Source: Bdellovibrionales bacterium (GTDB lineage Bacteria > Bdellovibrionota > Bdellovibrionia > Bdellovibrionales > JAUICD01). From it: a stretch of 64,000 nt of DNA. The translations under genes and the position numbers were made by a program. Positions 1 to 64,000 of this stretch are shown one piece after another. The DNA lies in contig CBDANC010000013.1 in assembly GCA_965197425.1 (NCBI GenBank), positions 243,070-307,069 of the forward strand, given 5' to 3'. Every line of letters starts with the position of its first letter. Position 1 is the first letter of the stretch. The notes beneath the pieces were generated by a model, which saw only the letters and a list, made by a program, of their open reading frames with translations, searched no databases and was not told the origin of the DNA.

Positions 1-1
1 T

Positions 2-610
2 GTGTTGATCCAAAGAGGCGATTTTAGGCCCATTACAAATGCTCAGCTGAAAATTCAAGACACCATCACAACTAAGTTCATAAACGATCACAGCATTGAA
101 GAAAAAGATGTGGTTGTAATTATGGAAATGTCATTCTCTGATTTAAAAGAAGCTTTAGATACAAAAGATTTCTTAGCCAGAGTAAATATCCTGAATGGAT
201 TAGGTTACAATGTGATGATCTCTAATTATCCAAAAATATCAGAGCTAGGCCACCGCATGAGGATTGAAAGGGTCAAACGATATACCTTTATTCTATCTGA
301 AAGAAGACTAGCGGCCATTTTTGACAACTTAGAAAACGATGGACTTATGCAAAACATGGGGAGGTTTTTGGCTAATAACGGTTATGTCTATACCTACAAT
401 GCCGGCGTTAAGTTTAACCCAGATCCACATCAAAAAAAATTATTTGAATATCTAGTAAGTGAAGGCAGAATAAACCCTCTCAAAGATCAATATAAACCAG
501 AGCACTATAATGTAATCTCCAAAATAAAATCAAATGACAAGTCTTGGACAAAATATGTACCGCCCTTAGCAGTCAAAGCTATACAAGATAATAACTACTT
601 TAAAAACTAA
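2..610 (+). CDS. C-terminal part of a nicotinate/nicotinamide nucleotide adenylyltransferase-like protein (5' truncated by window edge)
   Basis: Motifs GDFRPIT, DFLARVNIL-G-VMISNY and W-KYVP recalled for this family; ORF open at the left edge. Confidence 0.55.
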   Translation: MLIQRGDFRPITNAQLKIQDTITTKFINDHSIEEKDVVVIMEMSFSDLKEALDTKDFLARVNILNGLGYNVMISNYPKISELGHRMRIERVKRYTFILSERRLAAIFDNLENDGLMQNMGRFLANNGYVYTYNAGVKFNPDPHQKKLFEYLVSEGRINPLKDQYKPEHYNVISKIKSNDKSWTKYVPPLAVKAIQDNNYFKN

Positions 611-622
611 GAGGTTTTTATA

Positions 623-1252
623 TTGCACTCCAAACTCAATAAGCGTTGCGAGATTACAAGACATATATTTCATATACTGTGTATGTCCTCTATTGCGTTT
701 GGTGTGTGGTATGTAGATTTTGGCAAAGCAGTTACTGTACTGAGCATTTCTGTGCTTGTAATAATACCCTTAGATTTTTCAAGAAGATATGTTCCATTTT
801 TACAGTCCTTAGCTAGGCTAATATTTGGCAAGTTAATGCGGGATTATGAAAATACCAGACTATCAGGAGCATCCTATGCTCTCTTGGGAGGCTTCATATG
901 CCTTGTTATCTTCCCAAAGGAAGTTGCTGCAATTTCCATTTTAATGTTTGCTATAGGTGATCCTGCGTCTAATTTTGTGGGTACTAAATACGGTAAAGAT
1001 AAAATATTGGGTGACAAAACTCTTCAAGGAACAATAGCTTGTTTTGTTATCTGTATGATTATATCGTTCTCCTACGTATCAATGATTGGAGCATTTTCAT
1101 TTGAAAGATACATGGTAATAGGATTACTTGCAGGATTAATAGGTGCGATTACAGAGCTTGTTCCGGTAATGAAATTTAATGACAATTTTACAATGCCTAC
1201 ATTGAGTGGCTGCGGTATTTGGGTTTTATTTGTATCTTTTGGAATAATATGA
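623..1252 (+). CDS. CTP-dependent polyprenol/diacylglycerol kinase family (SEC59/DGK1-like) membrane protein
   Basis: RHIFH, GDPAS-VG-KYG, KTLQG and DNFTMP motifs; multiple TM helices; ATGA overlap with pssA. Confidence 0.75.
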   Translation: MHSKLNKRCEITRHIFHILCMSSIAFGVWYVDFGKAVTVLSISVLVIIPLDFSRRYVPFLQSLARLIFGKLMRDYENTRLSGASYALLGGFICLVIFPKEVAAISILMFAIGDPASNFVGTKYGKDKILGDKTLQGTIACFVICMIISFSYVSMIGAFSFERYMVIGLLAGLIGAITELVPVMKFNDNFTMPTLSGCGIWVLFVSFGII

Positions 1253-2052
1253 AAAAGGAAAACTTACACTACATAAAACAGACTAAAACACGATCTGACA
1301 CAAACCATGGACAGGTTGCCAATATTAAGGTTTTTATTTTACCCAATCTGCTGACCACAGGAAACTTGTTCTTTGGTTTTTACAGCATAGTATCCTCTAT
1401 AAACGGTAACTTTAAGGTTGCATGTTCCTCCATAATAATAGCCACTGTTTTTGATCTGTTAGACGGTAGAGTTGCTAAACTTACTAAAAGTGATTCAATA
1501 TTTGGAGCTCAATATGATGCGCTCTGTGATCTGGTTAGTTTTGGTGTAGCACCTTCTTTGTTAATGTACTTTTGGGCCTTACAGCCTTTTGGCAAATTTG
1601 GTTGGGTGGCCAGTTTTTTATATGTTTCTTGTACTGCTTTGAGACTTGCAAGATTTAACAGTAGTTACACCACTAGTGGTGGATACTCCACTCGTATAGG
1701 TCAATTTGGGGCAAGTAACAAAATTTCAAGACATTTTCAGGGACTGCCGTCTACCGCAGCTGCCGGTGTAATTGCTAGCAGTGTATTGTTCCTTTTGAAG
1801 AATAATATAGAAAACTATCGTCAAATAAGTTTGTTACTACTAACATTTACGCTAGCATTTCTTATGGTATCCAATTTTAAGTATAGAAACTTTAAGGACA
1901 TATTTATAAAAAAACGACACTTTTATATGTTAGTAATAGCGGTATTGTGTTTTATTTTACTTGTCATGCACACCGAGCTTACGCTCTTCATATTTTTTAC
2001 ATCATACATGTTGTTTGGTTGGCTGTTTAGCTCTAAGAGTTTGGAAGGTTAG
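1249..2052 (+). CDS. pssA: CDP-diacylglycerol--serine O-phosphatidyltransferase
   Basis: LPNLLT, CDP-alcohol phosphotransferase motif DLLDGRVAK...FGAQYDALCDLVSFG, LRLARFN, FQGLPS; start set to the ATG overlapping the upstream stop. Confidence 0.9.
   Translation: MKKENLHYIKQTKTRSDTNHGQVANIKVFILPNLLTTGNLFFGFYSIVSSINGNFKVACSSIIIATVFDLLDGRVAKLTKSDSIFGAQYDALCDLVSFGVAPSLLMYFWALQPFGKFGWVASFLYVSCTALRLARFNSSYTTSGGYSTRIGQFGASNKISRHFQGLPSTAAAGVIASSVLFLLKNNIENYRQISLLLLTFTLAFLMVSNFKYRNFKDIFIKKRHFYMLVIAVLCFILLVMHTELTLFIFFTSYMLFGWLFSSKSLEG
1679..1696 (+). repeat. 18-bp hairpin micro-element inside pssA (read as GGYSTR)
   Basis: GTGGATACTCCACTCGTA; stem GTGGA/TCCAC covaries with GCGGA/TCCGC of other copies; lies in an unusually long ARFN...FQGLP loop. 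Confidence 0.75.
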
Positions 2053-2056
2053 TTTT

Positions 2057-3028
2057 ATGCAAAACATAGCGGTTGTAGGAGCCACTGGACTGGTTGGAAA
2101 AGAGTTTCTAAAATTACTAAAAACCAAAACCAACCTTAAACTTTTCGCAAGCCCTAGCTCAAAAAACAAAAAAGTTAAGGTCTCAGACAAAGAATTTGAT
2201 ATCAATGTATTAGAGCCAGAGTGTTTTAACAATTTAGATATAGTATTTTTTTCTGCTGGGGGAGAAATTAGTAAAAGGTGGACTTCCAAAGCTGTCGATG
2301 CAGGAGCTTTTGTAATTGATAACTCCAGTACATTTAGAATGGACCCAGAAGTACCTTTAATTGTACCAGAGGTAAATGGTCAGATTTTAGATTCATTAAA
2401 AAACCCTTGTATAATTGCAAACCCAAACTGTTCCACCATTCAAATGGTTGTTGCATTGAACCAAATTCATAAAAGTTTTGAGATTAGTACAATCAAGGTT
2501 GCCACTTATCAATCAATAAGCGGAGCAGGAGCTAAGAGAACGCAAGACTTAATAGACATGTCTTTGGGTTACTTAAATAACAAGCCTGTCAAAGAAGATG
2601 ATTTAGCTTTCAATAATATCCCTCAAATAGGAAACATGTCACAAAATGCTTTTTCTACTGAAGAACTAAAAATGATAAATGAAACAAAAAAAATATTAGA
2701 TCCTGATATAAAAGTAAGTGCATTTTGTGTAAGGACTCCAACCATGAATGGTCACAGTGAAGTTGTATGGTTTACTTTAAAAAATAAATATTCAAGGCAA
2801 GATATTGTAAAAGCATTAGACTCAAGTGAAGGTGTTAAATATTTAGATGAAGGCTTTTGCACCAACAGGCATGCATCTGGCAAAAATGAAGTTTTTGTGA
2901 GCAGGCTGAGACAAGACCCAGATGATCCTTACACTTGGACAATGTGGGTTGTATCTGACAATTTGAAAAAAGGCGCTGCCCTGAATGGTTTTCAGATAGC
3001 AAATAGATTAAGCCATGGAAATTTGTAA
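2057..3028 (+). CDS. asd: Aspartate-semialdehyde dehydrogenase
   Basis: VVGATGLVG, IDNSSTFRM, IIANPNCST, DNLKKGAALN. Confidence 0.95.
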   Translation: MQNIAVVGATGLVGKEFLKLLKTKTNLKLFASPSSKNKKVKVSDKEFDINVLEPECFNNLDIVFFSAGGEISKRWTSKAVDAGAFVIDNSSTFRMDPEVPLIVPEVNGQILDSLKNPCIIANPNCSTIQMVVALNQIHKSFEISTIKVATYQSISGAGAKRTQDLIDMSLGYLNNKPVKEDDLAFNNIPQIGNMSQNAFSTEELKMINETKKILDPDIKVSAFCVRTPTMNGHSEVVWFTLKNKYSRQDIVKALDSSEGVKYLDEGFCTNRHASGKNEVFVSRLRQDPDDPYTWTMWVVSDNLKKGAALNGFQIANRLSHGNL

Positions 3029-3893
3029 AAAAGATTTTTTCAAAAATCTGCAAGATAAAATTTGTGATTGGATTATGTCTATAGAGACGAAGCCTTTTTT
3101 TACAGATAAATGGCAAAAGAGTGACTTAAAAGGTGGTGGTGAAACCAGAGTATTTGAAAATGGCACTTTTTTAGAAAAAGGTTGTGTGAATTTTTCAGAG
3201 GTAGAAGGAAAACTTGATCCTAGTTTTGTAAATAAAATTAAATTAGGCAGTGGGCTTGATTTTTATGCCACGGGAACTTCGGTGGTTTTACACCCAAAAA
3301 ATCCATTTGTCCCTACGGTACACTGTAACTACAGATTTATTAAAAGAGGCTCTGATAGTTGGTATGGTGGTGGTGCTGATTTAACTCCGTATTATATTTT
3401 TGAAGAAGACTGTATACACTTTCACCAAACATATTATGAAGCATTAAAACCCTATGGAAAATATCAGGAATTTAAAAAAAAGTGTGATGAATATTTTTAT
3501 TTACCTCATAGGAATGAAACTAGGGGTATTGGTGGAATATTTTTTGACTATGAACAAGATGAAAATGCATTTGAAATGGTCGAAGCTTGTGGTGGTTCGT
3601 TTGTAAAATCTTATAGTGAGATAGCTCTGAAAAGAAAGAGTATACCTTTTGCCGAGAAACATGTAGAATTCCAACAGCTAAGAAGGGGTAGATATGTTGA
3701 ATTTAATTTGCTTTATGATAGGGGTACAGCTTTTGGCTTAAAAACTAAAGGAAGAGTTGAATCTATTTTGTTGTCTTTACCCAGAAATGTTAAATGGCAT
3801 TATAAACACGAGGACACCTTAGGATCTGAGGAGAAAAAATTGTTTAAGTATTTAAAACCTATAGACTGGCTAAAGCTACCTAAGAAGGGTTAA
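3015..3893 (+). CDS. hemF: Oxygen-dependent coproporphyrinogen III oxidase
   Basis: HPKNPFVPTVHCNYR, GGGADLTP, RGIGGIFFD, RRGRYVEFNLLYDRGT. Confidence 0.95.
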   Translation: MEICKKDFFKNLQDKICDWIMSIETKPFFTDKWQKSDLKGGGETRVFENGTFLEKGCVNFSEVEGKLDPSFVNKIKLGSGLDFYATGTSVVLHPKNPFVPTVHCNYRFIKRGSDSWYGGGADLTPYYIFEEDCIHFHQTYYEALKPYGKYQEFKKKCDEYFYLPHRNETRGIGGIFFDYEQDENAFEMVEACGGSFVKSYSEIALKRKSIPFAEKHVEFQQLRRGRYVEFNLLYDRGTAFGLKTKGRVESILLSLPRNVKWHYKHEDTLGSEEKKLFKYLKPIDWLKLPKKG

Positions 3894-3997
3894 TCGCTAC
3901 AAACCCAAGTCATTACTTAAAATCTTTTTAGGTCTGATTTCTAGTCGAATAATCATCTCAATACGTAACACACACCAAAGCAACTGAAACACAGCAA

Positions 3998-4028
3998 TTT
4001 TCGATATGAGCCCACGGTATATCGAAAA
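3998..4028. terminator. Inverted repeat between convergent genes (possible bidirectional terminator)
   Basis: TTTTCGATAT-N11-ATATCGAAAA, perfect 10-bp arms. Confidence 0.35.
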
Positions 4029-4100
4029 AAACTTTAATTTTTGATATGTCACCTAAAAGCAAAAATAAAAACTAAGTTTAACAACTAGGTTTAGTTTTTC

Positions 4101-4769
4101 TCATTTCTTGCCTTCATGTTCCCTTAACATGCGAGCTATTTCCGTATGACCTTGCTCTGAAGCAATATCAAAAGCTGTCTCTCCGGGTTTGTTGGTGATA
4201 GTCAGGTCAATATCAGGATGAGCAAGAAGCATTGACACTATTTCTGTACGAACAAAAAATGCAGCAGCCATGAGGGGAGTAGTACCGCCACTTTCCTTGT
4301 TCACATCAATGTCAGGGTGAGCCAGAAGCATTTTCACAATCTCCTTATGTCCTTTTTCGGTAGCCAATAACAAAGGGGGACCTAATGATCTAGCACCGCT
4401 AGTGATCGAATACACTAACTGTCTATGGTTGACATCAATAAAACTGTATTCCAGCATCGTTGAAACACTATTTGTGTGCCCCCATTCAGTAGCATAATTA
4501 AGCGTCTTATTAGCAGCCCTTGAGCACATTTTTTTTTGGAAAACATTCATGTGCTCGATTTTATCCATGGCATAACGCAATTTTGCATCATCTTTCGTAG
4601 AAACACTATCAATAATAGCTGCCTTTTCCGTGCAGAAAGCTCCAGATTCAGATGCCACTCCTCTTTCCCGGTTATCTAAAGCTTCTCTGTCAACTCTAGA
4701 ATCTACACTCTTACAAGAGATAGTAACTAGAGCAATACATGAAAACAAAACAATAGAAATTTTATTCAT
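4101..4769 (-). CDS. Ankyrin-repeat lipoprotein
   Basis: Signal with TISC lipobox; repeats GH-EIV-MLLAHPDID(V/L) and TPLMAA. Confidence 0.8.
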   Translation of the reverse strand: MNKISIVLFSCIALVTISCKSVDSRVDREALDNRERGVASESGAFCTEKAAIIDSVSTKDDAKLRYAMDKIEHMNVFQKKMCSRAANKTLNYATEWGHTNSVSTMLEYSFIDVNHRQLVYSITSGARSLGPPLLLATEKGHKEIVKMLLAHPDIDVNKESGGTTPLMAAAFFVRTEIVSMLLAHPDIDLTITNKPGETAFDIASEQGHTEIARMLREHEGKK

Positions 4770-4863
4770 AACACCATCCTTGAGCTTAGTAACTTCTTTA
4801 GAACGTAACACAAATGGGGGGGGGTACAAGTACTTTGTTAAAAGGGAATAGCAAGATCAGTTA

Positions 4864-5016
4864 CTATTTTGTAATTATTCTATCAACACTTCTGAGTGTT
4901 TTAACAGTTTCGACATAATCGCCAAGATATAAATACACACCAAAATATGCATACGCTAATGCTGTAACTCCATGTCTATCTTCAACATTAATATCTATTT
5001 CTGTTTCCTCTACCAA
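4864..5016 (-). pseudogene. C-terminal remnant of an ankyrin-repeat gene
   Basis: Manual translation LVEETEIDINVEDRHGVTALAYAY...K*; in-frame stop a few codons upstream. Confidence 0.55.
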
Positions 5017-5046
5017 TGGGAAATTTTACATTTTAGTTTTTACATT

Positions 5047-5856
5047 TTAAAGCTGAAGTGATTTCAACAATTCTAATGTTTGTTCTAGACCAGAAAGGTC
5101 TTTAGGACCACTTAGAGCAGACCGTATTAATCCTCTACCAGAGACACTTAGCTCAATAAACATTGTTTCGTTAAGTGTTTTACTTCTAAAATACATAGCT
5201 CCGTTATTAATAGAATAGTCAGGCATTATTTTCAAAAGATCGATCCTTCTATTTTCTAATTCAGTTTTTTGCTTTTGTACTTTAATACTACTTCTAACTT
5301 CACCCATTTGCCCAAAATGAGCATCACTTATACTTAAACTTATATCCTCTTCTATTATGTCGATTGCTTCTTGCCTCATGGCGTGAAGACCAAATGGAGT
5401 TTCATCCATAATTTTAATTATATCATGGTGTCCATACTTTAATGCAACCGCATTGGCAGTATGAAACTCATCTGCAGTGTCTTCCATAAAGGAAAATTTT
5501 CTTAATAAAGCTCCAACTGCTTTAGCGCGTCCCGATAGACCAGCCCACATCAAAGCAGTGTAACCCCCTTTATCCTGGGCATGTATATCTATCCTATTAG
5601 AGTTAACCAAAAGATTAACTTGCTCAACATTTCCGCGAAGCACCGCCCAATGAAGCGCATTTCTACCATCTTTATCTGTGACTGAAAGATCAATGTAAGA
5701 GTTTGCTATCCAACGCTTAAGGGCTTCAGTGTCTTCATTTTTAACCGCATTAATTATATTATTTCTAAAAATTTTACTAACTAAAGCGGTAATGCAGCCT
5801 GAAGCACTTGCTGTATTATAAGATAATAAGATAATTAATAAATACTTGATTTTAAT
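5047..5856 (-). CDS. Secreted ankyrin-repeat protein (paralog of next gene), probable ATT start
   Basis: Frame stays open 71 codons upstream of the called GTG and aligns with the paralog through the signal peptide IKIKYLLIILLSY. Confidence 0.75.
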   Translation of the reverse strand: MKIKYLLIILLSYNTASASGCITALVSKIFRNNIINAVKNEDTEALKRWIANSYIDLSVTDKDGRNALHWAVLRGNVEQVNLLVNSNRIDIHAQDKGGYTALMWAGLSGRAKAVGALLRKFSFMEDTADEFHTANAVALKYGHHDIIKIMDETPFGLHAMRQEAIDIIEEDISLSISDAHFGQMGEVRSSIKVQKQKTELENRRIDLLKIMPDYSINNGAMYFRSKTLNETMFIELSVSGRGLIRSALSGPKDLSGLEQTLELLKSLQL

Positions 5857-5991
5857 TGCACACCACCTGCATACATTAAATTCCCAAAACCAGCATCGTG
5901 CTAGCAGGTATTACCTAAAATATAAAGTTCCATATTATAACCATGTAATAATTGTTTTGTTGTTAGTACACTACATCTTTAAACTAAAAAG

Positions 5992-6795
5992 TTAATGATT
6001 TTTGAAAACTTCTAGCACTTCTTCCATAAGTGCAATGTTTTGAGAGCTACTTAAAGCAGCATTTATTAATTCAACATCAGATCTGCTTAATTTCGCTGAT
6101 ACTGTACGGTTAAGGGTCTTGCTTCTAAAATATATCACTCTATCATTATCGATAGTATAGCTAATCACTATCTTTTCAAATAGTTCCTTAGTTTTAGCTT
6201 CCAACATAGCCAGTTCATCTGCTATCTCAGATGCAAGTTCAATTTCATCTACTTGCTCAAAATAGTCTTTTCTTTTTCGCAGACTTATACCTTCTTCCAT
6301 TATTGTTATTATTTCTTCAATTGCAACATGGTATCCGAACGGTGTCTCATCCAAAATTTCTCCTACGTCTCGCCTGTCATATTTTAACGCTAGTACATAG
6401 GCAGTATGAAACTCATCTATAACATTTTCATTAAAGATAAACTTTGTTAATAAAACTCCAACAACTTTAGAATATCCAAGCACACTCGCCAATACCAAAG
6501 CAGTGTAACCTTCTTTATCCTGGGCATGTATATCTATCCTATTAGAGTTAACCAAAAGATTAGCGTGTTCAGCATTCCCTAAACGTGCTGCCCAATTAAG
6601 AGCATTTCTACCGTCTTTATCTGTTACTGAAAGATCAATGTAAGAATTTGCTATCCAGCGCTTAAGTGCTTCAGTATCTTCATTTTTAACTGCATCAATG
6701 ACACCATTATCTTTACTATTTAAGGCATCAGTGCAATCTGAAGCACCTGCTATACTATAAGATAATAAGATGATTAATAAATACTTGATTTTAAT
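5992..6795 (-). CDS. Secreted ankyrin-repeat protein
   Basis: DGRNALNWAA and GYTALVLA repeats; signal peptide; start either ATT at 6795 or GTG at 6840. Confidence 0.8.
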   Translation of the reverse strand: MKIKYLLIILLSYSIAGASDCTDALNSKDNGVIDAVKNEDTEALKRWIANSYIDLSVTDKDGRNALNWAARLGNAEHANLLVNSNRIDIHAQDKEGYTALVLASVLGYSKVVGVLLTKFIFNENVIDEFHTAYVLALKYDRRDVGEILDETPFGYHVAIEEIITIMEEGISLRKRKDYFEQVDEIELASEIADELAMLEAKTKELFEKIVISYTIDNDRVIYFRSKTLNRTVSAKLSRSDVELINAALSSSQNIALMEEVLEVFKNH

Positions 6796-7032
6796 TGTAC
6801 ACCACCTATTTGTATGAAATATGCCCTTATAAAAAGACACCTCAGTCCTAACTCATATAGCTTAAAAAAGAAAGCTTTATACCATAAAATATGTAATGAT
6901 TTTACTTATCATATAAGAATTTAATAAGTAAATAAACAATTTTTCTAATTGTTCCAACAAGCTAGATTTGATAGCTTGAACATATGGTGTAGACCAGGGC
7001 ATTGCTTCATACAGAAGACTCTTAAACTTTAT

Positions 7033-8274
7033 ATGGTTAATTATATAAGAACTGAACAAAAAGAACTCTCTTTTCATGGAAGGCAACTTTTAAGAGGAAG
7101 GCATAAAATACACCCCTACCCTGCCATGTTGCATCCATTGCTGGTAGATTTTCTCATTACAAAATATGCTAAAAAAGCTGATGTGATCTTCGACCCATTT
7201 TGTGGAAGTGGAGTAACTTTGCTTCAATCCAACATCAAAGGGTATGAGTCAATAGGCTTTGACATAAATCCCATAGCAGTACTAATTGCCCGAGCTAAAA
7301 CTAAAACTTACCATAAAAAAAAGCTACTTGAAGAGTTTGAAAAGCTAAAGAACTCTCTTTATAGCAAAAGAAATTCTTATGATAACCAAATAGATATTCC
7401 TCAAATAAAAAATATAGATTACTGGTATCCCAAGGAAGTTGTAGGTGATCTTGGTAAAATAAGATGGTCTTTGAAAAACAAATCCTATGAATATAGAGAC
7501 TTTTTCATGACAATTTTTGCATTTATCTGCCGCAATCAGTCTCTTACAAGAAATGGAGAATTTAAGCGATATAGGATTAAAAAAGAAAAAATATTAAAAA
7601 CAAAAAATGAGGTCTTATCTAAATTTCTTTTACACATTGAAAATATGATAGAGGTGTTTCTAAGTGATGATATACCCAAACAAAAAAGCCAGCCTATACT
7701 TGCCAATTCAGAAGACAGAATCCCTTCCAAAATAAAATATGATCTAGTCATCAGCTCTCCACCTTACGGTGATAGCAAAACAACTGTTGCTTATGGACAA
7801 TATACGAGTTTTGGAGCTGATTGGGTAAATGACTTAAACAATCACCATACTAATGGCTATAAGATTGACAGAGAAAGCTTAGGAATAAAAAAACAATTAA
7901 AAAAGGAACTAACCAAGCATGCAATCTTGATAGATACAATAGAGAAGATTAAGTGTGTGGATTCCAACCGAGCTTGCGAAGTGTTGCACTTTTTCAATGG
8001 CTATTACAAAGCTTTAAAAAACATAATAGAGAACCTAAATGAGAAAGGAAGGGTTTGCATTGTGGTTGGAAATAGGACGGTAAAAGGTTGTCAAATACCT
8101 ATGGATCAAATCACCGCATCTTTCTTTGATAGCATGGGGCTTAACTTTAAAGGGATATTTGTTAGAGATATTCATAACAAAGTGATGCCTTCAAAAAACT
8201 CTCCTACAAACCAAACTGGCATGAAATCAAAAACCATGACAAAGGAATACATAGTAGTTTTTAGCAAAGAATGA
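7033..8274 (+). CDS. Orphan amino DNA methyltransferase (motif I before motif IV; probably N4-cytosine)
   Basis: HPYPAM, DPFCGSG (motif I), SSPPY (motif IV), VVGNR; no endonuclease recognised nearby. Confidence 0.85.
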   Translation: MVNYIRTEQKELSFHGRQLLRGRHKIHPYPAMLHPLLVDFLITKYAKKADVIFDPFCGSGVTLLQSNIKGYESIGFDINPIAVLIARAKTKTYHKKKLLEEFEKLKNSLYSKRNSYDNQIDIPQIKNIDYWYPKEVVGDLGKIRWSLKNKSYEYRDFFMTIFAFICRNQSLTRNGEFKRYRIKKEKILKTKNEVLSKFLLHIENMIEVFLSDDIPKQKSQPILANSEDRIPSKIKYDLVISSPPYGDSKTTVAYGQYTSFGADWVNDLNNHHTNGYKIDRESLGIKKQLKKELTKHAILIDTIEKIKCVDSNRACEVLHFFNGYYKALKNIIENLNEKGRVCIVVGNRTVKGCQIPMDQITASFFDSMGLNFKGIFVRDIHNKVMPSKNSPTNQTGMKSKTMTKEYIVVFSKE

Positions 8275-8342
8275 CAAAAAAAGTATAAAAACCATACAAA
8301 CGTTTGTGTTGTTGTTAAACAAAATACCGAATTAGTCCTTAG

Positions 8343-8819
8343 ATGGGATTTAGTAGTAAAAATATATTTTTGGCACTATTTTTGATTTTATGCACCAGTT
8401 GTGCAAAACAAAATAGTTACCAGTCAAATAACCAGGATGAGATTTTAAATGATTGGGTGGTGGCCGTAACTCAGTTGGACAGAGAATCTACAACAGATCT
8501 ATTAAGCAAATATCCTGGCCTAATAAATGAAATAGGTGATTTTAAGATTCAGGATCGCTATATTAGAGGTACCGCCCTAGATTATACCAGTCACATGTAC
8601 CTATCGTATGTTGAGTCTCATACTTCTAAAACTCACAATACAAAGGAACATAAAAAACAAAGCAGAGACAATTTTGTTGATGATTACTTCCAGACTCCAG
8701 GACTTATCAACCAAATCAATAGTTTTACTAATTTTTTAATCAGCAACGGTGCAAGACGTAGCCCAGCTTTTAACAGAAATTACCATGTAAAACTAAGTGA
8801 GCTTTTCGACCGAGATTAG
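8343..8819 (+). CDS. Hypothetical lipoprotein
   Basis: Signal peptide ending CTSC. Confidence 0.6.
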   Translation: MGFSSKNIFLALFLILCTSCAKQNSYQSNNQDEILNDWVVAVTQLDRESTTDLLSKYPGLINEIGDFKIQDRYIRGTALDYTSHMYLSYVESHTSKTHNTKEHKKQSRDNFVDDYFQTPGLINQINSFTNFLISNGARRSPAFNRNYHVKLSELFDRD

Positions 8820-8838
8820 TCAAAAGATGATAAAAATA

Positions 8839-9831
8839 CTATGCCTTGTTAAGATTTTTTCTTTTAATTTTTTCAACCAAAGTAGTTCTATTTAACTTAA
8901 GTAGACTAGCTGCCCTATTTTTATTCCAATTGACTTTGTTCAAGGCATCTATCAATAACATATTTTCATATTGAGCAACAGCCTTATTAAGATCCATTCC
9001 AGAGTTAGGTACAAAGGTGTGTAATTTGTCATTTTCCCCAGAATCTCGATTGGTTATATATTTTGCAGGAAGATCTGCCAATTCAATTAGTCCTTTACCC
9101 TTTATAATAATTAATCTTTCAATTAAATTTTCTAACTCCCGTATATTTCCAGGCCAAGGATGAGCACACAGCTGATCCATTGCGCTTTTGCTAATACCAG
9201 TTATCTGTTTATTGTTTTGTCTTGAAAATATATTTAAAAAATAGTTGGTTAATATGGGTATGTCTGAAACACGATCTTTTAATGAAGGCATTTTTATTGG
9301 TATAACATTTAATCTGTAATATAGATCTCTTCTAAAATTATTTTCCTTTATAGCTTTTTCTAGATCTATATTAGTGGCTGTAATAACCCTCGCGCTAAAC
9401 CACTTTGTCTTATTGCCTCCAACCGATTCAAACTTTCTATCCTGTAAAACTCTGAGTAATTTAGCCTGCAAGCTAGCACTCATATCCCCTATTTCATCCA
9501 GAAAGATTGTGCCATTTCCTGCTCTTTCAAACCTACCTATTCTATCAGAGATAGCACCAGTAAATGCTCCTTTGACATGACCAAACAGCTCACTTTCTAA
9601 AAGCTCTGATGGGATAGCAGTACAGTTTATAGCAACCAATGGCTCATTTGCCCTTTTCGAGTTGTAGTGTAATGCTTGAGCTACTAGTTCTTTACCAGTG
9701 CCACTTTCTCCTGTGATTAGTACATTAGCGTGAGATGATGCAACCCTATCTATGAGTTGCATAACCTTCATAATGGGATCACTCTCTCCTATAATACAGT
9801 CTAATTTATATTTATCCAGATTTACTTTCAT
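8839..9831 (-). CDS. Sigma-54-dependent enhancer-binding protein (AAA+ and Fis HTH, no sensory domain)
   Basis: GESGTGKE, ELFGHVKGAFTGA, FLDEIGD, WPGNIREL, C-terminal HTH. Confidence 0.92.
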   Translation of the reverse strand: MKVNLDKYKLDCIIGESDPIMKVMQLIDRVASSHANVLITGESGTGKELVAQALHYNSKRANEPLVAINCTAIPSELLESELFGHVKGAFTGAISDRIGRFERAGNGTIFLDEIGDMSASLQAKLLRVLQDRKFESVGGNKTKWFSARVITATNIDLEKAIKENNFRRDLYYRLNVIPIKMPSLKDRVSDIPILTNYFLNIFSRQNNKQITGISKSAMDQLCAHPWPGNIRELENLIERLIIIKGKGLIELADLPAKYITNRDSGENDKLHTFVPNSGMDLNKAVAQYENMLLIDALNKVNWNKNRAASLLKLNRTTLVEKIKRKNLNKA

Positions 9832-10007
9832 AAGTAGCAAAAACTCCTCATCTAGATTTACAGGTTAATTTAGGCTAGGCGAGTTTACCAATTTCTCATC
9901 AAAAATTAGTCAAAAGACCACATACAAGCCTCACCTAAAGACTAAAATATTTTTGCTTGAAAAAAAAATCCTACGGACTATAATCCCAGAGCTTACGTTA
10001 TGATGAT

Positions 10008-10069
10008 AAGACCTATAGGAGATGAGTTTGATGACACGTGTAGAGCTGGGCAACCATTCGGCTAAAAAA
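10008..10069 (-). repeat. Partial (3' half) copy of the 123-nt structured element
   Basis: Near-identical to tails at 27315-27352, 47321-47355 and 49575-49615 (TGGTTGCCCAGCTCTACACGTGTCATCAAACTCAT). Confidence 0.8.
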
Positions 10070-10102
10070 CCGACCGCAGAGAGGTTATTTCAATTGGATA
10101 AT

Positions 10103-11122
10103 ATGAAGATTTATCCCGTGAGCCAATTGAACCAAAGTGAACAAGTCCACTTGTTTTTAGCCTCATTAAGAAGACCTAGAAGGAATAGAAAAAGCCAAAT
10201 AATAAGAGATCTGGTTCAAGAAACAAGATTAAACGTAAGTGATCTTATCTATCCAATTTTTCTGACAGAAAACTCTAAAGAGGCAATTCCTTCAATGCCT
10301 GGTATTTTTCGATACAACCCAAAAGATGTGATAGATGAAATTAAAGAATGTATGGACCTACAGCTTAATGCCTTTGTTTTATTCCCACTAATTCCTGAAG
10401 AAAAAAAAGATAAAACAGCCACACTTTCATACAATGACAATTTTTATCTCAGAACCATTGAAAAAATTAAATCAAAAATCCCTAAGGCACTTATTATTAC
10501 AGATGTTGCCATGGATCCTTACAGCTCTGATGGCCACGACGGTTTGTTGGTAGGAGATAAAATTGATAATGACAAAACATTACAAATCTTGTCAAAAATG
10601 TCCCTTGCTCAAGCAAGAGCTGGAGCAGACATATTAGGACCATCTGATATGATGGATGGCAGGGTATCGCATATCAGAAACTGTTTGGATGAGAATGGAT
10701 TTAGTGATGTATCAATCATGTCATACACCACTAAGTATGCCAGTGGATTTTATTCACCCTTTAGAGATGCTTTAGATTCTCAACCTAAAAAGTATGATAA
10801 AAAAACTTATCAGATGAATCCTGCAAATAGAAAAGAGGCAATTACCGAAGCTCTTTTAGATGTACAAGAAGGAGCTGATATTTTGATGTGTAAACCTGCC
10901 TTAAGTTATCTAGACATAATCTCTGATCTAAAGCGAAATACAAACTTACCAATAGCAGCTTATAATGTAAGTGGAGAATATTCCATGGTTATGGCAGCTA
11001 GCCTTAATGGTTGGATTGACCGAGACAAAATTATGAATGAAATTTTAATTTCAATAAAAAGAGCAGGGGCTGACATGATTTTAACCTATTTTGCAAAACT
11101 TTGGGCAAGCCAACAGTCTTGA
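10103..11122 (+). CDS. hemB: Porphobilinogen synthase
   Basis: RPRRNR, DVAMDPYSSDGHDG, PSDMMDGR, FYSPFRDA, YNVSGEY; true start uncertain because the ORF-track N-terminus comes from the repeat. Confidence 0.93.
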   Translation: MKIYPVSQLNQSEQVHLFLASLRRPRRNRKSQIIRDLVQETRLNVSDLIYPIFLTENSKEAIPSMPGIFRYNPKDVIDEIKECMDLQLNAFVLFPLIPEEKKDKTATLSYNDNFYLRTIEKIKSKIPKALIITDVAMDPYSSDGHDGLLVGDKIDNDKTLQILSKMSLAQARAGADILGPSDMMDGRVSHIRNCLDENGFSDVSIMSYTTKYASGFYSPFRDALDSQPKKYDKKTYQMNPANRKEAITEALLDVQEGADILMCKPALSYLDIISDLKRNTNLPIAAYNVSGEYSMVMAASLNGWIDRDKIMNEILISIKRAGADMILTYFAKLWASQQS

Positions 11123-11195
11123 TTTAAACCCCAAACCCAATATACATTTTAACAAAAAAGCAAATAGTTCCGATTGTTTTTTAAGGTCTAATATT

Positions 11196-12263
11196 ATGGT
11201 AAGGTTAGAGACATTTTTTTTAGGACTGTTTGCAGCAGGTGTTCTGGTAGGTTTTGTGGCCTGTGCTGAGGTTGAATTTGGAAGTACAGTTTTGTACGAC
11301 CGAAAAAACTACGAAAAAGTAGTGCCTCCAAACATGGTTGATATACTAGTCGTCGTAGATAACTCAGGCTCAATGGCAGATGAACAGACAAAACTAAGAC
11401 AAGGATTTAATGGGTTTTTAAGCTATCTATCTACATCTGGATTTAATTATAAAGTAGGGGTAGTTACAACATACCTTGATTCTAACCCCTCAGCGAACCA
11501 AAATATTAGAACTGGTAACTTCTATGAAGTAATTGATGATATAAAAAATAATGAAACTAACATCTGCCCATCCCTCGGTTGCCCACCACAAAATATGCAA
11601 CAGGCAAGGCTGTATGGAAAAGAAAGAGGTATAGAAAGAGCTATAGCTGCTATCAAAGGCAATAGAAGCTTTTTCAGAGATCAAGCAGAGCTTGTGGTCA
11701 TATTTTTAAGTGATGAAGATAGCGGATGCGAATATACAGATTATGATAACTTTATTTGTGAACAATATTTTAGTGATCATCAAAATGCAGATGACCTTAT
11801 GCAAGCAGTAAAATCAAGATTTGGAAATGACAAACACTTCACAGCACACTCCATTGTTGATACAGGGAATAGTGCATGTGTAAGACCACGCGTTGAATAT
11901 GAAACTAACAACCCTAGTATAGGAAAATTATACATGGAGGGAAGTAGCGAAACAGGTGGACAGGTTGCATGTATTTACACAGATGACTACGACAATGTCT
12001 TGAGAAACATTGCCGAAGATATTGCCGTTCGATCAATTCAACTAGAATGTGAGCCTTACGAAAACATAGATGAAGAAAAATGTTTTGAGCTAGTACTACC
12101 AGATGATTACGAAAGCAATGAAGGTCATCCATATGTTGAAGGAAACAAGCTTATACTAGACCCTCCATTAACTTCTGGCCAAGTGATAAGTCTAGAGTAT
12201 TGGTGTACGAATTATCAACACAGTGCTACCCCTAATCCTGATATCCCCTGTGTAGAAAACTAA
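11196..12263 (+). CDS. VWA-domain lipoprotein
   Basis: FVAC lipobox; DILVVVDNSGSM MIDAS; VIFLSDED. Confidence 0.8.
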   Translation: MVRLETFFLGLFAAGVLVGFVACAEVEFGSTVLYDRKNYEKVVPPNMVDILVVVDNSGSMADEQTKLRQGFNGFLSYLSTSGFNYKVGVVTTYLDSNPSANQNIRTGNFYEVIDDIKNNETNICPSLGCPPQNMQQARLYGKERGIERAIAAIKGNRSFFRDQAELVVIFLSDEDSGCEYTDYDNFICEQYFSDHQNADDLMQAVKSRFGNDKHFTAHSIVDTGNSACVRPRVEYETNNPSIGKLYMEGSSETGGQVACIYTDDYDNVLRNIAEDIAVRSIQLECEPYENIDEEKCFELVLPDDYESNEGHPYVEGNKLILDPPLTSGQVISLEYWCTNYQHSATPNPDIPCVEN

Positions 12264-13554
12264 TACGATTTCTAAGTAGAATAAAAAACAAGGTGTATAA
12301 CCAAGCTGTCCATACAAAATCAATGTGTGTACTCACAAAAGCAAAAATTGTTACCGGTATCAAAAGTACTTTGCTAATTGATTTTAATATTTTGTTTTCT
12401 CTAGCCAGCCTTGCCATGTGTGGCGAGTATTTATAATATCCATCCACTATTCGTTTTCCTATATTTGATCCTAAAAGTTTTTTATCTCTAAATTTTCTAA
12501 GAATTCCAATAGACGGAGATAAACTACTGGCATTTGCGGTTTCCATAATAAAGCACCGATCTGAATCTCCAAATATACCATACACATCATCCGGTGTAGC
12601 TGTATGGTATCTATCTTCACAAGAAGTGTTCGGAGTAAAAAGACCCACATTACCCGACTCGTCTACTAAAGCTAGCTTGAAGACATATTGTTTTTTATTT
12701 TCAAAACCTGAAAAAAAAGTTTTGTCTACCTTAAAACCACCTTCACCATCTAGTTCGAGAATATTGGTTGAAACATATCCGGAGTTATTTTGTATCTTAT
12801 AGACATCATTACATCCAGAATTACTTTCTATGTAGTAAAGGCGTATTTCATTAAAATTGATTAGCCCTTTGTAGGATGGAAAAGTACCAAGAACATTCAT
12901 ACCCTCTTCAAAGTCATCATATACATCCGTTTCATTATCTAACAAATAGACCTTTCCATCTCCAGGGTATATCTGAAACTCAGATATACCGTTTTCCGTT
13001 GTTTGCATATCTACAACATCTTCCATGTTAGATACGGTTATATTAATGGCTACACTGTGTTCATTAGCACTAAGCATACCATCATCGTCTGCATCTAACC
13101 CAACATAGATTGTGCCTTTTGCATCGTCCGAATCACAATTACTATTTCCAACAATATATGTACAAAGAATATTCCATCGTATAGATATGAAGGAAGCACT
13201 ACTACTTTCTTCTCCTTCAGATACGGATGGTTTCAAATTAGTGTCTTTTTCCCTGTTGGTGATAATAGGGAAACCAGGAGAAGATTTGCTAAAATTTATA
13301 GATAAACTACCTCCTAAATCATTAATTCTATTTTCATTACAAGATCCTATCCTTTGCTCTGTAATTACATGCCCTGTACAATTATCACATGTACTTTCAT
13401 TACCCCTACAATCCACACCTGAGGTTCCTGCAAAAACTTTAACCGTATTTTCATCAATTAAATAATTTGATGCTCCCGAAATAGACACTATTTCTATATT
13501 TGCATCTACCTCTACTGTTAATAAAAAAAATGAAAGCAAAAAATAAAATGGCAT
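12232..13554 (-). CDS. Secreted protein with CFI-box-CTERM sorting domain
   Basis: Signal peptide; C-terminal RCFIMETA...LRKFRD...YYKYSP followed by hydrophobic tail. Confidence 0.75.
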   Translation of the reverse strand: MPFYFLLSFFLLTVEVDANIEIVSISGASNYLIDENTVKVFAGTSGVDCRGNESTCDNCTGHVITEQRIGSCNENRINDLGGSLSINFSKSSPGFPIITNREKDTNLKPSVSEGEESSSASFISIRWNILCTYIVGNSNCDSDDAKGTIYVGLDADDDGMLSANEHSVAINITVSNMEDVVDMQTTENGISEFQIYPGDGKVYLLDNETDVYDDFEEGMNVLGTFPSYKGLINFNEIRLYYIESNSGCNDVYKIQNNSGYVSTNILELDGEGGFKVDKTFFSGFENKKQYVFKLALVDESGNVGLFTPNTSCEDRYHTATPDDVYGIFGDSDRCFIMETANASSLSPSIGILRKFRDKKLLGSNIGKRIVDGYYKYSPHMARLARENKILKSISKVLLIPVTIFAFVSTHIDFVWTAWLYTLFFILLRNRISFLHRGYQD

Positions 13555-14049
13555 TTAATATTCCCTTTTTTCTTTTTCCACCCTATAAGACTTAGAAGTA
13601 CTTTCTTCTAAAATGTGTAAGTTTTTTAGAAGCTCTGTTTCAATAGCTTGGCTTTGTAGTAGAATTTTTTGTTTTTGTTTATCTCTATTTTTAATATAAT
13701 CATTCCTGACTTTTTTGTACTGCTCAAGCCATACAAGTTTTTCTTTATTGTGTAGTTCTTCTAGTTTTGACAAATCTTTTTTAGATTTTCTTAATTTAAA
13801 CTGTTCTTTTATGGCATTTTTGTAGTACTCTTTCATTTTTTCTTTATGCTTCTTATGTTCTGCTATATTTACTTTGAGTTTTTTCGCTTTGCTGTTTTTA
13901 TTTTTTAGATATTCGACATAATTTTTGTCATTGTTAGCTCTCATCTCTTGTTCTATATCATCGAACTTTAGATCAGAGTAAACATTTGGTATTAACAAGA
14001 TAAAAATTATAAACCACATACCACAATATAACACTCTACTTTTATGCAT
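13555..14049 (-). CDS. Hypothetical charged helical secreted protein
   Basis: N-terminal hydrophobic segment; K/E-rich; abuts the downstream gene. Confidence 0.55.
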   Translation of the reverse strand: MHKSRVLYCGMWFIIFILLIPNVYSDLKFDDIEQEMRANNDKNYVEYLKNKNSKAKKLKVNIAEHKKHKEKMKEYYKNAIKEQFKLRKSKKDLSKLEELHNKEKLVWLEQYKKVRNDYIKNRDKQKQKILLQSQAIETELLKNLHILEESTSKSYRVEKEKREY

Positions 14050-14093
14050 TTAAACTAACTTGACTTCTCAAGGTGTTATACAATACGAAAGTC

Positions 14094-16232
14094 TTAAATG
14101 TAAGCTCTACAAACCCCTTTGTTTTTTTGTGGCCCTGCCAAAATCTCAAGGTCATTATCCTTATATGACACCAAATAATTGCCTTTAGTTATAATACCTT
14201 CTAGCATTTTTTTAGAAATCTTAGTTTCTAGCTCTCTTTGTAAAACCCTTTTTAGTGGTCTTGCACCATATACTGGATCATAACCTTTTTCCAAAAAATA
14301 ATCTTTAGCACTATCATCCAACTCTAAGTATATCTCTTTGTCCTCTAATCTTTTTGCCATTTCTAAAAATAGAATTTCTAGAATTTCTGTTAATTCTTTT
14401 TTTCTTAGAGGTGCAAATAATATTATCTCATCTACTCTATTTAAAAATTCAGGCCTTAATTCTCTACTAAGTTCATCAAATACCTCTGTTTTTATATCTT
14501 CTGTTATTTTGTCTTTGCATTTAAGCAAACTATGCGCACCTAAATTTGAAGTCATTATTATTACAGTATTCTTGAAATCTACTTTTCTTCCTTGAGAGTC
14601 TGTGACAGAACCATAATCTAAAATTTGAAGCAGTATATTTAACACATCTCTGTGAGCTTTTTCTAGCTCATCAAACAAAACAATAGAGTACGGGTTTCTC
14701 CTTACTGTCTCTGTTAGTTTTCCTCCTTCATCATATCCTACATATCCTGGGGGTGCTCCTACTAACCGGCTTACAGAGTGTTTTTCCATGTATTCACTCA
14801 TATCAATTCTTATAATATTCTCTTCACTATCCAGAAGCTCTGATGCTAAAGCTTTTGCAAGCTCTGTTTTTCCGACCCCTGTAGGTCCTAGGAAAATAAA
14901 TGACCCAATAGGTTTGTTTGGATCTTTTATTCCAGATCTTGCTCTAATTATACTGTCTGATACAAATTGAACTGCCTGGTCTTGGCCTACAATTTTCCGA
15001 TGTAATCTTTCAGAAAGATTTAATAATCGCTCACGATCTTCTTTTAATAAATTAGTAACAGGTATACCTGTCCATCTAGACACAACTTCAGCAATGTTAT
15101 GTTGTGTTACAGATTCAAATATCATCTCTAGATTTGATTCTGTTTCTGCTGCCTCTAGTTTTTTTAATAAACTTGGAAGAAGGCCAAATTTTAATTCAGC
15201 AACTTTTGCCAAATTATATTCTCTTTCATACTGCGTAATCTCTTTTTTTGTATCTTCTATTTGTTTTCTGAGATCCGTTATCTTTTTTAGTTCTTGTTTT
15301 TCTTTTTTCCATTGTTTTTCAAGAGAAGAGACTTGTTCTTTTGTAGATTTTAATTCATCTTCTACATCTTTTAATCTTTCGATACCTGCTTTGTCTGTTT
15401 CATTTTTTAAAGCTCTTTTTTCTATTTCAAGTTGCATAAGTTTTCTGGTTTTTATATCAAGCTCGTTTGGCATTGAGTACAGCTCTGTTCTGATTACTGC
15501 ACAGGCTTCATCTACCAGATCAATCGCTTTATCTGGTAAAAATCTATCAAGTATGTATCTGTCGGATAGTTTGGCCGCAGCCACCAACGCTGAATCTTGA
15601 ATTTTAACCCCATGATAAACTTCAAATCTCTCTTTTAACCCTCTTAAAATTGAAATAGAGTCCTCTACAGATGGTGCTTTAACTACGACAGGTTGAAATC
15701 TTCTTTCTAAAGCCTTATCTTTTTCAATATATTGTCTATATTCATCTAATGTTGTTGCTCCAATACAATGAAGCTCACCTCTAGCAAGCATAGGTTTAAG
15801 AATTTGTCCTGCGTCCATAGCCCCATTTGTTTTTCCAGCTCCTACTATGGTGTGTAACTCATCGATAAATAAAATGATCCCACCGTGAGAATTTTTAACC
15901 TCTTCTAAAACACTCTTCAGACGCTCTTCAAACTCTCCCATAAATTTTGCACCTGCAACAAGTGAGCTTATTTCTAGGGAAATTACCTTTTTATTTTTAA
16001 GACTATCTGGTACATCTTCTTTTAGAATTCTCTGTGCTACGCCAGTGGCGATAGCTGTTTTTCCAACACCAGGCTCTCCTATTAATACAGGATTATTTTT
16101 TGTTTTTCTGGATAAAACTCTAATAACCCTCTTTATCTCTTCATTTCTGCCAATCACCGGATCCAACTTGCCTTCCGCAGCAAGCTTTACTAGATTTTGA
16201 CCGTATTTTTCACACTTTGTCTCTTCATCCAT
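14094..16232 (-). CDS. clpB: ClpB-type AAA+ disaggregase lacking the N-terminal domain
   Basis: KLDPVIGR, Walker A GEPGVGKT and GPTGVGKTE, coiled-coil M-domain, [16 protein letters not shown]. Confidence 0.9.
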
Positions 16233-16273
16233 AGGTTAGAATGTGTGTATTGATGCTGTGTATGTCAAGACAT

Positions 16274-16336
16274 CAGGTGATCGGGCAGGCGGACAACCAG
16301 GCAATCGGGCAATCAGGGGTCAGGCAAACTGGCAAT
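16274..16336 (+). repeat. Degenerate octamer tandem array (consensus CRGGCAAT)
   Basis: CAGGTGAT CGGGCAGG CGGACAAC CAGGCAAT CGGGCAAT CAGGGGT CAGGCAAA CTGGCAAT; GC-rich against AT-rich background. Confidence 0.8.
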
Positions 16337-16417
16337 AGTCTCCTTTTTTAAAAAATATTTCCTCCCAGATAAAAACTATGGAACAAATATTTTTTCTAAA
16401 AAAGGAGATAATATACT

Positions 16418-16711
16418 ATGAAAAAATTAAGAACATACCAATTAGCAATGGATTTCTATAAAAATTCCAGAAATCTCTACCTGAAGGAACCATTGAAAAA
16501 TCAATTCCAAAGAGCAGCCTTAAGTGTTGTACTCAATTTAGCAGAAGGGAGTGCAAAGCCAACAGCTAAAGATAGAAGAAAATATTATAGAACCAGCCTC
16601 GGTTCACTTAGAGAAATGCAAGCAATATTAAATATTATAAGCCATAGGAATCTAACAGAAGAAGCGGATAAACTTGGAGGATATCTATACAAATTGTGTA
16701 AGAATACATAG
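16418..16711 (+). CDS. Four-helix-bundle protein (23S rRNA IVP / bAvd-like family)
   Basis: L..YQLA, L.NQ.QRAALSVVLNLAEG, SLGSLRE motifs; SD AAGGAG. Confidence 0.85.
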   Translation: MKKLRTYQLAMDFYKNSRNLYLKEPLKNQFQRAALSVVLNLAEGSAKPTAKDRRKYYRTSLGSLREMQAILNIISHRNLTEEADKLGGYLYKLCKNT

Positions 16712-16737
16712 GATAGGTCGGGTAGGAGGGCAAACAG
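16710..16737 (+). repeat. Short octamer array downstream of the four-helix-bundle gene
   Basis: AGGATAGG T CGGGTAGG AGGGCAAA CAG; same strand as the upstream array. Confidence 0.55.
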
Positions 16738-16741
16738 TACT

Positions 16742-17305
16742 TTATATGGCTACGACACCTGCTATATCTGGAATATGTTTTTTTAACGCTCTTTCCACAC
16801 CACCTTTTAGAGTAGCAGTAGAGCTGGGACATCCGGAGCAAGCACCTATAAGATCAAGGTATAGAATTCTGTCTTGATATTTCTTAAAAATTATATCTCC
16901 ACCATCCATCATTACAGCCGGTCTTATATGATTATTTAAAATATTTTTGATTAGTTTCACCTCATCCGTATCATCGTCTAAAACTTTATTTTCGTCGCAA
17001 TCTTCATCGGGTGTTAATTTTATGACAGGTTCTTTGGACTGAATATGTTCTAGTAAAATTTGTGCAAGTGGTTCTTGTATTATTTCCCAATCAACCCAAT
17101 CTTGTTTGTTGACCGAAACAAAGTTTGGACCAATCAAAACTGATTCTGCCCATGGAAAACCAAATATTTTCATTGCTAAAGGAGAGTTTCCAGCATCAAG
17201 AGATTCTCTGTATTCAATAGTTCTGTCAGAGATAGCAGTATTAAACACAAATTTTTTTGAACTAGGGTTAGGGGTATCTTCTACTGTTATGTTGATTTGT
17301 TCCAT
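16742..17305 (-). CDS. NifU/Nfu-family Fe-S carrier
   Basis: TPNP N-terminal domain; IRPAVMMDGGDI, GACSGCPSS. Confidence 0.9.
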   Translation of the reverse strand: MEQINITVEDTPNPSSKKFVFNTAISDRTIEYRESLDAGNSPLAMKIFGFPWAESVLIGPNFVSVNKQDWVDWEIIQEPLAQILLEHIQSKEPVIKLTPDEDCDENKVLDDDTDEVKLIKNILNNHIRPAVMMDGGDIIFKKYQDRILYLDLIGACSGCPSSTATLKGGVERALKKHIPDIAGVVAI

Positions 17306-17569
17306 ATAAGCCTCTCGTCCAGCCAATTTTACAGACTAGGACAATCTATAAACACAAACATAAAAATTGGCAAGCTTAAAGTAGGTTACACTTTAAAAGT
17401 AAAGTAAAAATGACGATAGACTAAAGACATGGTTTGTAGTTGTTGTTTCAAATCAAGACTGTTTTTTGGTATAGCCTCAGTTTCAATTTGATTTAAAATC
17501 GCATCAAACTGTGTTCAAATTATATAGTTGATATTTGTAGGAATTACAAGACTTAAGGGTTATGAGATT

Positions 17570-19294
17570 ATGAAGCGTTTTTATTCTCTAGGTTTGATAT
17601 TATTTGCATCTTTGTTTCTTCCAAACTGTGCAATGGATCAAGAATTCGAATATTATGAAAATTATCAGTCTTCCAGAAGTGATGCAGCTTTCGTACAATC
17701 GAAATCCAACATTAGACAATCTCATGTTAATACCCTGAACAGGCTAAGAGAAAGACAAAGACGATTAAGACAAGCAAGTGTTGGAGGTCGAAGATCCAAC
17801 ACTGTGGTCTACACCACCACCACAACCAATAGGACAGTAGCTAGGCCATTTCGACACCTAGAAGTACAAAACGAGTCAACTTATATAGCCACCCCAAACC
17901 TTATAGGTAGAGGAGCTCCAAATGTCGGCACTAACATTGATAGGAGTAACAATTTGCTAGCTACACTTGGACTTGAAGTTGCTGAGTACGAAAGAGCAAT
18001 GAGCCTATCAAATGCCAATGGATATGATAAGTATCAAACAATTAAAGTAAAACTGTTTCCTATCGAAAAAATACGTGGTCGTGCCTATGCACCCTATCCT
18101 TGGGTTCATGAGCAAAATTTTAGAGATGTAACACTAGAAAACAACAATTCTTTTAAAGTGCTTGAAGTAAATATGTCAGATGGAAAGGTCGTTAAGGATT
18201 TTGGACTTTTTCAAAAAATAAAGTTTGAATTTGGCATGCCACTAGATCAACTATCAAATCAAAATAAAGCTCTTTTATACCGAGAACTCTCTTCACCGCA
18301 CCCAACACTGACGATTGATTTAAGTACACTGGCTAATAGTGAAGAATCCTCAGATCCTGAGTACAAAACAACCTCTCTAGTTATCAGTCCGAATGAAAAA
18401 CCTGATGATAATGCTATTGAAGCTGATGGCACAAGAAAAAGTGAGGAAGAGTACATATCAGCAGGGTTTAGTGTAATTAGATGGGATGGTATCAGAAGAT
18501 CAAATGGATCAACCCCAAGTGAACAAAGCTATTTTTATAGAGGGGATTTTGAGGTAGCATATGCACACAGATACCGAACTGTCAGAGACAGAAGAATTTG
18601 GACAATAATAAATCTTATTGATGTAGAGGATTATATTTACTCCGTAGCCTCTAAAGAACTTGGCCAAGCTGTTATTAGCACAGAAGGTGCAGAGAACGCA
18701 AGAAGGGCACAGGTAATAGCATCTAGAACATACACAGTTCTACAAGCTGATCAAGCCAGAACAGGCTCTATACCAAGACTTTGGGATCTACTCCCTACCA
18801 CAGTTAATCAGGCTTATTTAGGGGTTGAAGCAGAAAAAGGGCCATATAGGGAAGACGTGGAGAGTACTAGGTATGAAATCTTGGGTACAAGGAGCAGAGG
18901 GGATAAAGCCAGATTATCTTCTGCAAATTACTTTGGATGTACAGAGACAAGGACACTTTATCCACAAGGTTGTCAACCAAGTGGAAGAGGTTGCATTCCA
19001 GAACAGAAACCAAGGATTGTGCCTGGTACTATAAGTTGTGACTATGCTAGAAGGCAATTATCCACAAGGCGTGATTTTGAAGGAGAGGTAGTTGCATACG
19101 GACATGGTAGGGGTATGTGCCAATTATGTGCATTACATTTAGCCACCACAGGATGGGATGATAGCACTAGGAGGCCGTCTGAAGATGCAACTTATCCAGA
19201 AAATTACAATGATTCTTGGGATCACGAGAATATCTTAAAGTACTTTTATGATGATTCAGATATTTATAAACTTACCGATTCAGACTTAGAATAA
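17570..19294 (+). CDS. SpoIID/LytB-domain lipoprotein (lytic transglycosylase-like)
   Basis: LPNC lipobox; YRG, IN...EDY..SV..KE, AQVIASRTY, QAY.G, GHGRGMCQ, ILKYFY. Confidence 0.8.
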   Translation: MKRFYSLGLILFASLFLPNCAMDQEFEYYENYQSSRSDAAFVQSKSNIRQSHVNTLNRLRERQRRLRQASVGGRRSNTVVYTTTTTNRTVARPFRHLEVQNESTYIATPNLIGRGAPNVGTNIDRSNNLLATLGLEVAEYERAMSLSNANGYDKYQTIKVKLFPIEKIRGRAYAPYPWVHEQNFRDVTLENNNSFKVLEVNMSDGKVVKDFGLFQKIKFEFGMPLDQLSNQNKALLYRELSSPHPTLTIDLSTLANSEESSDPEYKTTSLVISPNEKPDDNAIEADGTRKSEEEYISAGFSVIRWDGIRRSNGSTPSEQSYFYRGDFEVAYAHRYRTVRDRRIWTIINLIDVEDYIYSVASKELGQAVISTEGAENARRAQVIASRTYTVLQADQARTGSIPRLWDLLPTTVNQAYLGVEAEKGPYREDVESTRYEILGTRSRGDKARLSSANYFGCTETRTLYPQGCQPSGRGCIPEQKPRIVPGTISCDYARRQLSTRRDFEGEVVAYGHGRGMCQLCALHLATTGWDDSTRRPSEDATYPENYNDSWDHENILKYFYDDSDIYKLTDSDLE

Positions 19295-19353
19295 TAAAGG
19301 GCTAGTGTTTTAAAATTTATGTTAAAAACTCTATATGCTATACTTGGTAAGTT

Positions 19354-20865
19354 ATGAAAGTTGTATCTTGTATAATTGCAATCCTTATAGCTCTTGTATA
19401 TTTCAAGTATCATCAAAATGATCCTCCCATTGAGGACGATACTTTGAGTTACTTAGAGAGCTTACCGAGATTAAAACAAATACATGAGAGAAATATTTTA
19501 AAACTGATAAGCAACAAAATAGATCTAGACCCTACAAAAAAAGATTCTGGTTTCCTGGCAGCACAAAAAGATTTAAAAAAACCAAAATCACAAAAACAAT
19601 CAAAAACTCAAACTTGGATATTAGAAAAAAAAGTTAAAGAACTGGAGCGCGCAATTAAAACTCTAGATTTAGGATTGGAACAATACAAAGCCGTTAGAGT
19701 GAAGATTTTTCCTGTTGAAAGAATAAGAAACATTAAAAGTTCCTATACCATAATCTCCAAAGAAGAAATGAAGTTCATATCAATAGAAAGTATAAACTCA
19801 CTTGATGTTAATGAAGTTGACTGGACAAATGGGAATATTGTCAAAAAGTACGGCGAGTTTAAAAAAATAGATATTCATTTTGGTAACCCAACAAACCTAC
19901 TATCTCCAGAAAATAAATTAATTTTAATAAAGGACACATTTAGTAGCTTAGGAAAAGAAGAGTTGACACTGGATAAACTAATCTCGTCATCAACTTCCAT
20001 AAGAATAACCCCTGTTATCGCTGAAAGACCAGAGTCCATTGCATATGGATCAAGTAACGATGAATATTACAAGACAGGGTTTAGCAGAGTAACTTGGGGC
20101 AATAATAAAAAATATTTTTACCGAGGCAGTTTTGATGTAACTTATGCACACAGATACTTATCTGGGATATCTAGAATATGGACAGTGGTAAACTTAGTTG
20201 GCATGTACGATTATATGCATTCGGTTGCATCACAAGAACTTAAACAGGCAAAAGGGAATATCGAAGCGAAGAAAGCTCAAACCATAGCTGCTAGAACATA
20301 TGCAGTATTAAAAGCAGGTCAGGCTAGAACAAAAAAGTATAGCCCCAGAATGTGGGATTTATTGCCCACAACAGCACATCAAATATACTTAGGAGCAAAG
20401 GCAGAGATAATACTTTTTGAAGATGCTATTAAAAAAACAAGAAATAAAATTTTGGTTGTGGATACTAAAAAAGGCTTAAGGCCAGCATTTACAGAATATT
20501 TTGGTTGCACGAATCAAAGAACCTTAGATGACCATAATCCACCCAGAATGGATATGCTCATAGAGCAAGAACCCAGAAATGTCCCTTCTGTTGTAGATTG
20601 TGGATATGCTAGAACACAGATCAGAATAAAAAAAGATGTTGTTGGAAAAATTTTGGCATATGGACACGGTAGGGGTATGTGCCAAAAGTGTGCTATTCAT
20701 CTAGCTAAAGATGGATGGAATGATAATAACAAAGAACCTACCAAAAAAGACGCTTTCTTGCCTACAGACATAAGGTCACCCTGGATGCATGACGCAATAC
20801 TTATGTACTTCTATAACCGCACAAGAATAAAAAACATGCATGAAGTAACTTTGGTTTCAAGATAA
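19354..20865 (+). CDS. SpoIID/LytB-domain protein (tandem paralog)
   Basis: AQTIAARTY, WDLLPTT, GHGRGMCQ, ILMYFY shared with the upstream gene. Confidence 0.8.
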   Translation: MKVVSCIIAILIALVYFKYHQNDPPIEDDTLSYLESLPRLKQIHERNILKLISNKIDLDPTKKDSGFLAAQKDLKKPKSQKQSKTQTWILEKKVKELERAIKTLDLGLEQYKAVRVKIFPVERIRNIKSSYTIISKEEMKFISIESINSLDVNEVDWTNGNIVKKYGEFKKIDIHFGNPTNLLSPENKLILIKDTFSSLGKEELTLDKLISSSTSIRITPVIAERPESIAYGSSNDEYYKTGFSRVTWGNNKKYFYRGSFDVTYAHRYLSGISRIWTVVNLVGMYDYMHSVASQELKQAKGNIEAKKAQTIAARTYAVLKAGQARTKKYSPRMWDLLPTTAHQIYLGAKAEIILFEDAIKKTRNKILVVDTKKGLRPAFTEYFGCTNQRTLDDHNPPRMDMLIEQEPRNVPSVVDCGYARTQIRIKKDVVGKILAYGHGRGMCQKCAIHLAKDGWNDNNKEPTKKDAFLPTDIRSPWMHDAILMYFYNRTRIKNMHEVTLVSR

Positions 20866-20934
20866 AAACCAACACATTTTTCTTTCTACTTTTGATTATA
20901 GTGGGTGTAAGAAACCTTCAAGTTTGGCCACAAG

Positions 20935-21798
20935 CTAGAGTGTTTTAACGAAAGCTGTTAAATATTGTTTAAATTCATCTGCAATTTCAGGGTGCTCTAA
21001 CCCTAGTTCAATGTTTGCCTTTAAAAGGCCTAATTTATTGCCTGTATCAAACCTACGATTTTTGCACTGTTTTGCTATCAGTTTTTCTTGTTTTGCTAGA
21101 ATATTTATAGCACAGGAAAGACCCATTTCCCCACTGTCATTGAAGTTAGGATTTTTTATAATATCCATTATTTCATTATTAAAAACATATCTTCCTGGTA
21201 ATATCCATGTACTATCGCTGGTTTTTGGTTTTTCCACTACCTTTTCTACCTTATAGATTGTGCTTTCTATTGGTGTTACATGTGCTACACCATATTTACT
21301 TACTTCCGAGGGTTTTACATCCAGAATTGAAACCGTGTTTTGCTTAAATTTTTCAAATGTTAAAATAAGCTCTTTCGTTGTATTAGGAGAACCCACCATT
21401 ATTTCATCTGGCAGTAAGACAGCAAAAGGATCCATACCAACTACTGACCTGGCACAATAAATGGCATGCCCTAGACCCAGAGGTTTTTTTTGCCTTACTG
21501 ATATGATATTTGTCTTGTTATAGATGTTTTGCACTGTTTTTAACAGTGTATTCTTGTTTTGTTTTTGCAAGTTGTATTCTAGCTCAAAGGAAACATCAAA
21601 TAGGTCTTCTATAGAGTTTTTATGGCGCCCTTGTACAAATATTATTGTTGTAATTCCAGCTTCGAGAGCTTCTTCAACCACATAGAGTATTGACGGTTTA
21701 TCTACTATATGCAGCATTTCTTTTGGAATATTTTTACTAGCTGGTAATAGCCTTGTACCAAGGCCTGCAACAGGAATTACAGCTTTTGTAATCTTCAT
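20935..21798 (-). CDS. galU: UTP--glucose-1-phosphate uridylyltransferase
   Basis: KAVIPVAGLGTRLLPASK.IPKEML, RQKKPLGLGHA, VEKP. Confidence 0.92.
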   Translation of the reverse strand: MKITKAVIPVAGLGTRLLPASKNIPKEMLHIVDKPSILYVVEEALEAGITTIIFVQGRHKNSIEDLFDVSFELEYNLQKQNKNTLLKTVQNIYNKTNIISVRQKKPLGLGHAIYCARSVVGMDPFAVLLPDEIMVGSPNTTKELILTFEKFKQNTVSILDVKPSEVSKYGVAHVTPIESTIYKVEKVVEKPKTSDSTWILPGRYVFNNEIMDIIKNPNFNDSGEMGLSCAINILAKQEKLIAKQCKNRRFDTGNKLGLLKANIELGLEHPEIADEFKQYLTAFVKTL

Positions 21799-21915
21799 AC
21801 AAGTTGTAGTTAGGACTATAAAAAAGTTCAAGTCAAGCAAAGAAAGTTACAGGTTTGTGGGTAACTAAAAATTCACTTGAAAGAATAAGGATGGTTTACT
21901 ATAAATTAGTTTTTT

Positions 21916-21992
21916 GGTTCGGTAGCTCAATTGGATAGAGCATCTGCCTTCTAAGCAGAGGGTTGCAGGTTCGAGTCCTGCCCGAATCACCA
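21916..21992 (+). tRNA. tRNA-Arg(TCT)
   Basis: Acceptor GGTTCGG/CCGAATC, D-arm TAGCTCAATTGGATAGAGC, anticodon arm TCTGC-CTTCTAA-GCAGA, GGTTCGAGTCC, encoded CCA. Confidence 0.97.
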
Positions 21993-22145
21993 CTTTCAAA
22001 ATAAAATGATACAACCCTACCTTCTAACAAGAGGGTTACATGCTTCTAAGTCCTGCCCGAATCACCACTTTCAAAATAAAATGATACAACCCTACCTTCT
22101 AACAAGAGGGTTACATGCTTCTAAGTCCTAGCCGAATCACCACTT
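21974..22145 (+). repeat. tRNA-linked 75-bp tandem repeat made of decayed tRNA-Arg 3' portions
   Basis: AGTCCT..CCGAATCACCACTT recurs at 21974, 22049 and 22124. Confidence 0.9.
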
Positions 22146-22276
22146 CCATCAATCAAACTTATGATGACTTTGAATTTCAAATTTACGATTACAGATCAAA
22201 TGACAAAACTTAAAATACTCTAAAAGAATGTGGAAAAAAGATAACAGAACAAAATTATTTAGAGGAGAACATTTAG

Positions 22277-23287
22277 TTATCTGTTAATGAGTCTAACACC
22301 ATTTTTTAATTCATTATATCTGTCAATATCACCTTGAGATAACCCATTTACCGCTTCATAAGAGGGTAATACAGCCTTCATTATACTTGCATCATCACCT
22401 GTACTGTGCGTAATACCTAGAACATGCCCTAACTCATGTGCCATAATACCAACAAAATGTGCAGCACGATGCCTACTGCCACCACCTGCTCTAAAGCTTT
22501 CCAAACTTCTCATAAATGCCTGTTGAACAGGACTGTTTGGAACAGAACAGTTAACAAAGCAATCAAAAAAGAATGTGATGCCAGAAGACTCATCACCACT
22601 TTCCCTAAAGTCATTTATTACAATGTCACCCTCAATAAACCTACCAACATACGTATACATGGTACACGCAAAACCAGATGCCTGATTCCTGTCTCCTATA
22701 TTGTTATTTTTGTTCCAATAAATAGTAGAGTAGCCATCACCAGAAGCTGATCCCTCGCTAGTAGAAGTAGTTGGGGGTTCAATTACATTAAAAATATCCT
22801 TGCCTATTCCATTTTCCCAAACTGCAATTGCATCCTCTATCAGCTCCTTATACCTGTCACCAACCTCAAGTCTAGTTGGATCTGAACTATAAATACTATC
22901 ATCTATCACCAAATCTATAGGAACATCATCACCAGCCCCTGCATTGGATCTATAGGCTAACATAGGATTGTACTGCGAAACACCAATGCCCTTACCCCTA
23001 GCCGATGAATCATAATTTTCTTGACCAGGCATACCTTGTTTCATATTGCTAGACTTATCTGGAATTGGAATAGGATCATCTGTGCGAATTATTGTTGTAT
23101 GGGACGAACTAATACAAGCAGGATCTAGATCAAAAGGGTTAAAAGATGTATAAGACCTGCCACTATGCTTTGAAGAACCAAGAGAAGGACTAGAAGAATT
23201 GTCTATATGACCTGCACAATTCTGATAACCTAAAATCAAAAATACACCCATCAAGGCAAAGGCAAAAACAATCAACTTAGAACGCAT
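22277..23287 (-). CDS. Matrixin-like (metzincin) secreted metalloprotease
   Basis: HELGHVLGITH, Met-turn ASIM, EGDIVIN, DI; signal ending YQNC. Confidence 0.8.
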   Translation of the reverse strand: MRSKLIVFAFALMGVFLILGYQNCAGHIDNSSSPSLGSSKHSGRSYTSFNPFDLDPACISSSHTTIIRTDDPIPIPDKSSNMKQGMPGQENYDSSARGKGIGVSQYNPMLAYRSNAGAGDDVPIDLVIDDSIYSSDPTRLEVGDRYKELIEDAIAVWENGIGKDIFNVIEPPTTSTSEGSASGDGYSTIYWNKNNNIGDRNQASGFACTMYTYVGRFIEGDIVINDFRESGDESSGITFFFDCFVNCSVPNSPVQQAFMRSLESFRAGGGSRHRAAHFVGIMAHELGHVLGITHSTGDDASIMKAVLPSYEAVNGLSQGDIDRYNELKNGVRLINR

Positions 23288-23633
23288 TATAAGACACCTC
23301 CATTTTGCAAATATTTATCCAACAAGACCAACCCAAAATACAACCCCCCAACCTACAAAGATTAACAGAATCTAAAGCACAAGAAAATCCAAAACATCTT
23401 ATAAGAAGAAAACAATACCTTTAGTCTAAAAAATTATTCCCACAATCTTTAAAAATTTTGAACTCACCATTATTCACAACAAATACCGCTTTTAAAAGTT
23501 TAATAATCGCACAAGTCACAGATAACATTGTCAAAAAATTAAAATGGTTTCATAAATTATAAATATAAACAATGTAACAACAAAGTTTTTACTTGAATTC
23601 TGTTCAAGTTTGTTACAAGTTTACTGCAAATAT

Positions 23634-24335
23634 ATGACAAATACGGTCACAAACAATACAATCGCAGCTTTGTTATATTTGCTGTTTTCAAGTCCAGTGT
23701 TTGCCAAAACAAACTGTGTTAACTCACTTGAGCCTTACTCTGCACACGACATACAAAATATAGACTTAACGTCACAATTTAAAACCGCAATCTTGGATCA
23801 AGACACAAACAAGGTAAGAGCCTTGTTACTAAATGGCGCTGATCCAAATAAGAAAATTGGTGATATAGAAACGCCACTCTTTCATGCTGTGTGGAGCAAA
23901 AATATAGGGCTTGTAAAAACTCTATTACAATCAGATGAGATTGATGTTAATGCAACAACTAATTGGATACGCGATAAAAAGACAACTGCACTGATGCTGG
24001 CCTCTGAGAAAGGACTTTTGAAAATAGCCAGTTCGCTAATAGAGCACCCAAAAATTAAGCTGAATTTTCAAAATCACAAAGGGCATACAGCATTAATGAT
24101 AGCTATTATAAAACGTAATGTATCTGTTGTGGAATTTCTTATAAACATTAAGGGCATTAATCTACTTATAAGAGACAATGAAGACAGAGACACACTACAA
24201 ATAGCACTGAACCTTAACCATACCACCAGCAATGATATTATCAAAATCATCTTAGACAGCAAGGCATATAACAGGTTGAGTCCGCAATACCGCAACAAAT
24301 ACGACAATATACTCAATAAAAAAAAGTTCTATTAA
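23634..24335 (+). CDS. Secreted ankyrin-repeat protein
   Basis: GADPN, TPLFHAV, TALMLA, GHTALMIA. Confidence 0.8.
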   Translation: MTNTVTNNTIAALLYLLFSSPVFAKTNCVNSLEPYSAHDIQNIDLTSQFKTAILDQDTNKVRALLLNGADPNKKIGDIETPLFHAVWSKNIGLVKTLLQSDEIDVNATTNWIRDKKTTALMLASEKGLLKIASSLIEHPKIKLNFQNHKGHTALMIAIIKRNVSVVEFLINIKGINLLIRDNEDRDTLQIALNLNHTTSNDIIKIILDSKAYNRLSPQYRNKYDNILNKKKFY

Positions 24336-24392
24336 AAAACTATTGCCTTGTAGGTACAAACAAAAATTTCAGCTTTTTATATACATCCAAAG

Positions 24393-25280
24393 CTACGAAG
24401 ACCTTTTGATTTGAATAATTTGACTACCATAAAATATAGCACCCAAGGTTATGACAGCACCTAGCAGTTTCGATGCGTTTATAGGTTCATTAAATAAAAT
24501 TGCACCCATTATAAATGCTGTAATAGGCTGAATTAGTAAAATCAAACCACTACTTGCAACTGGTATCTTAGTCAAATTAGTAGATATTACTACCCAACCA
24601 ATAACTTGGCAAACTACTGCAATTGATATAAGCCACAACCACTGTTCACCCTCTGGGACATAAAATGCCCCGTCAATTGAGTACTGTACAACACCAGAAA
24701 TAACACCAGAAGAACCACACACTATAACAAACAATATTAACAACGAAGAAATACCTTCACCCCTACCCTTTCTAGACAACAAAAAAGTGAAAATGGCATA
24801 TGCTACCCCACCAATTAATGCAAATATGACCCCTCTAAAATAATGTGGGTAACCCTCAAGTGTTAAACCACCAACCAAAAATTTTAAGCCAATCATAACT
24901 AATATGAACGACAAAATATTTTTTAAACCCATCCTATCTTTGTCAAAAAAATGCCCCAACAACATTAAATAAAATACCTGTGTATTAGCCAAAATAGTAC
25001 TAATACCAGCACCAGCATCCAGGATAGCTTGATGCCAAAAGATCATGTCTATCCCAAAAACTGCACCCACAATTAAGTACATAACAATCTTTTTTTTAGA
25101 GATACGATACTTGCCTAAAAATAATAGCCAGACAAAAAAGATAATCGCACTTAAACTAAGACGATAAAATGCAATCCACCCACCAGCTTCAATATCTGCA
25201 AGAGTGGCAAAGATAGGAGCAAAGCCTATACAAAAAGCCCCAAAAACCATCTGTAACTTGTACTTTAAAACATCCGGCAT
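24393..25280 (-). CDS. DMT/EamA family transporter
   Basis: About 10 TM helices in two repeats; AFYRL, LLIQPI. Confidence 0.85.
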   Translation of the reverse strand: MPDVLKYKLQMVFGAFCIGFAPIFATLADIEAGGWIAFYRLSLSAIIFFVWLLFLGKYRISKKKIVMYLIVGAVFGIDMIFWHQAILDAGAGISTILANTQVFYLMLLGHFFDKDRMGLKNILSFILVMIGLKFLVGGLTLEGYPHYFRGVIFALIGGVAYAIFTFLLSRKGRGEGISSLLILFVIVCGSSGVISGVVQYSIDGAFYVPEGEQWLWLISIAVVCQVIGWVVISTNLTKIPVASSGLILLIQPITAFIMGAILFNEPINASKLLGAVITLGAIFYGSQIIQIKRSS

Positions 25281-25331
25281 GAGGGCATTTTAAAGCCAAG
25301 CACAAAATATGTCCCCTAAATTTTTTTATTT

Positions 25332-25466
25332 CTAGGCCACTACCCTAATGCCCGCCTTATACAATCTTTGCTCAATAATAGGCATCACTCTATCTACATA
25401 CTCATTGTGTATAACTGGGATTTTTAAATCCCTTATGAATGGAAACTCCCTACAAACTCCGGATAA
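25332..25466 (-). pseudogene. Probable C-terminal remnant of an S1/P1 nuclease gene
   Basis: Manual translation ...EYVDRVMPIIEQRLYKAGIRVVA* resembles the terminal helix of S1/P1 nucleases; stop upstream. Confidence 0.45.
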
Positions 25467-25511
25467 CTAAGCCTCCAAAGGTCCAGAATCTCAGTATCCC
25501 ACAACAACTTC

Positions 25512-25835
25512 CTATGATTCTAGGTTTTCATTACAAGTTTTTATCACACTAAAAGCCACTTCCTCATAAGGATGTGCCTCTTTCATTGCCTTAATCACTC
25601 CCTCTACATGCTCATCTTCACATACCATCTCAACTTTATATTCCTCTAACTTTTCAAGTTTACCTTCACTACCAATGTGGGGTTTGCTGCCAGATAGCGG
25701 ACAAAATTGACCTGTGCCCTTTAACTCAAAAGAACACGAACCATACCGACCCATCCTTCCAGCATTCGCACGAAACATAGCCTCTTTGACCTTCTCTTTA
25801 TCCGAAGGTGGCACATAAAATGAAATCAAATACAT
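25512..25835 (-). CDS. Standalone NIF3/YqfO PII-like domain protein
   Basis: AG..G.Y..CSF...GTGQF.P..G..P.IG, AHPYEE. Confidence 0.85.
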   Translation of the reverse strand: MYLISFYVPPSDKEKVKEAMFRANAGRMGRYGSCSFELKGTGQFCPLSGSKPHIGSEGKLEKLEEYKVEMVCEDEHVEGVIKAMKEAHPYEEVAFSVIKTCNENLES

Positions 25836-25859
25836 ACTATGCCTAGCTCCATAACAAAA

Positions 25860-27122
25860 TTATACACCCAACTTTTTTATAATCTTACTAGACATGGTTT
25901 TAATTTCTCTTTTATATTTTTCAAAATCAATCTCACCTAACTGCTTTAACTTAGAACCTTGTCCTTTTTTAGAAGAATTACCATCATCTGTATACTTTTG
26001 AACTAAAGAGTATGCGTTTTTACGAGACATGTTTTTATCGATAAGTTTCAACAAAAGTTTTGAGCTTAATATATTCCTTTCAGATTTTTCTAAGTTTTCT
26101 TTCATGCGAGTTTTATTTACTTTTAAGTTTTTTATAACATCAGCCATTCTATGTACTGCATAATCTAAAACTAGAAATGCATCCGGGAATATAACCCTCT
26201 CAACACTAGAGTGGCTAATATCTCTTTCGTGCCAAAGAGTTATGTTTTCCATCACTGGCACCATATAACCTCTAAGCAACCTGGAGATACCACATAGATT
26301 TTCAGATGATACTGGATTTTTTTTGTGAGGCATTGCACTGCTACCATGTTGATCCTTGGAAAACCCCTCACTTACCTCTCCTACCTCAGTTCGCTGCAGA
26401 TGCCTAAGCTCAGTAGCAAGCCTCTCTATCCCTGTTTGATACTGCACCAGAGACAAAATAACTTCCGCATGCCTATCTCTAGGTATAACCTGTGTTGCCA
26501 CTACTTCCGACGTAAGCCCAAATCTACTAGCTACATTTTTTTCAACCAAAGGCGGGATTAAATTATACGCCCCAACAGTCCCAGATAATTTACATATCTT
26601 GAACTGATCTATAGCGCGTTTCACCCTAATACTATTTCTTCTTAACTCTGCCAAATGCCCTGCCATCTTCAACCCAAATGTGGTTATATCAGCATGCATT
26701 CCATGAGTTCTACCAACACAAATTGTTCCACTATGATTTTTAATCAAGCTACCAAGGGAGGCTTCCAATTTTTTAAATCCCTTATCCAGTAACTTAAAAG
26801 CCTCTATAACTTGCAAACTTAGAGCAGTGTCCAACACATCAGAGCTGGTAAGACCATAATGTATAAACCCACCATATTTTTTTATACTGGATTCTAATAC
26901 AGCAACAAAAGCTGCTACATCGTGCTTTGTCCTAGTTTCTATAGATTTAATTTTAGTTTCATTAAATTTAGCTTTTTGTATCGCCAGACCCGCAGCCTTA
27001 GGAATAATCCCACAAGAGGCCTGAACTAAGGCAACTTCCTTTTCCACTTGCAACATAAAACCAAGCCTGGCCTCTGTAGACCAGACAAGTGCCATTTCTT
27101 CCCTGCTGTAACGAGAAATCAA
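25860..27122 (-). CDS. purB: Adenylosuccinate lyase
   Basis: MISRYSR, HYGLTSSD, GRTHG, GSSAMPHKKNP, WHERDISHSS. Confidence 0.95.
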   Translation of the reverse strand: MISRYSREEMALVWSTEARLGFMLQVEKEVALVQASCGIIPKAAGLAIQKAKFNETKIKSIETRTKHDVAAFVAVLESSIKKYGGFIHYGLTSSDVLDTALSLQVIEAFKLLDKGFKKLEASLGSLIKNHSGTICVGRTHGMHADITTFGLKMAGHLAELRRNSIRVKRAIDQFKICKLSGTVGAYNLIPPLVEKNVASRFGLTSEVVATQVIPRDRHAEVILSLVQYQTGIERLATELRHLQRTEVGEVSEGFSKDQHGSSAMPHKKNPVSSENLCGISRLLRGYMVPVMENITLWHERDISHSSVERVIFPDAFLVLDYAVHRMADVIKNLKVNKTRMKENLEKSERNILSSKLLLKLIDKNMSRKNAYSLVQKYTDDGNSSKKGQGSKLKQLGEIDFEKYKREIKTMSSKIIKKLGV

Positions 27123-27132
27123 CCAAAACCCC

Positions 27133-27150
27133 TACGAGCGGAGTGTCCGC
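27133..27150 (-). repeat. 18-bp micro-element, intergenic copy beside the purB RBS
   Basis: Minus strand GCGGACACTCCGCTCGTA. Confidence 0.8.
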
Positions 27151-27229
27151 TGCCGAAGCTAGATGTAAACGAACTAATATGAGTTTTCAAGGAAAAAAGA
27201 AACGAAGCATCGTGGTAAAGCAACTCTCA

Positions 27230-27352
27230 AAGGTCTTCCTAGCAAGGTCAATAAGATGGATTGGTGAAACACAACACGAAGTGCAAGTGAAACCAAAACA
27301 TCTTTTGACCGAGTGGATGCCCAGCTATACACATGTCATCAAACTCATCCCC
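27230..27352 (+). repeat. 123-nt structured element (subfamily A)
   Basis: AAGGTCTTCC head, long stem GGTCAATAAGATG/CATCTTTTGACC, TGCCCAGCT; near-identical to the reverse complement of 47321-47443. Confidence 0.9.
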
Positions 27353-27365
27353 AAGAAAACCAATT

Positions 27366-28043
27366 TTAAGGCTGATGCTTTAACTTATCTATTGTATGAA
27401 CTGCTTCTTCCAAATCTTTTGCGAATTGTTCCCTTAGAGCATTTTCCTTTCTCTTACAGGAGACAAGCTGATTTTCTAAATGAATAACTTTTTTTCTTAA
27501 CTCTTGGACGGCGTTTTTAAAATATTGAACTTCTTCTAGATGTTTTTGTTTCACCTCATTTTGTGAATCAACTTGTTTTTTTAATCCATCAATATAAAGC
27601 CTTACATAGAAAGAAATCCTATTCTTAAACCTGTTAAGCAAGGCTAATTTTTTTGTAGTAGTTTTAAAATTTTCCTCTTGAAGAGAGTAAATTTCATAGA
27701 GTCTGGCATATTTTGCCTCACTCTCACTGAGTTTGCCCGATATATCCTTTAAACCTAAACTGCTATTGCTGTTTTCGTTTCTTAAGATATCTAGCTCATC
27801 ATCCATGCTTCTGGTTTTTTGTTTTAAATAATTATTTTCTTCTTCTATTTGAGATACTCTGGTTTCTAGGTTTGCATTTCTTCTTAACGCAACAGACAAC
27901 CTATACATAAGATCTGTGTTCTGAGTTAATACCTCATCCACAGTCTCAGAAAGATGGTTAGGCTTACCAACCTGCACGGGAACAGGAATCTCATCTGGAG
28001 TAGGTACACTCTCAAGCTCTTCTGATATAATCTCTTCAGACAT
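27366..28043 (-). CDS. Coiled-coil hypothetical protein
   Basis: 225-aa ORF, heptad-like K/E/L composition. Confidence 0.6.
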   Translation of the reverse strand: MSEEIISEELESVPTPDEIPVPVQVGKPNHLSETVDEVLTQNTDLMYRLSVALRRNANLETRVSQIEEENNYLKQKTRSMDDELDILRNENSNSSLGLKDISGKLSESEAKYARLYEIYSLQEENFKTTTKKLALLNRFKNRISFYVRLYIDGLKKQVDSQNEVKQKHLEEVQYFKNAVQELRKKVIHLENQLVSCKRKENALREQFAKDLEEAVHTIDKLKHQP

Positions 28044-28112
28044 GTACCTTCAATTTTTATAAAAAAGGAGGAGTTCATCAAAACTTATTATAATTTCAGG
28101 CCAAAAGACTGG

Positions 28113-29060
28113 TCAAAGGATTGGGTTTGACTCTGTATGATTAAGGTTTTGAAATTTTACTTCGTTCTGACCCAATTTGCTTAAAGCTAATTGTACATAA
28201 TCTCGATTTATATCGTATCCAATATATTTTCGGCCCTTACCTTGTGCTGACAGTGCAGTAGTCCCACTTCCAATAAATGGGTCTAACACTATATCTCCAT
28301 GAAAGGAGTAGAGTTCAATAAGACGAGAAGGAAGTTCTAAAGGAAAAGGTGCAGGGTGACCAGCTTTCTTAGCACTTGTAGTATTAAATTTCCAGATACT
28401 CTTTGTGTATTCTAAGAATTGATCTCTATCGATTTCTTGTTTTTGAGAGGAAGTTCTGTTATAAATCCCCTTACAAAAAACCAAAATGTATTCATGTACA
28501 TCCCTAAGTACAGGATTACTAGCTGATCGCCAACTACCCCAAGCACATGAAACACCTGCACTTGCCCCTTTATCCCATATGATTTCACCTCTCATAAGAA
28601 AACCACAATTTAAGGCTATTTCGATAACATGTGAGTGAAGAGGTATGTAAGGAGTTCTACCTATGTTTGCAATGTTGATACATGCCCTACCACCTACTAC
28701 CAACACTCTGTAAACTTCATTCAAAACATCAAATAGCAAGCTTTTATACTCGTCAAAGGATAAATCACTATCATAATCTTTGCCCACATTGTAAGGAGGA
28801 GAGGTCACCATTAAGTGAACAGATTTATCTGGCAAATGCTTCATATTTCTACTATCATGGCAGTAAATCACATCAACTTTATCCGGGCAGTTCCAATCGT
28901 AATTAACTTCACTTTGTGTTGCTTTTTTCTTCTCATACATTTTACGACCATAGAACCTAGAAGAATCATGACCTTCCCTTGTGGGTGTGCCAAAAGATTG
29001 GGTTTCGCTTTTATTTGTACTTTTTTTGCGTTCTATTTTTCTTCCCATAGTTCTATCCAT
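28113..29060 (-). CDS. Beta-class amino DNA methyltransferase of a type II RM pair
   Basis: VTSPPYN (motif IV) precedes HPAPFP and VLDPFIGSGTT (motif I); start overlaps the end of the endonuclease pseudogene. Confidence 0.9.
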   Translation of the reverse strand: MDRTMGRKIERKKSTNKSETQSFGTPTREGHDSSRFYGRKMYEKKKATQSEVNYDWNCPDKVDVIYCHDSRNMKHLPDKSVHLMVTSPPYNVGKDYDSDLSFDEYKSLLFDVLNEVYRVLVVGGRACINIANIGRTPYIPLHSHVIEIALNCGFLMRGEIIWDKGASAGVSCAWGSWRSASNPVLRDVHEYILVFCKGIYNRTSSQKQEIDRDQFLEYTKSIWKFNTTSAKKAGHPAPFPLELPSRLIELYSFHGDIVLDPFIGSGTTALSAQGKGRKYIGYDINRDYVQLALSKLGQNEVKFQNLNHTESNPIL

Positions 29061-29675
29061 TTCTTATACAAAAACTCTTGCTTATTTAATTTTTTATCTC
29101 TCATCTAATTAATCGATAGATATAATGTGTCAGAGTGGCTTTTCAACTGCTTTAATGCTTTGCTTTGTATTTCTATACCCCTGGCATTAGTGCCACGTTT
29201 TGGAACTTTTAAATATTTTTCTTCCCCCAAAATTTTCAATATTTTCTTCTGAATATCTACAGGAATAAAATAAAATCCACCCGCAATTGTATTCCATTGA
29301 ATTTGAACTAACAATAAATGACAAGCTGGAACATATTCTTCAACAAATATTTTTGTTTTATCCCAATCAACAGTCCAAGCGATCTTTACTCCAGCATCAC
29401 TAGAATCAGTTTTAGTTTTGATTGAAATTGGCTGATCCTTCACATAAATATCTGTTTCATGTTCAGTTGTATCTGGAAAAGTAACAGCTTTGCTTCCAAA
29501 AGTGTGCATTAAAAGAGCTGCCAAAACTCTCTCCCTTGCAACACCCACTTCCCATGTCTATTCTATTCCCTCTTGTACTTTCCAATTCTACTATATTAAA
29601 CAACTTGGGTAGCTTGTGTTATATTTTATCACTAAAGGGGTGTGAAAATAGCTTGTCAATAAACATCGGCGTCAT
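29033..29675 (-). pseudogene. ThaI-family-like type II restriction endonuclease, inactivated
   Basis: LPKLF..VELESTR...MEVG.ARE..L.ALL, ETD...PISIKT; TAA at 29619-21, +1 G at about 29551, TAG at 29105-07 with the frame continuing to YKKWIELWEEK*. Confidence 0.75.
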
Positions 29676-29762
29676 ATTACAAACTGGGACAGTTTGTAGC
29701 AAGTTTTTTAATTCAAAAAGCCTATGGGGGGTCTGTTTGAAGTTAATCGGATAGGCAAAGGG

Positions 29763-30860
29763 TCATACATTAAACTTGAAAAACAATATATCACCATCTC
29801 GCACCACATAATCTCTGCCCTCAGACCTATACAAGCCCTTTAGCTTAACCTCATTTTCTGACCCAAGCTTAAATAGATCATCGCAGTGATATTTTTCTGC
29901 CCTTATGAACCCTCTTTCAAAATCAGAGTGTATTTTGCCAGCAGCTTGAGATGCCACCGTGTCTTTCTGTATACTCCAAGAACGTACCTCCTTCTGTCCT
30001 GCAGTAAAAAAAGTAATTAAATCAAGCTGCCTATAAGAAGCCAGTATTAACCTATCTAGACCAGAACTAGAAAGACTCATCGATTCTAAATACAAACCTC
30101 TCTCACTTTCAGGTAGCCTAGCAATTTCCTCTTCAATCTTAGAGCATATGCTTAAAACCTCACTCTCATGCGAAAATTTTCGAAAAACCTCTTGCGAGAG
30201 TTTATCATTACCCCCTTCATCTACATTGCAGAGATAAATAACAGGCTTACCTGTGATCAAAAAAAGATCTTCAATATCCAAAATTCTCTTAAAACTTTTA
30301 GCAAAGCTACCATCACCTATGTGAGATAATAACTGCTCCGTAAGATCGATTTGCTTTTTTAAAGATGGATCACCTTTTGCTTTGACCTTTAGTTTTTTAA
30401 TCCTAGCTTCTACAGTATTTATATCCGCTAATAATAGTTCCGTATTAATAATCTCAATGTCTCTTAGCGGATTTACAGAGACTCCGCTTGTAACGGAAAC
30501 TCCACTTGTAACTGTCTCTGAAACATGAGTAATATTAGAATCTTCGAAGCACCTTACAACATGAATTATTATATCTGTTTCTCTGATGTGACTTAAAAAC
30601 TTATTGCCAAGCCCCTCTCCAACAGAGGCCCCCTTTACAAGTCCTGCTATATCTACAAACTCAATTGTGGAAGGTATAGTTTTCTCTGGCTTAAAAATCT
30701 CACTGATTTTATTAAGTCTCTTATCGGGAACAACCACCACACCTACATTTGGCTCTATTGTGCAGAATGGATAGTTGCTACTTTCGGCATTAGCATTTGT
30801 TAAAGCATTAAATAGTGTACTCTTCCCTACATTGGGAAGGCCCACGATTCCACATTTCAT
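29763..30860 (-). CDS. ychF: Redox-regulated ATPase YchF
   Basis: [52 protein letters not shown]. Confidence 0.97.
30475..30510 (+). repeat. Two tandem 18-bp micro-elements inside ychF (TSGVSV x2)
   Basis: ACAGAGACTCCGCTTGTA ACGGAAACTCCACTTGTA interrupt the HV...V-NP.RDIE motif. Confidence 0.85.
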
Positions 30861-30863
30861 AGA

Positions 30864-31424
30864 TCACCTAAAATCTTTTCTGTTGCACTGAACTGCTGCC
30901 TTGAAACCGTCTTTTATAAATTTCTCAACACATACAACAGTGTAAGACAAAAGTTCTTCTATGCACTCCAATTCTTCAGGCTGAAATTTGCCCAGTACAT
31001 GATTATGAGTACTGTCAGATTTTCCAATGCCAATTTTAAGTCTGTTATAACCCTGGCTATTTAACTTGTCTGAAATATCTTGCACTCCATTATGTCCTCC
31101 AGAACCTCTATCAGATTGAAACTTAACAGCTCCAAACTTTTGATCTACGTCATCATGAATCACCAACAAATTATCCAAAGAAATTTTATAATAATTAACC
31201 AAGGATAAAACAGGACCACCAGAATTATTCATAAAAATAATAGGCTTTGCAAAAATACAAGGTGTTTCCTCAATAGATATTTTGTGTACTAATGCGCTGT
31301 GATTTTCTTTTGGCGCAGAAGCGCCATGCTTTTTTACGAAAGAATCGACCACCGCAAAACCAATGTTATGCCTAGTATTGTGGTATTTTTCACTGGGGTT
31401 TCCTAAACCAACTATCAGAAGCAT
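30864..31424 (-). CDS. pth: Peptidyl-tRNA hydrolase
   Basis: LIVGLGNP, TRHNIGF, FMNNSG, HDD, GGHNG. Confidence 0.95.
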   Translation of the reverse strand: MLLIVGLGNPSEKYHNTRHNIGFAVVDSFVKKHGASAPKENHSALVHKISIEETPCIFAKPIIFMNNSGGPVLSLVNYYKISLDNLLVIHDDVDQKFGAVKFQSDRGSGGHNGVQDISDKLNSQGYNRLKIGIGKSDSTHNHVLGKFQPEELECIEELLSYTVVCVEKFIKDGFKAAVQCNRKDFR

Positions 31425-31440
31425 TTAAGATTCCACGGTT

Positions 31441-32097
31441 TTATGATTTTTTATCACCAGTATCAGCTGGCTGTTCATCCTCTTTTTTATCTTCGATAGC
31501 CTCGTCAGCAGCTTCCTCTTGTTTAGGGATTTCTGATTCTTTGATTTGTTTCACAGAACACACCGCTATATTCTCTGTAGTAGTAAATTTCACACTCTCT
31601 GGTGCCTCAATGTCTGAAACATGTATTGTGTCCCCTATATCAAGAGGAGTAATATCAACCACAAGATGAGTTGGAATATCAGATGGCAAGCACTCTACTT
31701 CTAGGTTTCTTGTCTGAATTTCCAACTGTCCACCACTAGCTTCACCCTTGGCCTTACCCTCAAATTTAAGCTCAACAGATACCTTAACCTTAGTTGTCTT
31801 GCTAGTAGCATAAAAATCAACATGGATAGGTTTTCTACTAACAGGATCTCTTTCTATTTTTTTGATCAAAACATGCTTAGAGTTTAAATCATTCGAACTA
31901 GAGTTTAATACAAAAATATGGTTTTCAAACTCGTGACCAGAATACTTTTCCAAAAGCCTGCGATCCAAACAAACTGGCATATTTTTAACACCAGAGCCAT
32001 ATACAATGGCTGGAACATAATTCATTCTTCTTGCTCTTCTAGAGTGTCCTTTTCCAACTTCTCTTGGTTCAACCTTAAGTGTAATTTCTTTGCTCAT
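31441..32097 (-). CDS. rplY: 50S ribosomal protein L25/Ctc
   Basis: VPAIVYG, HVDFY, C-terminal TL5 domain; prs-rplY-pth synteny. Confidence 0.93.
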   Translation of the reverse strand: MSKEITLKVEPREVGKGHSRRARRMNYVPAIVYGSGVKNMPVCLDRRLLEKYSGHEFENHIFVLNSSSNDLNSKHVLIKKIERDPVSRKPIHVDFYATSKTTKVKVSVELKFEGKAKGEASGGQLEIQTRNLEVECLPSDIPTHLVVDITPLDIGDTIHVSDIEAPESVKFTTTENIAVCSVKQIKESEIPKQEEAADEAIEDKKEDEQPADTGDKKS

Positions 32098-32106
32098 AAA
32101 ATACCC

Positions 32107-33054
32107 TTATAAAAATAATGAACTTACCGATTCCCTTTTATGTATACACAAAATAGCCTCCGCAATCATCTGAGCCATTGAAACAACTTTTAAGTTGCTA
32201 TAAGCCTTTGCATTTTCTACTTGCGGGATGGTATCTGTAACCCAAACATCTCTCAAACCACTATTGTTTAAAAGCCCCAGTGCTTTGTTAGAAAAGATTC
32301 CATGAGTTACAATGGCCGACACTTGTTCTGCACCATTTTTTATCAAAATGTCAACCGATTGTATCAAAGTACCAGCAGTATCTATCATATCATCAAAAAT
32401 AATAGCTCTTTTCCCTGTAACATCTCCAATAAGGCTATGAGCTTTCGCCTCATTAGGCCTTGGCCGCCTCTTGTCGATCACAGCAACTGGAGCATTTACA
32501 CGGTTTGCAAAATGCAAAGCCCTTTCTACACCACCAGCATCAGGGCTAATAACCACATAATCCACCTTGTCTGAAACTTGTGCTTCCCACTGTTTTGCAA
32601 AGGCACGACCGGATAATAAATTATCAACAGGTATGTCAAAAAAGCCCTGTATCTGAGGAGCATGTAGATCAACCGACAGCAATCTATCTGCACCAGCCTT
32701 GGATATTAAATTTGCCACAAGTTTTGCAGATATAGGAGTTCTTGGAGTGGATTTTTTATCTTGCCTAGAATAGCCGTAGTAAGGAACAATGGCCGTAATT
32801 TTATCAGCGGATGCACGCTTTAAAGCATCCACAAAGATTAAAAGCTCCATTAAATTTTCATTTACAGGCGGACAAGTACTCTGAATGACATACACATCTT
32901 GACCTCTTACATTTTCATTTATCGATAAATGTATTTCCCCATCTTGGAAGCGCTTTAAAGTACAGTCCCCCAAAGGAATTCCCAAACAAGATGCTATTTT
33001 TTGGTTTAGGTCTGGGTTGGAATTTCCACCAAAAACTTTTATGTTGCTATCCAT
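32107..33054 (-). CDS. prs: Ribose-phosphate pyrophosphokinase
   Basis: PYYGYSRQD, DLHAPQIQGFF, SPDAGG, DDMIDTAGT. Confidence 0.96.
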   Translation of the reverse strand: MDSNIKVFGGNSNPDLNQKIASCLGIPLGDCTLKRFQDGEIHLSINENVRGQDVYVIQSTCPPVNENLMELLIFVDALKRASADKITAIVPYYGYSRQDKKSTPRTPISAKLVANLISKAGADRLLSVDLHAPQIQGFFDIPVDNLLSGRAFAKQWEAQVSDKVDYVVISPDAGGVERALHFANRVNAPVAVIDKRRPRPNEAKAHSLIGDVTGKRAIIFDDMIDTAGTLIQSVDILIKNGAEQVSAIVTHGIFSNKALGLLNNSGLRDVWVTDTIPQVENAKAYSNLKVVSMAQMIAEAILCIHKRESVSSLFL

Positions 33055-33094
33055 ATACAATACCGTTAGAACGCAAAAACAAAAAAGTCAACTT

Positions 33095-33217
33095 AAGGTC
33101 TCAGCAAGAACTGAAAGTTGCCTAGGCGAAATGCAGTGCAAAGCACAAGTGTAGCCAAGGTACTCTCAGTATCAGAGTTGCCCAGCTCCGTAGGTATAAA
33201 TACGACAAGAGTCACTT
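33095..33217 (+). repeat. 123-nt structured element (subfamily B)
   Basis: Close to 33301-33423 and 47955-48045; followed by the head-like AAGATCTTC. Confidence 0.9.
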
Positions 33218-33228
33218 AAGATCTTCTT

Positions 33229-33252
33229 CAGGCACACTGGCAAACAGGCAAT
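33229..33252 (+). repeat. Octamer array (CAGGCACA CTGGCAAA CAGGCAAT) between two 123-nt elements
   Basis: Same family as 16274-16336. Confidence 0.6.
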
Positions 33253-33300
33253 CAATACAAGTTGATAGACAAATAATCTCTGTTAGGCAAAACTACTAAA

Positions 33301-33423
33301 AAGGTCTTCGCTAAAACTGAAAGTTGCCTAGGCGAAATGCAGTGCAAAGCACAAATGTAGCCAAGGTACTTTCAGTATTAGCGTTGCCCAGCAATGTAGG
33401 TATAAATACAACAAGAGTCACTT
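33301..33423 (+). repeat. 123-nt structured element (subfamily B)
   Basis: Stem CGCTAAAACTGAAAGT/ACTTTCAGTATTAGCG; ends 1 nt before the next ATG. Confidence 0.9.
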
Positions 33424-33424
33424 T

Positions 33425-35500
33425 ATGAAAAAATTTAAACAACATGACAAATTTGTTTTAATTCAAAACATTTTTGATCTACTTGCACTTATTTCGATGG
33501 TGATTTTATTTTTTCATTTTGCACCGAGTGATCTGTTTAACACACTACCCGCCACCGGAGGAGACACAGGTTCACATTTTTGGCCAGTATACACACTCCA
33601 CCACTACGGTATACCAAACTTAGATTTCAGACTATGGAATCCAGGTAACATAGGTGGAGAACCACAACTGATACACTACTTTCCACTACCCTTTATTTTG
33701 ATGGCACTTCTAGGATTTATCATGGATTTAGGACTAGCATTCAATTTGGGCACAGCGCTTGGAACATTTGCTTTACCCTTTGTTGTATATGCTTCTATTA
33801 GAATTATAGGACATAAATTCCCTGCTCCCATTATCACGGCTTTTTTCACAATACCCTTCATATACAGTGAAACTTACTCCATATTTGGTGGAAATTTTTT
33901 ATCTACTATGTCTGGGCAGTTTGCACATGCATATGCTATTTGTTTTTTAATACTAGCTGTTGCATTTATTATAAGAGCTATTAAAAAAAATCGTGTTTCT
34001 GCTGCAGGGATTATCCTGCTATCCATGACAGCCCTGTCACATGCGTATATATTTTTAATAGCACCATTCTTTTTTCTGTCTATTTTGGTGTTAGCTAGAA
34101 AAGAAGAAAGATTTAAATGGTTAAAAATATTTTTTGTAACAGGGGTGATGACCTTGCTTATAACTTGTTGGCTGATATGGCCAATGATAGACCACCAACC
34201 TTGGATGACCCCCAATCCTATGGTATTTGGAGTCGATGGGTTCAAAGATGTTTTTGTCTCAAGAATGTTATACCCAGCAGGCATTTTTATGTTTCTTGCT
34301 ACTATTGTTTTACTGTTTAGAAAACAAGGGCAAATTTTTAGAGATGTTTTGGTGTGGGTGATCCCTGCCATAACTTATGTTGGTTTATTTTTTCTTCTAC
34401 CAAAATTTGGACTAGTGGATGCAAGGGCATTGCCACAAACTCTTTTATTTAGCTTAATAGCTGCAGGTATGCTTACCGCTTGTTGTATTAAGTCTACCAA
34501 GTACAGAATCATACCTTTCATAATGGTCCCTATAATATCAGCAAGTTTGGTTACTTGGACTATTTTACATGTGAAGGCTTTACCTCATTGGATGAAGTGG
34601 AATTACTCTGGCTGGCAGGACAAAAAACACTATGTGTTTGTTAGGTCAATATCAGAAGCTTTAGAACCTGGATTTGATAAGCCTAGAGTTATCTACGAAC
34701 ATCATCCTGAATTGAATCAAGCAGGTACTACAAGAGTTTTTGAAATGTTACCTTACTTTGCCAAAAGAGCCACTATGGAAGGGCTTTATCTACAAAGCTC
34801 TCTGTTGTCTCCTGCATCCTTATATCTACAATCGCAAATTAGCACAAATCCTAGCTGTGCTGTAAAACAATTTAAGTGTACAAATCTATCCTTTGATACT
34901 TTAAAAAATAAAATGGATCTTAATGCTGTAAGCTCAATTATCGTTATAACAAAAAAGGTGAAGGATAGTGCCAACAATTACAAAGATTTAGTGCTTCACA
35001 GTGCGCATGGCCCTTATAGTATTTATACTTTAAAGTATGAACCTAAATATGCAACACCACTAACTGGAAATGCTAGTTTGATGGAATACAAAAATGAGTG
35101 GAGATTTGAAGCACATGATTGGTTTATGAATTATGACGGAGAAAATAATTGGAAAATAGTTGATCTCCCTGGATTAAATAATTCTGAATTTATAGAGGCT
35201 ATTTTGAGTAATAAAGTTTCTGACTGCAACACAAAAGTTGAAGTAGATTTTAATGGATTTGAGTTTTCAACCTCCTGTCCTGGAGTGCCACATATATTGA
35301 AGTTTGCATATCAAGATTCTTTTAAGAACTCATCTGATCTTCCTATGTACTTAGTAGCTCCTGGTATGATTGGCTTTATTCCAAATGAGGAAAAGACTAT
35401 TTTTGAGTTTGGACAGAAGTTAAGTTGGAAAGTTGCAGATTATGTTTCTTTATTAAGTTTCATACTTATCTTTTTTGTAAGACAAAAATTCCGTCCCTAG
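33425..35500 (+). CDS. Polytopic membrane protein, PTPS-related/YfhO-like (putative GT-C glycosyltransferase)
   Basis: TGGDTGSH, HYFPLP, GGN..ST..GQF, many TM helices, periplasmic C-domain. Confidence 0.65.
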   Translation: MKKFKQHDKFVLIQNIFDLLALISMVILFFHFAPSDLFNTLPATGGDTGSHFWPVYTLHHYGIPNLDFRLWNPGNIGGEPQLIHYFPLPFILMALLGFIMDLGLAFNLGTALGTFALPFVVYASIRIIGHKFPAPIITAFFTIPFIYSETYSIFGGNFLSTMSGQFAHAYAICFLILAVAFIIRAIKKNRVSAAGIILLSMTALSHAYIFLIAPFFFLSILVLARKEERFKWLKIFFVTGVMTLLITCWLIWPMIDHQPWMTPNPMVFGVDGFKDVFVSRMLYPAGIFMFLATIVLLFRKQGQIFRDVLVWVIPAITYVGLFFLLPKFGLVDARALPQTLLFSLIAAGMLTACCIKSTKYRIIPFIMVPIISASLVTWTILHVKALPHWMKWNYSGWQDKKHYVFVRSISEALEPGFDKPRVIYEHHPELNQAGTTRVFEMLPYFAKRATMEGLYLQSSLLSPASLYLQSQISTNPSCAVKQFKCTNLSFDTLKNKMDLNAVSSIIVITKKVKDSANNYKDLVLHSAHGPYSIYTLKYEPKYATPLTGNASLMEYKNEWRFEAHDWFMNYDGENNWKIVDLPGLNNSEFIEAILSNKVSDCNTKVEVDFNGFEFSTSCPGVPHILKFAYQDSFKNSSDLPMYLVAPGMIGFIPNEEKTIFEFGQKLSWKVADYVSLLSFILIFFVRQKFRP

Positions 35501-35701
35501 TTTTTTATCAAAAAAAGACATATCTGAACTATTGTTAGTTCTTCTATTTTTTGTTAGAGCATAGAGGCTAATAGAAGTTAAAGCTAATGTTACACCATCA
35601 GTATTAAAGTGGGCCAATTAGGAAGGAGATTTTAGCGGCAATCCTCATATCCCCTAAGCCTTACAGGCCTGGATAATACCGAACTTACAAAATAAGCGAG
35701 G

Positions 35702-36421
35702 TTATCTCGTAGGGAATACTACACCTATTGCTAGACTCTTATTTTCCTCTTGCTGTAACGCAGATAATGTAAAATCCATATCATCAATGAAGCTAGAGTC
35801 ATTGCCGTCTGAATTAAATGCCACTCGATTATCTCTAGTTAATAAACCTTTAACTAAATCAAAAGTTTTCCATGCAGCTAAACCTGATAGAGTAGCAACA
35901 CTTATGTTTCGAACAGTGCTATTCCCCCAATCTACACCAGAAGCCAAATCAATAACTTCCCACACACGTAAACCACCAAAACCCAATAAACTTACTAATG
36001 CAGCAGTATCATATCCTTTTGCAGCAAATGCAAAAGTACCAACCGCAGTACCCAACTGACCAAAAGTAAAAATAGCTCCATTACTCTCGGACCAACGGCC
36101 TTGAATGGCATGACCCACACCAAATGGAACAAATGACCCCACACTTAATCCTCCTATAGGTCTATATGACTCATCTTCTGAGTCATTAACACTTAATTGG
36201 CTGTAAATTTGATGATAAGAATTATTGTTATACTCCAACTTACCCATAACAAAAGACTCCACCGCATTTCTTATGGCTTGATGCCCTACAGCTTCATCTT
36301 GGGTACTCGCTACAAATAAAATGACCTCATCATCATTTAAATTAAAATTTAACTTGTCAGATGCACTAGCTGTGTAGCTTCCAAAAATAAAAATTATTAG
36401 AAAAATTTTTTTTAAACTCAT
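35702..36421 (-). CDS. Hypothetical exported/membrane protein
   Basis: SD GGAGGA, signal peptide, PFGVGHAIQGRW segment reminiscent of Borrelia P13-like proteins. Confidence 0.55.
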   Translation of the reverse strand: MSLKKIFLIIFIFGSYTASASDKLNFNLNDDEVILFVASTQDEAVGHQAIRNAVESFVMGKLEYNNNSYHQIYSQLSVNDSEDESYRPIGGLSVGSFVPFGVGHAIQGRWSESNGAIFTFGQLGTAVGTFAFAAKGYDTAALVSLLGFGGLRVWEVIDLASGVDWGNSTVRNISVATLSGLAAWKTFDLVKGLLTRDNRVAFNSDGNDSSFIDDMDFTLSALQQEENKSLAIGVVFPTR

Positions 36422-36508
36422 GGCAAAATCCTCCAAGATACTCAGTAAAGTATACAACCTATTTTAAAAAATTTTGAAAAAAAATCTAGGACTAGACTTT
36501 TGACCTTT

Positions 36509-36635
36509 AAGGTCTTTAAGTGAGTCAAAAACATGGATTAAGCGGAGCATAGAACAGGGTCCAAACGAAGCAAATCTAAGTTTTGGACTCAGTGTTGCTC
36601 AGCTTTGTAGGTTTAAATACGACAAAACTCACATT
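36509..36635 (+). repeat. Diverged 123-nt structured element
   Basis: AAGGTCTTT head; stem GAGTCAAAAAC/GTTTTGGACTC; TTGCTCAGCT; tail GTAGGTTTAAATACGAC matches subfamily B. Confidence 0.75.
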
Positions 36636-36680
36636 ATAAAAAGGAAGGTTCAAGACAACTTAAGCCTTATAATATTAAAT

Positions 36681-39600
36681 CTAACTTCCAGATGATTCTA
36701 CACACTGACCAGTATTGGTATCTTCATAGATATGCGTACGGTAATAGTTCTGTTGGTCATCTATTTCCCCCAGATAGCCATACTCACCTTCCATGTTGCC
36801 TATACTGTTGCCCTCACTGGATACGATAGACACAATATCTTCTAAATGGCTGTAGTCTTTTGAATAAAAGTAGTTTCTTAATTTAATTCTATAGATAGCA
36901 TTGCTACACACATAGTGATCTTGATCTTGTATTCTAATTTGTGATTTATACAGTCCATCCGCTAGATCTCTATCTACATAGATCTCAACAGTTATCTCAC
37001 CATTACCATCAGCTATTGGATTTCCTAATAAGTTATCTCCAACTCCATCTGCATTGTCATCTATTGGTTCACATTCTTCATAGTTGGTGACATCATTTGT
37101 ACCATCGTCATTAGTATCACAGTCCACTTCCACTAATTCAACCACCTTAGCTACCTCAGATTCAGAAATTCTCTTGTTGAAATAGTTGCCACTGCTAATG
37201 GTTTCTTCTGGATCGACATAACCAACAATACCATCAAATAAAATTTCTATTGTGTGATCTTTTGGTACTATGTACTCTATATTACTTCCTGATCTTGAAA
37301 TAATACTATCATCACTGTCATCTTTAAAAGAAATGGCTGCGGTTGGAATGCCAATACATCCCACTTTATCACCAACATCATCTATAACTGTAAACACTCC
37401 ACTACTGCCAGCATCGCATGCATCTTCTTCTAGATGAAAGATTATATGAGTTGCTACTGTTGGCAGATAACCATCCACCAAATTATCTGCCCTATATGCG
37501 TCTGGAGCATCAGATTTAAAGACATAGTTTTCTAGTTCCACTACATGATCACCTGTGATCGTTTTAGTACAAGTTTCAAGAATTGGATTACCGTTCTCAT
37601 CTAATAACGGATTACCATCCTCATCACGTGCTATGCATTCATATTCAATCTCAGAAGTAGCACTTAATCCATTATCAGGAGGTTCTATTATGATATAAGA
37701 CCCATTTGCATCAACACCCACAGTAATTTTATCTATGGTATATTCTGTTCCCATTTTATTTCTTCCGGTAGTACAATCTGTGTAGTCCTGTGCTGAATCA
37801 CTGTCACATTCATCTATTTGTCTAATATCAACCATATCAAACACTCTTTGTAAGCTCAGTGTTTCCCAACCTTGCTCTACTATATAAGCAATTTCTCCGT
37901 TAAATCTAATTGTTAAAACAGCATCTCTAGGTACAACAAATGCACGGCCAGCTTCCCTGCTAATATTCTGTCCATCACTAGTTGTAAATTCAAATGTAGG
38001 AGTTGGAAGTTTTATACATTCAGCATTTTGACCATCTTTTCTAAGCTGGAAGTAACCCAATTCACCTCTAGCACATGGGGTATTACGTGTACCAACATAA
38101 AATGCAGAGGTTCTAGTAGCTCTCTGTAGATAATCACTTCTATTATCACTAACTGAAACCGCCTGAGCATCTGAATCTCTAACATAACCCTCTATCTCTA
38201 CAGAGTAATCTCCATCTAGATAACCACCAACAGGAGGCTCAATTTTAATACGATGATTACCTGAAACAACCTCAACACTTAACTGTTCTAGACCTATTGA
38301 ATCACCAATTAAATTACTACCTCCATTAACACTAGAAATCTCAAGCATATCCAACAAATGATTATTAGATAATATCTCAAAATCTCCATCATCATCTATG
38401 TGAGAAACTTTAGAGTCAAAGTCTACTGTAATAACAACATCATCAGCACCATTAGACGAACTATAAGAAACATCAACCACAGAAAGCTCTATACACTCAG
38501 CATCCTGACCATCTCTTTTAAGCTGGAAGTAACCTGATTCACCTCTAGCACACGGAGTATTACGTGTACCAACATAAAACGCAGAAGTCTTCGTAGCTCT
38601 TTGTAGATAATCACCTCTATTATCACTAACTGAAACTGCCTGAACATCTAAATCTCTAACATAACCCTCTATCTCTACAGAGTAATCTCCATCTAGATAA
38701 CCACCAACAGGAGGCTCAATTTTAATACGATGATTACCTGAAACAACCTCAACACTCAACTGCTCTAGACCTATTGAATCACCAATTAAATTACTACCAC
38801 CATTAACACCAGAAATCTCAAGCATATCCAACAAATGATTATTAGAAACTTGCTCAAAATCTCCATTATCATCTAAGTAAGAAACCGTAGAATCAAAATC
38901 TACCGTAATAACAACATCATCAGCACCATTAGACGAACTATAAGAAACATCAACCACAGAAAGCTCTATACACCCAGCATCCTGACCATCTCTTCTAAGT
39001 TGGAAGTAACCCGCTTCACCCCTGGCACATGGAGTATTACGTGTACCCACATAAAATGCAGAAGTCCTCGTAGCTTTCTGTAGATAATCATCTCTATTAT
39101 CACTAACTGAAACCGCCTGAGCATCTGAATCTCTAACATAACCCTCTATCGATACAGCGTAATCCCCATCTAGATAACCACCAACAGGAGGCTCAATTTT
39201 AATACGATGACTACCTGAAACAACCTCCACACTCAACTGCTCTAGACCTATTGAATCACCAATTAAATTACCACCACCATTAACACGCGAAATCTCAAGC
39301 ATCTCCAACAAATGATTGTTAGATAAACCCTCAAAATCTCCATCACCTTCTATATGAGCAACTCTGGAATCAAAACCTACCGTAATAACAACATCATCAG
39401 CACCATTAAACGAATCATAAGAAACATCAACCGCAGAAAGCTTTATACACTCAGCATCTTGACCATCTTTTCTAAGCTGGAAGTAACCCGATTCACCCCT
39501 AGTACAAGGAGTTTCTGGATTCTCCACATAAAATACAGAATGCTTCTTGATTAGAGATAAATATCTAGTCCTACTGCTATCTCCAGTACCTTCACTATTA

Positions 39601-42278
39601 AGAATGGAGTTTGCGTCCGAAAGCTTAGCATAATTTTCTATCGAAATCTCATAGTCATTCTCATCATAACCCCCGCTTGGCGGCATGACCCTAATGTAAG
39701 TATTACCACCAGAAGTTAAACCAAAGCTAAGGTTAGCAACCCCTATTGTATCCCCAACAAGATTACCTCCACCAACAGGTCCAATTTTCACCATATCCAA
39801 GAGACGATGAATGGAAAGTTCTTCCCATATAAACGTTCCTCCACCAGTAGTATTTCTTCCAAAATATGCAATTTCAGAATCAAATACTATGTCAATTACA
39901 ACATCGTCTGAACCATCAGAATCATCACTTGTTACACCATCACTGGTGTATTGAAAGGAAACCTCAGAAAGCTCGATGCATCTAAGACTATTACCACTAG
40001 CATCTTCAAGCTGGAACCAACCCTCTTCACCTCTGGTACAAGGGGTCTCTGGATTACCCACATAAAATACAGAATACTTCCTAGATACAGATAAATATCT
40101 AGTCCTATTCACGCTGTTGGCAATCAAATTGCCTTCTTCCAACCTAGCATAATTCTCTACTGAAACTTCATAGTTACCTTCCTCGTAACCTCCGCTTGGG
40201 GGCATGATCCTAATATAATGATTATCATCATCAGTTAAACCAAAGCTAAGGTTAGCAACCCCTATCGTATTTCCAACAAGATTACCTCCACCAAGTGGTC
40301 TTACCACAAGCATATCTAATAGACGATGTATCGAAAGATCTTCTAAAACAAAATCATTACTACCACCACTAACTCCTCCAAGATACAAGACTTCAGAATC
40401 AAACACTACGTCAATTACAACATCACTTGAACCATCTGAAGAACTTGATGTGGTACCATCATTTGTGTAGCTAAAAGAAACAACGGAGAGTGATATACAC
40501 CTGATCTTTCTGCCATCATCATCCACAAGCTGAAACCAACCCCGCTCACCCCTAGTACAAGGGGTCTCTGGATCGCCCACATAAAATACAGAATGCTTCT
40601 TGATTAGAGATAAATATCTAGTCCTACTGCTATTACTACTGTTAGTAATAAGCCTTTCATCTGACAACTTAGCATAATTTTCTACCGAAACTTCATAGTT
40701 ACCTTCATCATAACCCTCGCCTGGCGGCATGATCCTAATATAATGGTTACCACCAGAAGTTAAACCAAAGCTAAGGTCATCAACTCCTATTATATCCCCA
40801 ACAAGATTACTTCCACCAAGTGGTCTTACCACAAGCATATCTAATAGACGATGTATCGAAAGATCTTCTAAAACAAAACCACTTCCAGATCTTCCAAAAT
40901 ATGCAATTTCAGAATCAAACACCATGTCAATTACAACATCGTTTGAACCATCAGAATAATCGCTTGCTTCACCATCATTTATGTACTTAAAGGAAACTCT
41001 AGGGAGTTTTATGCAACTAAGTTTATTTCCACTTTCACCTTTAAGTTGAAACCAACCCCGCTCTCCATTAGTACACGGTGTTATAGGTTCTCCTGCAAAA
41101 AATACAGTTTCCTCTTGTACTTCACTTAAATACTTATCCTTATTACTACTCGCAAAAATTAAAGGTACATCTTCTGCTTTTGCGTAATTTTTCGAAGTGA
41201 TCTTATAACTACCTGCTGGATAAACACCATTCAGTAATTGAGGAGGTTTGACAGTTATATGTGACTTGCCGCCCTCATAATCAACTTCAAAATCATCGAC
41301 CAAAATTAACTGACCTACAAGATTTCGATTATCTTCATTAGTTATCTCTATCATATTATAGAGATCAATGCTTTTAGATAGTGCAGAACCTCTTCCATCT
41401 TCATCGAGATAAGATACGTGAGCATCAAAGTTAATATGGATATAAACGTCTTCCTTCGGCTCATTTGATGTGCCAGAAATAGATGTGCCACTGCTATCTT
41501 TAAAATCGAACTCTACTTCAGGAAGTTTAATACAGTTGTATTCATCTTTGCCCCCACTACTTTCCTTTTCTAGTAGAAAATAGCCACTTAAACCCGAATT
41601 ACAAACTTGTTCATGACCTGATAAGTCATCACAGGCAGATAGACCAAGAGAAGCAAGTATCAACATTGCTCCACTAAGCACGGGTTTTATTTTGTCACCT
41701 AAAACACGAGAAACAGGCCTTGCAAATTTTAACCCTCTGACAGGAGTTAGTAAAAATAAAGACTGTGCAACTGAAAACTTAGTCCCCTCTCTATTACCTG
41801 GGTTATTTACAGCATAAGTATCATCTCGATTGTTTAAATCTAGATTGCCAAAAGCAGATTCACCAAAAGATTTATATTTCTGTTCTTCAACTTTTTTAAT
41901 CCCCAGCCTATTACAGTAGAGATTATTTAACGATTCATCCGAAGAACATAACGAAGACACAAATTTAAGGATGGAATCTTCGCACTGTTTAGTGTCTATT
42001 AACAGATTACCATCTTCATTTGTTTGTTGTAACTTATCAAAAATTTCTTGTGAAGAAAGCTTGTCACCATCAATTGAATAGGCAACTTCTGATAGAATAT
42101 CACATCTTGCTACCGCATTTGCTATGAGGTCCAGGTCATGCTCACTTGGCTGGGTGTAACTTTCTAAATTACCTGAAGCTGGATTCAACACCGGCGGAGT
42201 GTCCGTGCTTTGAGCATGTACATAACCTGTGAGTATAAAAACTAATAAAAAAGCTACGTAGCTTAAAAGCCCTTTCAA
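36681..42278 (-). CDS. Giant repeat surface protein, paralog 1 (1865 aa)
   Basis: Signal peptide, internal LSAC lipobox (Cys216), ~160-180-aa beta-rich repeats joined by TPC..GE.G.F.L...CI.L loops. Confidence 0.85.
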   Translation of the reverse strand: MKGLLSYVAFLLVFILTGYVHAQSTDTPPVLNPASGNLESYTQPSEHDLDLIANAVARCDILSEVAYSIDGDKLSSQEIFDKLQQTNEDGNLLIDTKQCEDSILKFVSSLCSSDESLNNLYCNRLGIKKVEEQKYKSFGESAFGNLDLNNRDDTYAVNNPGNREGTKFSVAQSLFLLTPVRGLKFARPVSRVLGDKIKPVLSGAMLILASLGLSACDDLSGHEQVCNSGLSGYFLLEKESSGGKDEYNCIKLPEVEFDFKDSSGTSISGTSNEPKEDVYIHINFDAHVSYLDEDGRGSALSKSIDLYNMIEITNEDNRNLVGQLILVDDFEVDYEGGKSHITVKPPQLLNGVYPAGSYKITSKNYAKAEDVPLIFASSNKDKYLSEVQEETVFFAGEPITPCTNGERGWFQLKGESGNKLSCIKLPRVSFKYINDGEASDYSDGSNDVVIDMVFDSEIAYFGRSGSGFVLEDLSIHRLLDMLVVRPLGGSNLVGDIIGVDDLSFGLTSGGNHYIRIMPPGEGYDEGNYEVSVENYAKLSDERLITNSSNSSRTRYLSLIKKHSVFYVGDPETPCTRGERGWFQLVDDDGRKIRCISLSVVSFSYTNDGTTSSSSDGSSDVVIDVVFDSEVLYLGGVSGGSNDFVLEDLSIHRLLDMLVVRPLGGGNLVGNTIGVANLSFGLTDDDNHYIRIMPPSGGYEEGNYEVSVENYARLEEGNLIANSVNRTRYLSVSRKYSVFYVGNPETPCTRGEEGWFQLEDASGNSLRCIELSEVSFQYTSDGVTSDDSDGSDDVVIDIVFDSEIAYFGRNTTGGGTFIWEELSIHRLLDMVKIGPVGGGNLVGDTIGVANLSFGLTSGGNTYIRVMPPSGGYDENDYEISIENYAKLSDANSILNSEGTGDSSRTRYLSLIKKHSVFYVENPETPCTRGESGYFQLRKDGQDAECIKLSAVDVSYDSFNGADDVVITVGFDSRVAHIEGDGDFEGLSNNHLLEMLEISRVNGGGNLIGDSIGLEQLSVEVVSGSHRIKIEPPVGGYLDGDYAVSIEGYVRDSDAQAVSVSDNRDDYLQKATRTSAFYVGTRNTPCARGEAGYFQLRRDGQDAGCIELSVVDVSYSSSNGADDVVITVDFDSTVSYLDDNGDFEQVSNNHLLDMLEISGVNGGSNLIGDSIGLEQLSVEVVSGNHRIKIEPPVGGYLDGDYSVEIEGYVRDLDVQAVSVSDNRGDYLQRATKTSAFYVGTRNTPCARGESGYFQLKRDGQDAECIELSVVDVSYSSSNGADDVVITVDFDSKVSHIDDDGDFEILSNNHLLDMLEISSVNGGSNLIGDSIGLEQLSVEVVSGNHRIKIEPPVGGYLDGDYSVEIEGYVRDSDAQAVSVSDNRSDYLQRATRTSAFYVGTRNTPCARGELGYFQLRKDGQNAECIKLPTPTFEFTTSDGQNISREAGRAFVVPRDAVLTIRFNGEIAYIVEQGWETLSLQRVFDMVDIRQIDECDSDSAQDYTDCTTGRNKMGTEYTIDKITVGVDANGSYIIIEPPDNGLSATSEIEYECIARDEDGNPLLDENGNPILETCTKTITGDHVVELENYVFKSDAPDAYRADNLVDGYLPTVATHIIFHLEEDACDAGSSGVFTVIDDVGDKVGCIGIPTAAISFKDDSDDSIISRSGSNIEYIVPKDHTIEILFDGIVGYVDPEETISSGNYFNKRISESEVAKVVELVEVDCDTNDDGTNDVTNYEECEPIDDNADGVGDNLLGNPIADGNGEITVEIYVDRDLADGLYKSQIRIQDQDHYVCSNAIYRIKLRNYFYSKDYSHLEDIVSIVSSEGNSIGNMEGEYGYLGEIDDQQNYYRTHIYEDTNTGQCVESSGS
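38013..39500 (-). repeat. Three near-identical 477-bp intragenic units
   Basis: Anchor TATACA recurs at 38013, 38490, 38967 and 39444. Confidence 0.9.
42189..42206 (-). repeat. 18-bp micro-element inside paralog 1 (TDTPPV)
   Basis: ACGGACACTCCGCCGGTG between AGC and TTG; absent at the same site in paralog 2. Confidence 0.9.
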
Positions 42279-42312
42279 AAATCCCCCAAAAAATAAGATA
42301 CCCCAGTGGAGA

Positions 42313-42340
42313 CATTCGGATAGTTCGTTCCACTACTTTA
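42313..42340 (-). promoter_or_regulatory. Putative sigma-28 (FliA)-like promoter
   Basis: TAAA-N16-TCCGAATG; TCCGAAT conserved in the paralog leader; spacer 1 nt longer than canonical. Confidence 0.35.
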
Positions 42341-42556
42341 ATTTATAGCCATAGATGTTAGTTTTATTTTTTGATTTTCTGTACGCTCAGACGTCTTTAT
42401 TTAAACTTAGCCTCATAAATTCTTGAATAAAGCCATAACAACAGTTAACTCATATCAAGGTTAACTTAACTGCTCATGAACCTATGTTAAACTTTGAATT
42501 AAGAGTGATAAACACCCAAGATAAAAGGATTAAAAGGGCATATAGGGACAAAAGGT

Positions 42557-45500
42557 TTAAGGCGTTGTTCGGTAGTACTCGATATGATTATCCAAAGATT
42601 CTAGATAACCATCGTTACCCGTTATATTATCAACTTCTTCTATCACACCGGATAGATGATCGTAGTCCTCTGCGTAGTAAAAATCTTTAAGTATGATCTT
42701 ATAGTACTCACCACTGCTAAACGATGATCCTGTTCTCTGCTCTAGCGTTATGCGTGATCTATATGGTCTTCTAGATCTATCTTCGTCTTGGTCATCATCA
42801 TAATAAGTTGCTAATACGTTGTTAGCTGTAGTTTCTGTACAGTCTTCATCAGGGATATTAGTTGTACAAGTTAACTTTCTAATATCGACAATATCGGATA
42901 TATCCCTATTAGTAAGTTCCTCAGCAGGTGCAGATGAGTCTATTTTAGCTATAAGACCATCAAATATAATTTCTATTGTATGGTCAAGAGTTACAGTATA
43001 AATACCATTTCTCTTTGCAATACTGACATCATCACTGTCCATGAAAGAGATCTCTGCAGTTGGAATGCCAATACATCCAACCCTAATTCCAGTGCTATCT
43101 CTGAGCGTAAAATATCCATCTACCTCAGCATCACATTCATCCATATCCAAATGGAAAATCTCATGTGTTATTGTATAAGGCAAGAACCCGTCATCTCCTG
43201 TAAGATTATCAGCTTGAATTGCCCATGGAGCGTCTACTGTGTAAACATAGTTCTCTAGCTCAATTCTGTAGTCAAAAGCAGGTACAGTTGTTGTAACAAT
43301 GGTACAGTTTTCTTCACCATTTACAGTAGTACATATCTCTTCTTCTACTTCAGCAACAGCGTTGTACCCGTCATCCGGAGCATATATTCTAATAAAAGAT
43401 TGTTTTCCTGTTTTGCCAACAAGTATTTTATCCGAAGTTATGCTTGTTCCTATTTCATTAACATCAGAATAAGTACAATCAGTATAATCATCACTGTCAG
43501 TGTCACAATTGAACAAAGCCCTGATATCTACCATATCAAAAACTCTGTTTGCATCTAAAGTCTGCCACCCTCTCTCACCAATGTAGGAAACTTCTCCATC
43601 AAATGTAATTGTTAAAATTGCATCGCTAGGTATTTTAAACACACTGCCAGGAGTTTTTGAAATAGGATTCCCACTTTGTGTTGTATAGCTAAAGGTGGCT
43701 ATCGGACGCTCGATACACTTAAGATTGTTGTCATCTTTTTCAAGTTGAAACCAGCCTGCCTCACCTCTAGTACAAGGTGTTTCACCTGCACCCACATAGA
43801 ATGCAGACGTCCTACTTGTCTGAGTTAAATACTCTGCTCTATTATCACTTGAAGAAACCAAGGAAGCGTCCGAAGTCTTGGCATAGTTTTTAACCATAAC
43901 TTCATAAATACCCTCTACATACTTCTCAAATGGTGGGTTTATTGTAATACGACTACCTTTACTAACACTAATCTGCTCCAGACCTATGGTATCTCCAATA
44001 AGATTATCATCACCAGCTCTTAGCTTCACCTCTACCATATCTAACACATGGTGTTCTTTGAGTTCTTCCCAATTAGCCTGCTGATCAATATAAGCAACCT
44101 TTGTGTTGAAATCTACTGTAATAACAACATCATCAGAACCAGTAGACGAACTATAAGAAACATCAACCACAGGAAGCTTTATACACCTGGTTCTTGAACC
44201 ACCTAACTCAAGCTCAAAGTAACCGATCTCATGCCTATCACATGGTGTTTCTGGATCACCCACATTAAAAACAAAGTATTTTGTGGTTTGGTCTAAATAT
44301 CTATCTATACCACCAGCACCATCGCTACCCTGAACTGTATAAATTAAATTAGCATCATCAACCTTAGCATAATTTCTTATAGAAACCTCGTAGTCACCAT
44401 CATCATAACCACCAGCTGGAGGCATCACTCTAATGTAGCTATCACCAGAAGATGTTGTACCAAAACTAAGATTAGCACTATTTATTTCATCACCAATAAG
44501 CTCAGTACTATCTTGCTTTATCGATACCATTTGCAGCAGACGATGCGAAGAAAGCTCTTCCCAAGTATAGAATTCTCCACCAGGACTACCCGGCCCTATA
44601 TACGCAACCTCAGAACCATCAGCATCAAACGCTATATCAATAACAATATCCCTAGCTCCAACAGGATTTTGACCATTTTGATTAGTATTCCTAAATGAAA
44701 CTTCAGGAAGTTTGATACATCTCACTCTGTTTCCTTCTCCATCAACAAGTTGGAAGTAACCTGGCTGACCCAAAGTACAAGGGTTAGTTTGAGTACCAAC
44801 ATAGAAATAAGTTGCTACTGATACACCATTAACATAATCAGCTGTATTCTCACTTTTGAAAATAAATCCTGCATCAGCAACTCTAGTATAATTTTTCAAT
44901 GTAATCTTGTAACTATCCTCGGAATAACCACCTATAGGAGGACCTATAATTATAGAATGTTGTCCGTTGCTGAAATTCACTCTCAACTGCTCTAAACCTA
45001 TAGATTTACCAACCAGATTTGCACCACCATCAACAGGAGTAATTTCAAGCATTCCAAGTAATCTACCAGCTACCATCTCCTGCCAACCAGTTTCATCTAT
45101 ATAAGCTATCTCAGAATCAAACAAAATAGTTATAACATTATTAATACCACCAAAATCACTATGAGTAAAAATGGGTTCAGGAACCTTGATACACTTACCA
45201 AGAGACTCATCTTCGTTATACAATTGGAAATAACCTAATCTACCAGTAGTACAGTTATTACTTATCTCCCCTACAAGAAATACCGAGTATTTTTTAGCTA
45301 AAACTAAGTACCTAGCTATACCAGATTCACCAACACCTTCACTATTAACAATTAAATTTGCATCACCTTCTTTTGCGTAGTCTTCTATCGAAATTTCATA
45401 GTCACCCTCAGCCCAACCATTTTCAGGAGGCATAATCCTAATATAAGTATTACCACCAGAAGTTAAACTAAAACTAAGATTAGCAATGCCTATTTCACCA

Positions 45501-46996
45501 TCACCTACAAGCTCTCTACCATCTCGTTTTACTGATACCATTTGCAATAGACGGTGCAAAGAAAGTTCTTCCCAAGAAAAGAAATTAGCATTATCTCGTC
45601 CCAAGTATACAATTTTAGAGTCAAACACTATATCGATCACAACATCATTAGAACCATCTGGTTGAGCCAAAGTGACACCACCACTTGTGTAATTGAAAGC
45701 AACTTGAGGCAGTACTATACACTTAAGTTTACTACCGTTACTGTACTCAAGCTGAAAGTAACCAGGCAAACCCTCGGTACAAGGAGTACTAGGCTGGCCT
45801 GAATAAAAGACAGCTTGCTCTTGAGCCACCTGAAGGTATTCATTTATATTATTACTACCTGAGATTAGACTTAAATCTTTTCGTCTTACATAGTTTTTTA
45901 CTGTTATTGTGTGACTACCTTCTGGATAAAAACCATCTAGCAAAGCTGGTGGCTTGATGGTGATATATGATTTACCATCCCTGACACCAACTTCAAAATC
46001 ATCCAACAGAACAAAGTCTCCCACCAAATTTACTGTGTCTTCATAATTTACCTCTACCATATCATACAGATCCAAGCTTTTAGATAACTTAGAACCTCGT
46101 CCATTTTCGTCAATGTAAGACACAATGGAGTCAAACTGAATATTGATATGCATATCTTCTTTAGATTCTTGTGAAGATCCTGAAATAGGATTACCATCCG
46201 AATCGGTGAAAGTAACTTCTACATCTGGTAATCTTATACACCCACTTTGTGGACCCTCACCGTTTCCTGCATCAGATGTTTTTTCTATTAAAAAATAGTT
46301 GCTAAGACCAGTGCTACACGCTTGTTCAGGACCCGTTAAATCATCACAAGAGGACAAGCCTAGGGAAGCCAAAATTAACATCGCCCCACTTAAAACTGGT
46401 TTTATTTTGCTGCCCAAAATTTTTGATGCAGGCCTTGCAAGTTTTAACCCTCTTACCGGAGTTAGTAAAAATAAAGACTGCGCTACTGAAAACCTAACTT
46501 CTTTTGTATCGTCTTTTACATTGTTACTTGCAAAACGACTATTATCCCAATCGTACAAATCTAGATTACCAAAAGCAGATTCACCAAAAGTTTTATAATT
46601 GTCTTCTGATTTATCTGCATCATCAATTTTTTTAATGCCAAGCCTATTACAGTAAGTATTGTTTACTAACTCACCTGAAGAACACAAAGATGATACAAAT
46701 TCTAAAATAGCATCGCCACATTCCCTGCTGTCTATTAACAGATCACCATCTTCATTTGTTTGTTGTAACTTATCAAAAATTTCTTGTGAGGAAAGTTCGT
46801 TGCCATCAATTGAGTGGACAACTTCTGATAAAATATCACATCTTGCTACTGCGTTTTCTATGAGGTTTAGATCATGTTCACTTGGCTGGGTATAACTCTC
46901 TAGACTGCCTGAAGTCAGATCCAAGCTCTGGGCATTTACATAGCCAGCAAACACAAAAGCTAATAAAAAAGCTACATAGCTTAAAAGCCCTTTCAA
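42557..46996 (-). CDS. Giant repeat surface protein, paralog 2 (1479 aa)
   Basis: N-terminus nearly colinear with paralog 1; internal LSSC lipobox (Cys217); same repeats. Confidence 0.85.
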   Translation of the reverse strand: MKGLLSYVAFLLAFVFAGYVNAQSLDLTSGSLESYTQPSEHDLNLIENAVARCDILSEVVHSIDGNELSSQEIFDKLQQTNEDGDLLIDSRECGDAILEFVSSLCSSGELVNNTYCNRLGIKKIDDADKSEDNYKTFGESAFGNLDLYDWDNSRFASNNVKDDTKEVRFSVAQSLFLLTPVRGLKLARPASKILGSKIKPVLSGAMLILASLGLSSCDDLTGPEQACSTGLSNYFLIEKTSDAGNGEGPQSGCIRLPDVEVTFTDSDGNPISGSSQESKEDMHINIQFDSIVSYIDENGRGSKLSKSLDLYDMVEVNYEDTVNLVGDFVLLDDFEVGVRDGKSYITIKPPALLDGFYPEGSHTITVKNYVRRKDLSLISGSNNINEYLQVAQEQAVFYSGQPSTPCTEGLPGYFQLEYSNGSKLKCIVLPQVAFNYTSGGVTLAQPDGSNDVVIDIVFDSKIVYLGRDNANFFSWEELSLHRLLQMVSVKRDGRELVGDGEIGIANLSFSLTSGGNTYIRIMPPENGWAEGDYEISIEDYAKEGDANLIVNSEGVGESGIARYLVLAKKYSVFLVGEISNNCTTGRLGYFQLYNEDESLGKCIKVPEPIFTHSDFGGINNVITILFDSEIAYIDETGWQEMVAGRLLGMLEITPVDGGANLVGKSIGLEQLRVNFSNGQHSIIIGPPIGGYSEDSYKITLKNYTRVADAGFIFKSENTADYVNGVSVATYFYVGTQTNPCTLGQPGYFQLVDGEGNRVRCIKLPEVSFRNTNQNGQNPVGARDIVIDIAFDADGSEVAYIGPGSPGGEFYTWEELSSHRLLQMVSIKQDSTELIGDEINSANLSFGTTSSGDSYIRVMPPAGGYDDGDYEVSIRNYAKVDDANLIYTVQGSDGAGGIDRYLDQTTKYFVFNVGDPETPCDRHEIGYFELELGGSRTRCIKLPVVDVSYSSSTGSDDVVITVDFNTKVAYIDQQANWEELKEHHVLDMVEVKLRAGDDNLIGDTIGLEQISVSKGSRITINPPFEKYVEGIYEVMVKNYAKTSDASLVSSSDNRAEYLTQTSRTSAFYVGAGETPCTRGEAGWFQLEKDDNNLKCIERPIATFSYTTQSGNPISKTPGSVFKIPSDAILTITFDGEVSYIGERGWQTLDANRVFDMVDIRALFNCDTDSDDYTDCTYSDVNEIGTSITSDKILVGKTGKQSFIRIYAPDDGYNAVAEVEEEICTTVNGEENCTIVTTTVPAFDYRIELENYVYTVDAPWAIQADNLTGDDGFLPYTITHEIFHLDMDECDAEVDGYFTLRDSTGIRVGCIGIPTAEISFMDSDDVSIAKRNGIYTVTLDHTIEIIFDGLIAKIDSSAPAEELTNRDISDIVDIRKLTCTTNIPDEDCTETTANNVLATYYDDDQDEDRSRRPYRSRITLEQRTGSSFSSGEYYKIILKDFYYAEDYDHLSGVIEEVDNITGNDGYLESLDNHIEYYRTTP

Positions 46997-47030
46997 GAAT
47001 CCCCCTAAAAGTAATATCCCTCAATGGGAA

Positions 47031-47058
47031 TATTCGGATGGTTTGTTCTACTATGTTA
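47031..47058 (-). promoter_or_regulatory. Putative sigma-28-like promoter
   Basis: TAAC-N16-TCCGAATA within a ~100-bp leader duplicated with paralog 1. Confidence 0.35.
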
Positions 47059-47111
47059 GCGTATAACCATAAATTAGTTTTATATTTTTGATTTTCTGTA
47101 TGAATATCCTT

Positions 47112-47443
47112 AAGACAAAGGACAAGAGACAAGATCGGCATCGTGTCCAGAGCTGGGTAATTCGCTAGACCAAAATCTTAATTGCTTAATAAGCGATCAA
47201 AACAAAAGTGATAAAGGCAATTCGGCTTTTAATGTAGTTTGAGTTGTATTCAAAGCTGGGCAACCACCAGGCTTTGAAAGTAGGCGAAGCCCCCTTGTTT
47301 TTGCCTCGTTGGAAGACCTTGGGGATGAGTTTGATGACATGTGTAGAGCTGGGCATCCACTTGGTCAAAAGATGTTTTGGTTTCACTTGCACTTCGTGCT
47401 GTGTTTCACCAGCCCATCTTATTGACCTCGCTAGGAAGACCTT
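47112..47443 (-). repeat. Head-to-tail array of 123-nt-family elements (full 47321-47443, shortened ~47231-47320, decayed ~47112-47230)
   Basis: Two AAGGTCTTCC heads 123 nt apart; three CCCAGCT cores. Confidence 0.8.
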
Positions 47444-47447
47444 GAAT

Positions 47448-47939
47448 TTAACTTAGAAGTTTATCCCATATACCATCTTTTTTTCCAGAAGTGATGTCTA
47501 TTGACTTAGAACTACCCTCAGACTTAGCAATAACAATAGTTAAAACTCCATCCTCGTGATGAGCTTTCACTGCACCTTCTTTTATTCCAGAAGGAAGACT
47601 TACCTGTCTTTCAAATACCAACGGAGTATCCGTTACCAGCGGAGTATCCGTAAAACAATAGCTTTTTTCACTATAGGTTTTATCGGAGTGTTTAGGTTTT
47701 CTCTCTCCTCTTATTTTTAATGTAGATCCATGCACCTCAACTTTTAAATCTTTTTTTGCCACACCAGGCAAATCAAAGCTATATAGATAATGCGTGTCTT
47801 TTTCTACTACGTCACATGGAGGCATCATGCCAGTAGGGTGATCAAATAAATTGAACATACCTCCAAAATCGTCCCTCATATCCGATAGCAGAGAAAAAGG
47901 TCTAAGCGATCTATGAGAATTATTAATTAAACTTTTCAT
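47448..47939 (-). CDS. Hsp20/alpha-crystallin small heat-shock protein
   Basis: DLPGV.K.D.KV, L.IRGER, A.HEDGVLTI; SD GGGAGG. Confidence 0.9.
   Translation of the reverse strand: MKSLINNSHRSLRPFSLLSDMRDDFGGMFNLFDHPTGMMPPCDVVEKDTHYLYSFDLPGVAKKDLKVEVHGSTLKIRGERKPKHSDKTYSEKSYCFTDTPLVTDTPLVFERQVSLPSGIKEGAVKAHHEDGVLTIVIAKSEGSSKSIDITSGKKDGIWDKLLS
47616..47651 (-). repeat. Two tandem 18-bp micro-elements inside hsp20 (TDTPLV x2)
   Basis: ACGGATACTCCGCTGGTA ACGGATACTCCGTTGGTA. Confidence 0.9.
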
Positions 47940-47954
47940 AATTAACCCTCCCTA

Positions 47955-48073
47955 AAGGTCTTCGCTGAAACTGAAAGTTGCCTAGGCGAAACGCAGTGCA
48001 AAGCACAAGTGCAGCCAAGGTACTTTCAGTATCAGAGTTGCCCAGTTTTGTTATTGTTACTACAACTCAAACA
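47955..48073 (+). repeat. 123-nt-family element (subfamily B body, different tail)
   Basis: First ~90 nt close to 33301; compensatory CTGA/TCAG versus CTAA/TTAG. Confidence 0.85.
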
Positions 48074-48107
48074 TGGGTCTTATTTTTGATAAGTCAAGAG
48101 GCCTTGT

Positions 48108-49496
48108 TTATTTTTTTAGCGGAAACTCCGCCCGTGTACGCCCATAGTCATCTTCATATCTAACTATGTCATCTTCACCAAAGTATTCACCTAATTGAAC
48201 CTCTACAAACTCTAAGACGCTGCCTTTTACATTCTCAATCCTGTGTTTTGCCAAAGCAGGTATGAATATATGATCACCAACATTTAGTGTAATATCTTTT
48301 CCATCCAAAGTAACTTTCCCTGTACCTTTTACAACAGTCCAATGTTCCGATCTTTTTTTGTGTGACTGATAAGAGAGTCTACAACCAGGATTTACCTTAA
48401 TAATTTTGATAGCAAAAAAAGGAGTACTTCTTACTTTTTCAAATTCTCCCCAAGGTCTTTTAACAGTGTCAGTATATGCATACTTAGTATTAGATATTTT
48501 TTTATATACTTGTTTAAGTTTATGCATTTTATCTTTATCTGAAACCAATAAGGCATCAGGACTATCCATTATGGTTAAATTATTGGTACCTAGAAATACA
48601 GATAACTTATCTGTATTAACAGAAAAAAAGCTATTATTAGATGCCTCATGTTCTATTAGTGGGTTTGCGGATACTCCGCTGGTGTAATTAGAGGACCACT
48701 GATTTATATTTCCAACATCCCTCCATCCAAGGTCACACACAATTACTTTTGTATCTTTTGCTTTTTCAGCTATTGCTATATCAAAACTCTGTGCAGATAA
48801 TTTTTTATAAACTTCATCTAAACTAGATAAATCAGCCTCCCTTAGTATCTCATGGGTTTTGGGCTCAAAAGTTTTAAAAAGCTCTATTAGATTTTTAACC
48901 TTAATTATAAAAATCCCTGAGTTCCAAAGGTAATTGGATTTTATGTACTTCTGTGCCATCTCCTTCGAAGGTTTTTCTACAAATTCTATTACATCAGCAA
49001 TATTGGAACCTTCATGTTTGATATATCCATGCTCACAACTAGCATGAGTGGGCGTTATGCCAAATGTAATGAGGTTATTGTTTTTTGCAGTTTGAATACC
49101 AAGCTTTATGTTGTCATCAAATATTTTTTGGTTTTCTATCAAGTGATCTGAAGGAAATATACCTATCACACTATCCTTAAAGCCTTGTTTTTCTAAAATC
49201 AATGCTGCTAATAACGCTGAATGAGCAGTGCCTTTTGGCTCTGGCTCTAATATAATATTTTTTGAGGCTACTAGCGGAGTATCCGTTTGAAGGTTTTCTA
49301 ATGAATCAATGGTTAAATTTTCAAGATGATGACTGGTAACAACAAGTATTTTTCCAAAGTCTTTTAGTCTATCAACGGTTTGTTCAAATAGGTTTGGCTC
49401 AAAGATAGGTGAAAATTGCTTTGGTTTATCAATGCGTGATATAGGCCAGAGTCTTGTACCAGCACCACCTGATAATATAACTGAAAAAAACTCCAT
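48108..49496 (-). CDS. manC: Mannose-1-phosphate guanylyltransferase / mannose-6-phosphate isomerase
   Basis: VILSGGAGTRLWPISR..PKQF, FPSDH, FVEKP, WNSGIF, RPWG, SYQSHKKRSEHW, EDDIVR. Confidence 0.93.
   Translation of the reverse strand: MEFFSVILSGGAGTRLWPISRIDKPKQFSPIFEPNLFEQTVDRLKDFGKILVVTSHHLENLTIDSLENLQTDTPLVASKNIILEPEPKGTAHSALLAALILEKQGFKDSVIGIFPSDHLIENQKIFDDNIKLGIQTAKNNNLITFGITPTHASCEHGYIKHEGSNIADVIEFVEKPSKEMAQKYIKSNYLWNSGIFIIKVKNLIELFKTFEPKTHEILREADLSSLDEVYKKLSAQSFDIAIAEKAKDTKVIVCDLGWRDVGNINQWSSNYTSGVSANPLIEHEASNNSFFSVNTDKLSVFLGTNNLTIMDSPDALLVSDKDKMHKLKQVYKKISNTKYAYTDTVKRPWGEFEKVRSTPFFAIKIIKVNPGCRLSYQSHKKRSEHWTVVKGTGKVTLDGKDITLNVGDHIFIPALAKHRIENVKGSVLEFVEVQLGEYFGEDDIVRYEDDYGRTRAEFPLKK
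48119..48136 (+). repeat. 18-bp micro-element at the manC C-terminus (RAEFPL)
   Basis: GCGGAAACTCCGCCCGTG just after the conserved DDYGR end. Confidence 0.8.
48667..48684 (+). repeat. 18-bp micro-element inside manC (TSGVSA)
   Basis: GCGGATACTCCGCTGGTG. Confidence 0.9.
49269..49286 (-). repeat. 18-bp micro-element inside manC (TDTPLV)
   Basis: ACGGATACTCCGCTAGTA. Confidence 0.9.
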
Positions 49497-49502
49497 CAAA
49501 AA

Positions 49503-49531
49503 AATATAGTGAACAAACCCACCCTTTGCAA
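49503..49531 (-). promoter_or_regulatory. Sigma-70-like promoter in leaderless position for manC
   Basis: TTGCAA-N17-TATATT-N6-ATG, no SD. Confidence 0.5.
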
Positions 49532-49547
49532 CACTTTAATAATAACA

Positions 49548-49623
49548 GAGGTCTTCCGAATGAAGCTAAAACTTTTTTTAGCTGAATGGTTGCCCAGCTC
49601 TACACATGTCATTAAATTAATTC
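49548..49623 (+). repeat. Internally deleted 123-nt-family element
   Basis: GAGGTCTTCC head, shortened hairpin AGCTAAAA/TTTTAGCT, intact TGGTTGCCCAGCTCTACACATGTCAT. Confidence 0.8.
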
Positions 49624-50062
49624 AACCAAAGAAGCATACAAAATCTAGAAAAAAGAAATAACTTATTGGGATCAATATCTCTAAACTCTTCTTTTACTAA
49701 AACACACAATTTGTTGTAACACTCCAGCCAATGTTGCATTTGAATAAAATCAATTGTTGTAGAAAAAAACATAACTCCATGCCTGAATAATAAATTAAAA
49801 TTACCAGAAATAGAAAGCTTGAAAGACAGTTCATATTCTAGAAAAATTTTTCCTAGGTAAAATGACTAAAGAAACAATAAATGTACACGGCAACCCGTAA
49901 GCTTAAAACATAAACAAAAAGTATCCTAATAATTAAGCAAAAAACTAGCTACTAAGTTTTTACAAACCATTTGATTAATACAAGCTTTACTTGCCACACA
50001 AAAAACCCTACTGTATCCTCTTAGTACATGCTGAATAGATAAAGATTATAATAAGGACTAAA

Positions 50063-50863
50063 ATGCACAAATTATATGCTTATAAAATATTAATTCTAGT
50101 GGTACTAGTTTCTGTCCCTGGTTTCGCTCAAGTACGAGATACGTATATGTCAAATGATTCTGTTTTTATTTACGATGAATTTGGGTGGCGGCTATCTGGT
50201 TCAGTAGGTAGAGTGTTATTTGATACAATAGACATAACATTCGATGACACCATATCCAGCCCTACCAGCCTTACGTCTCTGGAATACGGCACAACAGCAA
50301 ATTTGCAAGAAACGCTCTTTCCTTCATTGGCTCTAAGAATTGAATATAAACCCTATAAAGGATTGGCAGCTGATTTTGAAACAGCTTATTTTATGCACGA
50401 GATCGACGGCACAGATTCTAACTGGATATACCAATGCCCACCAGATACAGACCCCTGCGAGGAAATAAACGGATCCTTCGAGGGCAACAGAAAAAATTTT
50501 GTAGTACTGGTTGGGGGAAACTATTACTTTGACAACTCGAGTAGATTCACACCTTATGTACAAGCTGATGTAGGGATCTCTAATAGTTTTATTACACTTG
50601 ATTTTAAAGATTCTGATTCTGCGGATTTTGATGTTGCAAATGACTTTCAAATAATTCCGCTAATGCAAGGCGGAGCTGGTTTTGATACCAAGTTAGGCCC
50701 GGTATCCATTGGGGTTATGTATAAATATCTATTCCTAGGAGATCAAAATTTTGAATACGACCTAAGCTCTGGTGATACAGATATCGATGGAGAAATTCAC
50801 CTGAGTAATGTTGGTGGCCATGTATTAGAACTAAAGATTGGATCACGTAACGGCCTATTTTAA
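50063..50863 (+). CDS. Outer-membrane beta-barrel protein (OmpA/OmpW-like, about 8 strands)
   Basis: Signal peptide, FTPYV..DVG, QGGAGFD, YKY, terminal Phe. Confidence 0.7.
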   Translation: MHKLYAYKILILVVLVSVPGFAQVRDTYMSNDSVFIYDEFGWRLSGSVGRVLFDTIDITFDDTISSPTSLTSLEYGTTANLQETLFPSLALRIEYKPYKGLAADFETAYFMHEIDGTDSNWIYQCPPDTDPCEEINGSFEGNRKNFVVLVGGNYYFDNSSRFTPYVQADVGISNSFITLDFKDSDSADFDVANDFQIIPLMQGGAGFDTKLGPVSIGVMYKYLFLGDQNFEYDLSSGDTDIDGEIHLSNVGGHVLELKIGSRNGLF

Positions 50864-53800
50864 TCAATCCAGACTATCCTGCACAACAGTTGATCCTCTG
50901 ACACTATCAACTGTATTTACAGTGTTATAGTTAGACGCATCCTCTATTGTGTATTGAAGTGCATCAGATGAGTTTGCCACAGGATCACCTAGCCGGATTT
51001 GCACATCAGGATTTGAACTATTATAATAACAATACCCTATGTTTTCCAAAACATCATCTGCACATATATCAGATTTCCATCTAACTTCATCTGCACTAAA
51101 CAGGGATATTTCTTGATCAGAATTACTATATGACATTATCGTTCCGTATCCCAGGTCACTTAGACGCCCCCCATAACCATAACCATTGCCGTTAAAGTTA
51201 TCAGGATCAGGATAACTTCCACCACCTAAAGGGTCCCTTTCTAGTGTATCTTCATCATGCATAAGACTAAGGTTATGCCCGATCTCATGAGCTAAGGTTA
51301 AATAAGCGAACTCTCTAGCAGAATTATTGCTAATGGGCTCAGGTGGTACAGTGCTTCCCACCGACCTCCACCTTGTAGCCAGTTCAGATACATTTCCCCT
51401 TATTCTTGTAGATGCAACTCCTCCATAATCATTATTTTTTACTATCGCATGAACAAGATCAGCACCTGTTTGCCTTTGAATTCTGGGTACCAGCTCTCTC
51501 AACACATACAACTCCCCGACACCATCAGTTTGTCCTTTCAAAGACAAATAGTCCAGTGAACTTACATCACATAACAGATATGGTCTATACTCAGAAAAAG
51601 GTCTGACTGCCACTGCTCTAAACTCTACATTCACACCTGAATTTTGATACATATCGTTTACTGCTGGAATATAATTATTCTGAATCTCGCTTCTCCAAAA
51701 ACTTAAATCTCCAAGTCCTAAATAGTATTCAGAAATAATGAATGCAATATCGATTTGATAAGTTTTATTAGAATCTGCTCTATCTCTAAGTGAACTCAGG
51801 GCTTTATCTGCATCCTCACCTGACAGAAAATTATCAAATTCAATGTGAGGAAAATCAATCAAATCAGTGCCACAAACAAAGCCAGGCTGCGACTCTCCAT
51901 CATTAACCTGTGCTTGGTTAACACTTCCTGAAATAGATATTACATCACAGGATGTTGACAACGACAGCATATCAATAGGAGTAGTTTTAGTTATATCAGC
52001 TAGATATTCTGATACATTGTTACTGCTGTAAATTTTAGATGCATCGGTCTTCTTAGCAAATTTACCTATCGATACAATTAAATCAAAATAATAACTATCT
52101 TCACTTTGTGATAAAGCATCATAAGAGTTTCCTCTCTCATAAACAGGTGGCTTTATACTTATGATAGTTTTTCTATCAACAACACTATATGACACTTGGC
52201 TCTCCCCTATATCACCAAACTCATTCACTATATCTTCCTCACCAAACTGCATATCAACCATATCTAAAATTCTTTGCTTTGTTAGATTGCCCTGTTCACT
52301 ATCTGTTAAGTAAACAATTTCACTATCAAACTTTATATTAATAGTTGTGGCAGGATCAAAATTATGTTGAACAAGCTCTTTTCCCCCACTAGGAGTGTAG
52401 GTGTAAGACACCTCAGGAAGCTTTATACACTCAGTTGTACCATTGGAATTTTGAAGCTCAAAATAACCAGCCTCTCCTCTAGTACAAGGCGTTTCAGCTT
52501 TTACCACTAAAAAAGAAAGCTGCTGTCTAACCAAATTTAAATACACCAACTTATTACTACTTGCTACAACCTTACTAGCATCAACACTCTTAGCAAAATC
52601 ACCAAATGACAATGTATAAGAACCAGGTGCATAAACTAACCCATCAGGAGGACTTATTGTAATAACTGTACTACTAGTTGAACTTGCAAATGATACTTGA
52701 TCTGTATCAATAGAACCAAATAAAGTAGCAAGATCAACTCCACTACTATCCCTTACTTCCAACATCTCCAAAATATTTTGCTTACTTAAATTACTAGATG
52801 TATTACCACTTCCTAAGTACATTATCTGAGAATCAACCTTTATCTTTATAACTGTAGTCGGATCACCATTGTGGCTTGAAGACTCACTCCCACCACTTGG
52901 AGTAAAAGTAAAGGTTACTTCTGGAAGCTTTATACACTCAGTTGTACCATTGGAATTCGTTAACTCAAAATAACCAACCTCTCCTCTGGTACAAGGCGTT
53001 TCAGGCTTTACTACTAAAAAAGCAAACTGCTGTCTAACCAAATTTAAATACACCAACTTATTACTACTTGCTACAACCTTACTAGCATCAATACTCTTAG
53101 CAAAACCACCAAATGAAACAATATAAGAACCAGGTGCATAAACTAGCCCATCGGGGGGGCTTATTGTAATAACTGTACTACCAGTTGAACTTGCAAATGA
53201 TACTTGATCTGTACCAATAGAACCAAATGAAGTAGCAAGATCAACTCCACTACTATCCCTTACTTCCAACATCTCCAAAATATTTTGCTTACTTAAATTA
53301 CTAGATGTATTACCACTTCCTAAGTACATTATCTGAGAATCAACCTTTATCTTTATAACTGTAGTCGGATCACCATTGTGGCTTGAAGACTCACTCCCAC
53401 CACTTGGAGTAAAAGTAAAGGTTACTTCTGGAAGCTTTATACACTCAGTTGTACCATTGGAATTCGTTAACTCAAAATAACCAACCTCTCCCCTAGTACA
53501 AGGCGTTTCAGGCTTTACTACTAAAAAAGAAATCTGTGTTCTAACTGTATCTAAATAACTAGATTTATTATTACTTACTACAACCTTACTAACATCAACA
53601 CTCTTAGCAAAATCACCAAATGAAACAGCATAAGAACCAGGTACATAAACTAGACCGTTAGGAGGACTTATTGTAATAACTGTACTACCAATTGAACTTG
53701 CAAATGATATTTGATCTGTATCAATAGAACCATCTACAGTTGCAAGATCAACTCCATTACTATCCTTTACTTCCAACATCTCCAAAATATTTTGCTTACT

Positions 53801-55225
53801 TAAATTGCTAGATGTATTACCACTTCCTAAATACATTATCTGAGAATCAACCTTTATCTTTATAACTGTAGTCGGATCACTATCGTGGCTTGAAGACTCA
53901 CTCCCACCACTTGGAGTAAAAGTGAAATCAACCCGAGGCAACTCTATACATTCAGTTGTACCGTTGGAATTCGTTAACTCAAAATAACCAGCCTCCCCTC
54001 TAGTACAAGGCGTTTCAATTTTATTCACAATAAAATCAAAACTAACATTTGCATTATTAAAATAATCTGACTTATTAGAACTATCTAATATCTTTCCAGC
54101 ATCACTTCTTACAGCATAGTTTTTAACCACCACACTGTAACTACCGTTAGAAAGATTCTCCAAAGGACTAAATGTAAAATAAGAGCCATCCATAACTAAA
54201 CTATAAGCAAGACTGTCATCCAAAATACTAGCATCACCACCACTATCAGTAGTTCTTCTTATATCAAATATATTAGAAAGAACACCGTCAGATAAACTCC
54301 GCCAACTATCGTAGGAAAGATAACCTACATCACTCCTATCAAACCCGACCCTAACAGAATTTAAGGGATTTTCATCATGCGAGCTAGATTCATTCCCCAG
54401 CAGATCAACATAACTAACAGTTACTTTAGGAATGTCTATACACTGAGCACCTCTAAAACTTTTTAATTTGAATTTATCATCTCCACACTCTATTTGTGGC
54501 TCTGTTAAGTCATCGCATGAAGATAAACCCAAAGCAGCTAACACCAATAGCGCCCCATTTAATACAGGTTTTATAGTAGGAGAAATAGCATGCCTAACCC
54601 TGCTTGCCAATTTTAGCTTCTTAACAGGGCTTAATAAAAATAAAACCCCTGCAACGGAAAATCTACTGGTGTCCTGCGTAGCATTAAGTTCTGAATATCT
54701 ATTTAAACTTCTACCAACACCCAAAGCATCTATGGCAGATGAACCAAATTGTTTATAATCATCTCTATTACTAGCGGGGTACCCGTGAATCCCCAACTTT
54801 GCACAAAACGCCCTGTTCTGATCAGAACTGGAAGCACAAACTGAAGATACAAACCCCAGAATAGACTCTCTACAATCTAAACTATCAATCAACAACCGAC
54901 CATCAGAGTTGGTTTGTTGAAGCTCAGAAAAAAGCCTAGCAGCAGCTACATCCTCCTTACCACCACTATTTTGGATAAGATCATTTAAAATCTCACACTG
55001 ACTGACTGCTACATTCGCCAAATCGAGTTCTCTTTCACTTAAGCTCATATAGCTTGGCGAATACTCCACTGGTAGCGAATACTCCGCCGGTAGCGAATAC
55101 TCCGCCGGTAGCGAATACTCCACTGGTGATTGAGCATAGGAAACACTCGAAACTAAGAAAAAATGAAAGACTAATATTCTGAACAATGGCATATCAAAAA
55201 AACTGGGGCGCTTTAAAAACATCAA
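50864..55225 (-). CDS. Giant repeat surface protein, paralog 3, with C-terminal reprolysin-like zinc metalloprotease
   Basis: Same N-domain and internal LSSC lipobox (Cys237); 169-aa repeats; HEIGHNLSLMH and GTIMSY Met-turn. Confidence 0.85.
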   Translation of the reverse strand: MMFLKRPSFFDMPLFRILVFHFFLVSSVSYAQSPVEYSLPAEYSLPAEYSLPVEYSPSYMSLSERELDLANVAVSQCEILNDLIQNSGGKEDVAAARLFSELQQTNSDGRLLIDSLDCRESILGFVSSVCASSSDQNRAFCAKLGIHGYPASNRDDYKQFGSSAIDALGVGRSLNRYSELNATQDTSRFSVAGVLFLLSPVKKLKLASRVRHAISPTIKPVLNGALLVLAALGLSSCDDLTEPQIECGDDKFKLKSFRGAQCIDIPKVTVSYVDLLGNESSSHDENPLNSVRVGFDRSDVGYLSYDSWRSLSDGVLSNIFDIRRTTDSGGDASILDDSLAYSLVMDGSYFTFSPLENLSNGSYSVVVKNYAVRSDAGKILDSSNKSDYFNNANVSFDFIVNKIETPCTRGEAGYFELTNSNGTTECIELPRVDFTFTPSGGSESSSHDSDPTTVIKIKVDSQIMYLGSGNTSSNLSKQNILEMLEVKDSNGVDLATVDGSIDTDQISFASSIGSTVITISPPNGLVYVPGSYAVSFGDFAKSVDVSKVVVSNNKSSYLDTVRTQISFLVVKPETPCTRGEVGYFELTNSNGTTECIKLPEVTFTFTPSGGSESSSHNGDPTTVIKIKVDSQIMYLGSGNTSSNLSKQNILEMLEVRDSSGVDLATSFGSIGTDQVSFASSTGSTVITISPPDGLVYAPGSYIVSFGGFAKSIDASKVVASSNKLVYLNLVRQQFAFLVVKPETPCTRGEVGYFELTNSNGTTECIKLPEVTFTFTPSGGSESSSHNGDPTTVIKIKVDSQIMYLGSGNTSSNLSKQNILEMLEVRDSSGVDLATLFGSIDTDQVSFASSTSSTVITISPPDGLVYAPGSYTLSFGDFAKSVDASKVVASSNKLVYLNLVRQQLSFLVVKAETPCTRGEAGYFELQNSNGTTECIKLPEVSYTYTPSGGKELVQHNFDPATTINIKFDSEIVYLTDSEQGNLTKQRILDMVDMQFGEEDIVNEFGDIGESQVSYSVVDRKTIISIKPPVYERGNSYDALSQSEDSYYFDLIVSIGKFAKKTDASKIYSSNNVSEYLADITKTTPIDMLSLSTSCDVISISGSVNQAQVNDGESQPGFVCGTDLIDFPHIEFDNFLSGEDADKALSSLRDRADSNKTYQIDIAFIISEYYLGLGDLSFWRSEIQNNYIPAVNDMYQNSGVNVEFRAVAVRPFSEYRPYLLCDVSSLDYLSLKGQTDGVGELYVLRELVPRIQRQTGADLVHAIVKNNDYGGVASTRIRGNVSELATRWRSVGSTVPPEPISNNSAREFAYLTLAHEIGHNLSLMHDEDTLERDPLGGGSYPDPDNFNGNGYGYGGRLSDLGYGTIMSYSNSDQEISLFSADEVRWKSDICADDVLENIGYCYYNSSNPDVQIRLGDPVANSSDALQYTIEDASNYNTVNTVDSVRGSTVVQDSLD
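52421..54020 (-). repeat. Three near-identical 507-bp intragenic units
   Basis: Anchor recurs at 52421, 52928, 53435 and 53942. Confidence 0.9.
55057..55128 (+). repeat. Four tandem 18-bp micro-elements inside paralog 3 (P[A/V]EYSL x4)
   Basis: GCGAATACTCC(A/G)C(T/C)GGT(A/G) x4 right after the AQS signal cleavage site. Confidence 0.9.
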
Positions 55226-55227
55226 TA

Positions 55228-56214
55228 TTACGAGACCTTGTTTTTGCCTGCTTTCTTCGATTCATAATGGGCTTTATCAGCACGATCCAATAACATCTCC
55301 CAACTATCATGCCCATGTTTTAGAAATGAAACACCAATTGAACTGGTGACACGAACCCCTTTTTTGTCAAAAACAAACTTTTTACCTGCTATGCCCTTAC
55401 AAATATCATCAGCAACACTATAAATATCCTCTTTTTTTAAATATGGTAACAAAATGCAAAACTCGTCACCCCCAAGCCTTGCAAATACATCGTCAGGTTC
55501 TAAATACTGTTTTGTTATTTCCACTACCGACTTCAAAACCTTATCACCGGACTTGTGACCATAATTATCGTTAACAGACTTAAAGTTGTCCAAATCAAAG
55601 ACAATAACAGCAAGTTTAGCCTTAGATGAATGGGCCCACTTAACCATCTGAGACCCTGTGGCATCCAAAGAACCCCGATTGTTAATACCAGTAAGTGCGT
55701 CCAATTGAAGTTTGTTGTACAACTCCTGGTGCATATGGCCTGCCTCAAAAAATTTCACTCTAACACTGCCAACCTGCAACAGATCATTATCCTTCAATTT
55801 TACATCATTATTTGGGGCAATATTCTCTCCATCTACTTGTGTTCCATTTGTAGAACCCAAGTCCATGTAGTGCGCACCAGAACTGCTGATCATAAACTGA
55901 CCATGTATTTTACTGATACTAGGATCATCTATTTGGATGGTAGCCTCGGGCGATCGCCCTATAGTAACTACCTCACCTTTTAAAAACCACAAACTCTTCC
56001 CAAAATAATTAGTGGCACCGGCAACTAAAGCTATAGCAGGAGATTTTTTTTGTGACTCAGATAATCTATTACTCAGAACCTCTTTTGAAAGTATCTGAGT
56101 AAACTGCCCGTCTGTTCTGGTACTGTTCTCGGTTTTTTCTTTATTTTTTTCTTTTCTCTTTCCCTTTCCCACAGTAAGTCCCGATAGTTTAAACCACCAG
56201 GGCTTATCGACCAA
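55228..56214 (-). CDS. FHA-GGDEF diguanylate cyclase (DgcB-like architecture)
   Basis: FHA IGRS..ISK.H..DLGSTNGT; DALTG, DLDNFK.VND.YGH, ARLGGDEF. Confidence 0.9.
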   Translation of the reverse strand: MVDKPWWFKLSGLTVGKGKRKEKNKEKTENSTRTDGQFTQILSKEVLSNRLSESQKKSPAIALVAGATNYFGKSLWFLKGEVVTIGRSPEATIQIDDPSISKIHGQFMISSSGAHYMDLGSTNGTQVDGENIAPNNDVKLKDNDLLQVGSVRVKFFEAGHMHQELYNKLQLDALTGINNRGSLDATGSQMVKWAHSSKAKLAVIVFDLDNFKSVNDNYGHKSGDKVLKSVVEITKQYLEPDDVFARLGGDEFCILLPYLKKEDIYSVADDICKGIAGKKFVFDKKGVRVTSSIGVSFLKHGHDSWEMLLDRADKAHYESKKAGKNKVS

Positions 56215-56221
56215 TACTAAA

Positions 56222-57397
56222 TTATTCTTTAGACTTAAGTTTAGATTGAGACACCTTATCTTTAACTAACTGTTTTGCCCTCTCTACTCCGGGCTGCACA
56301 AACACATCGACATCTAAAAACTCGCCTAAGACGACAATCACTGTCTGCATAATAGCCACAAGCTTACCCACAGAACCAACTTCATCCAACCTAAGATAGC
56401 TAATTTTATTTTCCTCTAATATTTTACAAGTTGCCTCATAATGGGCAAAAGAAACACTGTCTAAATGTTTCCAACCTTTAGGATCACATGCCACCTTAGA
56501 TTTAATTAGCCAGATAAATTTGTCCCTGCTCCCCTCCACCACCTGCTGTAGAATTGAGTGTTGTGCCTTAACCCCACACAATACCATGGGTGTACTAACC
56601 CTAGGAGCCGAAGCACCACCCCTAGTCACAGCTTTAGCAAAAGATTCAGACCACAATTGATTTAACCAATAACCAAAATTTAAAAGTCTGTCAGAATAAA
56701 TCCAAAAAACAGTAATCCACTCACCCTTATCAAAACTCTGTACAACTTGGGAAGACAAATTGACAATGATCTCACGACTGGATAATCCATTTTTTGCATC
56801 CTCGTGAATTTTTGAAATCTGTATACCAGAAAATGCACAAGGTAACATACCAACCACACTTAATACTGAAAACCTACCGGGTATGTTAGGTGAAATATCT
56901 ATAACCTTTACCCCACAATCAAATGCCCATTTATTTAGTGAGTTCTTTTCCTTGGCAGTAATAACAGTACAGTGATCTGATAACTTTATCCCTTTATCCA
57001 AAAGATACTCGTCTATAAGCTTAAGCATCGTCAAAACTTCCACAGTTTCACCACTTTTAGAAATAAATAACCAATGTGTATCACTATTTGTCTTTTCTAG
57101 TTTTTTATAAAAAGTATCTACATCAAAATCATCAAAGAAAATAACTTCTTTATCCACACATTCATGGCAAGCACTAATAATCATCTTGGCTCCCAAAATA
57201 GAACCACCCATACCTACTATGGCTAGAGAGTTATATTTTTGCCTTAAACTGTTGGCCTCAGAATTTACACTATCTAAAAAAGCTTTATTGTTTATGAGTT
57301 TTATAAAATCATGATCCTGAGATATAACTTTATCTAAAACTTGTGTTAGTTGTGAGTATAATTTGGAAGATGTTTTTTGTTTATATGCTATTTTCAT
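56222..57397 (-). CDS. pgi: Glucose-6-phosphate isomerase-like protein
   Basis: GMGGSILG, SKSGETVE, GRFSVLS, QLWSES, QHS, QPGVE. Confidence 0.8.
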   Translation of the reverse strand: MKIAYKQKTSSKLYSQLTQVLDKVISQDHDFIKLINNKAFLDSVNSEANSLRQKYNSLAIVGMGGSILGAKMIISACHECVDKEVIFFDDFDVDTFYKKLEKTNSDTHWLFISKSGETVEVLTMLKLIDEYLLDKGIKLSDHCTVITAKEKNSLNKWAFDCGVKVIDISPNIPGRFSVLSVVGMLPCAFSGIQISKIHEDAKNGLSSREIIVNLSSQVVQSFDKGEWITVFWIYSDRLLNFGYWLNQLWSESFAKAVTRGGASAPRVSTPMVLCGVKAQHSILQQVVEGSRDKFIWLIKSKVACDPKGWKHLDSVSFAHYEATCKILEENKISYLRLDEVGSVGKLVAIMQTVIVVLGEFLDVDVFVQPGVERAKQLVKDKVSQSKLKSKE

Positions 57398-58470
57398 ATA
57401 TCGACATATTCGGTTTCTTTATAACTACCCATCCATGCTTTTAACCTAACAACCGGTTTTTCTACATCAGGAAAATAGTTTATTATACCATAAGTAAGCT
57501 TAGTTCCCCTACCTAGAGTCGAAAAATCCAAAGAAGTTACCTCAGTCCAAGTTCCTGTGTTAAAATACTCTGCATTATCACCCCATCTCCTATAAGAGTA
57601 AACATGCGAATGACCAAACATTACCGTGTGAATGTCCTCATGCTCTAGTACCTTCTTTGCAGCCATAGACAAATCAGGAAAAATGGCGGCTTCTCTGAAA
57701 ATACCCACTAAAGTTTTCCAATCCCACTTATGCTTATCTTGCTTGAAAATTTTCTTTAAAAAAAACAATAGGAGCAAAAATGTTGATTTTAATGTAAAAA
57801 TTGTCCTAGTTAAAAAGCTCCACCTCACCATCTGTTGAAAGGGCCTAACTTTGTCAATGTAAGGTGTATCAAACTTTAAAGGCAATACAAAATCTACAAA
57901 AAGCACCGAACCAAATGGCAAGTTCAAAATAGGCTCTGGAACATTATGTGTAAAAAACTTTTTTTTTAGATTAAATCTATTAGCAGCCTCAAACATATGT
58001 CCATGTGATATGTAAATACCATCAAATTGATAATCTTTATCACAAAACTTAATCTCCGCACCCACAACCTCAGAAAAATATTTTCTAACCTCAGGCCACA
58101 TCATCTCTTGATCGTGATTACCTATGATATAAGTAATAGACCTTAAAGGGGAATTTGCAAATTTCTTAAGAGTTTCTATTACAATAGGATGACCCTTTAC
58201 CATATTTTTTAGTTTTTCAAGAGAAATACTTTCAGTAATCACCGACACATAATGACCTTTGTAATCTACCTGGAGAAAATTAAAAATATCTCCGTTCATG
58301 ATTAACTCAATCTCATAATTTTCGTATTTTTCTGAAATATAGTAATCTAAAAAAGACTCAAACTTTTCATCATAAAAAAATTCTTCCAGGATGTTACGAC
58401 CCCTGTTGGTAATGATCTTACCTAAACCAATATGCAGATCACTAACAACCAGCTTTATTTTTTTATTCAT
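57394..58470 (-). CDS. Calcineurin-like metallophosphoesterase
   Basis: SDLH, NGDIF, GNHD, HGH, GHSH, NTGTW. Confidence 0.85.
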   Translation of the reverse strand: MNKKIKLVVSDLHIGLGKIITNRGRNILEEFFYDEKFESFLDYYISEKYENYEIELIMNGDIFNFLQVDYKGHYVSVITESISLEKLKNMVKGHPIVIETLKKFANSPLRSITYIIGNHDQEMMWPEVRKYFSEVVGAEIKFCDKDYQFDGIYISHGHMFEAANRFNLKKKFFTHNVPEPILNLPFGSVLFVDFVLPLKFDTPYIDKVRPFQQMVRWSFLTRTIFTLKSTFLLLLFFLKKIFKQDKHKWDWKTLVGIFREAAIFPDLSMAAKKVLEHEDIHTVMFGHSHVYSYRRWGDNAEYFNTGTWTEVTSLDFSTLGRGTKLTYGIINYFPDVEKPVVRLKAWMGSYKETEYVDI

Positions 58471-59620
58471 CTGTGCCTTCTAGTATCCCCAACGCAACTC
58501 TTAAAGCTCTGACGCTTTTTTTAATCCTCTCATCACTAGCAAGTATTTTGGCCTTCAACTCTTTCTGTTGGTCCCTATAGCTGTCCATTTCAAAATTTAG
58601 TTTATCTATTTCTCTTTTAAAAGATAAAATTGTGCTATCTTTATCTTTTAACAAGGTATTTTTCTCAGATCTCACAAGCTCCAATCTATTTTCAAGCTCT
58701 CTTTCTCTAGTTCTCACATTATAATTTTCTTGTTTTAATCTGCTTTCTAAAGTTTCAATTTTAGTTGTCAGTGAATCTATTTTAGATTGTTTATCAGATA
58801 TAGACTGTGTTAAAACTTTCTTGTCTTCAGATAAATTTTCTTTAAAATTTTTAAGCTCTGAGTTGGATGTTTGTAATCTACTGGTTAAATCAACTACCTG
58901 CTTATCTAACAAATTACTAGAAACTGATAAACTTTCATTTTCTTGCTTAAGCTTAAGCAGCTTATCGTCTAACTCATTAATTCTATCCTGTGCTACTTTT
59001 AAATGATTAGCCTGTTTAATGCTAGCAGATACCAAATTTGATGTGCCAGTAGAAGTATTTTCAATTTTTTGATCGGGCTGAAACTCGTTTTTCTCTCCAC
59101 TAGATACCTCATTATCTACAGCTTTCAAACTCTCTACTTTAGCCTTACCTTTTGGCTCAGTATTCTGAGCCGGTTCAAACCCACCTACTTTTGTATCCGA
59201 TTCGATATCTTGAGTCCCTTTGAGTTTTTTTGCTTGTGTAGTTGTTTGCTCTTCTGATTTTTTACCAGCAACTGGATGTATAACCGGCATAACATCCTCT
59301 GACTTAAAATTCTCAGCTTTTTGTTCAAGAGTTGGAAGATCATCTTTTTTTGGCTTATTAACTTCGAGAGCTTCAAGAACTTCTAACTTAGAACCCAATT
59401 TAGTTCCATCTTGACCAGGAATGGACTGCTCTGTTGACTCATCTACATCTACATCTTCTTTCTGAGCTCGTGCTAGCTTTGCTCTCATATCAGTTCGAGT
59501 CTGATCTTTTGCTAATTCATCCAAAAAATCATCAAAGTCACTTTTAGTCTCAGTATCAGAGTCATTGTCTTTTTTCTTCGGTACACCCATCTTGGCATGG
59601 GTATCGGCATTTTTAACCAA
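58463..59620 (-). CDS. Hypothetical protein with disordered N-terminus and long coiled coil
   Basis: 385-aa ORF overlapping the downstream start; start codon uncertain. Confidence 0.6.
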   Translation of the reverse strand: MVKNADTHAKMGVPKKKDNDSDTETKSDFDDFLDELAKDQTRTDMRAKLARAQKEDVDVDESTEQSIPGQDGTKLGSKLEVLEALEVNKPKKDDLPTLEQKAENFKSEDVMPVIHPVAGKKSEEQTTTQAKKLKGTQDIESDTKVGGFEPAQNTEPKGKAKVESLKAVDNEVSSGEKNEFQPDQKIENTSTGTSNLVSASIKQANHLKVAQDRINELDDKLLKLKQENESLSVSSNLLDKQVVDLTSRLQTSNSELKNFKENLSEDKKVLTQSISDKQSKIDSLTTKIETLESRLKQENYNVRTRERELENRLELVRSEKNTLLKDKDSTILSFKREIDKLNFEMDSYRDQQKELKAKILASDERIKKSVRALRVALGILEGTDE

Positions 59621-59693
59621 AAATCTGACAGTTTTAAGATCTAAAGTGGAAGGATCAGCATCTAGAAGTTCCTAAACTTAAATCCTGGTATTT

Positions 59694-60098
59694 TTAATTT
59701 TTAGGTAAAGTAACAAGGCTTATCATGGAAAGCCCCGAAGATTTTAGCTCAGCAATAACCTCCGCTACTACCCCATACTCCACTCTTCTATCTGCTCTGA
59801 TAAAAATTTGAGAACCATCCTTAGCTTCAGTAATAGCCTTAATCTTCTGACCTATGTTGTCTATTACAATATCAGACTCTCCTAAAGTAATAGCACCACT
59901 TCGTTTGATGTTGATAATCAGTGGTTCATCCCTAGCAGGTAGTGACTCAACCTCCTTGGTCTCTGGAATGCTTATATCTACCCTTTGACTCATCATAGGT
60001 GCTGTGATCATAAATACAACCAACAGTACCAACATCACATCCACCAAGGGAGTAACGTTGATTTCACTCAATGTTGTATGTTTTCCACTAGTCTTCAA
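59694..60098 (-). CDS. ExbD/TolR family protein
   Basis: EINVTPLVDVMLVLLVVFMITAP, IRAD..V.YG. Confidence 0.92.
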   Translation of the reverse strand: MKTSGKHTTLSEINVTPLVDVMLVLLVVFMITAPMMSQRVDISIPETKEVESLPARDEPLIINIKRSGAITLGESDIVIDNIGQKIKAITEAKDGSQIFIRADRRVEYGVVAEVIAELKSSGLSMISLVTLPKN

Positions 60099-60786
60099 TT
60101 TGTTTACCCTTCTTTCTATATGTGTTTAGAATTACATTTGCAAAATTGTTCAACTCTAAATCTACCTCTTTAACTTTACCAATAAAATGATTGTAAAAAC
60201 TCACGGCAGGAATAGCTACAAAAAGACCCATTGCAGTTACCACCAATGCCTCTGATATTGCAGGTCCTACAGTTGAAAGAGTTGCACTACCACTTTCACC
60301 TATCTTTTGAAAAGCAGTTAATATACCAACCACAGTACCAAATAAACCAACAAAAGGGGAAGCACTCCCAATGGTAGCTAAGTGACCTAAACCTCTTTCC
60401 AATTTAAAAACTTGAGTCTCAACTTCACTAGACATAGCCCTTTCGATATTATCTCTCTCAATGCTGCTTTCCAACGCTTGAACTTCTAAAGATTTTAGCT
60501 CTTTGAACGCAGCTACAAATACTGGGGGAAATTGTCCTTTGTTAGTCAAAGCATTAGTATAAACTTTATCCCAATTTCTGGGATCCTTGTTTTTAAAGTA
60601 ATTCAAAAACAGATCATCATGCTTTTTTAATGTTTTAAATTCTTTGTGTTTTTTTAAAATAATACTAAATCCATAAACAGAGGCAAACACTAAAACCACA
60701 ACAGTCAATTGAACAAAAAAACCAGCTTCAAAAAATGCATTCATTAAATCAAACTTATCAGCCAAAGATACGCTCTCTTCTGTCAT
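60088..60786 (-). CDS. MotA/TolQ/ExbB family protein
   Basis: LATIGSASPFVGLFGTV.GI, ISEAL..TA.GL.VAIPA. Confidence 0.92.
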   Translation of the reverse strand: MTEESVSLADKFDLMNAFFEAGFFVQLTVVVLVFASVYGFSIILKKHKEFKTLKKHDDLFLNYFKNKDPRNWDKVYTNALTNKGQFPPVFVAAFKELKSLEVQALESSIERDNIERAMSSEVETQVFKLERGLGHLATIGSASPFVGLFGTVVGILTAFQKIGESGSATLSTVGPAISEALVVTAMGLFVAIPAVSFYNHFIGKVKEVDLELNNFANVILNTYRKKGKQIED

Positions 60787-60861
60787 AAAATCCTCAAGTT
60801 TAGTGATTTTACCATAGTATCCACCCTAAGTATTTTAAAAGCAACATGCTATCTATGTTTC

Positions 60862-60988
60862 AAGGCCTTCCTCATCAAGCTAAAAGATGAATTGGTGAAA
60901 TGTTAAGACGCAGTCCAAATGTAACCAAGACATCTTTTAGCTTGATGGTTGTCCAGTTTTCTATGTCGTAGGTATCTCCCTCTACGTT
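60862..60988 (+). repeat. 123-nt-family element (subfamily C)
   Basis: AAGGCCTTCC head; perfect 17-bp stem CATCAAGCTAAAAGATG/CATCTTTTAGCTTGATG; TTGGT-GAAA...ACCAA core. Confidence 0.85.
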
Positions 60989-61011
60989 AAAGGATCGTCT
61001 GTGAGGTCCAC

Positions 61012-61109
61012 CAAGAAACAGCCATTCAGCCAAAAAATGTTCTGTCTTCACTTGTACTTCGTATAATCATTACGCCAGTCCATTCGTTCAGCCTCACTAA
61101 GCTCACCTT
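61012..61109 (-). repeat. Decayed 123-nt-family element, inverted relative to its neighbour
   Basis: Minus strand aligns with subfamily A (ACGAAGTACAAGTGAA..CA.AACAT.TTTTG.C). Confidence 0.7.
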
Positions 61110-61120
61110 TAAAGCTGCTG

Positions 61121-62137
61121 CTATTGATGTCTGGACAAACGAAAAATAACTCTTTTAAGAGCGCCAGGCCTATCCGTGATGATACCCTTAACACCCATTT
61201 TTATTAACTCTTCCATCTCTTCCTCATCATTTATAGTCCAAGCGTATAAAGGTTTTTTTCTCCTGTTTAATTCATCTATCAAAGTCTTTGTTATTACTTC
61301 CTTACCTCTATAGCGTCTAGGCAGACAATATACATCAGACTTTAGTTTAAATAACAGCTCGATAGATGCATCAGCATGCACAAACCCAAGCCTACTTAAA
61401 GGTATTAACTTATATGCAATTTCAGGTCTTGTGGGGGCAAACAACCAGTTTGGTTTTCTTTTTCTAATCTTATAAATTGGTAAAAAAAGCTCACTAGATA
61501 CGATTAGCCTACCTTCCAAACTATTTACATTATCAGCATAAGTTTGGTTATGTGTAACACCATTTTCATAAGATTTGTTTGCATCTTCTTTTAACTCATT
61601 TATGAGGCTTATCAATGCATTTACTGCTCTCAATTGTTCGTCCAGGTTGCCCTTCAACTCTACAATCATTCTATTGCTATATTTTCTAAAAACATCTCCC
61701 AACTTAGGAACAAGCAATTGTGCATATACACTCTGTCTATAAGGATACGCACCTCCAAATTCAAAATTGTAGCCAGCATTTAATTTTGCAATTGAAGCCA
61801 TATCGGAAGAACTAACCTTACCAGAGCCATTTGTAGTTCTATCCAAAGTATCATCGTGCATCACAACAAGATGATTATCCGAGGTGACCCTTGCATCCAA
61901 CTCAATTATTGCATCTGGAAAGTTTTTGGCTACATAAGAAAAGGCCATATGAGTGTTTTCAGGACGCTCCAAAGAACCACCCCTGTGAGCTATAATCTCT
62001 ACATCACTAATCCCAGGAAAAAAATTGCTTTCCGGATCCTTAAATTCCATCCTTAGGGAATACCAATTCAAAGCAAACACAAAAGCACTGGAAAACAGAA
62101 CAAAAATAGTGAACAATAGGCCTATAAACTTAATCAT
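61121..62137 (-). CDS. Glycerophosphodiester phosphodiesterase
   Basis: IAHRGG, PENT, ELD, VVMHD..LDRTTNG, WTIND, GIITDRP. Confidence 0.92.
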   Translation of the reverse strand: MIKFIGLLFTIFVLFSSAFVFALNWYSLRMEFKDPESNFFPGISDVEIIAHRGGSLERPENTHMAFSYVAKNFPDAIIELDARVTSDNHLVVMHDDTLDRTTNGSGKVSSSDMASIAKLNAGYNFEFGGAYPYRQSVYAQLLVPKLGDVFRKYSNRMIVELKGNLDEQLRAVNALISLINELKEDANKSYENGVTHNQTYADNVNSLEGRLIVSSELFLPIYKIRKRKPNWLFAPTRPEIAYKLIPLSRLGFVHADASIELLFKLKSDVYCLPRRYRGKEVITKTLIDELNRRKKPLYAWTINDEEEMEELIKMGVKGIITDRPGALKRVIFRLSRHQ

Positions 62138-62190
62138 TGCTTCGTGCCTTACATTTTCTTACATATTGCAATTTTAAACAACTAAAATAG

Positions 62191-63816
62191 CTATAGTTTC
62201 GTGAGTCTCTTTAAAAATTTATCCGGGCTTTCATATCCTGTCAAAGTTATATCCTCTCTTAAATGCCCATCACCATCATAAAATATGACTGTAGGCAGCC
62301 CCACAACTTTTAGCTTGCTTTTTAATTCTTTGTTCATTTCTGTATTCAGAGTGTTGTCTATCTTCAATAACAAAAAACCTTCCAATGCCTCAATTACCCT
62401 ATTATCAGAAAAAGTTTCCTTATCCAACTTAATACAACTAGGACACCAGGCAGCCCAAAAATCTAAAACAATAGGAGTATTATTAGCCAACGCATCTTCG
62501 AATAGCTCCTGATTATATGGTTGAAATATCTTTGCACTGTTATCTGAAAAAATTGATCCAAATGTTGCGTAAAAAACTCCTTTAGAAAATAACAACACAC
62601 CCAGCGCAAAAATAATACTAAGAGTTACCTTTTTTAACTTCAAAGCCAAGGTGTCTGATTTAGATTTTAATAGGCCAAATGAAAGAGCAATCACAACAGC
62701 AGATAAACCAGCTAAAATATAAAAAATTCTATCATGCAAAATAGGCCTTATATAATGAAAACCCATTGCTATCATGACAGTTCCAAAAATAAACTTGGCA
62801 CCCTCAAGCCAACCACCAGATTTAGGTAAGTTATTGATAAGCTGACTAAAGATACCCAACAACACCAAAAGTACTCCAAAGCCCATCGCAAATGTAAATA
62901 AAAATAAAAAGCCTAAAACCATACTTTGAGTGATTGATGTGTAGAGCAACAAACCAACCAACACTGGGCCTATACAAGGACTTGCTATTACACCTGCAAT
63001 AATCCCCGACAGAAATACACCCAAATAACCCCGCTTTTCTACATTAAACTTATCTATAACAAAATGTGGAAGCCTAATCTCAAACAAGCCATACATACTA
63101 AGACCCATGAGTATAAATATTAAAGACAAAACTATAATAAATTTTGGATCAGCCATATAAGTACCCAAAATAGACCCAGTAGAAGAAGCAATTACACCCA
63201 AAATTGAATATGTAGTAGCAATGCCCAACACATAGGCCGCACTTATCAAAAAACTCTTAAATCTAGTCTGATTGATAACCTTGTTACCCAGTATTGATAT
63301 AGTTATTGGAATCATAGGAAACACACAAGGCGTAAGACTAGACAAAAAGCCAGCAAAAAAGATAACAACAAGTGCGTAAATTAAACCCTTGTTCAAAGCC
63401 TTAGTAAATTTGTTATCCCCACTGATCGATGCTGTGAATGGAATTTCCTTAGGCAAAAGACAGACGGTATCAGTACACGCCTGATACTCTAATACACCTT
63501 CAAGACTAGTAGAAGGCGTCTCCACATGAGCAGTAATTGTACCAGACCCAATTATCCCCTCTTTATCCTTCTGAGTTACTGGATCAAAAAAAACTTTTTT
63601 TGGTTCAATTTCTATATCATAGAATAACTCGCTAGGAGTAATCTTCAATCTATCAGAATAAGCTTTAAAACCCTCTTGCAATTCGACTTCTAATCTTATT
63701 GTGTGATCTTCTGTGGTAACAGAAATTAACTTTAGTGGATTAAGGTTAAAGTCCTCAGCAAAAGCAAAAGAACAAAGAATCAAGAGTACGAAAACAACCT
63801 GATTTTTCAAAACCAA
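62191..63816 (-). CDS. dsbD: Protein-disulfide reductase DsbD
   Basis: YQAC...CL.P, LTPCVFPMIP, SPCIGP, LPKSG.W, DFWAAWCPSC. Confidence 0.92.
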   Translation of the reverse strand: MVLKNQVVFVLLILCSFAFAEDFNLNPLKLISVTTEDHTIRLEVELQEGFKAYSDRLKITPSELFYDIEIEPKKVFFDPVTQKDKEGIIGSGTITAHVETPSTSLEGVLEYQACTDTVCLLPKEIPFTASISGDNKFTKALNKGLIYALVVIFFAGFLSSLTPCVFPMIPITISILGNKVINQTRFKSFLISAAYVLGIATTYSILGVIASSTGSILGTYMADPKFIIVLSLIFILMGLSMYGLFEIRLPHFVIDKFNVEKRGYLGVFLSGIIAGVIASPCIGPVLVGLLLYTSITQSMVLGFLFLFTFAMGFGVLLVLLGIFSQLINNLPKSGGWLEGAKFIFGTVMIAMGFHYIRPILHDRIFYILAGLSAVVIALSFGLLKSKSDTLALKLKKVTLSIIFALGVLLFSKGVFYATFGSIFSDNSAKIFQPYNQELFEDALANNTPIVLDFWAAWCPSCIKLDKETFSDNRVIEALEGFLLLKIDNTLNTEMNKELKSKLKVVGLPTVIFYDGDGHLREDITLTGYESPDKFLKRLTKL

Positions 63817-63889
63817 ACCTCATAAGAAATAATTGGTAAAACCACCAAACGGTGATAGCATCAGACTTACTCAAAGTAAACTAAAGACT

Positions 63890-64000
63890 CTACCTTTTCA
63901 ATGCCCTTATACCAGCTCCAATAGTAAACAATAGCACTCCAAATATAAGCCATCCCCTACCCACCTCCGGCAATAAACCTAATATCATGATGACAAATCC
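63890..64000 (-). CDS. 3' end of a membrane protein (truncated by window edge)
   Basis: Manual translation GFVIMILGLLPEVGRGWLIFGVLLFTIGAGIRALKR*. Confidence 0.45.
   Translation of the reverse strand, partial: GFVIMILGLLPEVGRGWLIFGVLLFTIGAGIRALKR

Follow-up and report, generated by a model that had tools for sequence, protein, structure and literature searches.

Is an 18-nt hairpin that recurs within protein-coding genes a mobile element and, if so, what moves it? The question was raised by an earlier note on the window, i.e. the stretch of 64,000 nucleotides analysed here, from an uncultured bacterium of the Bdellovibrionales. All 14 copies listed there were recovered at the coordinates and on the strands given, 13 of them in ORFs; the exception, at 27133, is found upstream of purB. 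The inventory required two amendments: the supposedly single pssA copy is a doublet, and a copy in giant protein 3 had been overlooked (Table 1). The latter shows no gap against the congener protein, the host identity being only 45%. At ≤2 mismatches the window contained 16 matches compared to 0.03 expected (100 shuffles). A match at 54654 had a broken stem and was not retained by the profile; therefore, it is probably due to chance. Pfam agreed with the host identities pssA-like, purB, ychF, hsp20 and manC. A reprolysin-like domain was assigned to giant protein 3, and giant protein 1 was without Pfam match. An Rfam scan of the window returned tRNA only.

Table 1. Copies of the 18-nt element in the window (positions are those of the whole stretch).
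Host and copy	Position	Strand	Observation
pssA-like gene (1219-2052 +), doublet	1661..1696	+	first unit degenerate; 12-column gap in congener orthologue
directly upstream of purB, single copy, non-coding	27133..27150	-	
ychF (29763-30860 -), doublet, +12 aa	30475..30510	+	exact 12-aa gap in 75%-identical congener orthologue
giant protein 1 (36681-42278 -), single copy	42189..42206	-	neighbouring paralogue giant protein 2 contains the empty site, ungapped, 75% identity
hsp20 (47448-47939 -), doublet, +12 aa	47616..47651	-	exact 12-aa gap in congener
manC (48108-49499 -), single copy at 3' end of gene	48119..48136	+	absent from 93%-identical ManC P0001
manC, single copy; doublet in related strains	48667..48684	+	6-aa gap in congener
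manC, single copy (TDTPLV)	49269..49286	-	6-aa gap in congener
giant protein 3 (50864-55225 -), extra copy, compensated stem	54769..54786	-	
giant protein 3, array of four units	55057..55128	+	

The unit of 18 nt consists of a predicted 5-bp stem, an N-A-C loop and a 5-nt tail ending with GT[A/G], thus one 13-nt hairpin per unit. The ACGG/GCGG type of the window turned out to be a local subtype, and the commonest type across the whole genome is GTGGATACTCCAC-YNGTA. The host assembly (99%-complete, 15 contigs) was scanned with several queries. At ≤2 mismatches we obtained 106 matches in the genome compared to 1-2 in each of three Markov-5 controls, i.e. far above chance. With a profile score of at least 14, 120 matches were found in the genome, 2 in the congener and 1 in a control; an architecture scan yielded 99, 1 and 1 per scrambled control, respectively. 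The final set comprises 118 units in 77 clusters, 65 of which (84%) are located inside ORFs, with 43 distinct host ORFs. These counts, and the 71 sites used below, exclude five profile matches: four whose congener counterpart shows zero gap, plus a weak match in a poorly aligned host; the four zero-gap matches were retained among the 29 sites of the congener gap test. The element is lineage-restricted. An exact match was absent from 60 relatives, and the doublet pattern had 0 matches in genome, viral and metagenome collections, among which the host genome possibly is not represented. The single-unit pattern retrieved 22 singletons in 22 unrelated genomes, which we read as chance. A broader pattern matched 31 times in G000 and no more than once in any of 120 members of the order, the control being alike. 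The repeats found in the congener itself (a CRISPR array; intergenic repeats of ~125 bp) do not have the element architecture.

The stem is maintained by compensatory change. Of the 71 sites, 52 have T-A at pair 2:12 and 15 have C-G (covariation, Fisher p=1e-12), and pair 5:9 likewise swaps between sites. A short stem-loop kept in this manner is also found in the REP/REPIN class. A pairing of loop and tail (positions 6:18) was unsupported by the site comparison. Among mispairs 27 are readable as G-T on the reverse strand and 12 on the forward strand (p=0.024), counts which are not phylogenetically independent. On the reverse strand the foot of the hairpin reads TAC(N)R or CAC(N)R. A second 18-nt family of a different sequence has the same stem, loop, tail and length, and corresponds to gaps of 6, 12 and 12 aa in congener orthologues; loop AC and tail GT are invariant across both families. 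The host genome also contains separate REPIN-like inverted modules of ~85 bp with the same stem/TAC/NNGTA ends.

Empty sites demonstrated precise insertion. At 17 of the 29 sites that could be tested (hosts at least 50% identical) the congener orthologue was short by exactly 6n residues, a gap which occurs in 4.3% of random windows; this bears out the claim that insertion proceeds in 18-nt units. Paralogous empty alleles, ungapped and 74-98% identical, were available at 11 distinct sites and therefore fix the ends of the unit: it starts at the stem and ends with GT[A/G]. A summed register test on 13 sites peaked at offset 0. Neither a target duplication at the empty-site comparisons with orthologues and paralogues nor terminal inverted repeats spanning the whole unit were observed, i.e. 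the two features of a MITE. Movement of a miniature inverted-repeat element by a DDE transposase or a serine resolvase is very improbable, then, and largely refuted by the absent duplications. The genome does contain candidates, a single IS1634-like gene for a 548-aa DDE transposase on C11 which has no congener match, and one serine resolvase on C12. However, C11 is devoid of element copies, and the resolvase is 78% identical in the element-free congener and located 26 kb from the nearest copy.

Differences between close strains amount to whole units. The hsp20 doublet was unchanged in the runs X1 and X3, and X4 was net 36 nt shorter. The 18 nt of the manC copy at 48119 were missing from contigs of X4, X5 and X6. 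At manC 48667 an additional, different unit was present in X6 and in P0001, that of X6 differing in 3-4 bases from the resident one. The copy at manC 49269 is common to P0001 and absent from P0002-P0004. In giant protein 3 the X6 contig skips 54 nt of the array, leaving one unit. The presence/absence polymorphism which had been suggested was thus encountered among X4-X6 contigs and P0001-P0004. An 18-nt insert in hsp20 of X4 was ruled out as a copy; it carries a 6-bp direct repeat.

Could the repeats have arisen without mobility, by slippage, gene conversion between paralogues, a convergent peptide linker, or as an adapter or assembly artefact? Some sites are common to paralogues, slippage probably contributes to some arrays, and 24 of 77 clusters reside in ORFs >900 aa, which constitute 10% of the genome. 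Against this stand the 43 host ORFs, the use of five frames, exact empty sites, and independent runs and assemblies which carry or lack units; two adapter motifs had 0 matches. As the main cause these processes are already refuted and their residual probability is negligible. The observations which the earlier note had named as damaging were not made: orthologues are 6n residues shorter, the frequency is above chance, and a contig from another sample (X3) spans the hsp20 doublet with 0 differences. We conclude with high confidence that the 18-nt family is a mobile, precise-insertion element. The earlier proposal of a tiny mobile element is supported by insertion, lineage restriction and strain polymorphism; the postulated trans-acting factor was not found in the genome.

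Five of the six reading frames are used, one more than the four reported previously. This showed that the conserved unit is the DNA sequence and not a peptide, as had been claimed. None of 61 sites uses the stop-prone frame, again as noted before. About 88% of modelled insertions create no stop. Because 18 is a multiple of three and most insertions are stop-free, the element persists within genes at a frequency matching the coding density of the genome. The predicted six-residue inserts are likely neutral passengers in indel-tolerant positions. With respect to the host gene 31 copies have the same and 30 the opposite orientation (n=61). These data bear on a route via RNA such as was reportedly once proposed for Nostoc SDRs: transcripts would release the hairpin, and reverse transcription or RNA-templated recombination would bring it back into the DNA. 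The stem is predicted to be stable as RNA (-4.1 to -6.8 kcal/mol, with G-T/U pairs tolerated) and most copies are intragenic. Yet orientations are about equal and a reverse transcriptase (RVT_1) had no match in the genome, making this route improbable.

Next to the insertion point a target preference emerged. A G is located four bases downstream in 54 of 71 sites (p=1e-26), followed by W at +5. The preferred target, N-N-N-G-W immediately 3' of the insertion point, is not a strict tetranucleotide; G and W match the element's own bases, and its own start conforms. On the reverse strand the target would resemble the element's end bases, and an existing copy would then be a preferred target. Of the 118 units, 41 are extra units of arrays, and the genome offers ~336,000 GW sites. 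Arrays run head-to-tail. Adjacent pairs are identical in only 2 of 41 cases; neighbouring units differ by 2.5 bases compared to 3.8 for random pairs. Some arrays look locally duplicated; in the array of four at 55057 one stem defect is common to all units. An age gradient was absent, first and last units having 12 and 10 defects, respectively (25 arrays). As both are equally decayed, one-sided growth is documented by three cases only. There was no replication-strand bias: 33 and 34 of 71 sites were on either side relative to the inferred leading strand, 4 being unclear and the skew noisy.

Which enzyme might move the element? The earlier note suggested looking for a RAYT/HUH or reverse transcriptase gene flanked by copies; none was found in the genome. 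Y1_Tnp (PF01797) had 0 matches in the 99%-complete assembly, and RAYT/tnpA-REP (NF047646) 0 in two genomes. As the assembly consists of 15 contigs, a missing RAYT gene could sit in a gap. Tyrosine recombinase, IS110, Cas1 and DUF559 had no match in the genome; the Y2_Tnp profile yielded 0 matches, with its control also silent. A single GIY-YIG match, a 612-aa frame which is present in the congener too, is by inference UvrC. Among the 276 ORFs lacking a congener match, the 217 with a length of 80-600 aa were scanned with Pfam and contained no Y1 or RAYT; the scan yielded only DDE/IS1595 pieces, HTH arrays, restriction, toxin-antitoxin and four-helix-bundle genes.

Our preferred reading is tentative and falls short of being probable: an HUH/Y1-type transposase, absent from the assembly, acts in trans. 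Because none of the searched mobiliser classes was found and a replication-strand bias is lacking, we can only infer such a mechanism. The element would move as single-stranded hairpin DNA, with the reverse strand being active as 5'-TAC(N)R-hairpin-3', its 5' foot unpaired as in REPs and IS200/IS605 ends. On this strand the target would be 5' of the insertion point and resemble the last bases of the element, a peel-and-paste geometry of the IS608 type, and arrays would be extended by a new copy added at one side. Counting further against an HUH enzyme are the single 13-nt hairpin, the absence of a GT[AG]G guide from single copies, and a conserved target base located four bases from the junction instead of adjacent to it.

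Possibly a dedicated enzyme is dispensable, the unit being duplicated from a neighbouring one during host replication or repair. In that case a nascent end resembling the element's start would switch template to a copy or a tiny circle, copy one unit and return; such a switch and return would account for precise insertion without duplication. The absence of the searched mobiliser classes and of a strand bias agrees with this, as does the spatial clustering of copies (41 gaps <5 kb compared to a simulated mean of 16, maximum 29), with neighbours tending to a common subtype (p=0.003). Further, the 3' flank is identical to the element's first 8 bases at 3.3 of 8 positions compared to 2.0 at random. 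However, this resemblance is mostly one G plus W, insufficient for annealing. Compensatory stems and the invariant AC/GT in two families point to recognition by a protein, and no copies occur in the congener, although its housekeeping machinery is the same. We therefore regard participation of host machinery alone as rather unlikely.

How does the element compare to known systems? Nostocaceae harbor the small dispersed repeats SDR1-8 (Elhai et al. 2008, Genome Res 18:1484), reportedly of 21-27 nt, with compensatory stems and nesting in their own copies. SDR5 inserts between bases 3 and 4 of HIP1 and the SDR mobiliser is unassigned (PMC4390886, PMC5861425, PMC3116915). As far as these descriptions go, SDRs similarly are structured, dispersed elements below 30 nt inserting precisely at a set position of a preferred target. 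They differ in that our unit has 18 nt and a non-cyanobacterial host, and in that the SDR target is an over-represented palindrome and ours a loose N-N-N-G-W.

REPs are described as 20-40 bp long (21-65 nt in PMC6006769) and situated mainly between genes, with a GT[AG]G or CGTC tag, under-represented head-to-tail dimers and a tnpA-REP gene flanked by repeats (PMC3733652, PMC6006769). According to PMC3733652, intragenic GTAG/CGTC REPs share several features with our element. They are short stem-loops in which one end bears an unpaired tag, they occur singly, as dimers and in groups, their subfamilies have stems that are complementary in alternative ways, and they are inserted in frame into genes, DNA-repair and tRNA-related ones among them. 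In contrast to the REPs so described, the 18-nt element is predominantly intragenic and forms head-to-tail arrays instead of mostly extragenic inverted doublets. No RAYT, i.e. no cognate tnpA-REP gene flanked by repeats, was found, and single copies have neither a CGTC tag nor GT[AG]G at the hairpin 5' foot on either strand. The earlier link to GTAG-REPs is weak, as GTAG is formed at tandem junctions only.

Rickettsia palindromic elements (RPEs), of 100-150 bp and encoding a conserved peptide (PMC3767692, PMC10969869), are likewise palindromes inserted in frame. They reside in housekeeping genes unrelated to one another, again in a bacterium with a small genome, and several families coexist. 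Unlike these, as there described, our unit has 18 nt, uses five frames without encoding one peptide, and is polymorphic between close strains. In IS200/IS605 elements (IS608, ISDra2), according to PMC6006769, TnpA binds hairpins of 20-25 nt at the two ends and IS608-type enzymes use the lagging-strand template. They resemble our element in the absence of target duplication and in unpaired bases at the hairpin 5' foot, here on the reverse strand; a one-sided target motif resembling the element's last bases may be a further parallel (PMC6006769). They differ, on that description, as the 18-nt element has a single hairpin of 13 nt in place of two subterminal ones, no transposase gene and no lagging-strand bias detected.

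In-frame hairpin inserts are thus already published for Rickettsia RPEs, intragenic REPs and Nostoc SDRs, and the 18-nt family is smaller than the described ones we found. In the literature outside subscription journals we found no description of it. In the cited texts SDRs, CGTC REPs and RPEs are without an assigned enzyme. For studying how such sub-30-nt repeats travel, the family offers an unusually clean substrate with exact ends, a target rule and polymorphic strain sites, and its two sequence families isolate the structural requirements. A length divisible by three and the near absence of stops suffice for residence in genes at the genome's coding density, so that gcvP-, ychF-, manC- and tRNA-synthetase-like proteins have in effect been scanned by natural insertion of six residues. 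The element may, though we consider this doubtful, be a minimal self-targeting replicator, a 5-bp stem, AC loop and GT tail which either an unrecognised enzyme or the host machinery by itself passes from strain to strain, in a genome where HUH transposase, reverse transcriptase, IS110, Cas1 and tyrosine recombinase had no match. If true, no smaller bacterial mobile element is among those we found described, and it would represent a new precise, duplication-free insertion route which adds six-residue loops to essential proteins.

At up to two mismatches the window contained 16 matches to the 18-nt hairpin element (the 18-mer), compared with 0.03 expected. All 14 copies listed in the earlier note were among them; the pssA-like copy, taken there to be single, is actually a doublet (1661-1696), and an additional copy is located at 54769. 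The assembly which holds the window comprises 1.60 Mb with 35% G+C and is rated 99% complete. As judged by the names of ManC homologues, the host is probably related to Bdellovibrio. The scan of the whole genome which had been proposed returned 106 matches at the same threshold, whereas three Markov controls had 1-2 each. A profile search gave 122 matches at scores of at least 13; after five were dropped and the first pssA unit was added, the final set consisted of 118 units. These form 77 clusters, i.e. single copies or head-to-tail arrays (52 singles, 13 doublets, 8 triplets and 4 quadruplets), and represent 71 non-redundant sites. ORFs of at least 100 amino acids span 87% of the genome and contain 65 of the 77 clusters (84%); thus, genes are neither avoided nor sought. 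The host ORFs number 43. Giant ORFs, which make up 10% of the genome, carry 24 of the 77 clusters. Copies are spatially clustered and neighbours have a subtype in common.

The 18-mer is a true insertion. For comparison, 1.60 Mb of a congener without the element were used (median protein identity 68%). A congener alignment covered 55 sites, 29 of them in hosts at least 50% identical. The inserts of 6n residues predicted by the earlier note were found exactly, as a gap of 6 residues per unit, at 17 of these 29 sites, and within one residue at 19; in random windows the frequency of such gaps was 4.3%. Four of the 29 had zero gap and were dropped from the census as false matches. In the window, exact gaps were present in ychF (12 residues), hsp20 (12) and at two manC sites (6 each). 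A DNA register test summed over 13 sites had its maximum at the defined ends. Paralogues inside the genome supplied ungapped empty alleles for 11 distinct sites at 74-98% identity; one of these 18-mers resides in another repeat family, the empty form of which is 98% identical. Target duplication was absent at the compared empty sites.

Related strains differed by whole units when presence and absence were mapped as the earlier note had advised; their contigs are mostly 90-99% alike to the window, at depths of only 2-6. The 48119 copy is missing in contigs of three runs from two other studies. The hsp20 doublet site is 36 nt shorter in a contig of run X4; in X6 one of the four units of the 55057 array is kept and the 48667 site has one extra unit. 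The pattern recurs in an independent, 93% identical ManC, in which the C-terminal insert is missing and the middle site holds a doublet. Where copies were covered, zero differences from the window occurred in X1, the probable source run, and in X3, another sample. The 18-mer is real and recently mobile.

Two further observations were made in these strains. Contigs of X5 and X6 skip 4715 nt between the tandem pair of giant-protein genes (window 36681-46996), which suggests copy-number variation or another paralogue arrangement. In X4, hsp20 carries a different in-frame 18-nt insert at 47879; a 6-bp direct repeat bounds it, and it is not a copy of the 18-mer.

A 5-bp stem is predicted for the 18-mer, with N-A-C as its three-base loop and Y-N-G-T-R as the tail. 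Of 71 sites, 52 have T-A and 15 have C-G at stem pair 2:12 (p=1e-12); pair 5:9 exchanges among A-T, T-A and G-C. Stem mispairs that would read as G-T wobbles number 27 on the reverse strand versus 12 on the forward (p=0.024), a modest hint that the reverse strand may be recognised. At 54 of 71 sites G occupies the fourth position 3' of the insertion point (18% expected; p=1e-26); singles show the preference too (32 of 46), and A or T comes after this G at 48 sites. An architecture scan independent of sequence, with 99 matches in the genome versus 1 in the congener, uncovered a second 18-nt family, CTGG(T/C)AAC(A/G)CCAG-NNGTA. Its gaps in congener orthologues were 6, 12 and 12 residues and less clear at two other sites. 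Both families start with N-N-G-G; therefore, the start of an existing copy satisfies the target rule. Extra array units account for 41 of 118, and only 2 of 41 adjacent pairs are identical, which suggests that arrays were built by repeated insertion. Local duplication is also suggested, by defects that units share within some arrays. Frame use at 61 coding sites (same strand 20, 11, 0; opposite strand 5, 9, 16) was non-uniform (p=1e-4) and departed from target preference alone (p=0.026); it was compatible with target preference plus a stop-codon filter (p=0.31). All three ManC inserts are at the C-terminus or where homologue length varies.

The ~85-bp modules have inverted hairpins at their two ends, with a TAC loop and an NNGTA tail as hairpin parts (REPIN-like). 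Possibly they are relatives or parents of the 18-mers.

Locations of the second family, the modules and other features (G000, genome carrying the window; G001, congener)
Feature	Location	Basis
Second 18-nt family, in frame in genes, congener sites empty	G000 C13:37137-37172, C13:97660-97713, C14:199327-199362, C12:17113-17130, others	Architecture scan
gcvP-like gene, several inserts of both 18-nt families	G000 C13:34289-37270	
~85-bp intergenic modules, often tandem	G000 C15:87300-87720, C12:155150-157300, C12:215100-215400, C14:348250-348440	Architecture scan and genome repeats
Eighteen dispersed four-helix-bundle genes (PF05635, 23S rRNA IVP family), no congener match	G000, window 16418-16711 plus 17 further loci	
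ORFs with signal-peptide-like start, then arrays of transposase-type HTH domains	G000 C15:188267-189319, 241255-246286, 344777-347488	
CRISPR-like array, 36-bp repeat	G001 L048:9200-9850	

How is the 18-mer moved? According to PMC6006769, HUH/Y1 processing of IS200/IS605 and REP elements is marked by a target on one side, the absence of duplication, similarity between target and element end, and a hairpin with unpaired bases at its 5' foot. Because the 18-mer would have these hallmarks, with G plus A or T in place of a strict tetranucleotide as target, an HUH/Y1 enzyme is proposed by analogy; we give it somewhat less than an even chance. Against it count the absence of a detected strand bias, the single 13-nt hairpin, the missing GT[AG]G guide and the outcome of the gene searches, which returned neither Y1 nor RAYT in the assembly. 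Spread by an RNA route is improbable. Searches for reverse transcriptase, tyrosine recombinase, IS110 and Cas1 were equally negative; PF00589 had zero matches whereas all 14 control genomes were positive, hence the genome is without XerC/D. The sole intact-looking mobiliser candidates, an IS1634-like transposase and a resolvase, are highly improbable: the contig of the former holds zero copies, and the latter is common to the congener, which has no element. The HUH/Y1 or other mobilising enzyme may have been lost, may be visiting on a plasmid or phage, may be unassembled or may belong to an unrecognised class. Template switching by the host machinery is a rival of lower probability than the HUH/Y1 enzyme, yet more probable than the RNA route. 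Contig C9 has an ORF with DDE_Tnp_1_7, probably piggyBac-like, and C10 is phage-like in appearance; both are possibly contamination or a prophage piece.

In the way it operates the 18-mer resembles the SDRs of Nostoc as well as intragenic REPs, and its effect is that of Rickettsia RPEs, but it does not pass the tests by which REP, RPE and MITE membership is defined (compared with PMC3733652 and PMC6006769 for REP, PMC3767692 and PMC10969869 for RPE, and PMC3116915, PMC4390886 and PMC5861425). A literature search of openly accessible article text returned no description of this or any 18-nt family.

Other repeats were noticed. Seven-nt tandem repeats are abundant in the genome, and the congener has its own ~125-bp intergenic family at many loci, with a 14-mer core in 84 copies. 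The PF05635 genes look like a second lineage-specific invader.

Exact 18-mer matches were absent from 60 relatives, the congener included; 120 members of the order had at most one match per genome, and public collections had none beyond chance. The 18-mers constitute a very small, sharply defined family which is confined to the lineage of this genome.
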